DNA of 64,000 nucleotides from Lepidodermella squamata (GCA_047495785.1 JBLDXI010000048.1:62001-126000), one strand, 5' to 3'. Shown: positions 1 through 64,000, counted from the stretch's first letter. Translations and numbers: made by a program. Notes: generated by a model from the letters alone, not told the origin.

Positions 1-1217
1 AATTGCTTACAAGCGGCGGAAAGAGATAACTGTAAGAGTAAATGTTTTCGACCTGACTTGTTGTTATTTTCGCGTAAAAACTTGTCTGCCGCCCAATTCT
101 CGAAATCGAAAGATTTCTCTGATCTTTAATCGTAAAAGCCGGATTGCGATCTGTTGACGAAGGAAGTGAACAAATTCCCGCTAGTATCAACACGCTTTCT
201 TTTTCCAATGTCAATGAATTTCAATCAATCAATCAATGGGATGAAAGCTCAACGTAATAGCTGCGGTTCCGACCTTGGAGAAGTTGAGAAATTTCAAAAT
301 CATTTGACCGTTTACAAGGGATAAACAATTTGGCATAGTGAGATTTTGATGACGCTTCAAGACCAATGAACGAGGAGTCGAGCGATATCAAAAAGAGGTT
401 GATAGTCATCAGGGTTGCTGAGAAAATGGGTTTCGGGTGAAAAAATTTTATTTCGAAAATTGCGCTTTGCGACAATTTGGTTTTTAATGCAACTACTTAT
501 TCGTCGCGCAATAAATTCTGATGACATTTTCTTTGGCGCAGTCGAGGTAATTTTGGGTAAAATGTGAGGTGAGGAATCTTGCTAGATATTCAAATTAAGC
601 TAGTGCTTTCACGTAAACCTAAATCAATAAGCCTTTCGGCGACACTTTGGGGTCTGCTGAATTTTGAGGTGAATCCGAGCCTCTCTGAGGTCTGTAATTT
701 GAAAATTCCGAATCTTCTCAAGAAAAACTGAGTCACTTGTTAACGGTTATTTAACTTAACGAACAAATTCTAAAAAGCTTCAAAATTTAATTTAATTGAT
801 TAAGTCTCAAAAACATGATATTGACCAGATTTCCTGCTCGTTTCGATTACCTAAAATTTAACGTTCGGTTTTGCCGCACATAGGTACCTCTAGACAACAT
901 TATCTCGGTGCTGTGGCGAATAAGACGGGCATGTATTACTTTAACGAGCTGCGTGCGTGAGCTGCTGCTCTGCTGCTGTCTGCAGACCCATCTTTATTGC
1001 CCATATGTGCGGTGGCGGCTTTGTGTTTCCAGGTAGCGCGACCTCAGCGCGCAGACAATCGACTTCATCAGCGCCTTTTATGACGGCCGCGCGAGGTTAA
1101 CCCCGTGACACCGCCGCGACGGGGCCGCCGCAATCTCAAACGGCGCTCGCTCAATTTTGACTCACTCATCAATTTCATACCTATAGGCACGTTGCAACCA
1201 AAAGTTCCGCAACCACC

Positions 1218-4200
1218 ATGGGCTCGCATCGTTATAATATCTGCGCCCTAATTTTACCACTACTCCTCGCCATTCACCTAGTCACAGCAGCCGAGCCGCA
1301 GTATTTCGCCGAGGAGGAAGAACCATTTCCGTCCTCACAGCTAGCCGATCCTGTCCCGGAGACTCTGCAAGAACAACAGCAACAACGGGAAAGTGGTGAT
1401 GATGTCGATGAGGAGTTGGATTACTATCAAATGCTGTTGTCTCATGCGGACAAATCGCCGAGTCAACACGCGACAGCGCTTGAACTGGCGCGGCATTTAC
1501 TCGCCGAAACAGCGTCCGCGGGCAGCCTCGAATCAGCTGAAAGTACAGCCGAAGAATCGCCTCAGGATGACATTCTGTCACTCAAGGTAAAGCGCGAATT
1601 TTCGATATTTAATAGGTTTTCCGACATTTAAGCCTAGTTTGAAAAACGACAAACGCGCAAAGAATTTATTTCAGTCCATTTTAGACAGCCCAATCAAATC
1701 AGTTTTGAAGGACTAATTTGTAAAATCGATACTTGAATTCGATATCCAAGTATAACTAGTCCGCTGCGATGAGCGACGCAATACCGCAATATTACAGCGC
1801 ACTTGTCGTTAGCGCAATTGACGTCCATATAATTTGAATTTCATTTAAAATAAAATGAGCTTTTTTTCTAGTTTTCTCAGCCGACAGTTTCGTTGCCGAA
1901 CGATGACATTGCGATCGATCCTGAACTCAGCCGGCACGTTGCTCACACTGTGTTCAACGCGCCAATTCCTATGCCGAAATCAGCCCGTTTCGGCGCTTCA
2001 AAGCCTTCGCAATTTCATTTGAAACCGCAAACAAAATCCTCCGTATTGGAACTTGAGCCTGAACCCGACCAAGAACCTGAATCTACCGGGGCGAAACGAG
2101 CCAGTCTCCACTGCGCCATCGAGCGGGTGTCAGTGCCGTGCCGGCTTGATGACGCCCAGGCCGGGCTTGAACAGTGTGGCCGGCGAAATTGGACGGCGGG
2201 CATGACTTTCCACGTCGACGCGCTGCCGGAAGCGGGCACTGATGCGGCGACTATTTTCAAAATTTTCGTCGCACCTTTCCACCAGAATGGCGACGCCTTT
2301 GTCGGCGATACGGCGGCTGTTCAGGATAACGCATGGCTCGGTAAAAAATTCAATATTATACTCAGTAATCGGAACAAATCAAATTTTAAAATTTCCAATT
2401 TCCAATTTGATTTTTAAAATTTTTCAAAATTTTAAAATTTGATTTTTTCGGAAATTAAAAAAAACTTTTTTAAATTTAAATTTCGAAATGTAAAATTTTC
2501 ACAATAGGTACCTACTACCTACTACATTTTTGTATGGTTTTTAATTATTTTTGTAGCGATAACTCCCGATGATGCGTTAGTGCAGAACCCTCGAAGGGCC
2601 ATCAGCGTGACGTTAATAGCTTCGTGCTGCCTGCGGCAAGTTCGTGTTCAGGCCGAAACGTTGTCCCACGACTCGGACGATTGTCAATTCGATTTTTGCA
2701 ACGGCGTTCGATGCCCAGCCTCTTCGACCTGCTCACCCGATGGCCGCTGTTACTGCCCGCCCGGCCGACAATGCGATAGCAGGGCTGAGAATGAAGCCGG
2801 AGATGCTGCGGCGATGAAAAAGCTGGGAGAGATTAAAATCGACTCGGCAGAGGAGAAGACGACTTCAACTCGAACTAGGCCAAGCTCAACAACAAAAGGT
2901 AATTAATTTTTCAATTTTTTTAAAATTTCAATGACATTTTTTTTATTTTCTTAAGCTACAACTACGACACCTCTGACCGCTGCTTCGCCAAAAATTCCGA
3001 AATATTGGAAAAACCATCATTACTATCGAACCTCTCCATTTGTCACAACCCCGCTACCTACACTACCAACCGAGCCAAGTGACCTAGAAAATGACACAGA
3101 AGAGGGTTCCGATTCTGAGACTGCGTCACGCTTGGACCCGCATGAATTATCATCTCCGCCTGTTATTGTGAGCAGCGGCATTTCAAAATCTCGCGTCAAA
3201 GCGTGTGCGCCTGGTTATTTGTGCTGTGACAACGCCGAGACGGACGAGCGCCGCACCTATTTCGACCCGTTCGGCTTTTTCGAGTGCTGCGCCGATGCCA
3301 CAGTGGCGCCGCGAACTTACTGCAAACAGCCTGCTCTTGGTAAGCTGTAAAAACCTGTAATTTTGAGAAATTTAGGAAGCTTTAAATAATTTAATTCGGG
3401 TCACATTTTCACATACCTGAGCTGAATTGAAAATTTGAATTTAATTTTAAAATTTAAAACATAGTTCTTCAAATCTGAACATTTGTGCACTAGGCATACT
3501 CATTACCAAGTTGTCTCCAATCTAAAATAATACTGATTTCATACTTGCAGCTTCAAGTCGCGTGGATCTTCCGAGTCCTGTTGAAACCAGCGACAATTCC
3601 GCGATTCGCTGGCCTGGATCCAACAGCAACAACAACAACAACCACGACGATCTCCGCCGGCCTGTCCCACTCAGCTTCCCGCCAATCGTCGTCAAGTCAC
3701 GCTCGAGTGGCGACGCGAACATGCGGCCGCCATTTTTCGCCCCAATCGAACGAACAACGACGACATCAACGACAACTTTGCCGCCGACAACAGCGAGCAC
3801 TGCGTCAACTTCGAGTAACGCCCTGGAACAGCTGATCGAGTGCGACAACAATTTCTTCTCGATCCCAGCCTCGGAACGGCCGTTTTTCGCGTGTTGCGGC
3901 ACTTCACTCTACTTCTGGCTGACCGAACGGTGCCAGAATGGCGCCATAGTGCCGAGGGTTGACCTCGATACGACTACAACATCGACTACGACGACTAGTA
4001 CTACAACCACCACGACTACAACAACAACAGTTCCAACTACTACGAGCCAAAAATCAATGTCAAAATCGAAGAAAAATCTAATTGAAAAGCTGATCAGTCG
4101 AATTCTGGCGTCGGGTGTCAGCGAAGATTCGATGCCGAACTTTTCATCATCGTCATCATCGAACACGGGCGTCGTGAAATCGAGCTCGAACTCGAAGCCG

Positions 4201-4392
4201 AAAATCATGGCTATGGGGCTCGGCGGCGTGAATGCGTCGGCCCTGCCGATGTCAGATTCGAAAAACCGCTGGCAGGTCGTGTCGATGGTATGCAATGGCG
4301 CGCACTTCGTGATACCGGCGGCGCAACGCGACCAGCTCGGCTGCTGCGGCTCGCACCTCTACTTCCCCGCCAGTCAAAAGTGCAAAACTTGA
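1218..4392 (+). CDS. Secreted Cys-rich/Thr-rich protein (about 801 aa) with an EGF-like module and galaxin-like di-Cys repeats; exons 1218-1586, 1872-2340, 2557-2898, 2956-3339, 3551-4392
   Basis: Signal peptide (ALILPLLLAIHLVTAA). GT-AG junctions join five ORFs in frame. Motifs CNGVRCPASSTCSPDGRCYCPPGRQC, CCGTSLYFWLTERC, CCGSHLYFPASQKC and poly-Thr tracts. AATAAA at 4495. Confidence 0.75.
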
Positions 4393-4669
4393 CATATCAC
4401 GCCGGCTATTGAGGCAAACCGCCGTCATGGCACCTCCTGTACAATTGCATTATAATAGTCCTTTATCATCGCGTCTTTTTTTGAGAGAAATTTGAATAAA
4501 AATGCAGCTTTTGGCAATTGTATTTCTTGCTTTGGATTCCGAAAACTTGGCCACTGGATTTTCATGGGTCAATTTGTCCAATTTTTTCGCCCTGATCAGC
4601 AATCAACAATAGTGGTCTTTGGAACTTTTTGGCGTGCTAAATTTATTGTGCAATAACATCGCCACCAAA

Positions 4670-4755
4670 CCCGCGATAGCTCAGCTGGTAGAGCGGAGGA
4701 CTGTAGATGCAACGCAGTTATCCTTAGGTCGGTGGTTCAAGTCCGCCTCGCGGGA
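4670..4755 (+). tRNA. tRNA-Tyr(GTA), 13-nt intron 4707-4719
   Basis: cccgcga/tcgcggg acceptor stem, ctGTAg, intron after position 37, A/B boxes. Confidence 0.95.
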
Positions 4756-4839
4756 GTTGACAGCTTTTTGAGTGAAAAATTGTGTAATTGCAATTACAAA
4801 TGTTTTGCTGAGGGCTCTCGTCCACGCTGTGATGCAACA

Positions 4840-4921
4840 GTCGCTATGCCCGAGTGGTTAAGGGGTCTGACTCGAAATCAGATGCGGTTTCCGCGCGTAG
4901 GTTCGAATCCTACTGGCGACG
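4840..4921 (+). tRNA. tRNA-Ser(CGA)
   Basis: Cloverleaf with long variable arm, ctCGAaa. Confidence 0.95.
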
Positions 4922-5019
4922 CTCAGTTTTTGGTTGCTGTAGCAGGAAGTAAGCTAGCTATTCAAACTACTACAATGACCGTAAACATCGTCTGACCATG
5001 ACTATGACACGCATGCAAG

Positions 5020-5091
5020 TCCTTGGTAGTATAGTGGTTAGTATCCCCGCCTGTCACGCGGGAGACCAGGGTTCGATTCCCTGCCAAGGAG
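5020..5091 (+). tRNA. tRNA-Asp(GTC)
   Basis: Cloverleaf, ctGTCac. Confidence 0.95.
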
Positions 5092-5152
5092 CATTCATTT
5101 TGCTGTAGCAGATCAAAATGCCTGTATTAAAATTTCCCTGCAAAAGTATTAT

Positions 5153-5234
5153 CGACGCAGAAGGGATTCGAACCCTCGCGGGCAGAGCCCAATGGATTAG
5201 CAGTCCATCGCCTTAACCACTCGGCCACCGCGTC
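5153..5234 (-). tRNA. tRNA-Ser(GCT)
   Basis: Cloverleaf, ctGCTaa, long variable arm. Confidence 0.95.
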
Positions 5235-5340
5235 CATATCAATTACAAGCTGCGTGGCGATCATTGAGCTGGCTTTGATTCAACTATTGGTGTAAGTTAC
5301 AAGAGCCCGCTGATCGAAATATCGCCTAACCGCGAAATCA

Positions 5341-5412
5341 GCCACGGTAGTATAGTGGTTAGTGTTCCTCGTTGTGGCCGAGGTGACCCTGGTTCGACTC
5401 CAGGCCGTGGCA
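5341..5412 (+). tRNA. tRNA-His(GTG)
   Basis: Cloverleaf, ttGTGgc. Confidence 0.92.
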
Positions 5413-5516
5413 GAGTCACACAGAACTCGAGACAGCGGCAGGCGGTTCAATTTTTTGCATACTTATTGACAGCGACGACGGGTTTTTGTAAAAAGCCAAG
5501 CCAAAAAGCTTACAGC

Positions 5517-5589
5517 TGATTCGGGCCGGGATTGAACCGGCGACCTTCTGCGTGTTAGGCAGATGTGATAACCACTACACCACCGAACC
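5517..5589 (-). tRNA. tRNA-Val(AAC)
   Basis: Cloverleaf, ctAACac. Confidence 0.95.
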
Positions 5590-5665
5590 GCTCGTGCCAG
5601 TGCTATTATTTCGCGGCGTATCGTCACCTCTATGCATGCCACCTCTTAGACTTTAAAAACGTTAA

Positions 5666-5749
5666 TGTCAGAAGTGGGATTCGAACCCACGCCAGTAGAA
5701 ACTGACTGCGACCTGAACGCAGCGCCTTGGACCGCTCGGCCATCCTGAC
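5666..5749 (-). tRNA. tRNA-Leu(CAG)
   Basis: Cloverleaf, ttCAGgt, long variable arm. Confidence 0.95.
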
Positions 5750-5901
5750 TGACGGAGTGGGATGAGTGCAACGTGCTTAGGCGAGCCCGGCATGTGAATC
5801 GAAAGCTACTACTGGCTGAATTCGATCTCGATCTCGAACGCGGCTGCGGCGAGTCTCGAGTGAAGCTGGATTGACGGAATGCGGAAAGAAGCCGCCAGGA
5901 A

Positions 5902-5983
5902 GTCGCTATGCCCGAGTGGTTAAGGGGTCTGACTAGAAATCAGATGCGGTCTCCGCGCGTAGGTTCAAATCCTACTGGCGACG
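5902..5983 (+). tRNA. tRNA-Ser(AGA)
   Basis: Cloverleaf, ctAGAaa. Confidence 0.95.
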
Positions 5984-6066
5984 AGTAATTTTGCAGTCGT
6001 GTTGGGCTCAAAAACACTCCAAAAAATCACTACATACTTGATTCTCAGCTGCTAAACTTCTGACCG

Positions 6067-6139
6067 GGCGCTGTGGCGAAATGGCTATCGCGTCGGACTT
6101 CGGATCCGAAGATTGTGGGTTCGAGTCCCATCAGCGTCG
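6067..6139 (+). tRNA. tRNA-Arg(TCG)
   Basis: Cloverleaf, ctTCGga. Confidence 0.93.
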
Positions 6140-6236
6140 ACAAATTTTGCACCCGTTGAGGGCGGCTTATTTGCCGCTTGGAAATCAGCAGCATCGAAAT
6201 CTTCTCCAGCTCTATAAACGGCCGCCATCAACATGG

Positions 6237-6309
6237 GCCTTCCTAGCTCAGTCGGTAGAGCATGTGACTTTTAATCACAGGGTCGGGGGTTCGAGTCCCC
6301 CGGAGGGCG
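6237..6309 (+). tRNA. tRNA-Lys(TTT)
   Basis: Cloverleaf, ctTTTaa. Confidence 0.95.
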
Positions 6310-6356
6310 CAAGCTTTTTCAAGGCAATTACCGTAACCGCTGCTATACGAAATCAC

Positions 6357-6429
6357 GGGGGATTAGCTCAAATGGTAGAGCGCTCGCTTAGCATGCGAGA
6401 GGTAACGGGATCGACGCCCGTATCCTCCA
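6357..6429 (+). tRNA. tRNA-Ala(AGC)
   Basis: G3:U70 pair, ttAGCat. Confidence 0.95.
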
Positions 6430-6507
6430 ATTTTTCTCGCAAAATTTCATAACCTGGCTAGGCTTCTCTACGCGAATAATGCCACTGCTGCAGAAATACC
6501 CAGCCTC

Positions 6508-6579
6508 GGCTCAGTAGCTTAGTGGTAGAGCGTCTGCCTAGTAAGCAGAAGATCGAGGGTTCGATCCCCCCCTGAGCCT
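6508..6579 (+). tRNA. tRNA-Thr(AGT)
   Basis: Cloverleaf, ctAGTaa; C7 run gives canonical length. Confidence 0.9.
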
Positions 6580-6654
6580 TGCTTGACTTTTTCGGCGGCA
6601 AGCTCTCTTTTTGCGTACCAAAACCTACAATTGACATTGCAAAGCTCAAAAACT

Positions 6655-6726
6655 TTCCCTGACCGGGAATCGAACCCGGGCCGCCGCGGTGAAAGCGCGG
6701 AATCCTAACCACTAGACCATCAGGGA
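6655..6726 (-). tRNA. tRNA-Glu(TTC)
   Basis: Cloverleaf, ctTTCac. Confidence 0.95.
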
Positions 6727-6819
6727 GCTGCTTCTTCATATGCGCTGTGGCATCAACGTAACAGGAATATGTTGGCAAAAACTGTGCATATGCATGAATG
6801 GCTTGAATTCAAAAATTAT

Positions 6820-6891
6820 GGGCCCGTTCGGGAATTGAACCCGAGACCTCTCGCACCCGAAGCGAGAATCATACCCCTAGACCAACGGGCC
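6820..6891 (-). tRNA. tRNA-Pro(CGG)
   Basis: Cloverleaf, ttCGGgt. Confidence 0.95.
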
Positions 6892-6976
6892 TCATCTAAA
6901 AGTTTTATGGAATTTCTTGCTCTTGAGGGCTGGTTGTTTGCCGTTTTGAAATATCGCTTTTATGAAAAAAGAAGCT

Positions 6977-7049
6977 CGCCGAGACCCGGGATCGAACCAG
7001 GGACCTTTAGATCTTCAGTCTAACGCTCTCCCAACTGAGCTATCTCGGC
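6977..7049 (-). tRNA. tRNA-Phe(GAA)
   Basis: Cloverleaf, ctGAAga; discriminator base is G. Confidence 0.93.
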
Positions 7050-7261
7050 GTGTGCAATGTGAACTTGCAGGGGCGAGCTACAGCTTTGAAGGCACACGCC
7101 CAAGTCCGAGTTGTGTGCACACTGGCGTTGCAGAGTTCTTTGGCACTGCGCATGGTTAGCTTCTACTCGAACGGCCTGAACTCCAGCGCACAAGGCATAA
7201 ATGACGGTACGAAATTCAAATGAAGAATTATGGCGAACCCTGTCAACATAACTAACGTCAA

Positions 7262-7333
7262 GGCCCGTTGGTCTAGGGGTATGATTCTCGCTTTGGGTGC
7301 GAGAGGTCTCGGGTTCAAATCCCGGACGGGCCC
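7262..7333 (+). tRNA. tRNA-Pro(TGG)
   Basis: Cloverleaf, ttTGGgt. Confidence 0.95.
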
Positions 7334-7413
7334 GATCTTTTTGGTTGATTAGCGACATACGCCTTGCCAGCAGAGGCCTGCGTATTGTTTCAGGCGGGGC
7401 AATGAATACAGCG

Positions 7414-7488
7414 GCATCGGTGGTTCAGTGGTAGAATTCTCGCCTGCCACGCGGGAGGCCGATGCGAGTTCGATTCCCGGCCGATGCA
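7414..7488 (+). pseudogene. tRNA-Gly(GCC) with disrupted T-stem
   Basis: ggcc-gatgcga-gttcga replaces ggcc-cgg-gttcga seen in copies 2 and 3. Confidence 0.8.
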
Positions 7489-7570
7489 ACGCACACAATT
7501 TTTGAGCTATCTATTTTGAACGGCTTTCAAACCACTAAAGTACTACGTGTCAGCTACAATGAATGTAACG

Positions 7571-7642
7571 TCCTTGGTAGTATAGTGGTTAGTATCCCCG
7601 CCTGTCACGCGGGAGACCAGGGTTCGATTCCCTGCCAAGGAG
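7571..7642 (+). tRNA. tRNA-Asp(GTC)
   Basis: Identical to 5020-5091. Confidence 0.95.
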
Positions 7643-7705
7643 AACCTTTTTCTCGCTCTTCGAAAACGCAATCTATTGGAGGATCTAAGAAGCAAAAAGC
7701 GAAAT

Positions 7706-7778
7706 CGCCCGATGTGGGGCTCGAACCCACGACCCTGGGATTAAGAGTCCCATGCTCTACCGACTGAGCTAACCGGGC
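7706..7778 (-). tRNA. tRNA-Lys(CTT)
   Basis: Cloverleaf, ctCTTaa. Confidence 0.95.
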
Positions 7779-7861
7779 TGAGACAGTGTCGTCGTCTACC
7801 CCGAAAATATGAGAAGTAGCAAAGCCTGTGTAGATCCAATGATGCTTTCTCTAAAAAAATT

Positions 7862-7884
7862 CGAGGCTGCCAGGAGTCGAACCT
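7862..7884 (-). pseudogene. 3' fragment of tRNA-Arg(ACG) at the cassette breakpoint
   Basis: Matches 31401-31423, then homology stops. Confidence 0.85.
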
Positions 7885-8884
7885 TCCATTTCCAATAATT
7901 TTTCGTATATGTAACTTCAAAGCTTGAATGCTATGCCCTTTTAATGAATAAGCAAATTATTATACAAGATTTGTCAGCATTTTCGTCTGCTGTTTCGTCG
8001 CGTTTGCTGTTTTGTGTCAGCTTCGATGTGTCACCCGAGTTTCAGTGAAAGCTGTGTTAATCTGAGTCGTCTAAAACGGAAGATTTTTAGTGGCTCGTGC
8101 AGAAAGCATGGACTTAACTTCACAAATTCGTAGCGATTCCGGTTCAGACTTCAGACCATTATTTTTCCTTTTTTCAAAGCGTCAGTTCCCGTTCGTTCTG
8201 ATCCAATATTCAGCACGGGAAATTCGGCTGCGCAGTGGGAAGTTTTCGAATAACAGTGAATTGCAGGAAAATAAGCTGAAATGGGTCAAAATTTTAGCGG
8301 GAAATTTCGCAGGTTTTACAAAGATTTCCACGACACTACCGGCGACAGTACGGGGTTCCCCCGCCGGCATAACAACCCAATTTTTCAAAATTTCGCAGTT
8401 GCGCAATCTGAACAATGCATGAAATAAGGACGAAATTAACAAGGGCCACCATACCCCTCCATCGTATAAAAACGACGTCAATCTTGGAGTAAACAAAATC
8501 GCATGTTTTTTCGTAGTTGAAATTTTTATTAGCAATTATTCTCATCATCAAATCGTGGCGTGTGTCGATCGATATAAGAAGAAGCTATGGCGCAGTCAGT
8601 CGCGAATATGCACACTCGAGCAACACACGATTCGCCGAGTCGGACTTGAATTACAATCTAGAGGAATAAGTACCGCCTACTACATCATAGTATGTAACAA
8701 TCGAAACGTGTGCCATCGACATTATTTCATACACGCGCAGCAACAACTGTACACGCCGCTGTTCGAGATAGGCACACGAAATGACACGAAATGAATAAAC
8801 GAATGCGAACAACGACGACGAAAGAACAACTAGAGAGAAAAAGAGAGTGAAGCCTGTACACAGCCTACAAAAGCGAGAAGATCA

Positions 8885-11800
8885 TCATCTCTGCTGTGCG
8901 CCGTACTGCCCGCCGGCATAGCTCTGCCACGGGTTCTGAGTCGCCGATGGCGCCGCTGCAGACTGCTGAGCCGCCGCCGCTTGCTGCTGCGATGGCTGTT
9001 GCCCAGTTGCCGCCGTCTGCTGCTGCGCCTGGGCCGCGGCCGCGTACTGGCTGTAGTACTGCTGCCACTGCGCCCACTGCTGCTGGTAGGCGGCCTGCTG
9101 CGCGGGTGTCATCGAGGCTGTCGAGGTGGGCGGCTGGCCGGGCGCGGCGGCGGGTGCGGCAGCCGATGCCGAGCCCGGCGTCGCTCCGCCTTGTTGCGCC
9201 TGCGCCGCTTGCGCCAACTGCTGCTGGTGTTGCTGCCATTGAGCACCGTATTGCTGCCACTGTCATAAACACAAAAATGCGAAAATCAATCACATGGATA
9301 AATAAATAATCGTCCTAAGGCGCCTTAACTGCTCAAAACATTACGTAAATGATTTTCCGATTTTTCAACTTTTCCCCTATTTTCCCGTAACTGAGTTCGC
9401 GAAACAAAAGTGATCAACAACAACAACAGAGAAAACCCGATGGTAAACGGTTCGGTATTTTCGGTACTTTACCATATTAAACCGATTTTTAAGGTATACT
9501 TAAAGTTAATTGTATTTCAGTTTTTTCCAGCACTCGTTTTTTTGCGAAAAACAAGTTGACATTCGCAGATATTTCAACTAGTCTTTTCACCAGTCTATGA
9601 TCGACAATTTGTTCAATCGGATATATAGATTGCATTCTAGCCCTATACTACAAGATCAGAAATCGCACTTACCCATCGCTGTTGCTCGGCTGTCCAGCCC
9701 TGTTGATTGGGCGGCGCCGCTCCAGCCGCAGCCGGTGCCGCGCTTGTCGGGGCCGGTGCCTGTGCCGGGGCCGCCGCTGGAACCGCACTAGGCTGTTGTT
9801 GTTGCTGGTGCCAGTTCGGAGGCGCCGTCTGCTGCTGTTGCTGCGGGGCGACAGGCCGCGGCGGTTGCGCCTGCCAATTCGGCGGCTGAACTTGCTGCTG
9901 CTGAGGGGGCTGAGTCGTCTGCTGTTGCTGTTGCTGCTGGTTCCACTGGTTCCACTGCTGCTGCGGCGGTGGCTGTTGTTGCTGTTGCTGAGCAGCCGGA
10001 GCCTGGTACCCACCGTATTGCGGCTGTTGCGGTTGTTGCTGCTGGTGGTGATAAGAAGACCCTACCGGCGCTGCGTACTGGCCCTGTTGCTGCTGCTGGG
10101 GTGCTCCCGAGGGCGGGCCTGGGCGCTGCGGCGGCTGACTGCTCGACGCCACCGGCGGCACCGTCGAAGAACCGCCCTGGTCCTGCGACCACCGGCTCTG
10201 GCGCGGCCTCTCGCCGTTCTGCGGCCGCTGGTTGTAGCCACCCTGCTGCGGCGGCGGCGGACCTTGCTGCTGCTGGGGAGGCGGTGGACCCTGCTGGTAG
10301 CCTCCCTGGTACCCTCCGCGAGGCGGGCCCTGCTGCCAGCCACGCTCAGGCGGCGGACCGCCCCGGCCCCCGCGATCGAAATCATCCCGCCGCTGGTCAC
10401 CCCAGTTGCCGCCTTGCTGCGGCGGCGGACCACCCCACCTCTGACCCGGGCCCATCGTTGGGTTGGGCAGCAAGCCCTCGCGAGGCGGCCCACCCCCACG
10501 GCCTCCCCGGTCCGAATACCCGCCTCGGTATCCCGTTCCAGCGCCCGGCGGTGGCGGACCACCACGCGGCGCCCCTCGACCGAACCCACGGCCCCGGTAC
10601 CCGCCGTCGTAACCGCCCCGCTCGCTCTGGTACCCCGGCTCGAAGCGGGGAGGCGGCGGCGGTGGGCCTCGCGACCGGTACCGATCAAACTCCGACTCGC
10701 GAAAATGCTCCGGCTCATCGCGGTTGTTCGGAAACCGCGGCGGCCGCCTGTCATCGCCGCCGCCCCGGCCCCGGTCGTCATGGTAGCCGCCACCCCGGCG
10801 CTCGGCGTACCCGCCCCGGCCAGGCCCGAACCGGTCGCCGCGCGTGCGGTCGCTGAAGCGGTCGAACGGCCGGCGGCCATACGACTCGGACGAGCGGCCG
10901 CCGTCGTTGTAGCGCGAACTGCGCGAGTTGTGGTAGTCGGAGCCGCCGCGCGACGCCGCCAGCTCCTCATCTCGCTCGCGCGCCTTCTCGAGCTCGCGGG
11001 CGCCGTCCTCGTTGTACTGTTTCACGAGGTCGCGCGCCTCCTGCTCCGGCAGCTCGGCGTACTCGATCGAGTCGAGGTAGCCGCCCGAGGTGGACGGCAG
11101 CTCGAAGCCGGCGCGCATCTCGACGATGGCGTCGAACGGGATGTCGCGGCCCTCGATGCGCTCGCGCTCCGCACACCGCCGCTTGTACTCCTCGTCGGGC
11201 GGCACGACGACGACGGCCTTGCGCTTGAAGCCGCCGAACAGCGTCATCTTGCGGCGCTGCGTCGACGTGTACACGTTCGTCTGGTCGAGGATGTAGTTGC
11301 GCGGCCGCGTCGCCGCCACTTCGATCAGCTTGTTCAGGCACCGCATCGCCGTGTCGATCAGGTCGCACATTTTGCCGCGCTGTTCGTCCTTGTGCACGCG
11401 CCGGCGCGGCTTGTCGTCGAGCCGCATCGCGTCGAGCACGTACGAGACGCCGAGCGCGTTGAAGCGCATCTCGGCGCGCTCGTGCAGCAGCTTGTTCACG
11501 TAGAAGGTCTTGCCGGCGGAGGGCAGGCCGCACATCATGATGACCTCGCACTCGGCCTTGGAGGCGGGCGGCAGGGGGTTGCGTTCGCGCTCCTCCACCG
11601 CCACGTCGTTGAGCATGACGAAGCCGGCGGGCAGGGCGAACCACGGCGTCGCTTTCTGGCCGAAGTTGCACTCGACCGAGACGTTTTTCAGGAGGAGGTG
11701 CGGCATGAGGGCGACGGGCAGCGGCGTTTCCTGGCCCTCGGTCGCGTTTGCCAGCAACTCCGCGCGGTTGAAAGTGAACGCGTGGACGAGAGGCAGCGGC

Positions 11801-14800
11801 GGCGCTTGCTGCTGCTGCTGCTGATCTTCGACAACGGCAACTGCGGCGGCGGGCGGTGATTTCATTTCGGCCTCGCTTGTTTGGCCTGGCGTTGCATCGC
11901 CGGCTGGCGGTTTTTCGCCGTCGACTGCCATCGGCACCGCGGCGGCGTCCTTCTCCTTTTCCTTCTCCTTCTCCTTCTCTTTGTCCTTGTCTTTCGACTT
12001 GCTGATCGGCATTCGCTCGCCGTTTCGCATCAGGTCGACATAGACAAATTCTGGCTCGGACAGATCCTGCAAAATTCATTTAGAAATAGTCTTAATCATG
12101 CTAATAAGTAGACGGTGAATTAAAATTCGTGAACGTTATCAGAAGTTCCATGGTAAGATAGGTCAAATAATTGAAAATCAATAGACTGTTCAGGAGCAAA
12201 AAATAACGCTCATTGTAAACCAAAAGGAGTAAATGAAAAATGAAAAATGGAGACAAAACGTTTTCTCAGTGCAATCTGCGCGGTTAATTCTATCATTACT
12301 GGTTGGTTTACGTTGACAAAATGCAACAATGTGTGGTTTCAACGTTCAACTTCATGAATCAGATTCATGCCATGCAAATAGAACTCGAATTTAGACAGTA
12401 ATTATTCAAGGCTAGTTTTTAACGCGACGATGTTGCGGACGACGATCGCAAGGCGCGCTTTTAGTGGGCGAGGGAATGCGCTTTCACCGTCGCATTTGTT
12501 GAGCTAATCCACGAGCATCGCGAAAACCGCACACACAATTGTTGCATTCAACTAACAAATCAGGTTTGCTTCAATCTTTGCCCAAGAAAGGGAGTAATGC
12601 GAGTTTCAGAAACAAATCACAGAATTCGACAGGCGCATGCGGTTGGAAACAGACCAACTTATTCAACGCTGGCACATTTTTCTGGTTGAACGGGTGTGCA
12701 TTTTGAATTTTGATGTGCCAAATGGGAAAAATCTTACGCCGGTACCAAATTTCATTTAATTCAATACCTAACCATTTTATTCGTTTTTCAACTGGTTAGG
12801 GTTAGGGTTAGGTTAGGGTTGATTGAAGACTGGGTCTTCAAATTGGGGATTTGGAATAATTTGGTACGGAATTCAATGATGTTTGGTACTGAATTCAATA
12901 ATTTGGTAATGATCTCACTATATCCCGTGCCAATTTACTTGAACAAGTCGCGTGTCAATAAGACAATAATAGGCCAGTATGAAATGTCGGGGATAGGGCC
13001 GCGTTGCAAAATATCAACTGCAATTATTTAGTTTCTAAACGGGTACCTATTCAAACCGAAACCCCGCAAAAATTACAATAAATGAGAGCCGAAGCTGCGG
13101 AATTGCCTCTTTTTGATTTAGGTACGACAAAGTCTATCACTAATCAGCCGCCTACACTTTGGAAAACCAGATTTTAACCAGTCGTCTACTAATTCGTCTG
13201 TCATGGGAGGTTAACGACTTACGAGTAAAACGGTGATGACATCGGTTTCGGTGCACTTGGAGCCGAATTCGCGTGATTCGTGCTTCGAGCTGATCAAGCG
13301 GCCGCGGCAGTCGAACGCAAACGACAGCTTGTCATCGGCGAGGCGATTCGGCGCGACCGACGGCGTCGAAAAGCCGATGCGCAGCACGTGGCGCGGCTTC
13401 TCGTCCGGGTGGATCGACGTGGGCGTGATGAGGCGCACGACGCGCACTTCGTAGGCGACGCGCGCCCGCGACTCGAGGGTGATGGGCACGCCGTACGTCG
13501 CCTTCACGCCGCCCATCATCATGCCGAAGCCCTCGTCGTTCATCGTCTTGGCGCGGTAGCCGTCGTGGTCGAGCACGAGGTTCAGGTCGGAGAAGAAGCG
13601 GTCGAGCGCGACGGTCGTCGACTGCCACCACAGGTCCGGTTCCGCGCCGCTGGCGCCGGCCGAGCTCAGGTCGAGCGCGCCGCCCGACGACGAGCCGCCG
13701 ACGCGGCGCCGCTTCTCGTCGGGCTCGCGCGACGACACCGACTCGTCGTCGTCGTCGCGTGACCGCCGGTGCTCCGAGCGCCGGTGGCTGCCAGAGTCGC
13801 GGTGGCTCGGCCGGTCGCGGTCGTGGTCTGAGGAGGAGCCGCGGCGGGCGCTGTTGCTGCCGTTTCGCGGCGACCTCGAATTTCCGGGCGATTCCGATCG
13901 GTATCTGTCGCGGCTAGAAAATAGTGAAAATTGCAGTTAAAAATCACGTGATCGATTTACGAAAATAACATAATTTATCATCATCAGCAAAACCGCTTCG
14001 AGAATAATTAGACAAAATTAAGCAATCGTGAAATTTCGTCATGGTTTATGTCTAAAAGTGTCCCATCGTCAGAAAAAGCTAGCAAGAGCTCTCGAGAGAG
14101 TTTGTCTCGACTAAACAAATTACACCAGATTTTGACGTAACTTTCTGAATTTAGGATTTAGGTTCTCCAAACACGAAAAAAACTTATTTTTGGGAAAAAT
14201 AACGTCAGAGTCACAAATGTAACACTGGAAACATAAATGTATAGCAGGGTGTGCACTTTTCTACACCGTAGCAATTTTCTACAACGATGTGGTTAATTTG
14301 TCTCAAGGTTGAGCAATATTAGACTAGAATATTATATTTCGAAAAATCTCAATTTTCCAATTGAATCTTTCCGCAAATAACAGACATAAAAAGCCGAAAG
14401 CTTGAGATTGCGAGTCAAGTTTCAAGCCCATCAAAGTCATGGGTAAAAGTATCAAAGTTACCAAACTCACATTTTCTCTGCAACAGGTTGGTTTTCAGAT
14501 TCTGGCTGGTCCTGGGACTTATGTTCGCCGGAACTATCGCCGTTATTATTATTGTTGTTGTTAGCCGACTCTTCTCCGTCGTCAAAGTCGTTATTTTTGT
14601 TGCTATTTTCAGCGTTGTCATTGCCACCACCATGGCTATTTGATCCGTGATCATCATCATCTTCATGCATAGCGTGCGGATTTTCGCCATATTCGTGATA
14701 TGATGGCTTCTGATCAGGGTAAGCGCCTTGGTCATAATGCTCACCAGCCTGGCCATTTTCTTCGCCATAATACTGACCACCATCACCAGGCTGTTTATAG

Positions 14801-15223
14801 TCCTCCTCGTGCTCCTCTTGCTTATAGTCGTATTCGCCAGCGGCAGAATGATGCCGACCATTACCATTTCCATTGCCGTTATTGTGCTCATCCTCTTCGT
14901 CGCCTTTTACAAGGCCTTCCATCGAAGCGGATGATTCAGAGGGAGGCAAACCATTCTCCTCGTCTAGATAATTATCGAAAAACAAAATCAAGTCAGTTTC
15001 AGACGAAAAATAACAAAAAACGGTGTTTAACTAGCTGAAAAAGATAGGAAATAAATTAAAGAACTTATGCAGCTGCGGTGGGCATAACTCAGGTCATGCT
15101 ACACGTACTGGTTATTGCTGATTTCAATCGCATTAGTAGCTCAGGCTTTAAGCCGTGAGAATCCAATCCGCGGCGCTGCAACTCTGCTTTCAATTCAGGA
15201 ACCTTCAGCGAATCCGGATCCAT
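8885..15223 (-). CDS. HNRNPUL1: hnRNP U / hnRNP U-like protein; exons 15223-15109, 14963-14471, 13913-13223, 12066-9673, 9259-8885
   Basis: SAP domain in exon 1 ([37 protein letters not shown], absent from the ORF track). SPRY-like GVKATYGV, P-loop [22 protein letters not shown] and Q/P-rich tail. GT-AG junctions are in frame. Confidence 0.88.
12724..12926. mobile_element. 203-bp MITE-like element with internal TTAGGG repeats, in hnRNPUL intron 3
   Basis: GGG...CCC termini; flanking gtgccaaat (12715-12723) and gtgccaatt (12927-12935) as an imperfect 9-bp TSD; subterminal inverted taccaaatt/aatttggta. Confidence 0.55.
12794..12820 (+). repeat. Interstitial telomere-like (TTAGGG)n, about 4 units
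   Basis: ggttagggttagggttaggttagggtt. Confidence 0.85.
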
Positions 15224-17142
15224 TTATAAAAAAACAGGAAACGATAACAGCGTCGTCAGCAGCGGTAATATCAGGAGTAATAATTAGTCAATTAATATTT
15301 TTAAAACAGTTTGTCTGCTCGCGTTGTGATGAACCTATTTTGCACGACTGGATCAATCATTATCAATATCAGTTATCATCATCATCAGTATTTTTCAAAC
15401 TGCAAACACCAAGCGACAAAGATGGTATACAGCACATCATGTGTAGTAAACGGTGTAATATGATATGGAAAAGCGACTATTCAAGGTGCTATTTCAACAT
15501 TATCTTTATCAACAGCTTTTCTTCTATATTTCAGGTAGGCATATACATTCAATTTAACGAGACAAATAAAAACATAAGATCTGCTGCCCGCTGCTCCCTT
15601 ATCCTCAGCTGCCACTGCTTTCTTAGATTGTCAGCTGCAACTGCATCACGGCTGCATGATTCGTTAATCGTATATCGCGGATTCTACGATACATTCAACA
15701 GTATGTAGATGTAGTGCGTTCAATTCGATCAGTTATGCGTGACTTTCAGATCATCATTGACGGAAGAATGGCAATTAGATTTGCAGCCGTTAAAATTTAC
15801 CATTTCAGTAAAGCAGCTATTTAATTAACCGTCATCAGCGGACTCAGCATCCCAGCAATTGCCTCACGAGAATTCAAGCCTGAATGTGAATAACAAAACG
15901 AATAATGATAATATCAGCAATCAGGCAAAATTTATTGTAAAGCCCCGATTGATAGCAATGAGTCATCGTGAATATACCAATTACAAATGCGAGGCGAATG
16001 ATAATCATAGATTTAAGATTCAACAAAATTCAACATGCACAATTCTTCGAATACTTCAGATAATCAGAGAAATGATCTAAGCGTGGGTGATAAAATCGGA
16101 TATATACCTCAGCGAACGACGCGCATAGTTGATTCGCAGCAAATCTCGCAGCACGGTACACAGCGAGATGCGAAAAATCATCTGTTGTCGATTGTCCGTG
16201 AGAGTTGCAGGCCATGGACATCAGACTTTGTCTTTTTCAGTAGTTCGATAGGTTCCATAATCCATATTCCGTATTGATCGTCAATACCCAAGAGAGTTGT
16301 TATCTCAAGCGAGAAGGATGAAGCAGATCTCACGTTTCGCCTAGCTCCTGAGCATGCATCGGTTCCAAAAAATCGGTAATAGAACTAGCAAGGGTTATGC
16401 TACAGGCGGCAAACCCAAGCATTACGAGCATACCGTCACAGCCAACAGCAAATCGGTAAAAGTTGCGAGCAGGGCCTAAAAAGCGAACTTCGAAACGCGA
16501 AAAAAACAAAATCGGCGTAGCCATTTTTATTTGAGTTCAAGTTTTATTTTCAACTTTATAAAACAAGTATTTTTGTGTTTATTAAAATATTTGTTACCAA
16601 AAATTATTCTATGATACGCCAATTAATTTTTATCTGTTCTATTTTTGATGAAGGGGTGGAAGGTCAGTGAGTGTGCCGGCTTGGGGAATACCGACGATAT
16701 CGCCGTTTGAGCAGAATCGATCGACCTACGCGGGTCGTGCGTGAGTAAAGTAAAGCAATGTTCTCAGTTACAAAGCTACCCTCTATACACACAGGTTGAC
16801 AGGTTGAGTGTGATCGAACCTTGAGTTTCAGCGGAGCAGCAGCAGCAGCTGTTACATACATGCGGATATTCGTGTTAACTGCACGAGTTCAGACACGAAT
16901 TAATTTTTTTCCGATCTTCTCCCGCGGAGCTCTAGTATGTTGCGAACAATACGAATGTGCTAGATTCGAGTCGCCTCGTTTCTTCTCTAATCTCTAGCTC
17001 TGCTTAGTCCTGTGTTCTGTGGCTTTTGTTTTGAGTTGCGCAAGATGCAGGATGTTAGTACACGAGATCTACATACTTCGCTTTGTTTTTCACTTATCTA
17101 AATTGTTTTCCAGTTTCTAGTTATTGATTATTGCTTATTAAA

Positions 17143-18485
17143 ATGGCCTCAACCCAAGCAGCGAAAGCTAAAATGGATACTGACGACAGCAATGATCTTC
17201 CTGACGAGGTGTTGCGCATGAGCACGGACGAAATTGTGGCTCGCACCAGGCTGCTTGACAATGAGATTAGGGTTAGTTTCTATTGCTTCGTGTGTACCAA
17301 CATTTGAACATCCTGTTCATCCACTAGATCATGAAATCAGAAATCATCAAGGTAACCCACGAACTGCAGACTGAAAAAGAGCACATTCGCGAGAATGCTG
17401 AGAAAATCAAAGTCAACATGCATCTACCGTATCTTGTGGCCAACGTCATCGAAATTCTAGACACAGATCCCCAGGGAATGGAGGATGGCCTCGGCGCTGA
17501 TCTCGACGCGCAACGCAAGGGAAAGTCCGCTGTCATTAAGACTTCAACCCGCCAAACCTACTACCTACCAGTCATCGGCCTTGTAGACCCTGAAAATCTG
17601 AAACCCGGTGATTTGATCGGTGTCAACAAAGACTCGTATCTCGTTTTGGAGAAACTGCCCGCGGAATACGATGCTCGAGTAAAGGCGATGGAGGTCGACG
17701 AACGGCCGACTGAGCAATATTCAGATATCGGTGGCCTCGACAAGCAAATTCAGGAACTTATCGAGGCTGTAGTTCTACCCATGACGCATAAAGATCGGTT
17801 CCAGGCTTTGGGAATTCAACCGCCTAAGGGTGTTTTGCTCTACGGACCGCCTGGTACAGGCAAGACGCTGCTTGCCAGGGCGTGCGCTGCTCAAACGAAG
17901 GCAACTTTCCTGAAACTTGCCGGTCCTCAACTCGTGCAGATGTTCATCGGTGATGGCGCGAAACTCGTGCGAGACGCGTTCTCCCTCGCCAAGGAAAAGT
18001 GCCCCGCCATTATTTTCATCGACGAACTCGACGCTATTGGCACGAAGCGTTTCGATTCGGAGAAGGCGGGCGATCGCGAGGTGCAGCGTACCATGTTAGA
18101 ACTGCTCAACCAAATGGACGGTTTCCACCCGAACCAGGACATCAAAGTCATCGGCGCGACGAACCGTGTCGACATTCTCGACCCTGCCCTGCTGCGATCT
18201 GGCCGTTTCGATCGCAAGATCGAATTCCCGATGCCGACCGAGGAAGCTCGCGGTCGCATCATGCAAATCCACTCGCGCAAGATGAACGTGCATGCCGATG
18301 TGAACTTCGACGAGTTGGCTCGCTGCACGGACGACTTCAACGGGGCGCAACTGAAGGCGGTGTGCGTTGAGGCGGGCATGATTGCCCTGCGACGCGGCGC
18401 GGCCATCGTCATCCACGAGGACTACATGGAGGGCATTATCGAAGTGCAGGCGAAGAAGAAGGCGCATCTCACTTACTACGCCTAA
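17143..18485 (+). CDS. PSMC3: 26S proteasome regulatory ATPase subunit 6A (Rpt5); exons 17143-17271, 17328-18485
   Basis: [39 protein letters not shown]-terminal HbYX tail YYA. Confidence 0.97.
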
Positions 18486-18920
18486 GTCACCGATCGTCAC
18501 GTACTACACTGATTTATTCCTGCTATTAATGACTTTCATTATTGTGTTAAACTTGATAAAAATACGCGCAACAATTGCAACAAAAAGTGAAACAAGTTCT
18601 GTAAAACAGCATGTTTGCGGCGAGTTGGACTAGCTCAAGGCTTTATACTTGGGATTGGGGCAAAAAATAAACGATTGAAAACTAAATTGAAAACAAACTA
18701 ATTCATCGTGAACCAGGTTTCAATGGCTTCGAGCTAGTCTAACTCCAAGGTTTGTCTTGTACTGAAATTCTACGTAGAAAATTCCGTGCGCTCTAAGCGC
18801 GAATCTGTTCTCTGTGTTTTGCTTCTGCGAAAAAACGAGGAAAGAACCAAACTAATGGTGATAATACAGAAAATTTGAATAAAATCGGAATTTTACTCGG
18901 GTATTTTTGTGTCTTAGATA

Positions 18921-21900
18921 ATGCTGAAATTACTGTCGAGTTTAACCGGGGCGTTGAGTAAATTGACGGTGAATCCGGTGCGCAATGTGTCATTTGCGAA
19001 TTCGGTGACTGCCGATGAGCTGTGGCGGTCGGTGACGTCGAAGAGCGCGGCTGGCGGCAAGCGGACGGGCGGCAAACGAGGCGGTACGAAGAAGAAGACT
19101 GACTTGAACCGCGGCCAGGTGATCGGCATGGGCGCGCGCGGCATGATCTGGCCCGGGCTGAACTCGCCCGTGTCGCAGGGCCCGCGCCTCGTCGCCCAGG
19201 CGCCGTTCACGCCCGACCCGCACCGCATGGATGCGATTTACCGCCTGCGCAACAAGCTGGGCGTGCGGCGGCGCATGAAATTGGCGCCGCTCGAGCGAGG
19301 CTGGACCGGGTCGCGGTGGCCAGGCATGAAAATCGGCCCGCCTGATCCGATCGGCGATTGTAAGTTGACTATAGATCGTTTGCAAATATACCCAAGTATT
19401 ATGAGCTCGAACGTGTAATAGCTATACCTATTGCAAATTAGGGTTGCACTTTATTTAACCCGCAATCGCAACAATCGCCGTATTTCGCTTGCGGTCGACT
19501 GTTATAGGGCTGGAAACCTCGAAGCCTATTATCTTGGCTGCTAAAATTTGAAACATGAGGCCGATTCACGAAAAAATATTGAGAAAACTGGCGAAATTTA
19601 AACTTGGAATTTCAGTTCGAGTTTAGCATGTTGTAGTTCGCGAATGCTCTATGGCTACCTCATATTCAATGCAGAATTGAAACTTGGAGTTATTTCATTA
19701 TTTCATTAGAAATAGGCGTGTGGTAGATGCATGTTTAAGCTAGATTGAGTAGGTGTTAAGTATCACAAAAATTGTCTTAGTTTTTCGCGTTCCCGTAGAA
19801 TCCGTGTGAATGTGAACATTCTTACAAGCCCACTGGGATGAAATTTTGTTTACGACCTCTGCCTCTCGGCACTCGCGGCGCGTTGACCCACTGACGTAAG
19901 CAAGCCTAATCAACCCTTCCATACCGCAATAAGATTCAAAAAATTCGTACCGGGGAGTTTCTTGGGAATGTACATACTGTATATACCGATTTGGAAGGCT
20001 CTGCCTTGTCACTGCATCAATCAACCTGCAGCTCCTGCTTGAAGTAACTTGAAATCATCGGAACAATAATTACTTTCATCGTACCATTTTTATCTGAAAC
20101 CATCGGAACCATCGGAATAAATATTTCGCTATTAAAAATTCATTATTTCATCGGAAAAGCTTCATTTCAATAACAGTATATTCCGACACTTTAAGTTACT
20201 GATTTCCGACGAATAATTAGAAAGCTGTTTTAAATTTTAAACCCCGGCGCGTATTTCGAGTTGCTAGCCCTCCGTTTTTTCCTACGCCAACAGAAACAGA
20301 GCCGGTGAGTTTGCCACGACCTCGACCTCGGCTACAGACAGTTTCGTCAACAGATATCATCGATGTGATAGCTGTTAACCGACTACGACCACGCCTTGGT
20401 TCAGAAACCACAGGTTCAGCTTGGGCTGGAACATTAGCCGTACTAGGACCACGTCTAGGCTCAGCAACCAAAGGTTTCAGAAACCCAGTGATTGATGACA
20501 TCGTCGGTTTTCGAGAGAAATGCAGTGAGGGCGGGACAGTCCTATCAGTTCCTTCAGCCTTTACCCGATTATTCAGCGATTCATTCGCGTTATTAGTTAT
20601 AGAGCGTTATTATTATAAAATCAGAGGCGCCTTCATACCAACACGACAGCGGACCATAGATATAAATTGGCTAGAATTACTTCATGAAGTCTTCGTAAAC
20701 GCAAGCATTAGGAATAGCCCTAAGCTCATCCTTCGTCGATAGCCATAACACTAGGAACTGCAAAGAGAAATTGATTAATTATCGTCTGAAACCGTCGGAA
20801 ATCGCCTCGTTGTAATCTTTTGCCAGTTGGACGACAAAAATAGGTCCGTTTTTTCGTTTCTTGGAAAATTTCTATGAACGCACTTGACCATTTTACAGGA
20901 ATGGAAACATTTTTAGCGTACCGTAACGCGCCCTAAATTTGGACACCCCAAATTTGGACACTTTGAGCTTTAGCCCAAAATATCAATTTGTGCATAACTG
21001 ATAAAAATTTCAAAATTTCACTGAAAAATAGCTCCCTTCATGGGCTTTCCAACGGTACCAAATTTGCCAATACTTTCATGTACTATCGATTTGCGAAAAA
21101 TCGCCGAAGCTCGATCACTCAGAAAGGTGTTTTGGGACCCCCCTTGCCAAATGCTCACCTGTGAACGGTTAGGGCTGAAATTTTTTTTGCGCATAGGGAT
21201 TTACCTAAACTAAATTCTGTATAAAAATCTCGGCAGAAGGACAAGCCAATTTTGATACAGGTGACTTTGAATTTAGCCTCTAAATTTGGACACTTTTAAT
21301 GATATTTTTATCTCTATGCATATGCAAACGAAATGTATGCTTTTTGTCAGTTTTTGAAAAGAATGGCAACGCATTGATGGAACCTTGGAATTAGCTTAAT
21401 GACTCCCGGCCTAGGCTATGTTTCAAATATCTGCGATTGAATATTAAATTTTCTGAGGTAGGAAATGTATGAGGGTGCCCACTTAGACGTTCAGGGTCTG
21501 CTTTTTCCAACACACACAAACACGCAACGGGCGTCGGTAAACGAACACATGGGTTAAGGACAGTAAATTTGGCGACATGATGTAATGCGCGTCTGATCCA
21601 ATTTATTGGCTCAGGTCAGTCTGTGATCCCCCGATCGCAGTGACGCTGGAGGGGCACTTTGATTGCCCGATCGGCGCGGCTCTCTGAGCCAAATGCCCCA
21701 GTAGGTTAGGGGGGGGGGGGGGGGGGGGATTTTCTGAGGTTAATATCGTTGCGAAGTCGAGTGGTGTTCATTAGAACGCGCACTTCAGATTATTTCTCAA
21801 ACAATTTCTGCTGCTGTTATTATCGATACGCCAACTTCGTCAGATATTTCCAACAACAAGCTGTTTCAACATCAAGCTGTACGTCATCGATCGATACTAC

Positions 21901-32040: not shown

Positions 32041-32390
32041 TTTTATTGAGTGGCACCCGTTGACTTAGTTAGAATTAGTGGCAGCTCGGCAGTTACGTCG
32101 AAATTTACCTTAATCATTATTATTTTTAAGGAAGATTCTGTTAATTTTTAATTATTGCCCGAAAGTTTTTCGGTATGTCATTGAGGGAAATGTCTCATCC
32201 AAAATGCTCACTTTGGAGTTTATTTTATTCGACAAATTTCATGCTTTCAGTTCTCCTTTTTGATTTTGGCTAGTTATCATCGATTCTTATGAAGAAATGG
32301 CGCAATCTCAGGCCACTTCCCATTTTCGATATACACTAATATGGTAATAAAGAACTACAACAAAAGGGCACATTTTATGCAAAATTTGGG

Positions 32391-33555
32391 CTATCGAGTG
32401 GTGTCTGTTAGTTCCGAACCGCAATCGCAGCAGTTGGCAATCAAGGCATCGCGGCAACATTTTGAATGGTCCGATTTAAGGCCTCGCCATTCCGGCTTGG
32501 TCTGCTCCCGTTTGATTCGGCTGAATGGACCCAAATGCTGCTGAACGATGAAGTCGAAAACAACTTTAACCCCTGTATAACAAACAAGCCAAAATAAACC
32601 AAGCAATATGGCCAATCTCAGCAACTTACAAGATCGGTGTTCAACTAAAGGTTCGTAAAACTCCGGTGCAATACGACGCAACTCTGGCAGTTTCGTCCAT
32701 GGAATGTTCGGAAAGTCGTGGTGTTCAATATGGTAGCCAACGTTGAACGTCAGAGCGTTCAAAGGGCCTAGGTAGCAATACGTCTCCTGGCCTTTCGAAT
32801 ACATGTAATGCTCCGAGATGAAGTGGCCTGTTAATCTAAGTTCATCGAAGGTCGATCATGGTAGAACGTCACAAACCTGTGATAGGATTGATGCCCATGC
32901 CGAGAACTGTGCTCAGAACGAAGTAGGCAAACGAGCGGAAACCAAAGTAGTAGATCCACAGGGCATCGAACGCAAGCTGCACAAAGATGTTGATGTATTC
33001 CCAGAAAAGGACTTGCTTCCAGACGCGGAGAAATGGTCGCAACGAATATACAATGCTTTGCGAGACCAACCAAACGGTTTTGCCAATGGTTGTCTGGAAC
33101 AGCCAGGCTTCGATTGGATGCGGCAGGTCAGGATCCATGTGGTAGTCGCCGAGGAATCGGTGGTGGTCGGCGTGGTACTTTTTAAACGAAACCGAGGCTG
33201 GTACACCGATTGCCAGGTTTGCCCATATGCCGATGATGCGATTCAGCCACGGCTTGGCCTGTCCAGCGGCTAAGTTATGCGCAATCTCGTGGTACGATAT
33301 CGTCAGTGAATGGTTGATAGTCCCTCCGAAGCATAACGCTGCCGTAAAAACCGATGACCACGGGGCGTTGCGGAGAATGTAAGCGGCGATGAATTGTACA
33401 ATGACTTCGATTGATACAATGATGGTTGTCAGGTGATCATGGCCCATGAGCCGTCTCACTTCTGGGTGCTTCTTCAGAATCAACGTACGTCTCTCGACAT
33501 GCGGTTGGTCTGAGTATACCCATTCGAAGTCTGTTCGCGTGAAATGGTTCCCCAT
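32391..33555 (-). CDS. DEGS1: Sphingolipid delta(4)-desaturase/C4-hydroxylase, paralog A; exons 33555-32877, 32827-32630, 32572-32391
   Basis: [16 protein letters not shown]; His boxes HEIAH, HADHH, HIEHH; GT-AG introns. Confidence 0.92.
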
Positions 33556-36412
33556 TCGTTAGTTCTCTTAAGCAAGTCTAAGCAAGCCTTGTCATAAATA
33601 GATTTGAATATCCTGATGAAGAAGGGAAGTAGGTAAAACGGTAAAAAGGAGCTAAAGATCAATGCCTCTGGACGCTTGCATATCCTGTCCCAATGCGTCT
33701 AGCCAAACATCTCAAGGGATTAGCTGCCTTACTACTTCCCATTAATGTTAAGAAAATAGCTAAATTGGTCGATCAGGAGTAATTGAATCTTTTATCAAAT
33801 TAGGATCTAGTACATAAGATTCCACGAAAGTGATCATATTCCCATACATACTCCTGTTATCGACGATTCAAGAAACGTCATGATGCCACACGATTTCGGT
33901 CAGGGTAGAGCTGTAGTAGGAGAAAAGCTGTAGAAGAAGAAATATTTTTGTGGATTCCTTAAAAATGGCAAATCGGGCAGATAAGAAGGCATCTCTTGTT
34001 TTGTTGACCTCGACTTTGAAGATTTGCAGACGTAAAAAACAGCCCGAATAAGGGATCGGCTCGAGTTCGCGGCACCAACGCCTCGCATATTTGCGATAGC
34101 GCAAAAAGCAAAGCATGATAAAGGATTGACATTAATTTTGGCAGCCAAGAAATTTGCATAGGCATAACGATAGCGTACTTACCTAATATAACATAACTAC
34201 TAATATTTTGGAATGGAGAACTTATAAACCAATATTACAGCTAACTCGCGATTTCATCGGGAAAGTTTGAGACTTGCACCAGCGTTCAATGATGCACTGT
34301 TACTAATAATATTCGATGGGTCAACAAGAGGTAGGATTTTCTTAAGTGATAAATTCACTGCAAACTTATTGTTTATCTCGTCGAAAAGACATTTGCTAGA
34401 AATAATGCGTTGACGGCTAGCACAGGTTTATAAACCTGAGATCGGCGCCAGTGTTTTCGAATTTACGCTTGTGTTCATTTTACTCTGGTCAAAATAGCAA
34501 AATACAAGAATAATTTAGTATGTAGTATTTTAGCCGAAAGCTTGAACACCTGCGCAAAGATCGGCTTCAGCCTGATGCGTGGTGCTTATCTTGAAATAGC
34601 GCCATCTTCAGTATAGACAATTTTCGCTATTTTTCATCGACATCGTTCGAAGGGATTGTGTTGCCCTGAAATTATTCAGATTCGTTCTTATTTTATAACT
34701 AACAATAATAATGAAACTGTTCAAACGTAAATTTTTGGTTGAAATACGAAGTTTTAAAATGCAATGCCAATGGGGAAAATTATCTCTCTCCACGTAAATC
34801 ACCGCTCTAGTCTTGTTTAGCGGTACTTGAATCAAAAAGCCTGAGAAAGGCTAAACAAAAATTGAAACATATTTTTACACTAAGGGACACATTTTTTAAG
34901 CGAAATTTGAAATTGTTACTAACCTTTTGTACATTCCCCATATTGAAGGGATTTTCTTAGGTACCGACCAGGTTTCAAGCTTGATTCAACTGAACCTTAT
35001 ATCGACCTTGGATAAATCATGTGTGTGTAACATCGCTTCCATCAATCTATCAACCTCACACGTGATGATTCACTTGTGAATAATACCAGTTAGTATTAGT
35101 CATAATATTATTCACGCTTTTTCCGCTTATTCATATCTATTGTTTTTTTTTAATCGATGACGCCGGTTCCATTTGTTACTTTTTGCCCTTTGATTAGAAA
35201 GAATAAGACCTTTCAACAAGACAGAAGCACGGTCCAATTATCGTAGTATTCTGATGAGATGGCCTGTTTTCAGGGACAAAACATCTCTTATGGGACAGCG
35301 CGGTCCATTGCCTGCATAGTCTGCTACCTGGAACATGGCATAAGCAGCCATTGTTTCAAGTATTTGCACAAGTAATTTGGATTTGGAACGCAGGTAGTCA
35401 GTCCTCAGTGCAGTGGCACGTGTATAGCGCATATTATGCTCGTTTTCACTGCTCTAAACCGAAATAATCGCATTCGTGTTAACGCCACGAGCTGTCAACG
35501 CCGTGACGACCTCGAGCAATTTTTTCACCCTAGGTATCACTACTTCTCACCTTTTCTCCATAAAAAAGACATATTTTTATTTTCTTTTGCATCGTTTTGC
35601 AGTCATAGTTATACGTACAGTTAACATTTCATAAGATGGAAACAAAGCAAAAAATCGCATAAAATCATTTTTGTAGCATGATCTGATTTTTCATTGAAAC
35701 TCGAGTCATATTCAACTATATAGCAAGCTACTGATGAATGTTCCTTTCAAGATAAATTGATAACTAATAAATATTTTCGTATGAAGCCACAACAATGAGA
35801 AACGAACCCTGAGAGTAAAATCGGGTCTATTATAGGAAGTGTACATGCAGAGCACAACAATTCTAGCGATAAAATAAGGTAAAATCGATGACATTTTTCA
35901 TAAATATAAAAACCTCGTCAGAGTGCAATTTAGCGCAGCTTTGATTAAGAAAATTCCGATTAGGAATGCAATTTCACAACGCAACAACCGTGGCAATCAG
36001 ACACTACTTAGCGAACAATAGATATACCGGGATGCCAACTCTTTACATCAACAACGAGCATATGAATAGAACGCGACTGAAAATAAATAGAAAGTCTCGG
36101 TACAACGCAAGCATGTCCCAGTAAAGGAGGTCAAAAGCAGTCTTCAAAATATTATCATCAAAAATTTGAGTTAGCTGTTGGCTGGTGCGTGTTATCGGCG
36201 GTGAGATTAATGAAAATGTTGTTGACACAAAGAATTCTTGATCTTGTCTAAAATTGGGCACATGCTTTGAAAATCATCATTTTTCGAGCTATTAGAACAA
36301 GCGAATAAAGACGGACACGAGTAATAATAAATTTGCGGATCAGTTCCATATTTTTACATCGATAACAAGATGACAGATATGAAATAATTAGGCTCAGCTT
36401 CGCTGTGAGTGC

Positions 36413-37579
36413 TTACCGACTAGTATCAGTTAGAGCGGAACCACAGTCACACAAATGCTCTGAAGACGGATCAGGTCGCCTGCAACAAGCTGAGTGATCA
36501 GATTTCAGGCCAGACCATTCCGGTTTTGTTTGTTCTCGTTTGATGCGGCTGAATGGTCCCATATCGTTTTTAGTAATAAATTCAAATAGTACCTTGACCC
36601 CTGTAAGTAAATGATTCATACAAAAAACCGAAGCTATGCAAAAAACTAACATGATTCATGCTGAGGCAGAGGATCATAGAATTCAGGAGCAATGCGGCGA
36701 AGTTCAGGCAATTTAGTCCAGGGAATGTTGGGGAAGTCATGATGCTCCATGTGATAACCAACATTGAATGTGATTGCATTCAAAGGTCCGTAATACGAAT
36801 AGGTTTCGTACCCTTTCACAAACATGTAGTGCTCGGCAATGAAATGCCCTATTAAAGACGATTTGAAGAAAGCTCAAAGCGAATCTAAGGAAGTACTCAC
36901 CTGCTATCGGATGCCAGCCCATCCCGAGAATAGTGCTTACCATCATGTAAAACAACGACCGGAACCCGACAAAGTATATCCAAACTGCATCAAAGGCTAT
37001 CTGAATGATGGCATTGACTACTTCCCAATATGTTGGCGGCTTGGGAACTCGGAATAAAGGACGGAGTGAGTAAAAGGCCGTTTGCAAGAAGAGCCAAATG
37101 ACCTTCCCGAATCCGTTACGGAAAAACCATGCTTCCAACGGGTGAGGCAAATCCGGATCCATGTTATAATCTCCAAGAAACTTGTGATGGTCCAGATGAT
37201 ACTTCTTGAAGGAAACCGATGCAGGAATGCCAGCAGGTAAATTAGCCCAAATACCGATGAGCCTATTGAGCCATGGTTTCGCTTGGCCGGCGGCCAAGTT
37301 GTGAGATATTTCATGGAGCGATAGAACCAATGAGTGGTTAATTGTGCCTCCCAAACAATAAGCCACAATGAAAATAGAAGACAATGGAGCGTCACGTAAA
37401 ATATAGGCGATTATCAATTGCATGATGACCTCAAGAGTGACAAGAACAGTGGTCAAGTGATCCTGGCCCATTAGCCGCTTAACCTCGGGATGCTTCTTGA
37501 GAATCTCCTTCCGCCGATCAACATGCGGCTGGTCAGAATAAACCCATTCAAAATCGGATCGAGCGAACTGATTACCCAT
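36413..37579 (-). CDS. DEGS1: Sphingolipid delta(4)-desaturase/C4-hydroxylase, paralog B; exons 37579-36901, 36848-36651, 36600-36413
   Basis: Same motifs (HEISH, HLDHH, HMEHH) and intron positions as paralog A. Confidence 0.92.
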
Positions 37580-37879
37580 TCAAACAGAGCAACAATTAAT
37601 ACGAGATCAAGCAGATAACACGTAAAGCTGCTGATTTCAACAAAAAGCGTCGAGGAATATATCGCCAATTATGCAATCAACAACAAACGAACAAAGGTCA
37701 GTTAACTTGCAGCACTAACCTGTATTGCGGCGCGCTTGGATACCTGAGCTCAGGAAAACTGAGACGCAGATGACACATCGGTCACGTGATACATAAAATA
37801 TACAATCAATAAATTTGTGTCAAACTACACGATTTACCACCTAAAGAAATGTGATATTAAAATAATGTCAAACTAAAAA

Positions 37880-37895
37880 TTTGAAATTTTGCGGG
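37880..37895 (+). promoter_or_regulatory. Possible CHR (TTTGAA) and E2F-like site in the DEGS/BUB1 divergent promoter
   Basis: tttgaaattttgcggg upstream of a mitotic checkpoint gene; short motif. Confidence 0.3.
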
Positions 37896-38378
37896 TTCGC
37901 GCTTGTCCGATCTCAGCGGCCAAATCATTGAAAACTCTGGTTCTTCGACGACCTATCGCCCGATATCGGATATCGCCTTGGAACGGCGATTCGGTTTCAG
38001 GAACGACGCTAGGGCTCTGCTGTCGGAGGGTATGCTGAAGGCCACAGTGATGTTGCGAAATATCGCAATTTATATATTGGGCTTCAAGTTTTAAGTTAGG
38101 TGTTAGGTCGTTGGGATTGGAGTCGTTGTCGTTGAGAGTTACAGTTATCGATCATTAACAGTGTTGTCGTTTTAATGGCACTAGGCTTTGTGAGAAATCA
38201 GAAATATTGATTGTCCATGTAGTCTTCAATTTTCATTCTCGTTTCCGATACCTAATCAATTTTTTCGACGCTCTGTTTTAATTTGTAGCCCTTGAATGTT
38301 CTCTTGGCGATGGATTGCGCCACGATTGCGGGGCTTGAAAATTTTAAAATGTACTCTTCAATTCTAGGCATTATTAAA

Positions 38379-41300
38379 ATGGCTCAAAGTGCTCAATGGG
38401 AGCTCTCGAAGGAGAATATCCTTCCCATGAAAACTGGTCGAGATGTTAATGTTCTGAATGCTGCGTTGGGTGAAGAGAGTGCTGACTGGAAAGAGTCACG
38501 TCTGAAGGAGTGGCGCGGCTTTCAAGATCGTATAGTAGAAAATGCTAACAACAAAGAGGAGCTGCTCAATGCTTATTATGAGTAAGAAATTTCCGATTTC
38601 TCGTAATCTTGAATGTCTCATACTTGTGTTCCAGTCTTATTTGCTGGTTGGAGAATACATTTCCTCAGGGTGGAAAGAAGTATATCAAGGTGAATGCGAG
38701 GCGCTGCTTTCACAAGTTGAAGGAAGACAAAGCGTTCTATGACAATTACAAATTCATGAAAGTGCTGATAAAATACGTGAGTACCCTGCAGTTATGTAAT
38801 CCCTAATTATACCCGTGCTCCCATTTTAGATCGAAGCGGATGGTCGAAGTTGTAAGTACGTTAGCGAGAACTCATATTGCGATCTGTACAACTACATGTA
38901 CCAAAACCGCATCGGTACAACTCACGCTGATTTCTTCATCTCATGGGCGAATGCACTGGAGGCGAGTGCTTCATACCCGCAAGCGGCCACTGTTTTTACC
39001 AAAGGCCTGGAGATGAAAGCTGAACCTCGTGCTAAACTCGAAAAAGAGAAAAACTTATTCGAAGATCGAATGGCTTTGCGGACAATTGAAGAGATGATGC
39101 GGGGTGAGGAGAGCTCAGCAACTGATCGTCGCCAACCTCTACAGCAACAAGGCGCTCCAACGCAAAAAGCCCAATACGTCCCACCAGAAGATAGTGTTGT
39201 TCGCGTTAAGAGGCCCGTTGAAGTCGAAAAAGCGCAGGGTCAGCAGCAGCGACCTAGTCAGAGTTTCTCAGTTCACAGTGCGGATCAACCGAGGCGGCCT
39301 AGTCAAGTCAATCCCGCGTTTACCGCGGCTACAGCTGCGCCAGCAAGTAACGTCGTACCGGTAAAGCATAATCCTGATAAGGAGAATTCTCAAAAAGCCG
39401 AGCAGTGGGCCAAGCCATCGATTATCCCGCCGAAACCGAGCAATCAAGCAGTGAAATCAAAGCCTAAAGTGCCTTCCTCGACGTTTCAGGTTTACATCGA
39501 TGAATCAATTGACGCTGCAAATGTTTCAGCGTCAAAGCCTACAATTGTCCTCAACCAGTCAGCCCTTCGCCAGAGGAAGGATGACGAAGAGGCAGATGAT
39601 GGTGACAATTTGCTGGGCGCTAAATCATCGGAGAAAAAATCGACCGATTCGAAAGAAGGCCAGGATGGAAATGTGCGTTTCATGTTCAACGAAGACGCAA
39701 TTATTAACGGCCCAGTTGGCGAGATGAGTTTCGAAGAACTGCGAGCTGATCACATTTTGGCCGAGGCGAAGAAAGCGCAGGAGGTCGCCGCGAAAGTGAA
39801 GAACTTAGCCCTGAAAAGCGTACCGCAAACCACTGAAATCGATGGTTTACTCGGCAGGGACGATGATGAAGAGGCGAAATTTCATGATAACCTCGCTGAT
39901 ATGACCATGGCTTTGAACGCGGAAGTCTCTCGCCGCGGTTTATCTAACACGAATCAGCGGTTATTAGGGAAAACTGCTCTGGCTGATAGTATGATGGTGC
40001 CTAGCAACAACGCTGAAGATAGCTGGTCGGCAACTATCAACCCGAACCCGGCTGAAATGACGACCGAAGCCGAGAGGTTGAGCCACGACGTTTCTGACGC
40101 CGATGTTTCGTCGTCAATGTCTCAAGGCCGGGACGGAAATCAGACGAATAAACTTTCTACGACTCAATACGACTGTTTGAACCGAATTTTATCCGAAGCT
40201 TTCCGTGGTCCGTCTCAAGCCGCCTGCCCGCCGCCGTTTGGTCTGAGCCAAAACGAAACGATCGCAAGTGGAAAATCGCAAAATTACGTCGCATTTCAGG
40301 ACAGCATGATGAACGAATCAGCCGCATATCGGCCTGAAGCCCCTAAAGTTGACTTCGTCGCTTATGAAGAAAGTTTCGCGCAAAACCCGCCCCAATCCAG
40401 CCAAAAATCGATCGGCTTGAAGCCAAGACTCGAGCCAGAGCCCGATTTTGTGTACGAAGATTCATTCGCTGATAAACCACCCGCTCAACCTGCGAAGAAA
40501 TTCGGCCTTCAGGAGAAAGAGCCTGACTTTGTTATGTTCGAAGATTCTTTCGCTCAGAACCAAAATCAGCAGCCTCAGAAGCGATTAGCTCTCAAGTCAC
40601 GGTCAGACGAGTCGGTTTCTTCAGGTTTTGTCGTGATAAATGACGATAGTTCTGAATCATCTAGCTCAACCAAGAGTCCAAGTCAAAAAAGGTCGAAAAC
40701 CGACCTATTCCCAGACGGCATTGCAGAATGCTCTGGAATCGTTGATTTCCCTATGCCGGGTGAGAATAACAACAACCGGTTCAGTTTCACGAATACCATC
40801 GATTTCAACCCGAATAAAGTCCAGCCTAAATTTTGCTCCACGCAATACGTTGATTGTAACGTGTTGAACCCGGGCCAGGGGCCGGATTTCGGCGATTTGG
40901 ACGGCGAAGATGACGACGAACCGATGCTAATCGCAGCGAATAAACCGCCCGTTTCCATGCAAAACATCCCGAAACGCCCTGTCGGGAAGCGGCAAAGTAT
41001 AACCGCTAGAATTTCTACAATGCCGCCGCTTCAAGAACGGTCTGAGTCAAGTTCTTCCGGCGGATCGACTATGGCTATGCACTCAGCGCTGCATACAGTT
41101 CGCGAATCTGGCCTATCCGCGATTTGGGAGTCGAACAACACCGGGCAGCAGGCGATTTCGGAAGAATCTAGCGTCGCCCTGCCGACTATGAATTGCGAAA
41201 TGCAGAAATCTTACCACCACATCGACGTCGAAAAATTCGTTGCCTATTCGCAACTTCAGCAGTCTGTCGCTTTCCAGGACAAAACCTACTCGTGCCTGCG

Positions 41301-43035
41301 AGAAATCGACCCGACTGACCCGTTCTCCGACGAGTTGGTCGCGAAATTCGTGCAGAAATACGAGCCATCGTTGAAGAAATTGCCGAGTTATGTCGTTATT
41401 CCGGACATGAAAATGCCGAATTTTTTCTCCGGCTCGTCTCGCCAGTCGACTGTTGGCAAAATGGTGCAGCTCGCCCCGGGTTATTCGATGACGTACGCTT
41501 TCAAAGTCGGCTCTGGCGCGTTCGCCGCTGTTGTAGCTGCGCGGGAGGTTGATACGAAAAAGCTGTATGCGTTGAAGTTTCAAGCGCCGGCCTGTAAATG
41601 GGAGTTTCTGATTCTCAACGAGTTGAGGCAACGTTTGCAGCGCAAAATCAAGGTTCAGTCGGTTCTCGATGGTGTCATGGAAATTGAGCGGGCCTTCATC
41701 TACGCTGATGGCTTGTGCTATGCTCTCCAACACGTGCGATATGGTCCTCTTCTGGTAAACTATTCAAATTTTTGAAAATTAAATTGAACTGATTAGAAAG
41801 TTGAAAGTTGGTGAAATCAAGAAAAAATAGGAAAACTCAAGATTTGAAGAATTTCGCGATTTTTCGTTCAAACTTGAACCCGGGTATCGTAAATGAAAAG
41901 TCTCAGAGAAATTAAAATTGAATACTTGATCAACAAGTTGAGATCTTGATGAATATTTTCAAAACTTCACAATATTTACAAATATTCACAAGCGAAACCG
42001 AATTGCTGACGCTTTTTCAATTAATAGAATAATTTTGTTGAATCACGCGGAATTTTTCTGGTTTTGAAAATGTTGAAAATGCATTGTTGGGGTGTTTAAT
42101 TAGGTGTTAAAAATGTGTTTAATCAAATTTGGATGGAACATCAGTCAATTTTTCATAATTGTTGATGAAAGCTCGGAAATTAATTCCGAGAAATTATGGA
42201 AAATTCATGAGGACTAAAGCTCTTTTTATTTGTAAAGAATTTGGTCAACAAAGCTCGAGAGCATCGACTCGAGCTGTCTGAGGCAGCGGCTATGTACATC
42301 ACAATCGAGCTACTCCGCGTTATGGAAGCCATTCACCAGTGCCACATCGTTCACGCGGATCTGAAACCAGACAACGTGCTGTTCCTCGGCCTGCCCGAAC
42401 TGCCCCGTTTAACTCGAAACAGCGCCGGTGAACAGGTCGTTTTCCCGCCCCGTGACGCTTCGATTCGCGTCATTGATTTCGGCCGGTCGATTGACATGTC
42501 GCTATTCCCGCCTGGTACGGCGTTTTTGGCCAAGGTTGCGACGTCTGGCTTTGATTGCATCGAAATGAGGACCGACCGGCCGTGGACTTACCAGGCAGAC
42601 TATTTCGGCTTGGCTGGGACTGTGCATGTGCTGTATTTCCTCGAGTACATGCGTGTATCGTGGAGCGATGAATCCGGGCCTGAAGGCAGGTGGCGTATTG
42701 GCAAGAAACTCAAAAGGTAAGCCACGAATTTCGATATCTTCCTTAAATTCAAAACTTTATTTACTTCTGATGGAATTTCTCAGCTTTTAATCCTATTACT
42801 ATGTTTTCTAAAATTTCTAACCTAAACTATGTTTTCAAGGTATTGGCACAACAACGATTTATGGGAAATGCTATTCGATCAACTGCTCAACATTCCAGAC
42901 TGTGACCACCAGCCGGACGTTAAATCACTCCGCGAGCGATTCGAGGCCCGTTTCGTCGAAAAAATGATAACCGCTTACACGGCAAGCCAAAGCGCCATCA
43001 TGACCACTATGAAAGAGGCCTACCACGCCAGCTGA
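38379..43035 (+). CDS. BUB1: Spindle checkpoint kinase MadBub (BUB1/BUBR1); exons 38379-38581, 38635-38776, 38830-41754, 42238-42716, 42840-43035
   Basis: WELSKENILP (KEN), TPR region, second KEN, GLEBS EMSFEELRA, LSAIWE, kinase motifs HADLKPDN and IDFGRSIDM, RPWTYQADYFGLAGT. Confidence 0.93.
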
Positions 43036-43369
43036 AAACACTGCGTTTTTTACTGCGTATTCGACTGCTCACCGGTTTTAGCCAATTTTATACTATTATG
43101 ATGATTAGCCGCTAAGTTGATAGCCCATCGTTATTAATAACTTGTTTCATAGACCATTTTACGAGACAATAAACTGCCAAAATATTTCGATCTACGATTT
43201 TATTTTATTTTCAACTTTCCACAGTCATGGTTTGTTAGCAATCATTTTTTAAACTTAATTTTTTCCGCGAGAAAGAGAGAGCAAGAGACACCAAGCGCAC
43301 AGAGATGATGAACGATGGTTTATTATTTTTTCGGCCATTTTTCTGTTGTGGAGGAGACTTGATTGAAGC

Positions 43370-43717
43370 TTAGAAACCGTGAACTTTCACCTGATCACTC
43401 GACGCCAGTTTGATACGTATTAAAAACTCCTTAATATTTTGCCTCTGATCGCCCTGGAACTGAATAACCTGGCCGTACTCGGGGTGCTCGACGACGGTTC
43501 CGTTGCAGCAAAATTCCTTCTTGCAGTATTTGACAATTTTCTTCAAATCATACGATGGCGAAATGCCTTGCACTGTCGTCAAGGTTTTGCGACCGTTACG
43601 CTGCTGAATACGAATGTGAATAGCCTCCTGTTGCACGGTCTCAGCGTCCAACGCATTTCCGTCGGATTTCACGTCGGCAAACGGGTCGAAAGTGTTCAAA
43701 TTCTGGATTTCACCCAT
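43370..43717 (-). CDS. EIF1: Translation initiation factor eIF1 (SUI1), 115 aa
   Basis: IQNLNTFDPFAD, IHIRIQQRNGRKTLTTVQG, FQGDQR, KVHGF; ATG at 43717 follows a splice acceptor at 43738. Confidence 0.97.
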   Translation of the reverse strand: MGEIQNLNTFDPFADVKSDGNALDAETVQQEAIHIRIQQRNGRKTLTTVQGISPSYDLKKIVKYCKKEFCCNGTVVEHPEYGQVIQFQGDQRQNIKEFLIRIKLASSDQVKVHGF

Positions 43718-44097
43718 AATTATTTCAAATAATAGACCTAGGAAAAAATGAGACAACAGTAGTTAATATATTTTTCGCTTTTTTCAACACAAATAATTTG
43801 TTTCTTCTGCTTTTTCAACATTCAATTTCACTCGCATCGCATATCGCCAGACAATGATATAAAAAGGGGCTAGACAAATTATTTCTTTGTTTAGATGACA
43901 TAATTATTAGTATTATTATCTGGAAATTAAACAAAAGAAGAAGAGAAGTACGTTAGACGAAAACCATGCAAGCTATTGACACAATCTAAAGAGTTCGATC
44001 TCTAAGATTTTGATAGGTTCTCATTCCTTCTCCCTCAAACAAGAAAAAAAAACATACAAAAATAGCTCGTTTCTCTGACATCACTTATAATTACAAA

Positions 44098-45597
44098 TCA
44101 TACAGGACTTCCGGCACTGGAACTCGAATCGCTATTATTGTTATTATTATTGTTGTTGTTGTTCGAAATCGCGTCCAGTTCCATGCAGGACGCGTCGTTA
44201 CTCGGAAGAACGTTAGTTTCCTCGGTAGTGTAAGAACACCCGCAGGCGTTGCTGTTGAGCTCATCGCTTTTCTCGCGAGAAGATTTCGCGGCACCGAACG
44301 ACGCCGGCAAACTCTGCATGACATTGGCATTCGGCAGCGAGAGAATGCACGCGACTTCGAAAGTGGGCGGGAAGATTTTGTGGCCAGAATCTTTACACGC
44401 TTTATCGAGTTGATTTTTAGAGAATTTGAGAATTATCGGGTAATCAGCCGCGTCCTCATCCTCGCCTATCTGCGTCGCTAAACTGTGAATCGGACACGGG
44501 CATTGCGACTGAGTATCCGGTTTCGGATTTTCGAGGTCGGTTATTGTAGTAAAATACGTGTTGAAGGCAAAGTGAAATAGCGGCTCTTTGCCCTTAACTT
44601 TATTCCGAGAGTAAAAATTCACTCGAATGTCACCAGAGACGATGAGTGGCGGTTGAACTTGAATTAGTACGCGTCCGTGTACATGCTCTTGCTTTGAAAC
44701 TTCGTAAATTGGCGATGTATAGGCAGGACGAGGCATTTCGGACTCGGGTTGCATTTCTTGACCTCCTTGACCAGATGTGACGTTATTCGCGCTGTCTTCA
44801 ATTGGCGGTGATAAGGATGAGCAGTATAAAGAACCGTCGACGGCCATTATTTCGAAGAAAACGTTAGAAAACGAGAACCCCACTTCAGGGTTAAGGTGAT
44901 TTGATGCAGACCCGGAATGGTGAAGCATGCTGACATGGCCACCGCCCAGCGCAGATTGGCTGGGCATGTGAAACTGAAGGCGAATACTGTCGAGAATAAG
45001 CGGAACGGGGTGATAAGTTAGATTTTTAGTCAGTAGATACGCATAGTAATGAACGTAACGACGCTGACTTGGTATGGTAACGCCGCGTCCATTCTGCGTG
45101 CGAGTTGTGTCGTAGTGAGCTAAGGCGTCGTGTGCTGAAGAAAATTTCTTTCGATGAACCAAGTACGAGCAAATCATAACACCAGTTCGACCCTTGCCAG
45201 CTTTACAATGAATAGCCGCAACATTTTCTGGATGTTGAGCAAGCCACTGCTCAACATCTTCGCAAAATTCGCCTACTTGAGTCAATTGAGGCGGATGATG
45301 GTCGTCAAACTGATAAACGGATAGGCGATTTTGAAATATTGCAGGGTTGTACTGACGATTTGGCTCGGAGCAAAGATTATAAACTTTGTAATGGTCACGA
45401 TGTTTGGACTCCAAAAACTTGACAATATCGTCAATGTGATTTCGGTATATGCCCTCGAGTTTGCTGGCAGGAAAGCCCATAGCGATGACGTTCGGCAAGA
45501 TGTACGTCAGATCGAGATCGAACTTCAAGTTTGGAAGCACTGTTTCACGATGGCGGCGCTTGTTCTTACTGACAAGCTCCTTCAACCGATTCGCCAT
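44098..45597 (-). CDS. PTEN: PIP3 phosphatase PTEN, intronless CDS
   Basis: VSKNKRR, DLDLTYI, HCKAGKGRTG, GVTIPSQRRYV, C2 domain. Confidence 0.96.
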   Translation of the reverse strand: MANRLKELVSKNKRRHRETVLPNLKFDLDLTYILPNVIAMGFPASKLEGIYRNHIDDIVKFLESKHRDHYKVYNLCSEPNRQYNPAIFQNRLSVYQFDDHHPPQLTQVGEFCEDVEQWLAQHPENVAAIHCKAGKGRTGVMICSYLVHRKKFSSAHDALAHYDTTRTQNGRGVTIPSQRRYVHYYAYLLTKNLTYHPVPLILDSIRLQFHMPSQSALGGGHVSMLHHSGSASNHLNPEVGFSFSNVFFEIMAVDGSLYCSSLSPPIEDSANNVTSGQGGQEMQPESEMPRPAYTSPIYEVSKQEHVHGRVLIQVQPPLIVSGDIRVNFYSRNKVKGKEPLFHFAFNTYFTTITDLENPKPDTQSQCPCPIHSLATQIGEDEDAADYPIILKFSKNQLDKACKDSGHKIFPPTFEVACILSLPNANVMQSLPASFGAAKSSREKSDELNSNACGCSYTTEETNVLPSNDASCMELDAISNNNNNNNNNNSDSSSSAGSPV

Positions 45598-46470
45598 GAT
45601 TCCGGTAAAATCACCTCCAGGTTCGAAGATTAGATTCGTTAAATCATATCATCATTGCAATAAATCGATGATACACCTAATCCATAAAAATTATATTCAC
45701 ATTCAGAGTTCAATAGAATGGGTGCTAATAGTCTGTCAGTAGACTCAAAAAGCTTGGCGGAGCCAGTCGATATGTATGTGATATGTCTCCCATCGTATCT
45801 CGAGGCTATTGATAGAAAAAATATGAAATATGAACATACTCCTAGTTCATTAACTGGTCTGAGCTCTGAGCTGAGAATTTTCGTAGTTAACGGTTGGTGG
45901 CAGTAACAAATACTAAATTCTAGAGCTGAGCTGAACTGAACAGCACGATCATACGGCAGATCAGAGCAGCAAGAACCATGGTTCTCAGCAGTAAAGGAAT
46001 AGACAATCACCTATACCATAAATTCACTATTCAGATTGTAATTCTTAAAAACCATGATCACCTATCGCTACTTCACGATTTGGATAATGAGCTTACAAGA
46101 ACTCAAAACAGCTGATTAATGATTAAGGTTCAACATGAGTACATGGTTTGATTTCTCCCAGAACAAAGGGAGACGCCAAACGTTAAGCTTCCGATATATT
46201 TCATTCGCTCAATCATTCATGGTCATAGCGCATTCTGGGTCTTTGGAGGCCGACCTAACTTTTACGCAACGAGCTCGCGAGAGCATCGAGGGTGGGCATC
46301 AAAAGCTGGTTCATCTATCCCCGCAGTAACACTCTCTACCTTCTCACACCCTTCATTAATTTTGAAATGTTATTTTCCAAATATTAAATGTATGTATTTA
46401 TGTTTAATTGACTTATTAAATGATTTTACGTATTATGTATTTTAAAAGTTGACAAACAAATTAAATACAC

Positions 46471-46551
46471 GCGGGATCTTTTGAAAATTTTGGCGCGAAA
46501 ATGGACGTGCGTGTTTACAGCAGCTTCTTGGCCCTCCTATACCCGGAAGTG
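46471..46551. promoter_or_regulatory. Likely PTEN/NUP210 bidirectional promoter core: CDE/CHR-like, E2F and ETS motifs
   Basis: gcggg-N4-tttgaa (46471-46485), tttggcgcgaaa (46489-46500), ccggaagtg (46543-46551). Confidence 0.45.
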
Positions 46552-46880
46552 CGAATCACGCCCCTCAAGTGCCCTCTTCACTCTTGAACATGTCTTATGT
46601 TTGATATTTGCTTAATGACAACAAAATACTTAGTACTCGGACGCTCTTCTGGCAAATAGCCAAGTCTTCGGCTATTAAGCTTGAATCAATCAACTGGCAC
46701 AGTGTAATGTGTAATTGTAATAATACTTGAGAATTACGATTTCAGGCACCTGGAAACTGGTAGCTGATTGCGGCATTATAGTATTGTCGACTAAGGCTAT
46801 AAGTAGTCTATAATTTAGATTTTGACGCATTGCACCTTGCATCTCCCATCTCCCTTCAAAATCGGGAAGCTAATTGTCTA

Positions 46881-47717
46881 CTGTATACGCGATTATTTTC
46901 GCGAGTAGATAATTTTCGCGAAGGCCCTAAAATGAGGGGTAGACAATATTCGCGAGCGGAAATTTTCGCGAAAAATCCTTCTGTGAACGGAAAATCGGGA
47001 TTTTCGGAATATCGCCCAGGAAGGGTATAAGGTACTTTAAGGTACAAGGTAGAGTATTTTACCTCTTTCTGAAGCTACACACAAACAGCAAATCGCGAGC
47101 CTTCAATCGCTCGAAGTGCTATGCATGGAATTCATCGTCTCACTTCTCACTTTAGGCTCACTCATACATTAGTCTATATCTCACAAGTCGACTGATATAT
47201 TGTACGAAATCAGAGTAAGTTGATACGACTTGGGTTTCAGCCTTAAAGGAATGTTTTTAATCGCTTCCATAACCCAGCCGTGAGAGTCACCATAGATAAT
47301 TCATTAATCGATTGATTTGATTTAGGGCTAAGTATCAAAAGGTTTCCATCAATTCCTGGCGGAGCATTCGGTGTCACATTTTGCCTAACAACATGAATTT
47401 TGAGCTATTTTTGTTTCTAAGGGAAAGAACATGGGACATATTTTGTGATAACATGAGATCTTTAGTCACCCTCACGATTCGGCCAATAGTTAATTGGCTT
47501 ATACGCTCTCTAAAGGTGTATAAGGGTTATACTTATACAGGAGGTATGATATTTGTATGACAAAACTTCATCATGTATTACGTTCCCAATAGCATATACG
47601 CGGGAAATGGGCACTGTTGTGCTGAGAAAATTTTCGCGAATTTAATTTTCGCGAGGTCCATTTTCGCTCGCGAAATTCGCGAAAATTATTGCCTCGCGAA
47701 TATTATCGCGTATACAG
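46881..47717. mobile_element. Tc1/mariner-superfamily MITE, 837 bp
   Basis: About 42-bp imperfect TIRs ctgtatacgcgattattttcgcgag... and ...ctcgcgaatattatcgcgtatacag; TA on both sides; internal ttcgcgaa repeats. Confidence 0.85.
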
Positions 47718-47740
47718 TATCTCATCGTTGGTTACTATAG

Positions 47741-50700
47741 ATGAAATTGCTCAAACTATGTTTACATTTCTGGCTCGGAGCAATGTTTTTCGGCTTCGTA
47801 GCGAGCGAGAAGCTGTCTTCTGCGAAATTGCTATTGCCGTACCATCCAACCATTCAAATTAGTTCCACGCTCGAAGTGACCGAAGCTGATCCGTCGACAT
47901 GTTACCGATGGTACTCATCTAAACCAGGTGTTGTCAGCGTGGAGCCCGTTGACGCGTGGAGCTCAGACAACACTGTTTGCTCTCAAAAAGCTGTTGTTGT
48001 GAGCAAAAGTCAGACCGTATCCCGTAATATGGCTGTGGTTTTCGCTGAAAATTTGCAAACGCGGCAGGTTCTTAAATGTCATGTCGTTGTGGAAAAAATC
48101 ACTTCGATCATGATTGAGTCGAAATCACGAGAGCTTTATTTGGAAGATTCACCTGAACCTTTCAAAGTTTTGGCTATGGATGAAGAGGGTAAGGATTGAT
48201 CTTTAATGCCCGATAGCGTGGCTATAATGAATTACTTTAGGTAACATCTTTTCGACTCTTGGTGGCTTGCCCTTTGAATGGCTCCTTCTTGCCGATTCAT
48301 TAAATCCCGAGGCAACCATGTCAACATCCACTGTTCCAAGCCAAATCATTCGTTTGGTTCGTTATGCTGACACGGCTTATGACGCACCGGATGAAGTTTC
48401 TGTCCTGGAAAGTGCTGGAACTAGGGGTTACTCTGTCCTTCTCGAGGGCCTCCAAACTGGCATTGCGTTTATCAGTGCTAAAATCAAAGACCCTGTTTAT
48501 CGTGAAGTGTCTGAAACTCATGTTAAATTGCGTGTCGTAGCGAATGTTCAGCTTTTGCCAGGCGAAGTATACCTTATGCCTCTCGCCACGGCTACCATCA
48601 AGGCCTTCATGTTCCGTCAAAATCGTCCGTCACCGCTTCAGTTACCATCTAGCCAATACTCGGCTTTTGTCGGTGATGTCTCAATCGCATCATTCGACGA
48701 AAAGTCCGCAACTGTCAAAGCGCTGAGCTTCGGCAGCACGAACGTCACTCTGGTTGACAAAAACATTCAGATTAAAGACGATTACGTACCGCCTTCTTCG
48801 TTTGTTTATGTCGAAAAACCGGCCTCTCTGCGAATGACGGTAATGGAGTATCCGCACGCGTCTTCACCCTGGATTCTAGAAGCCGGTCGTGATTACGAGT
48901 TTCACATCGATGTTCTCGACCGCTTAGGCCACGTTTTGATTCTTCCGGATACTTTCGCATTGAACGCCGTGCTGCCGCCTCAATTTTTCGAGGTGAAACA
49001 AAGCACGAAAAACGGAACTATCTGGCACGTCAGAACTAAACCAGACCACACGGGCGAAGGAAGTATCCCTGTCTCGGCTGATTGGAGTTTCAAGGCATTC
49101 AAAACTCGCCTTGAACATACTCAGGATTTCGTAGTTTACTCGCCGATTACTGTTTACCCGAAAGTTTTCGGCCTGCCCCTTGCGATTTTCGGCCCTGATA
49201 CGTTTGTCGGTTATCATTTGAAAGTCACTGGCGGGTCTGGACAATACATCTTCCTGTCTTCTGACAACAAAATCGCGACAGTTGATTCAACTGGGTTGGT
49301 TCGATCTGTCGCGACTGAACCTGGAACTGCTGAAATCAAGGTGATTGACCAGCGTAATCAAAAGCACTGGGCGACCTCGTTAGGCGTTGTCGCTGATATA
49401 GCGGAAATCGAGTTCTCGCCAGAATCGAAAGTCGAGGCGTTGGTGGGTAGTCAGTTGCAGGTCGGAATTCGCGCTAATATCATACGAGGCCGCGAGAAAA
49501 TCCCAGTAGCCAACTGTTCCGCCTTGAAATTTGCATTTGACCTCACCCGAATGCCTATGCAAGATTCCGGAGACGGCATCGACGAACAGGCTGATGTTTT
49601 CAAACTGATCGGAGTGAATCCACCAAAATACGACCCTGAGAATCAAGGCCTCGACTGCGCTTATGTTGTGCTGGATACGTTGCGGTCAGGTTTTTCTGAG
49701 TTGAAAATCAAATTCCCGCTGCCGGCTTCGGGTGTTTTTTCGGGTTATTCCGGTCTTCGTCTCGATTTAGCCTCGGAATATGGCGTTAACCAAGTTGTAA
49801 CAGCCGTAAATACCCGGGTCAGATTGCCCGTTCTGGGCGGTCCTCTTGTTTGGCCGGCCGAGAGGGAAAGGCATGTTGTCAGGGTTGAGAAGGTCAAATC
49901 GGCAACTAAGGACGATCTACTCTACACATTTTCGTGGAATTCGAAGCTGGTAGAAATTTCAGCCGAGTGCAAAAATTACGGTGAATTCGACCTTCTAGTT
50001 ACCGTTGGTAACGTGAGGGGCGACCGCAATTCAGTTTACGAAAAGCTTGAAGTTAAGGTGGCTTGCCCTGAACCGCATTCGATTCAACTTGCGATTCCTT
50101 GGGGTCAAGATAGCTCCCAGGGACCACCCTGCCCGGCGTCGCTGGACAATACCCTGCCATTCCCGGTGATTATCTCCGACACATTCCCGGTTCAAGCCGC
50201 AGTTCTCGACAGTAAACACCGCCGTTTCATGAACATTTCATCGTTTGATTTGAAATGGTCGTTCGAAAATTCGCTGGTTTCTTGCGCAAATCAATGCACG
50301 GATTTGTTTTTCGACGTGAAATCGAAACAAAATTTGATCAGTCTGAGGTCATCTGCCACAACCGGCTCCGACTCAGCTCTCGTCGAATTGATCGGATATC
50401 GCGAGAAAAGTGCGCTGAAAACCGCGAAAATTTCGAGCAATTTAGCGCTGAAAATCGTCGAACCCGCGCATTTGAGTGAAACTGAGATTGTTCTGTTCAC
50501 AATTCCGGCCGCGACGAAGAAATTGCTGGTCCTAGGCGGGTCTGGTTACTTCCAGTTCAACATTCAAGACCGCTCGTTAGTCAACGACCGAGTCGCATCG
50601 ACTATTCAATCAGACTTCCAAACACTGGCGATGAACCCACACGGCAACGGCATTTTCTCAGTCGAAGCCGTTGACCTGTGTGCCAGGCCCGGTTTGACCC

Positions 50701-53700
50701 CGAAAAACCTACTCGCCGAGGTTAAAGTCCTGAGTATTGACAAGTTGGTGATCATTTCGCGTAAATTCATCGCAATTGACGAGCAATTCAGCATTGGCGT
50801 TGTTGCTATGGATGCGTCCGGGCAACACCAATTGCCCGCCGATTTGTACCCGTCAATCGGGCTGAAGCCCGTGTATTCCGACGAGAAAATCTCGGTGACG
50901 CCGGCGAATTTCATCGGCGATATCGCGATTTTCCAAATCACGGGCAAATCCGCCGGCTTAGCGAAACTGGTTTTCACCGCGTCTGGGGTTGCGTCGAAAT
51001 CTCTGCTGACTTCGCCCGAAGATTTTTCCATCGAAGTTTGCTACCCGGTGGGTATTAGCCCTAGTCCGAAATTGATTTTAATGGACGGAGCTCAGTACCA
51101 GTTGTCGATAGTTGGCGGTCCGGTTTCTATTTCGCCAAAGCCGTCGGTTACCTTCCGATTTATCGGCCCGAATCCGGACTCGATTAGCCTGGATAAAAAT
51201 TCCGGGTTGATCCACGGCTTGAAGCACGGTGACTCGAAACTCGAGGCTGTTTTGTACGACAACGACCCATTGGCCGCTCGACTCGGTAAAAATTCTCTCG
51301 TCGAAATTTTGACGCCATCTCTCAGCGTTGAAGTCCGCCATTTGACCGGAATTCACCTTGCTAGTCCATCAACTCAAATTGAGACGAATTCCCTGGTTCC
51401 AGTGACAGTTTTCGGCGTGAAGGAGGACGATTTGAAATCGTCGAAAAATTTCGATTTCAGCCCGGCTGGTTTCGGTACTGCCAACCCGCCCCTGGTTTTC
51501 ACGTGGTCTGTCTCGCCTAGTGGCCCGAAAATCGATCTGCTATCGCCGTTTTTCGGCCCATTGTATACCAGGCCGTTGGATGAGGATTTTACGGTGTATT
51601 TCCGCGCTTTAACCCCGGGCGATTTCGTCATTAATGCTCAAGTTTCTCGGCCTGCCTCGCCAAATTTCCGCAATTTGACCTCATCACTAACGATTTCAGT
51701 GCTGCAGCCGTTCAAAATCGGAAGAGTCCAGTCGCCTTTTACTGTTTCAGTTGGGTCTGAGTTGAACTTGCCTGTCAGTGGCAATTGCCCATTTGGCAGC
51801 CCGAAATATGCTCTGCAACACGATTTGACGTCAATTTCGTGTAAAAATGGGTCGAATATCCCGGTTTTGGACCAGCAAAACAGCCCGATTTCCCTCGGAC
51901 CGGGTAACAGTTTCGTCGGCCGCACACCTGGCCATGCGAATTACGTCGCAAAATGTTCTTCCAACGATTTTCTCTCGCTTTCTTTCGACGTAAAACCTCA
52001 TTTTTCGTACATTACGATTCGCCAGCAAAACACGACGAGAGACTTGATTTCACAGTCGAAAATGACTGGACTGCCTTTCGGCGGGTCGATGCTGTTCGAC
52101 TTGGAGTATTTCACGCAATCTGGGCGTAAATTCGACGCTGTTTCCGGAAATCTGCAGTGCCGCCTTAATCGTCGTGATGCAGTTACGTTTTACCTAGCCT
52201 CAGGCACTCCGAAAACTGTAACCGCCGATTTGAGTCTAGCCGATTCGGTTTCTGTTGTTTCATGCGAATCTCACCCGAGTTTCCCGTTGTATCTTAGCCT
52301 TGTTGTTAAGGCGGCTGTTTCGCCATTCACCGGCTCGGTCAATGTCGGCGATTTGGTTTGTTTCCGGCAAAATTTCGACGGCACAAATGCGCTGTGGCAA
52401 AGCTCTGAGCCGTCGAATTTCTACGTCGATCGCAATTCAGGCGTTGCTATGGCGCTGCGTCCCTCGCAACGAGAGTCGATTTTCGTTGATTCAAACGGGC
52501 TACGAGCGTCGAGTGTCCTGTCAATCCGGCCTGTTTCTAGGATTGAATTCCTCCGAACTGACAAGACGATAATCAGCGATTCTGCCTCGAATCATTCGTT
52601 GAATTTCGAGTTGGATGTCGAAAATGCGGCTCATAACCCGCCGAAAATGCGCGGCCAGTGCCCGGTTAATTTCTACCCGGCCCAATTAGCCCAGTTCCCG
52701 TTGCCAGTTCGTTGCGAATTGGCCGCTCCTGATGCCTATCATCGCTTATTCACGGTTTCAACCTATTTCGACGCAACCAGCCCGCCGTTGATTCGTTACC
52801 ATTGCCAGATTCGTTATCAACCCGCGAATTCCGGGCTTGATCGTGAAGATTTTGCGACCCAGGAGTTTAATCTACGAGTTTATGCATCGCTAACTTCAGG
52901 CCAGTCTGACGAGAGGGCTTCGACTGAAATTTCATTCGTTCCAAGTGCGTTTTTATCGGCGACTAATCTCGCGTTGAATCCTCAGACTCTGAGCGCGAAT
53001 TTGACGATTTCAGCTTCGGATCGCGTTTTGCCGTCTCTAGTCGTCCAGCCCAGCCATTCTTCGTTCATTTCCGTAACCGGACCGACCCCGGTTTCGGGCC
53101 AATCGAATCGTTACGTCTACGAAATTGCACTAGCCGCCCATCGAAAAGTCCCGGCGAATTTGGTCGATCAGCTCCATCTAACGGTGAAAGTTCCGTTTTT
53201 GAACCAGGAGCAACAAGTCACGTTGGCGCTGCCTGGTTCTTACTCAGCAGCAGCTGCTTCGAGGGAAAGCGGCAGCTCGGGTGATTTTTCGGCTGAAAAT
53301 CTGTTTTCACGCTTGTTTGGCAATACCTCACCGACTTTGATTGTCGCCTACATTGTTATTGCTGTGCTGCTGCTACTTCTGGCAGTTCAATTGACTCTCC
53401 GAGGTGGCCTCATCGGACAGCCAAATTTCGTTCAAACAGTCTACACTTACGGTAAAAAAATTAGTTTTGCTCCTTAATTTTGCAAAATGTTTATTTTTCG
53501 CAACATTGTGATTTTTTAAGTTAAGTTGAATTTTTTAATTTTTTTCGATATTTTTGTAAATTTATTCGAAATATTTTCGCAGAAGAGTCGCCACTTCGAG
53601 CTCCTGCCACACCGCCCCGCCTATCGCCTGTTTCCGGTCTCGGAGCCGATGTCGACCCGCAGTTGTTGACCGCGTTCCGCTCAAGCGGCCGAACCCCTGT

Positions 53701-53830
53701 GCGACCCGCACCCGGCTCCTCCGGCCCTAATCTCTCACCGGGCCGTCTCGACCACTCCGCCAGCCGGCTGTGGTCTACCGGTTATGTGCCTGAAAACAAT
53801 CTGAGTTATATGAATGACAACCAACGGTGA
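47741..53830 (+). CDS. NUP210: Nuclear pore membrane glycoprotein gp210; exons 47741-48188, 48241-53451, 53583-53830
   Basis: Signal peptide, KLLLPY, CYRWYSS, RELYLEDSPE..DEEGNIFSTLGGLPFEW, repeated GGSG Ig-like units, C-terminal TM helix and S/P-rich tail. Confidence 0.92.
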
Positions 53831-54044
53831 AAATTATCAAAATAATTTCATGAAGGGTCTGAAGATAATAGTCAATTTTGTTAGTTTTGTCCGTCGTCTT
53901 TATTTAGTCGTTAAATAATGGCATATTAAATAGCCAATCACATAATCTAGTTTCATGTTGCTGCGTTGAAATATCGTGCTACGAAACAAATGACAACAAT
54001 TTTTTTACTATTTTTGTTAATTTTTCATAGTAGATTTTGTAAAA

Positions 54045-56951
54045 ATGTTGGTTGAACCAAAAGTTTCGCTGCAAGAAGAAAGGAAGCGCCTTCGAGCTAT
54101 GAGGATAAAACAGGCGCGATCTCTTGCGAATGACGCGGCGAAGAAAATTCGGGACCGCGTTCGAAATACCCGCGAGAATTTGCAAAAGGAAGCCGAGGAA
54201 GAAGTTTTTCAGCAATTAGTCGCTAAACAAATGGCGATGATTGAAAGCGCGGCTGAAGAGGTCGAAGCCACTTACCAACAAGAGGTATATTGATGATTTT
54301 CAAACATTTTGGTAAATTCTAATTATTATTATTTTTTAGTTCGGAAGGGCTTATAACGAGGCGTCGTATGTCGCTCGTGATCAAGAAATGACGAAAATGG
54401 CGAAATCAGCGCAGGCTCGAAACGGAGCGAGAAAGGCGTCGATTCGATTCGAAGAGGCGAAAGCTCGTCTTGAAGCGGAGCGAGCCGAATCGTTGAAGGA
54501 AGAAACGTATCGGCGAGCTATCAAGCAGAACGCTCTCGAGAAAGAACTCGAACGCACTAAGGCAGTGATTTCTCGCCCGTTGCCGCCGAAAAATGAAATC
54601 GAAAAAGTCGCAGCTGAACTCGAAGAAACTAAACGTGAGATTCATTTTATTTCAAATATTAATCAATTTTTATTTTTTTCAACTTTTAGGTCGACCTTTC
54701 CGAGTGCTTGAAAGTAACGTTTACCAGGCAACGCGGTATCACTTGGGCTTCGAATGCGATGAGATCACGAAAGAGACGAAAATCGTTGAACAGCCTAGCT
54801 GGAACCAAAACAAACCGACCAAACCGCCGGTAAATCGCGTTAAAATGACAACATCACAGGATGACGATGAAGACGCGAGGCCTAAATCGAACGCACCACC
54901 GCAGCCGTCGAAGAAACAGCAGCCTGTTATGATTTTCCCGATTGTCGAAAAACCGGCTGATATTGAAGCCGCGAAATCTGTGGTGAATCAGCCGGAGATT
55001 GAGGCGGCTAAAGAGGCCGAGTTGAGGAAGAAACGCGAGGAATTGGAGGCGAAAGCGCGTCAACGCGGTGAGGTTGCGCTGAAGAAGGAGCAGGATTCCC
55101 GTCATTTCGAGAAATTGCTGTCTGATTTAACGACTTTGCAGCAAGTCTGGCGCCGGCATGAAGTTGTCAACCAGCCGCACGTTATCGGCGGCAAATTGTA
55201 CGTTGGTGCTGATTTTGTCGAGGCTGAAAAGAAGGCGCAGCAACAGCGGTTGGAAGCAGCGTTTCAGCCCATTGTCAAGGCGGCTGTTTCGAAACTACCC
55301 GAAGAGCCGTCGTTCCGCGCGGAGGATAGTGAAATTGCGTCGACTGTGATTTCGCCGGCGAAATCTGCGATTAAGGAGGACTCGGAGTCGGCGGTTGGCA
55401 CGTCGACGTCGAGTTTGGCCAGTTTTCGCTGGCAGGAGGCGTCGGTTACGAGTGAGGAGGAGCCGGCTGGTCAAACACGAAAACCGGACAGCGAATCGTC
55501 TTGCTCGGATTACGCGGCTCGCAGCTCAGTTTCAGGTAAAAAACTTAATTTTTATGTTAACATTCGAAATATTTCCTAAAATTTATTATATAACTAAAAA
55601 AATTGATATTTATTTTCAAATTTTTAAATTGCTTTTAAAAATTATTTCGATTGGGTTTTTTATTATATTTTTTGAATTCTATTCTCATAATTTGGAAATA
55701 TCTACATTTTGGCGATAATTGAGTGCTGAAATTCGTAAATTTCTTCACTTATTTTAATGAATTTTTTTTTATTTAGGTGAAAGCGAGGCTGAAGAGACCG
55801 TCTTGACCTCCGAACCACCCGCTCTCGAGCCGCAGAGTCCTCAGACCAAAGAAGCGCCGATTTCGGACGTCATCTCAAGCCACTCAAGCAGCGAGCCAGT
55901 TGAAACAACGTCATCAAACGCGAGCGAATCGAACCACCAAAACACGTCGTCAGAACTAAGCGGTGGGACTCTGCTTTCGGTGTCGCAAGAACAGCCTCAA
56001 ACCGGCCCACAATTGTCATCATACGACTGGTTGATGGAGCATAACCGTCTGCTAATGGCGAAAATTGACTCGCATCGCCGCCAAATCGAAGATCAGCGAG
56101 TAGCCCTCGCGAAACGGCTGGAACAGCTCAACATTCGAGTCGCATCCCCACTTCGAGTTTCGACGAAACTGCACGATCTGCAGCAGAGTCTGAGCACGGG
56201 CGGGTCGATTTCTGCCCCGAGTTCCGTCCAGCGGTTGAACGAAGACCGATCGATAATCGTGTTCTCGCCATCGCACTCTTCGTCGTTTTTGTCGGATATC
56301 ACCCCGAGACGGCTGCCAGCTTTCATGAATTCATCAACATCCTCCTCGACAATTTCTTCTTCTTCGTCGGCAAATTCGAGTAATCTAAGCACTGGCCTGC
56401 TGATTTCGACTGACCAAAACCGGGCTAATTCAGTGTCATCAACTCCGTTGCAACAGAAGGCGATTCAGAAAGAGGCGCTGTCCACCTTAACGGAAGAGTC
56501 GTCCCGTCAGGATTTCAGTCTTTTAACCGAAAAAACGGGCTCAAGCGGCACGAATAGCAACGTTATCGCTGGTCAAAAGTCGCAGAATTCCACGTCGAGT
56601 TCGTCGTCTTTCGGCTCGTTGATGATGGAGTATTACGGGCAACGGGGCGGGTCCGATCTGAGCAGCGGCGAGACGAAATCTCAATCGAACCAGCCGCCAG
56701 TTCTTCCGGCGCTCAGTTCTACCCCTCGCCGTGACGATAGCAGCCCGAAATTTTTGGATTTACCCGGTAAAACGAGTTCAGAGTCGAATTCTGGGTCGAA
56801 ATCGAGCTCCAGTGGGCCATCGCCACCCGCTTTTCGGTCGCTTCTGCTCGAAAACGAGAGCGAAGATGACGAGGATGATGAAACTGTGGATGATTTCGAT
56901 CTGCCTCCACCCTCTCTTGTCGGTGATGAAAGTTTCATGAATCAGTCTTAG
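54045..56951 (+). CDS. CEP295/Ana1-like centriolar protein (about 851 aa); exons 54045-54284, 54340-54634, 54690-55535, 55777-56951
   Basis: EERKRLRAMRIKQAR, YQATRYHL and ARQRGEVALKK..LQQ resemble my recollection of the CEP295 N-terminus; remainder is S-rich and disordered; junctions in frame. Confidence 0.65.
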
Positions 56952-57551
56952 AACGAATTTGTTGTTGTAAATATTCTGGATTTTCTTCACCGGTTACTTG
57001 TTGCGATCTTGCTGATAATAAGATTATGAAGAGCTTTCCGATGACGATTTTATACTACATTTTTTCTACGATGTCACCTTACGTTCTTATTTGCAATATT
57101 ATCATGATATTGGTCTTATTTTTTGAATACACACAAGCTCATTTTCTTCTGTTGAAATTATAAACTCTGCTGAATACCTGATATGATATGCTACCTCATC
57201 TTCACGTCACTGCTGTTGTATCATTTTTGCATGAAATTTCGCGCGCGCACCTGTTCACAATCATGACTATGAAGAGTTTTTTAGCAAGTTTTTTCGACTT
57301 GTTTTTTCTTGGTTTTTTTTACATCTTGGCACTTCCGGGCAAACTGTTGTTGAGAAGAGATTGTAAAATAAAAGAGCATTTGTTGAGAGATATTCGGCTT
57401 TTTACTTTGCTTTTGATTCCCAAGTTGAATCCTACTGGCGACGCTCAGTTTTTGGCTGCTGTAGTCTTTGCTGTAGCAGGGAGTAAGCTAGCTATTCAAA
57501 CTACTACAATGACCGTAAACATCGTCTGACCATGACTGACACGCATGCAAG

Positions 57552-57623
57552 TCCTTGGTAGTATAGTGGTTAGTATCCCCGCCTGTCACGCGGGAGACCA
57601 GGGTTCGATTCCCTGCCAAGGAG
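57552..57623 (+). tRNA. tRNA-Asp(GTC)
   Basis: As copy 1. Confidence 0.95.
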
Positions 57624-57684
57624 CATTTGTTTTGCTGTAGCAGATCAAAATGCCTGTATTAAAATTTCCCTGCAAAAGTTTTAT

Positions 57685-57766
57685 CGACGCAGAAGGGATT
57701 CGAACCCTCGCGGGCAGAGCCCAATGGATTAGCAGTCCATCGCCTTAACCACTCGGCCACCGCGTC
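57685..57766 (-). tRNA. tRNA-Ser(GCT)
   Basis: As copy 1. Confidence 0.95.
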
Positions 57767-57872
57767 CATGTCAATTACAGGCTGCGTGGCGATCATTGAG
57801 CTGGCTTTGATTCAACTATTGGTGTAAGTTACAAGAGCCCGCTGATCGAAATATCGCCTAACCGCGAAATCA

Positions 57873-57944
57873 GCCACGGTAGTATAGTGGTTAGTATTCC
57901 TCGTTGTGGCCGAGGTGACCCTGGTTCGACTCCAGGCCGTGGCA
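57873..57944 (+). tRNA. tRNA-His(GTG)
   Basis: As copy 2. Confidence 0.95.
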
Positions 57945-58043
57945 GAGTCACACAGAACTCGAGACAGTGGCAGGCGGTTCAATTTTTTGTATATTTATTG
58001 ACAGCGCAGCCGGGTTTTTGTAAAAAGCCAAAAAGCTTACAGC

Positions 58044-58116
58044 TGATTCGGGCCGGGATTGAACCGGCGACCTTCTGCGTGTTAGGCAGATGTGATAACC
58101 ACTACACCACCGAACC
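58044..58116 (-). tRNA. tRNA-Val(AAC)
   Basis: As copy 1. Confidence 0.95.
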
Positions 58117-58192
58117 GCTCGTGACAGTACTATTAATTCGCGGCGTATTGTCACCTCTATGCATGCCACCTCTTAGACTTTAAAAACGTTAA

Positions 58193-58276
58193 TGTCAGAA
58201 GTGGGATTCGAACCCACGCCAGTAGAAACTGACTGCGACCTGAACGCAGCGCCTTGGACCGCTCGGCCATCCTGAC
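58193..58276 (-). tRNA. tRNA-Leu(CAG)
   Basis: As copy 1. Confidence 0.95.
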
Positions 58277-58424
58277 TGACGGAGCGGGATGGGTGCAACG
58301 CGCTTAAGTGAGCCCGGCATGTGAATCGAAAGCTACTACTGGCTGAATTTATCTCGAACGCTGCGGCTGCGGCGAGTCTCGAGTGAAGCTGGATAGACGT
58401 AAAGCGGAAAGAAGCCGCCAGGAA

Positions 58425-58506
58425 GTCGCTATGCCCGAGTGGTTAAGGGGTCTGACTAGAAATCAGATGCGGTCTCCGCGCGTAGGTTCAAATCCTACTG
58501 GCGACG
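58425..58506 (+). tRNA. tRNA-Ser(AGA)
   Basis: As copy 1. Confidence 0.95.
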
Positions 58507-58589
58507 ACTATTTTTGCAATCGCTTCCGTTGCCAATTCCCAAAATGTCAGTTATATGCACACTTTTCTCCCAGATTCTCAAACTGAACG

Positions 58590-58662
58590 GGCGTTGTGGC
58601 GAAACGGCTATCGCGTCGGACTTCGGATCCGAAGATTGTGGGTTCGAGTCCCATCAGCGTCG
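58590..58662 (+). tRNA. tRNA-Arg(TCG)
   Basis: Two substitutions relative to copy 1. Confidence 0.9.
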
Positions 58663-58758
58663 ACAAATTTTGCACCCGTTGAGGGCGGCTTATTGCCGCT
58701 TGGAAATCAGCAGCATCGAAATCTTCTCCAGCTCTATAAACGGCCGCCATCAACATGG

Positions 58759-58831
58759 GCCTTCCTAGCTCAGTCGGTAGAGCATGTGACTTTTAATCAC
58801 AGGGTCGGGGGTTCGAGTCCCCCGGAGGGCG
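58759..58831 (+). tRNA. tRNA-Lys(TTT)
   Basis: As copy 1. Confidence 0.95.
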
Positions 58832-58908
58832 CAAGCTTTTTCAAGTCAATTACCGAAACCGCTGCTATACGAAATCATATTAGCAATAAATCGTCTGGTT
58901 ACTACCAC

Positions 58909-58981
58909 GGGGGATTAGCTCAAATGGTAGAGCGCTCGCTTAGCATGCGAGAGGTAACGGGATCGACGCCCGTATCCTCCA
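58909..58981 (+). tRNA. tRNA-Ala(AGC)
   Basis: As copy 1. Confidence 0.95.
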
Positions 58982-59058
58982 ATTTTTCTCGCAGAATTTT
59001 ACAACCTACTAGACTAGACTAGACGAATAGTGCCACTGCTGCAGAAATACCCAGCCTC

Positions 59059-59131
59059 GGCTCAGTAGCTTAGTGGTAGAGCGTCTGCCTAGTAAGCAGA
59101 AGATCGAGGGTTCGATCCCCCCCCTGAGCCT
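59059..59131 (+). tRNA. tRNA-Thr(AGT), C8 run
   Basis: One extra C relative to copy 1. Confidence 0.82.
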
Positions 59132-59206
59132 TGCTTGACTTTTTCGGCGGCAAGCTCTCTTTTTGCGTACCAAAACCTACAATTGACATTGCAAAGCTCA
59201 AAAACT

Positions 59207-59278
59207 TTCCCTGACCGGGAATCGAACCCGGGCCGCCGCGGTGAAAGCGCGGAATCCTAACCACTAGACCATCAGGGA
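59207..59278 (-). tRNA. tRNA-Glu(TTC)
   Basis: As copy 1. Confidence 0.95.
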
Positions 59279-59371
59279 GCAGCTTCTTCATATGCGCTGT
59301 GGCATCAACGTAACAGGAATATGTTGACAAAAACTGTGCATGTGCATGAATGGCTTGAATTCAAAAATTAT

Positions 59372-59443
59372 GGGCCCGTTCGGGAATTGAACCCGAGACC
59401 TCTCGCACCCGAAGCGAGAATCATACCCCTAGACCAACGGGCC
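59372..59443 (-). tRNA. tRNA-Pro(CGG)
   Basis: As copy 1. Confidence 0.95.
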
Positions 59444-59528
59444 TCATCTAAAAGTTTTATGGAATTTCTTGCTCTTGAGGGCTGGTTGTTTGCCGTTTTG
59501 AAATATCGCTTTTATGAAAAAAGAAGCT

Positions 59529-59601
59529 CGCCGAGACCCGGGATCGAACCAGGGACCTTTAGATCTTCAGTCTAACGCTCTCCCAACTGAGCTATCTCGG
59601 C
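59529..59601 (-). tRNA. tRNA-Phe(GAA)
   Basis: As copy 1. Confidence 0.93.
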
Positions 59602-59813
59602 GTGTGCAATGTGAACTTCCAGGGGCGAGCTACAGCTTTGAAGGCACACGCCCAAGTCCGAGTTGTGTGCACACTGGCGTTGCAGAGTTCTTTGGCACTG
59701 CGCATGGTTAGCTTCTACCCGAACGGCCTGAACTCCAGCGCAGAAGGCATAAATGACTGTACGAAATTCAAATTAAGAATTATGGCGAACCCTGTCAACA
59801 TAACTAACGTCAA

Positions 59814-59885
59814 GGCCCGTTGGTCTAGGGGTATGATTCTCGCTTTGGGTGCGAGAGGTCTCGGGTTCAAATCCCGGACGGGCCC
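59814..59885 (+). tRNA. tRNA-Pro(TGG)
   Basis: As copy 1. Confidence 0.95.
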
Positions 59886-59965
59886 GATCTTTTTGGTTGA
59901 TTAGCGACATACGCCTTGCGAGCAGAGGCCTGCGTATTGTTTCAGGCGGGGCAATGAATACAGCG

Positions 59966-60036
59966 GCATCGGTGGTTCAGTGGTAGAATTCTCGCCTGCC
60001 ACGCGGGAGGCCCGGGTTCGATTCCCGGCCGATGCA
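59966..60036 (+). tRNA. tRNA-Gly(GCC)
   Basis: As copy 2. Confidence 0.95.
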
Positions 60037-60118
60037 ACGCACACAATTTTTGAGCAATCTATTTTGAACGGCTTTCAAACCACTAAAGTACTACGTGTCA
60101 GCTGCAATGAATGTAACG

Positions 60119-60190
60119 TCCTTGGTAGTATAGTGGTTAGTATCCCCGCCTGTCACGCGGGAGACCAGGGTTCGATTCCCTGCCAAGGAG
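60119..60190 (+). tRNA. tRNA-Asp(GTC)
   Basis: As copy 1. Confidence 0.95.
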
Positions 60191-60253
60191 AACCTTTTTC
60201 TCGCTCTTCGAAAACGCAATCTATTGGAGGATCTAAGAAGTAAAAAGCGAAAT

Positions 60254-60326
60254 CGCCCGATGTGGGGCTCGAACCCACGACCCTGGGATTAAGAGTCCCA
60301 TGCTCTACCGACTGAGCTAACCGGGC
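60254..60326 (-). tRNA. tRNA-Lys(CTT)
   Basis: As copy 1. Confidence 0.95.
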
Positions 60327-60406
60327 TGAGACAGTGTCATCTAATCTCAAAATTTGAGAAGTAGCAAAGCCTCTGTTGATACAATGATGCTTTCTCTAAA
60401 AAAATT

Positions 60407-60479
60407 CGAGGCTGCCAGGAGTCGAACCTGGAATCTTCTGATCCGTAGTCAGACGCGTTGTCCATTGCGCCACAACCCC
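60407..60479 (-). tRNA. tRNA-Arg(ACG)
   Basis: As copy 2. Confidence 0.93.
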
Positions 60480-60576
60480 GCTGTGCATTTCGATACAACA
60501 GTTGTTCTCTTGTGGTTTCAGCTTATCCGTACTCGTACCAGGCATTTTCACCGCACTAGAGCTGTTCTTCGTGACA

Positions 60577-60593
60577 GCTTCTGTCGCGCAATT

Positions 60594-60633
<40 letters not shown>

Positions 60634-60650
60634 GAGCCCACCCAGGAGCG
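60577..60650 (+). tRNA. tRNA-Asn(GTT), G9>C change in the A box
   Basis: gcttctgtCgcgc versus gcttctgtGgcgc in copy 2. Confidence 0.85.
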
Positions 60651-61114
60651 CATTTGTTTGCAGTTGCAGCCGACGAAAGTGCTCAGACATAAAAGAATGC
60701 TCAGCTTTGTAATTCGTGTCGTTCTATCGCCACGGAGTCGTCATCATGAGAGAATCATGCTACCATAGTGAGTAAAAATTATTGGAAGCTGGCAGGAATC
60801 GAGCCTGGAAAGTTCCAAAACGTAACACGGTAGACATTCTCACTATCTCCGCCTTATGTCGAACATTTGAGCGGGGCGAGGAGAAGTTGTAAATTCATGA
60901 TTCGTGATGGGTCAATTGGAAGTGATGATTTCTGTGATGATTATCAATGGATAATTTTTTAGCGGTGTTAGCGTCAGGCTCTAGGATAGGAACCTTTTGG
61001 CAAGCTATACTTGACATACGCGGCCTTTCTGTTTATTTATTATACTCCGCATCATTCATCATCATGCTCTCACGTCAACCGCGTCAGCGAAGGTGCAACG
61101 TTGTTCAAGCGAGT

Positions 61115-61476
61115 CTAATATCTAATCGCATCGCGTACTCCAGCCGACCAATTAGTGTAGCCCTTTTCAATGCACGAAGTCAGCAGAGAACACTCGCCAT
61201 CTACAGTGAAGTACTTGAAAGCAGCGCAATTGCTTCGTGCGGCGCACGCTAAACGGCAAGGCCCTTGACCGATCGGGAAGTACACGGTCTCGATGACATT
61301 TGAGTCAGATCTGCAGTTGGAAGATGACATTCCGAAAATGACCTCCTCGGGGTTAGTCGCTGAAAACAAACAATATTTTAGAACACGCGGCAAAGTAGTC
61401 AATTATTACAAATAATAAGCCTACCTTCGGCGTAAGCAGCAATCAGAATAACGGCGATAGCGAATTTGATCGACAT
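61115..61476 (-). CDS. Small secreted protein (about 98 aa) with a PAN/apple-like Cys pattern; exons 61476-61425, 61359-61115
   Basis: Signal peptide MSIKFAIAVILIAAYAEA; CRLACAARSNCAAFKY..GECSL; GT-AG intron in frame. Confidence 0.7.
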
Positions 61477-62016
61477 AGTGGCTTCGGTTTTATATATCTC
61501 GGAGGCGGAATAACACAAAGTTGAACTTGAGAGATTTGATCATTTTCCTCACTTCAGCCCATGCCTTTTATTGGCGTGTCCCATTCAAACACAGCAAAAA
61601 CACTTGCGTCATTGATAGCAGCTGAAACAATGGGCGGTATTACCTTCGCGGAATTTCAGCAATAAACATGTAATAAACGTATAATAGGAATGAGCCATGC
61701 ATGTACGCTGCTGGCGAAATGCTTTTCATCTTAACAAAAAGCGGAAACATAATATAGAGCAATGTGGATAACCGGCCAGGTCACATGAATCGATCGCTGG
61801 TGCTATTTATTTTGACAGATGCTTAACTTGTTTGAAAACACTATCTGCCCGCGTAGCTGGTGTTATACTAAACATCTTAGGTGCAATCTAAAGTACGGAT
61901 GATAATTTTTTGCCGAGCATTTTTTTAACAACTCCGTAACCATGATGAATTTTGAGGAGCGGGTTTCACCAGTCACCAAAATCATCGTTAAATTGGGATA
62001 AAATTTGAGAAATTGG

Positions 62017-62132
62017 TGATGGAGTATTACGGGCAACGGGGCGGGTCCGATCTGAGCAGCGGCGAGACGAAATCTCAATCGAACCAGCCGCCAGTTCTTC
62101 CGGCGCTCAGTTCTACCCCTCGCCGTGACGAT
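62017..62132 (+). pseudogene. 116-bp duplicate of coding sequence from the last exon of the CEP295-like gene (56623-56738)
   Basis: Identical sequence, fused to cassette copy 4. Confidence 0.92.
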
Positions 62133-62264
62133 CGCCTTAACCACTCGGCCACCGCGTCCATGTCAATTACAGGCTGCGTGGCGATCATTGAGCTGGCTTT
62201 GATTCAACTATTGGTGTAAGTTACAAGAGCCCGCTGATCGAAATATCGCCTAACCGCGAAATCA

Positions 62265-62336
62265 GCCACGGTAGTATAGTGGTTAGTATTCCTCGTTGTG
62301 GCCGAGGTGACCCTGGTTCGACTCCAGGCCGTGGCA
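62265..62336 (+). tRNA. tRNA-His(GTG)
   Basis: As copy 3. Confidence 0.95.
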
Positions 62337-62435
62337 GAGTCACACAGAACTCGAGACAGTGGCAGGCGGTTCAATTTTTTGTATATTTATTGACAGCGCA
62401 GCCGGGTTTTTGTAAAAAGCCAAAAAGCTTACAGC

Positions 62436-62508
62436 TGATTCGGGCCGGGATTGAACCGGCGACCTTCTGCGTGTTAGGCAGATGTGATAACCACTACACC
62501 ACCGAACC
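62436..62508 (-). tRNA. tRNA-Val(AAC)
   Basis: As copy 3. Confidence 0.95.
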
Positions 62509-62584
62509 GCTCGTGACAGTACTATTAATTCGCGGCGTATTGTCACCTCTATGCATGCCACCTCTTAGACTTTAAAAACGTTAA

Positions 62585-62668
62585 TGTCAGAAGTGGGATT
62601 CGAACCCACGCCAGTAGAAACTGACTGCGACCTGAACGCAGCGCCTTGGACCGCTCGGCCATCCTGAC
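62585..62668 (-). tRNA. tRNA-Leu(CAG)
   Basis: As copy 3. Confidence 0.95.
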
Positions 62669-62816
62669 TGACGGAGCGGGATGGGTGCAACGCGCTTAAG
62701 TGAGCCCGGCATGTGAATCGAAAGCTACTACTGGCTGAATTTATCTCGAACGCTGCGGCTGCGGCGAGTCTCGAGTGAAGCTGGATAGACGTAAAGCGGA
62801 AAGAAGCCGCCAGGAA

Positions 62817-62898
62817 GTCGCTATGCCCGAGTGGTTAAGGGGTCTGACTAGAAATCAGATGCGGTCTCCGCGCGTAGGTTCAAATCCTACTGGCGACG
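62817..62898 (+). tRNA. tRNA-Ser(AGA)
   Basis: As copy 3. Confidence 0.95.
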
Positions 62899-62981
62899 AC
62901 TATTTTTGCAATCGCTTCCGTTGCCAATTCCCAAAATGTCAGTTATATGCACACTTTTCTCCCAGATTCTCAAACTGAACG

Positions 62982-63054
62982 GGCGTTGTGGCGAAATGGC
63001 TATCGCGTCGGACTTCGGATCCGAAGATTGTGGGTTCGAGTCCCATCAGCGTCG
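62982..63054 (+). tRNA. tRNA-Arg(TCG)
   Basis: gaaaTggc versus gaaaCggc in copy 3. Confidence 0.92.
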
Positions 63055-63150
63055 ACAAATTTTGCACCCGTTGAGGGCGGCTTATTGCCGCTTGGAAATC
63101 AGCAGCATCGAAATCTTCTCCAGCTCTATAAACGGCCGCCATCAACATGG

Positions 63151-63223
63151 GCCTTCCTAGCTCAGTCGGTAGAGCATGTGACTTTTAATCACAGGGTCGG
63201 GGGTTCGAGTCCCCCGGAGGGCG
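63151..63223 (+). tRNA. tRNA-Lys(TTT)
   Basis: As copy 3. Confidence 0.95.
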
Positions 63224-63300
63224 CAAGCTTTTTCAAGTCAATTACCGAAACCGCTGCTATACGAAATCATATTAGCAATAAATCGTCTGGTTACTACCAC

Positions 63301-63373
63301 GGGGGATTAGCTCAAATGGTAGAGCGCTCGCTTAGCATGCGAGAGGTAACGGGATCGACGCCCGTATCCTCCA
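63301..63373 (+). tRNA. tRNA-Ala(AGC)
   Basis: As copy 3. Confidence 0.95.
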
Positions 63374-63450
63374 ATTTTTCTCGCAGAATTTTACAACCTA
63401 CTAGACTAGACTAGACGAATAGTGCCACTGCTGCAGAAATACCCAGCCTC

Positions 63451-63523
63451 GGCTCAGTAGCTTAGTGGTAGAGCGTCTGCCTAGTAAGCAGAAGATCGAG
63501 GGTTCGATCCCCCCCCTGAGCCT
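63451..63523 (+). tRNA. tRNA-Thr(AGT), C8 run
   Basis: As copy 3. Confidence 0.82.
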
Positions 63524-63598
63524 TGCTTGACTTTTTCGGCGGCAAGCTCTCTTTTTGCGTACCAAAACCTACAATTGACATTGCAAAGCTCAAAAACT

Positions 63599-63670
63599 TT
63601 CCCTGACCGGGAATCGAACCCGGGCCGCCGCGGTGAAAGCGCGGAATCCTAACCACTAGACCATCAGGGA
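63599..63670 (-). tRNA. tRNA-Glu(TTC)
   Basis: As copy 3. Confidence 0.95.
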
Positions 63671-63763
63671 GCAGCTTCTTCATATGCGCTGTGGCATCAA
63701 CGTAACAGGAATATGTTGACAAAAACTGTGCATGTGCATGAATGGCTTGAATTCAAAAATTAT

Positions 63764-63835
63764 GGGCCCGTTCGGGAATTGAACCCGAGACCTCTCGCAC
63801 CCGAAGCGAGAATCATACCCCTAGACCAACGGGCC
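63764..63835 (-). tRNA. tRNA-Pro(CGG)
   Basis: As copy 3. Confidence 0.95.
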
Positions 63836-63920
63836 TCATCTAAAAGTTTTATGGAATTTCTTGCTCTTGAGGGCTGGTTGTTTGCCGTTTTGAAATATCG
63901 CTTTTATGAAAAAAGAAGCT

Positions 63921-63993
63921 CGCCGAGACCCGGGATCGAACCAGGGACCTTTAGATCTTCAGTCTAACGCTCTCCCAACTGAGCTATCTCGGC
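63921..63993 (-). tRNA. tRNA-Phe(GAA)
   Basis: As copy 3. Confidence 0.93.
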
Positions 63994-64000
63994 GTGTGCA

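Follow-up and report, generated by a model that had tools for sequence, protein, structure and literature searches.

In Xenopus laevis, tRNA genes of several isotypes and on both strands are combined in a tandem 3.18-kb tDNA repeat, which contains eight tRNA genes compared to 27 in the unit described here. Head-to-tail multi-gene tRNA units like those reported below are also present in Entamoeba, where they include nearly all tRNA genes (PMC2652664). The Entamoeba units contain at most five tRNA genes, against 27 here, and have microsatellite-like spacers, and sub-unit pieces among housekeeping genes are not reported in that paper (PMC2652664). Phytophthora infestans and other oomycetes likewise carry tandem tRNA arrays, with thousands of genes, for which unequal crossing-over has been invoked and which vary between haplotypes and assemblies; their units comprise only one to three genes, e.g., a 513-nt Cys or an 850-nt Val-Ser unit (PMC9584435). 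In the Ser-Tyr-Tyr array of Arabidopsis chromosome 1 (PMC2886086) and the human 1q23.3 tRNA variable-number tandem repeat (PMC4041453), copy number shifts by unequal recombination and the units undergo concerted evolution or local duplication, as in the present case, but there are few isotypes per unit and a single locus.

Tandem gene families, e.g., those of histones or rDNA, can give rise to solitary copies dispersed in the genome, which are known as "orphons" (Childs et al., 1981, as cited and discussed in PMC3225859). Tandem repeats release circles of exact unit multiples, and it has been proposed that orphons arise when such circles reintegrate (PMC3225859). As described in that paper, orphons resemble the tRNA gene copies analyzed here in being solitary, often truncated, located outside the main array and surrounded by unrelated flanks, with capture of excised DNA as the proposed origin. 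In contrast to the orphons described there, the unit concerned here comprises 27 Pol III genes, the distance from the pieces to arrays of their own contig is only about 40–100 kb, one of the loci is a small array in a second version of the region, and the genes are intact and homogenized with those of the arrays. Tandem tRNA arrays and orphons of tandem families are each known; here they are found together at base-pair resolution, and one 27-gene Pol III cassette occurs in long arrays, in small ones and as isolated truncated fragments.

The DNA analyzed was a 64,000-nucleotide stretch of the Lepidodermella squamata genome, called the window in the following. ARAGORN identified 69 tRNA genes in the window and 70 when intron detection was enabled, and Rfam gave 71 tRNA matches, including an intron-bearing tRNA-Tyr gene (4670–4755) and a partial match (28407–28485). 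The 70 full-length genes form four copies, A to D, of one cassette with a fixed gene order. An earlier sequence-only reading of the window had announced about 70 genes in four copies covering about a fifth of the window among housekeeping genes, and these points were borne out: the gene order it listed was exact, and with about 12 kb the cassettes account for 19% of the window. Its statement that all copies have the same orientation holds for the cassettes as a whole, but inside each of them 9 of the 23 genes are located on the minus strand. Its description of the spacers as conserved had to be given up, since they differ by 3–6% between the copies whereas the tRNA genes are nearly invariant. 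Pairwise identity among the copies is 94–98%, except for C and D (99.95%).

Both the gene order and the strand pattern of the window cassettes match those of a 4,505-bp unit that is repeated head-to-tail in arrays elsewhere in the assembly. This unit contains 27 tRNA genes on both strands, which decode 18 amino acids, in the order Gln-TTG, Pro-AGG, Trp, Ile-AAT followed by the 23 genes of the window order (unit genes 5–27). The longer master copy that the sequence-only reading had expected to supply the missing isotypes therefore exists with respect to Trp and Ile, but tRNA genes for Met and Cys are absent even from the full 27-gene unit. The 4,505-bp period was found on contig C10 (2478–2518 kb), on contig C68 and at 0.3–27.5 kb of C48, the contig of the window. 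Compared to a natural unit from C10:2508.6–2513.1 kb, the window copies showed 95.7–98.1% identity over genes and spacers, and the spacers diverged from those of array units by 2.5–4.6%. A spacer motif specific for this subfamily had 27 matches in the genome, all of which lie within either C48:0.3–126 kb or C10:2.405–2.586 Mb, and these two regions are two versions of one neighbourhood. The array nearest to the window stops near C48:27.5 kb, about 39 kb from copy A.

Each window copy represents 0.65–0.8 of a unit. Copy A (4644–7884, plus strand) corresponds to unit positions ~554–3802 and contains 19 intact genes from Tyr to Lys-CTT, followed by a 3′ fragment of Arg-ACG. Its left edge is degenerate from near position 4628, and it carries a private 4-nt insertion in the Gly gene (7461–7464) and one substitution in the His gene (5364). 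At its right edge, 593 bp (7885–8477) without a counterpart on C10 and without a match in the other DNA examined are junction filler or an indel. Copy B (28392–32085, plus strand) spans unit positions ~568–4364, then a Gln fragment and then unit positions ~4074–4122. It retains 21 intact genes, Asp to Glu-CTC, and of Gln only the fragment; a 204-bp deletion removed the 3′ end of Tyr and the Ser-CGA gene. B also carries a 3-nt insertion in Thr (30109–30111) and a private substitution in Pro-CGG (30420). Copy C (57424–60659, plus strand; unit ~812–4026) comprises 19 intact genes from Asp to Asn and private substitutions at 58594, 58605, and 60585. Its left end falls within the Ser-CGA T-arm and its right end at the 3′ end of Asn, which has lost its terminator. 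Copy D starts at 62131 on the plus strand inside Ser-GCT and extends past the window end at 64000 to window-equivalent position 65051 (unit 1117–4026), with 11 of its 17 genes within the window.

The sequences between the copies are occupied by single-copy housekeeping genes. The main exon of the proteasome ATPase gene Rpt5/PSMC3 (17331–18485, plus strand) is located between A and B, as is a multi-copy repeat block (20675–24742) having one ORF with a zf-CCHC zinc knuckle. Two sphingolipid delta4-desaturase genes (32869–33555 and 36737–37579, minus strand) follow directly downstream of B, and a BUB1-like gene (38896–41775, plus strand), PTEN (44098–45597, minus strand), an 838-bp repeat (46880–47718), and NUP210 (48267–53477, plus strand) lie between B and C. 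No sequence relationship exists among the flanks of A, B, and C, and an nhmmer search of these flanks revealed no unit remnants. A, B, and C are three separate loci, each with less than one unit, between single-copy housekeeping genes.

The second version of the region on C10 (2444000 to 2372000, minus strand) is collinear with window positions 809–67096 at 93–98% identity. Collinearity is broken only by a few repeat insertions, the repeat block and the 838-bp repeat mentioned above being missing from C10, and by indels at cassette edges. The proteins encoded at both ends of the collinear block are identical, and so is the Rpt5/PSMC3 protein. Cassette loci are present on C10 at the same three places and with the same flanks as A, B, and C, which shows that these loci are old. 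Homology extending into the flanks was found between each locus and its C10 counterpart and between C and D, but not among A, B, and C. The C10 region may represent either the alternative haplotype or an inverted segmental duplication of large size; no second copy was found for the sequences at C48:700 kb or C48:1.2 Mb.

The two versions differ in cassette content. At the A locus, 0.73 unit in the window is opposed to 11.8 kb on C10, i.e., about 2.6 tandem units, and the C10 cassette contains a receptor gene (an ANF_receptor ORF of 793 amino acids), which shows that foreign genes do enter the arrays. The B locus on C10 consists of unit positions 494–4505, followed by Gln positions 1–69 fused to 4074–4122, and thus retains the trace of a second unit lost by a 4-kb internal deletion. 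To the left of B, the flank up to 28108 is common to both versions; the window then has 283 bp (28109–28391) where C10 instead has 14 bp plus unit positions 494–567. These data show that the loci behave as mini-arrays and that small deletions and filler insertions have eroded their edges. The flank-cassette junctions rest on two independently assembled contigs, and this bears on the idea that array reads were misjoined to unique sequence during assembly. Tandem tRNA arrays are difficult to assemble, and both C48 and C10 terminate in arrays, but the same junctions recur on the two contigs in versions that are 2–7% apart, the ends are distinct and sharp, and each copy has its private changes (the 204-bp deletion in B, the 4-nt Gly insertion in A, the point changes in C). 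An assembly artefact is hardly credible in view of these features.

Copy D has a different history from A, B, and C. Window positions 57739–62019 and 62131–66411 are 99.98% identical across 4281 bp, and the matching sequence includes about 1.4 kb of non-tRNA flank to the right of C (60660–62019, plus strand), which recurs at window-equivalent positions 65052–66411. D is therefore a very recent local duplicate, of about 4.4–5.4 kb, of C and its flank. The period of 4392 bp between C and D results from the copying of this foreign flank along with C. At the left junction of D, a 120-bp piece (62013–62132, plus strand) is a copy of 56619–56738, which would be compatible with about 5.4 kb having been duplicated and about 1 kb lost afterwards.

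The breakpoints are clustered within the unit. The left ends of the cassettes are located at unit positions 494, ~500, and 812–817, the right ends at 3802, 3975, 4026, 4042, and 4122, and further junctions at 8, 69, 77, and 264. In a post-hoc count, 14 of 17 breakpoints fell in or at a tRNA gene. The termini are unequal between the A, B, and C loci (left ~500, 494, and 812; right 3802/3975, 4122, and 4026), and all of them lie inside tRNA genes or a few bases from a gene end. The ends are also eroded. That they differ between copies agrees with the sequence-only reading, which likewise saw no terminal inverted repeats, long terminal repeats or transposase at the cassettes. No terminal inverted or long terminal repeats were present, the inverted similarities being pairs of tRNA genes apart from one weak A/T-rich 30-nt inverted pair in B alone, and no ORF for a transposase, reverse transcriptase or helicase was found in or beside the cassettes. 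A target-site duplication was not seen at the junctions read, where indel-eroded edges could have lost an old one.

These features bear on the possibility that a non-autonomous mobile element, e.g., a DNA transposon or a Helitron, with the tRNA cassette as cargo inserted three times. Such an element would account for the unrelated flanks of the three loci and for ends confined to narrow zones of the unit (left 494–817, right 3802–4122). It is nevertheless very unlikely, given termini that differ between loci and lie within tRNA genes, the lack of terminal repeats and of element-encoded enzymes, a cassette sequence that is a segment of a tandem unit, complete tandem units at the C10 A locus and the restriction of the subfamily to one neighbourhood. 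Dispersal to distant genomic sites was not encountered; the copies lie in one neighbourhood that is represented twice in the assembly. We rejected the exciting notion of a mobile "genetic-code cassette" as wrong, because terminal inverted repeats, a transposase, and shared termini were lacking and the spacer motif was confined to the neighbourhood. The proposal of the sequence-only reading that a near-complete tRNA set spreads as one unit also failed, as the copies are truncated pieces of a tandem repeat and D arose by local duplication with its flank. That reading had named confinement to this locus, or local duplication including flanks, as evidence against itself. This is largely what we found, because all 27 spacer matches lie in one neighbourhood and D was copied with its flank, although A, B, and C do not share flanking sequence.

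The four copies are probably sub-unit remnants ("orphons" or mini-arrays) of the tandem repeat, generated by ordinary repeat-array dynamics instead of a new mobile element. Array fragments, either linear pieces or excised circles, would have been captured at nearby chromosome breaks and thereby seeded the loci. The fragments may have been broken in a recurrently fragile segment of the unit, from Leu-AAG to Ile, and each locus would later have grown or shrunk by unequal recombination. Transposition machinery encoded by an element would play no part. A single founder that was copied, instead of a fragile site, could also explain why A, B, and C end similarly. Alternatively, one ancestral long array at this place might have been cut by inversions, translocations or insertions, through which DNA with genes came to lie between its pieces, and each piece might then have collapsed to less than one unit. 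The neighbourhood is indeed rich in array rearrangements, with palindromic array junctions at C48:16823/16836 and 3081/3248 and arrays in both orientations, the receptor gene lies within a cassette on C10, and the window copies are co-oriented and similar in phase. Such fragmentation appears unlikely, however, since neighbouring ends are not contiguous in the unit (from A to B the unit position jumps from 3802/3975 to 494, and from B to C it jumps from 4122 to 812), the pieces are separated by 20–25 kb of unrelated single-copy housekeeping genes without array remnants, and the common orientation would require several independent events. At the window loci, A and B are single sub-unit pieces without 4.5-kb head-to-tail repetition.

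A more speculative and rather unlikely version is that the arrays seed themselves. A recurrent break site extending from Leu-AAG through Gln to Ile, caused e.g., by clashes of replication with Pol III transcription or by a replication origin, would liberate integer multiples of the unit from which this segment is missing. These circles or linear pieces would re-insert at nearby breaks as mini-arrays that grow, shrink, and homogenize. If this were true, a near-complete decoding set would propagate locally without any element-encoded enzyme. The two diverged versions of the region reveal the changes since their split, namely in copy number, by internal deletion, by insertion of a gene into an array, by local duplication, and by gene-conversion tracts. 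They offer a system to ask how a multi-copy tRNA gene set remains uniform, whether solitary copies serve as tRNA sources or as chromatin boundaries between Pol II genes, and whether breaks in tRNA genes drive local genome rearrangement.

With respect to uniformity, the comparison of B with the units of the C10 A locus revealed 2 differences in 1453 bp followed by 65 in 1960 bp. A runs test gave p ≤ 2e-4 for 10 of 28 pairs, non-allelic pairs among them, and in a tree the copies did not cluster by locus. These results show that sequence is exchanged among the copies and between them and the arrays, and the mosaic identity between copies indicates gene conversion. Variable columns were much rarer in tRNA genes (11 of 2036) than in spacers (211 of 2469; Fisher p = 7e-43), corresponding to an about 16-fold lower variability. 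Judging from these sequence patterns, selection, in concert with gene conversion by array sequences, may keep the genes intact; alternatively, their conservation could have been imported passively through conversion by the arrays, with no selection acting on the window copies. A run of at least four T within 30 nt downstream was present for 65 of the 70 genes, compared to 17% of control positions. Pol III terminators have thus been retained, which suggests that these Pol III genes still function or did so until recently.

ARAGORN predicted 69 tRNA genes in the window, or 70 when introns were allowed, and Rfam returned 71 tRNA matches, among them an intron-bearing Tyr gene at 4670-4755. The anticodon set and the Tyr intron mark these genes as nuclear and eukaryotic; A34 anticodons are present in the Ala, Val, Thr, Ser, Leu, Arg, Pro, and Ile tRNA genes. 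Four cassettes carry the genes, namely copies A (4644-7884), B (28392-32085), C (57424-60659), and D (from 62131 past the window end). In a self-comparison of the window their pairwise identity was 94-98% (99.95% for C versus D), and no further repeats of at least 150 bp were found besides these four. The gene order given by the sequence-only reading proved exact in the ARAGORN and Rfam predictions. The cassettes do share one orientation, as it had stated, yet 9 of the 23 genes within each lie on the minus strand. ORFs for the housekeeping genes that it had placed between the copies were recovered as well: Rpt5/PSMC3, two sphingolipid desaturases, BUB1, PTEN, and NUP210.

In regions fetched from elsewhere in the genome, Gln-TTG, Pro-AGG, Trp, and Ile-AAT stand ahead of the cassette genes, which gives a 27-gene block in head-to-tail repetition every 4,505 bp. 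Unit positions used here are those of one natural unit, as opposed to a consensus, at 2508636-2513140 of contig C10. Because the cassette genes sit in a unit that also contains Ile and Trp, the earlier supposition of a longer master copy was right for these two genes, whereas Met and Cys, which it was also expected to hold, are still absent. A single cassette copy corresponds to 0.65-0.8 unit.

The genome comprises 121 Mb in 151 contigs, and cassette matches were located on C48 (the contig of the window, which corresponds to C48:62001-126000), C10, and C68. A Tyr-gene pattern gave 160 matches, with arrays on C10 (2478-2518 kb and 2692-2726 kb), C48 (2.7-25 kb), C31, and C24; singleton matches were situated close to arrays. 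The spacer between Phe and Pro-TGG contains a 33-nt motif that is invariant in the subfamily; this motif had 27 matches in the genome, 16 in C10:2.405-2.586 Mb and 11 in C48:0.3-126 kb. Since these are the only contigs concerned, the subfamily is confined to one neighborhood that is present twice in the assembly. The sequence-only reading had proposed a dispersing unit and had named confinement of the copies to one locus, explained by local duplication together with flanks, as grounds for refuting it; the 27 matches show the confinement. At the start of C48, arrays occur in both orientations with palindromic junctions at C48:16823/16836 (12 bp apart, at a Gln gene) and C48:3081/3248 (166 bp between Trp and Gln). 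In the large C10 array, one unit at C10:2477.9 kb has an internal deletion from the Gln end to the Trp end (unit 77 to 370), one more breakpoint at the Gln terminator.

The four copies represent different parts of the unit. Copy A covers approximately unit 554-3802, starting just past Ile at a degenerate edge similar to the 3′ end and terminator of Ile, and ending within Arg-ACG; its Gly gene has a 4-nt insertion. Copy B comprises approximately unit 568-4364 with half of the Gln gene, followed by 4074-4122, so that it begins upstream of Tyr and ends within Leu-AAG; a 204-bp deletion removed the Tyr 3′ end and the whole Ser-CGA gene. Copies C (unit 812-4026) and D (unit 1117-4026) show, apart from their truncated ends, no damage other than point changes. 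They begin within Ser-CGA and Ser-GCT, respectively, and both stop at the 3′ end of Asn with loss of its terminator.

Copy D is an ordinary local duplication of C including its flank. The stretch 57739-62019, which consists of cassette and 1.36 kb of non-tRNA flank, is 99.98% identical to 62131-66411 over 4281 bp, and the D junction is made of a 120-bp piece from 56619-56738. These data fit a two-step origin, in which about 5.4 kb would have been duplicated in tandem and about 1 kb subsequently deleted.

The flanks of A, B, and C are mutually unrelated. A tandem segmental duplication underlying the A-B and B-C intervals predicts paralogy between these intervals, which was absent. Decayed array remnants in the flanks were sought by nhmmer with the unit, and nothing was found at E ≤ 1.

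All three loci are present a second time in the genome. C10:2444000 to 2372000 (minus strand) is collinear with 809-67096 in window coordinates at 93-98% identity, and in local BLAST of fetched DNA the unique flanks were 97% identical over 12-15 kb. The duplicated block extends over at least C48:56-135 kb versus C10:2447-2359 kb, and the proteins encoded by both copies are identical. The C10 copy may represent the second haplotype or, alternatively, a large segmental duplication in inverted orientation. Contig pairs likewise exist for other Rpt paralogues; for C48:700 kb and C48:1.2 Mb, no second copy was found. Outside the cassettes, the main differences between both versions are two repeat insertions present only in the window (20675-24742 and 46880-47718). 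The corresponding repeat blocks (20040-24742 and 46875-47720) are multi-copy, with numerous copies of 90-99% identity over the contigs, and one includes a zf-CCHC ORF (21749-22924). As they are missing from the C10 copy, they are recent insertions. The other differences are small filler indels at cassette edges and rearranged flank copies past the C locus.

At the A locus, C48 has 0.73 unit. On C10, about 2.6 units follow one another in tandem over 11.8 kb, accompanied by a fragment of Tyr and by a receptor gene that was inserted; the left flank junction is common to both. At the B locus, C48 has the eroded copy, and C10 extends from unit 494 to a nearly whole Gln gene (24 genes) and then continues with 4074-4122, which is what a 4-kb internal deletion left of a second unit. 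The left flank is common to both and stops at the same base, directly past which C48 carries 283 bp of filler. At the C locus, unit 812-4026 in C48 compares with only 817-2592 in C10, again with a common left breakpoint. The shared junctions at A, B, and C show that the loci are older than the split of the two region copies, and every locus has gained or lost units and edges after it. The receptor gene is an ORF of 793 aa whose product has an ANF_receptor ligand-binding domain (C10:2436682-2439063, minus strand); it is situated between the Tyr fragment and His and missing from copy A of the window. An 80% identical paralogue at C10:2575.6-2577.7 kb adjoins another cassette locus. It seems that genes of an expanded receptor family insert within tRNA arrays or next to them.

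Nothing in the DNA points to a mobile-element origin. Inverted repeats around the copies, considered as possible transposon termini, were only pairings of one tRNA gene with another, no transposase-like ORF was found in or beside the copies, and the cassette termini differ from locus to locus. The positions of the ends are not random. Left ends were mapped to unit 494, about 500, and 812-817, right ends to 3802, 3975, 4026, and 4122 (4042 for the big C10 array), and further junctions to 8, 69, 77, and 264; by these end positions, all three loci lack the segment from Leu-AAG to Ile. In a post-hoc count, 14 of 17 mapped junctions lie in or at a tRNA gene, compared to a tRNA share of 45% of the unit. 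We infer a model of break, release, and capture, which fits these data: breaks would occur at a fragile part of the unit, array fragments would be freed as linear pieces or circles and captured at nearby breaks, and the captured pieces might later grow or collapse via unequal recombination. Tandem repeats shed circles of exact unit multiples, and orphons have been proposed to originate from reintegration of such circles (PMC3225859). Chief among the rival explanations, and less probable, is that rearrangements broke up one old array; the non-contiguous ends of adjacent pieces and the lack of array remnants in the flanks argue against it.

The copies evolve in concert, and their identity is mosaic. 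When copy B is compared with the C10 A-locus units, unit 791-2315 contains 2 differences in 1453 positions and the part beyond it 65 in 1960. Copy A is near-identical to these A-locus units in unit 2512-3110 and 4-7% different in 3111-3800. A Sawyer-type runs test on 175 polymorphic sites gave p ≤ 2e-4 in 10 of 28 pairs, among them non-allelic combinations such as B with A-locus units and A with the C10 B locus. Maximum-likelihood phylogeny of a 1.4-kb segment that the copies share did not group them by locus.

Variable columns amounted to 11 of 2036 in tRNA-coding versus 211 of 2469 in spacer sequence (Fisher p = 7e-43), and among solitary copies the divergence was 0.24-0.32% versus 4-6.4%. 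Relative to the array version, 56 of the 70 tRNA genes are unchanged. Changes comprise the insertion in Gly of A, insertions of 1-3 nt in Thr of B, C, and D, and single substitutions in His (A, 5364), Pro-CGG (B, 30420), Arg-TCG (C, 58594/58605), and Asn (C, 60585). A run of at least four T within 30 nt downstream was present in 65 genes (median distance 5 nt; 17% at control positions), the exceptions being the truncated Asn of C and His in all four copies (5413-5442, 28931-28960, 57945-57974, and 62337-62366). Transcription of His may terminate further downstream or read through. From these features we infer that the tRNA genes function as Pol III genes or did so until recently.

Tandem tRNA arrays are also present in Xenopus. 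They were described in oomycetes (PMC9584435), Entamoeba (PMC2652664), Arabidopsis (PMC2886086), and humans (PMC4041453), and mixed multi-family tRNA 'islands' are a recognized category (PMC13578239). The cassettes studied here are a genuine and clear-cut case of array-derived orphons and do not amount to a new copy mechanism; unusual are the 27-gene unit and the clear view of solitary derivatives.

With respect to the neighboring genes, Rpt5 showed 83-86% identity to its orthologues in invertebrate animals (annelid, mollusc, tunicate, and amphioxus), and a protein from an ENA metagenome matched it at 97%. The best named matches of PTEN were a haptophyte protein and a contaminant in a sturgeon assembly (54-58% identity, partial protein coverage). 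The region 9643-12072 (about 2.4 kb) has 70% G+C compared to about 45% for the genome, is open on both strands and kept in the C10 copy, and encodes on the minus strand an 809-aa ORF with an AAA_33 kinase-like domain. Tandem sphingolipid delta4-desaturase genes lie directly downstream of copy B (32100-34700 and 36737-37579), and a segment paralogous to the first, with 86% identity, is located at 359.9-363.1 kb of contig C17.
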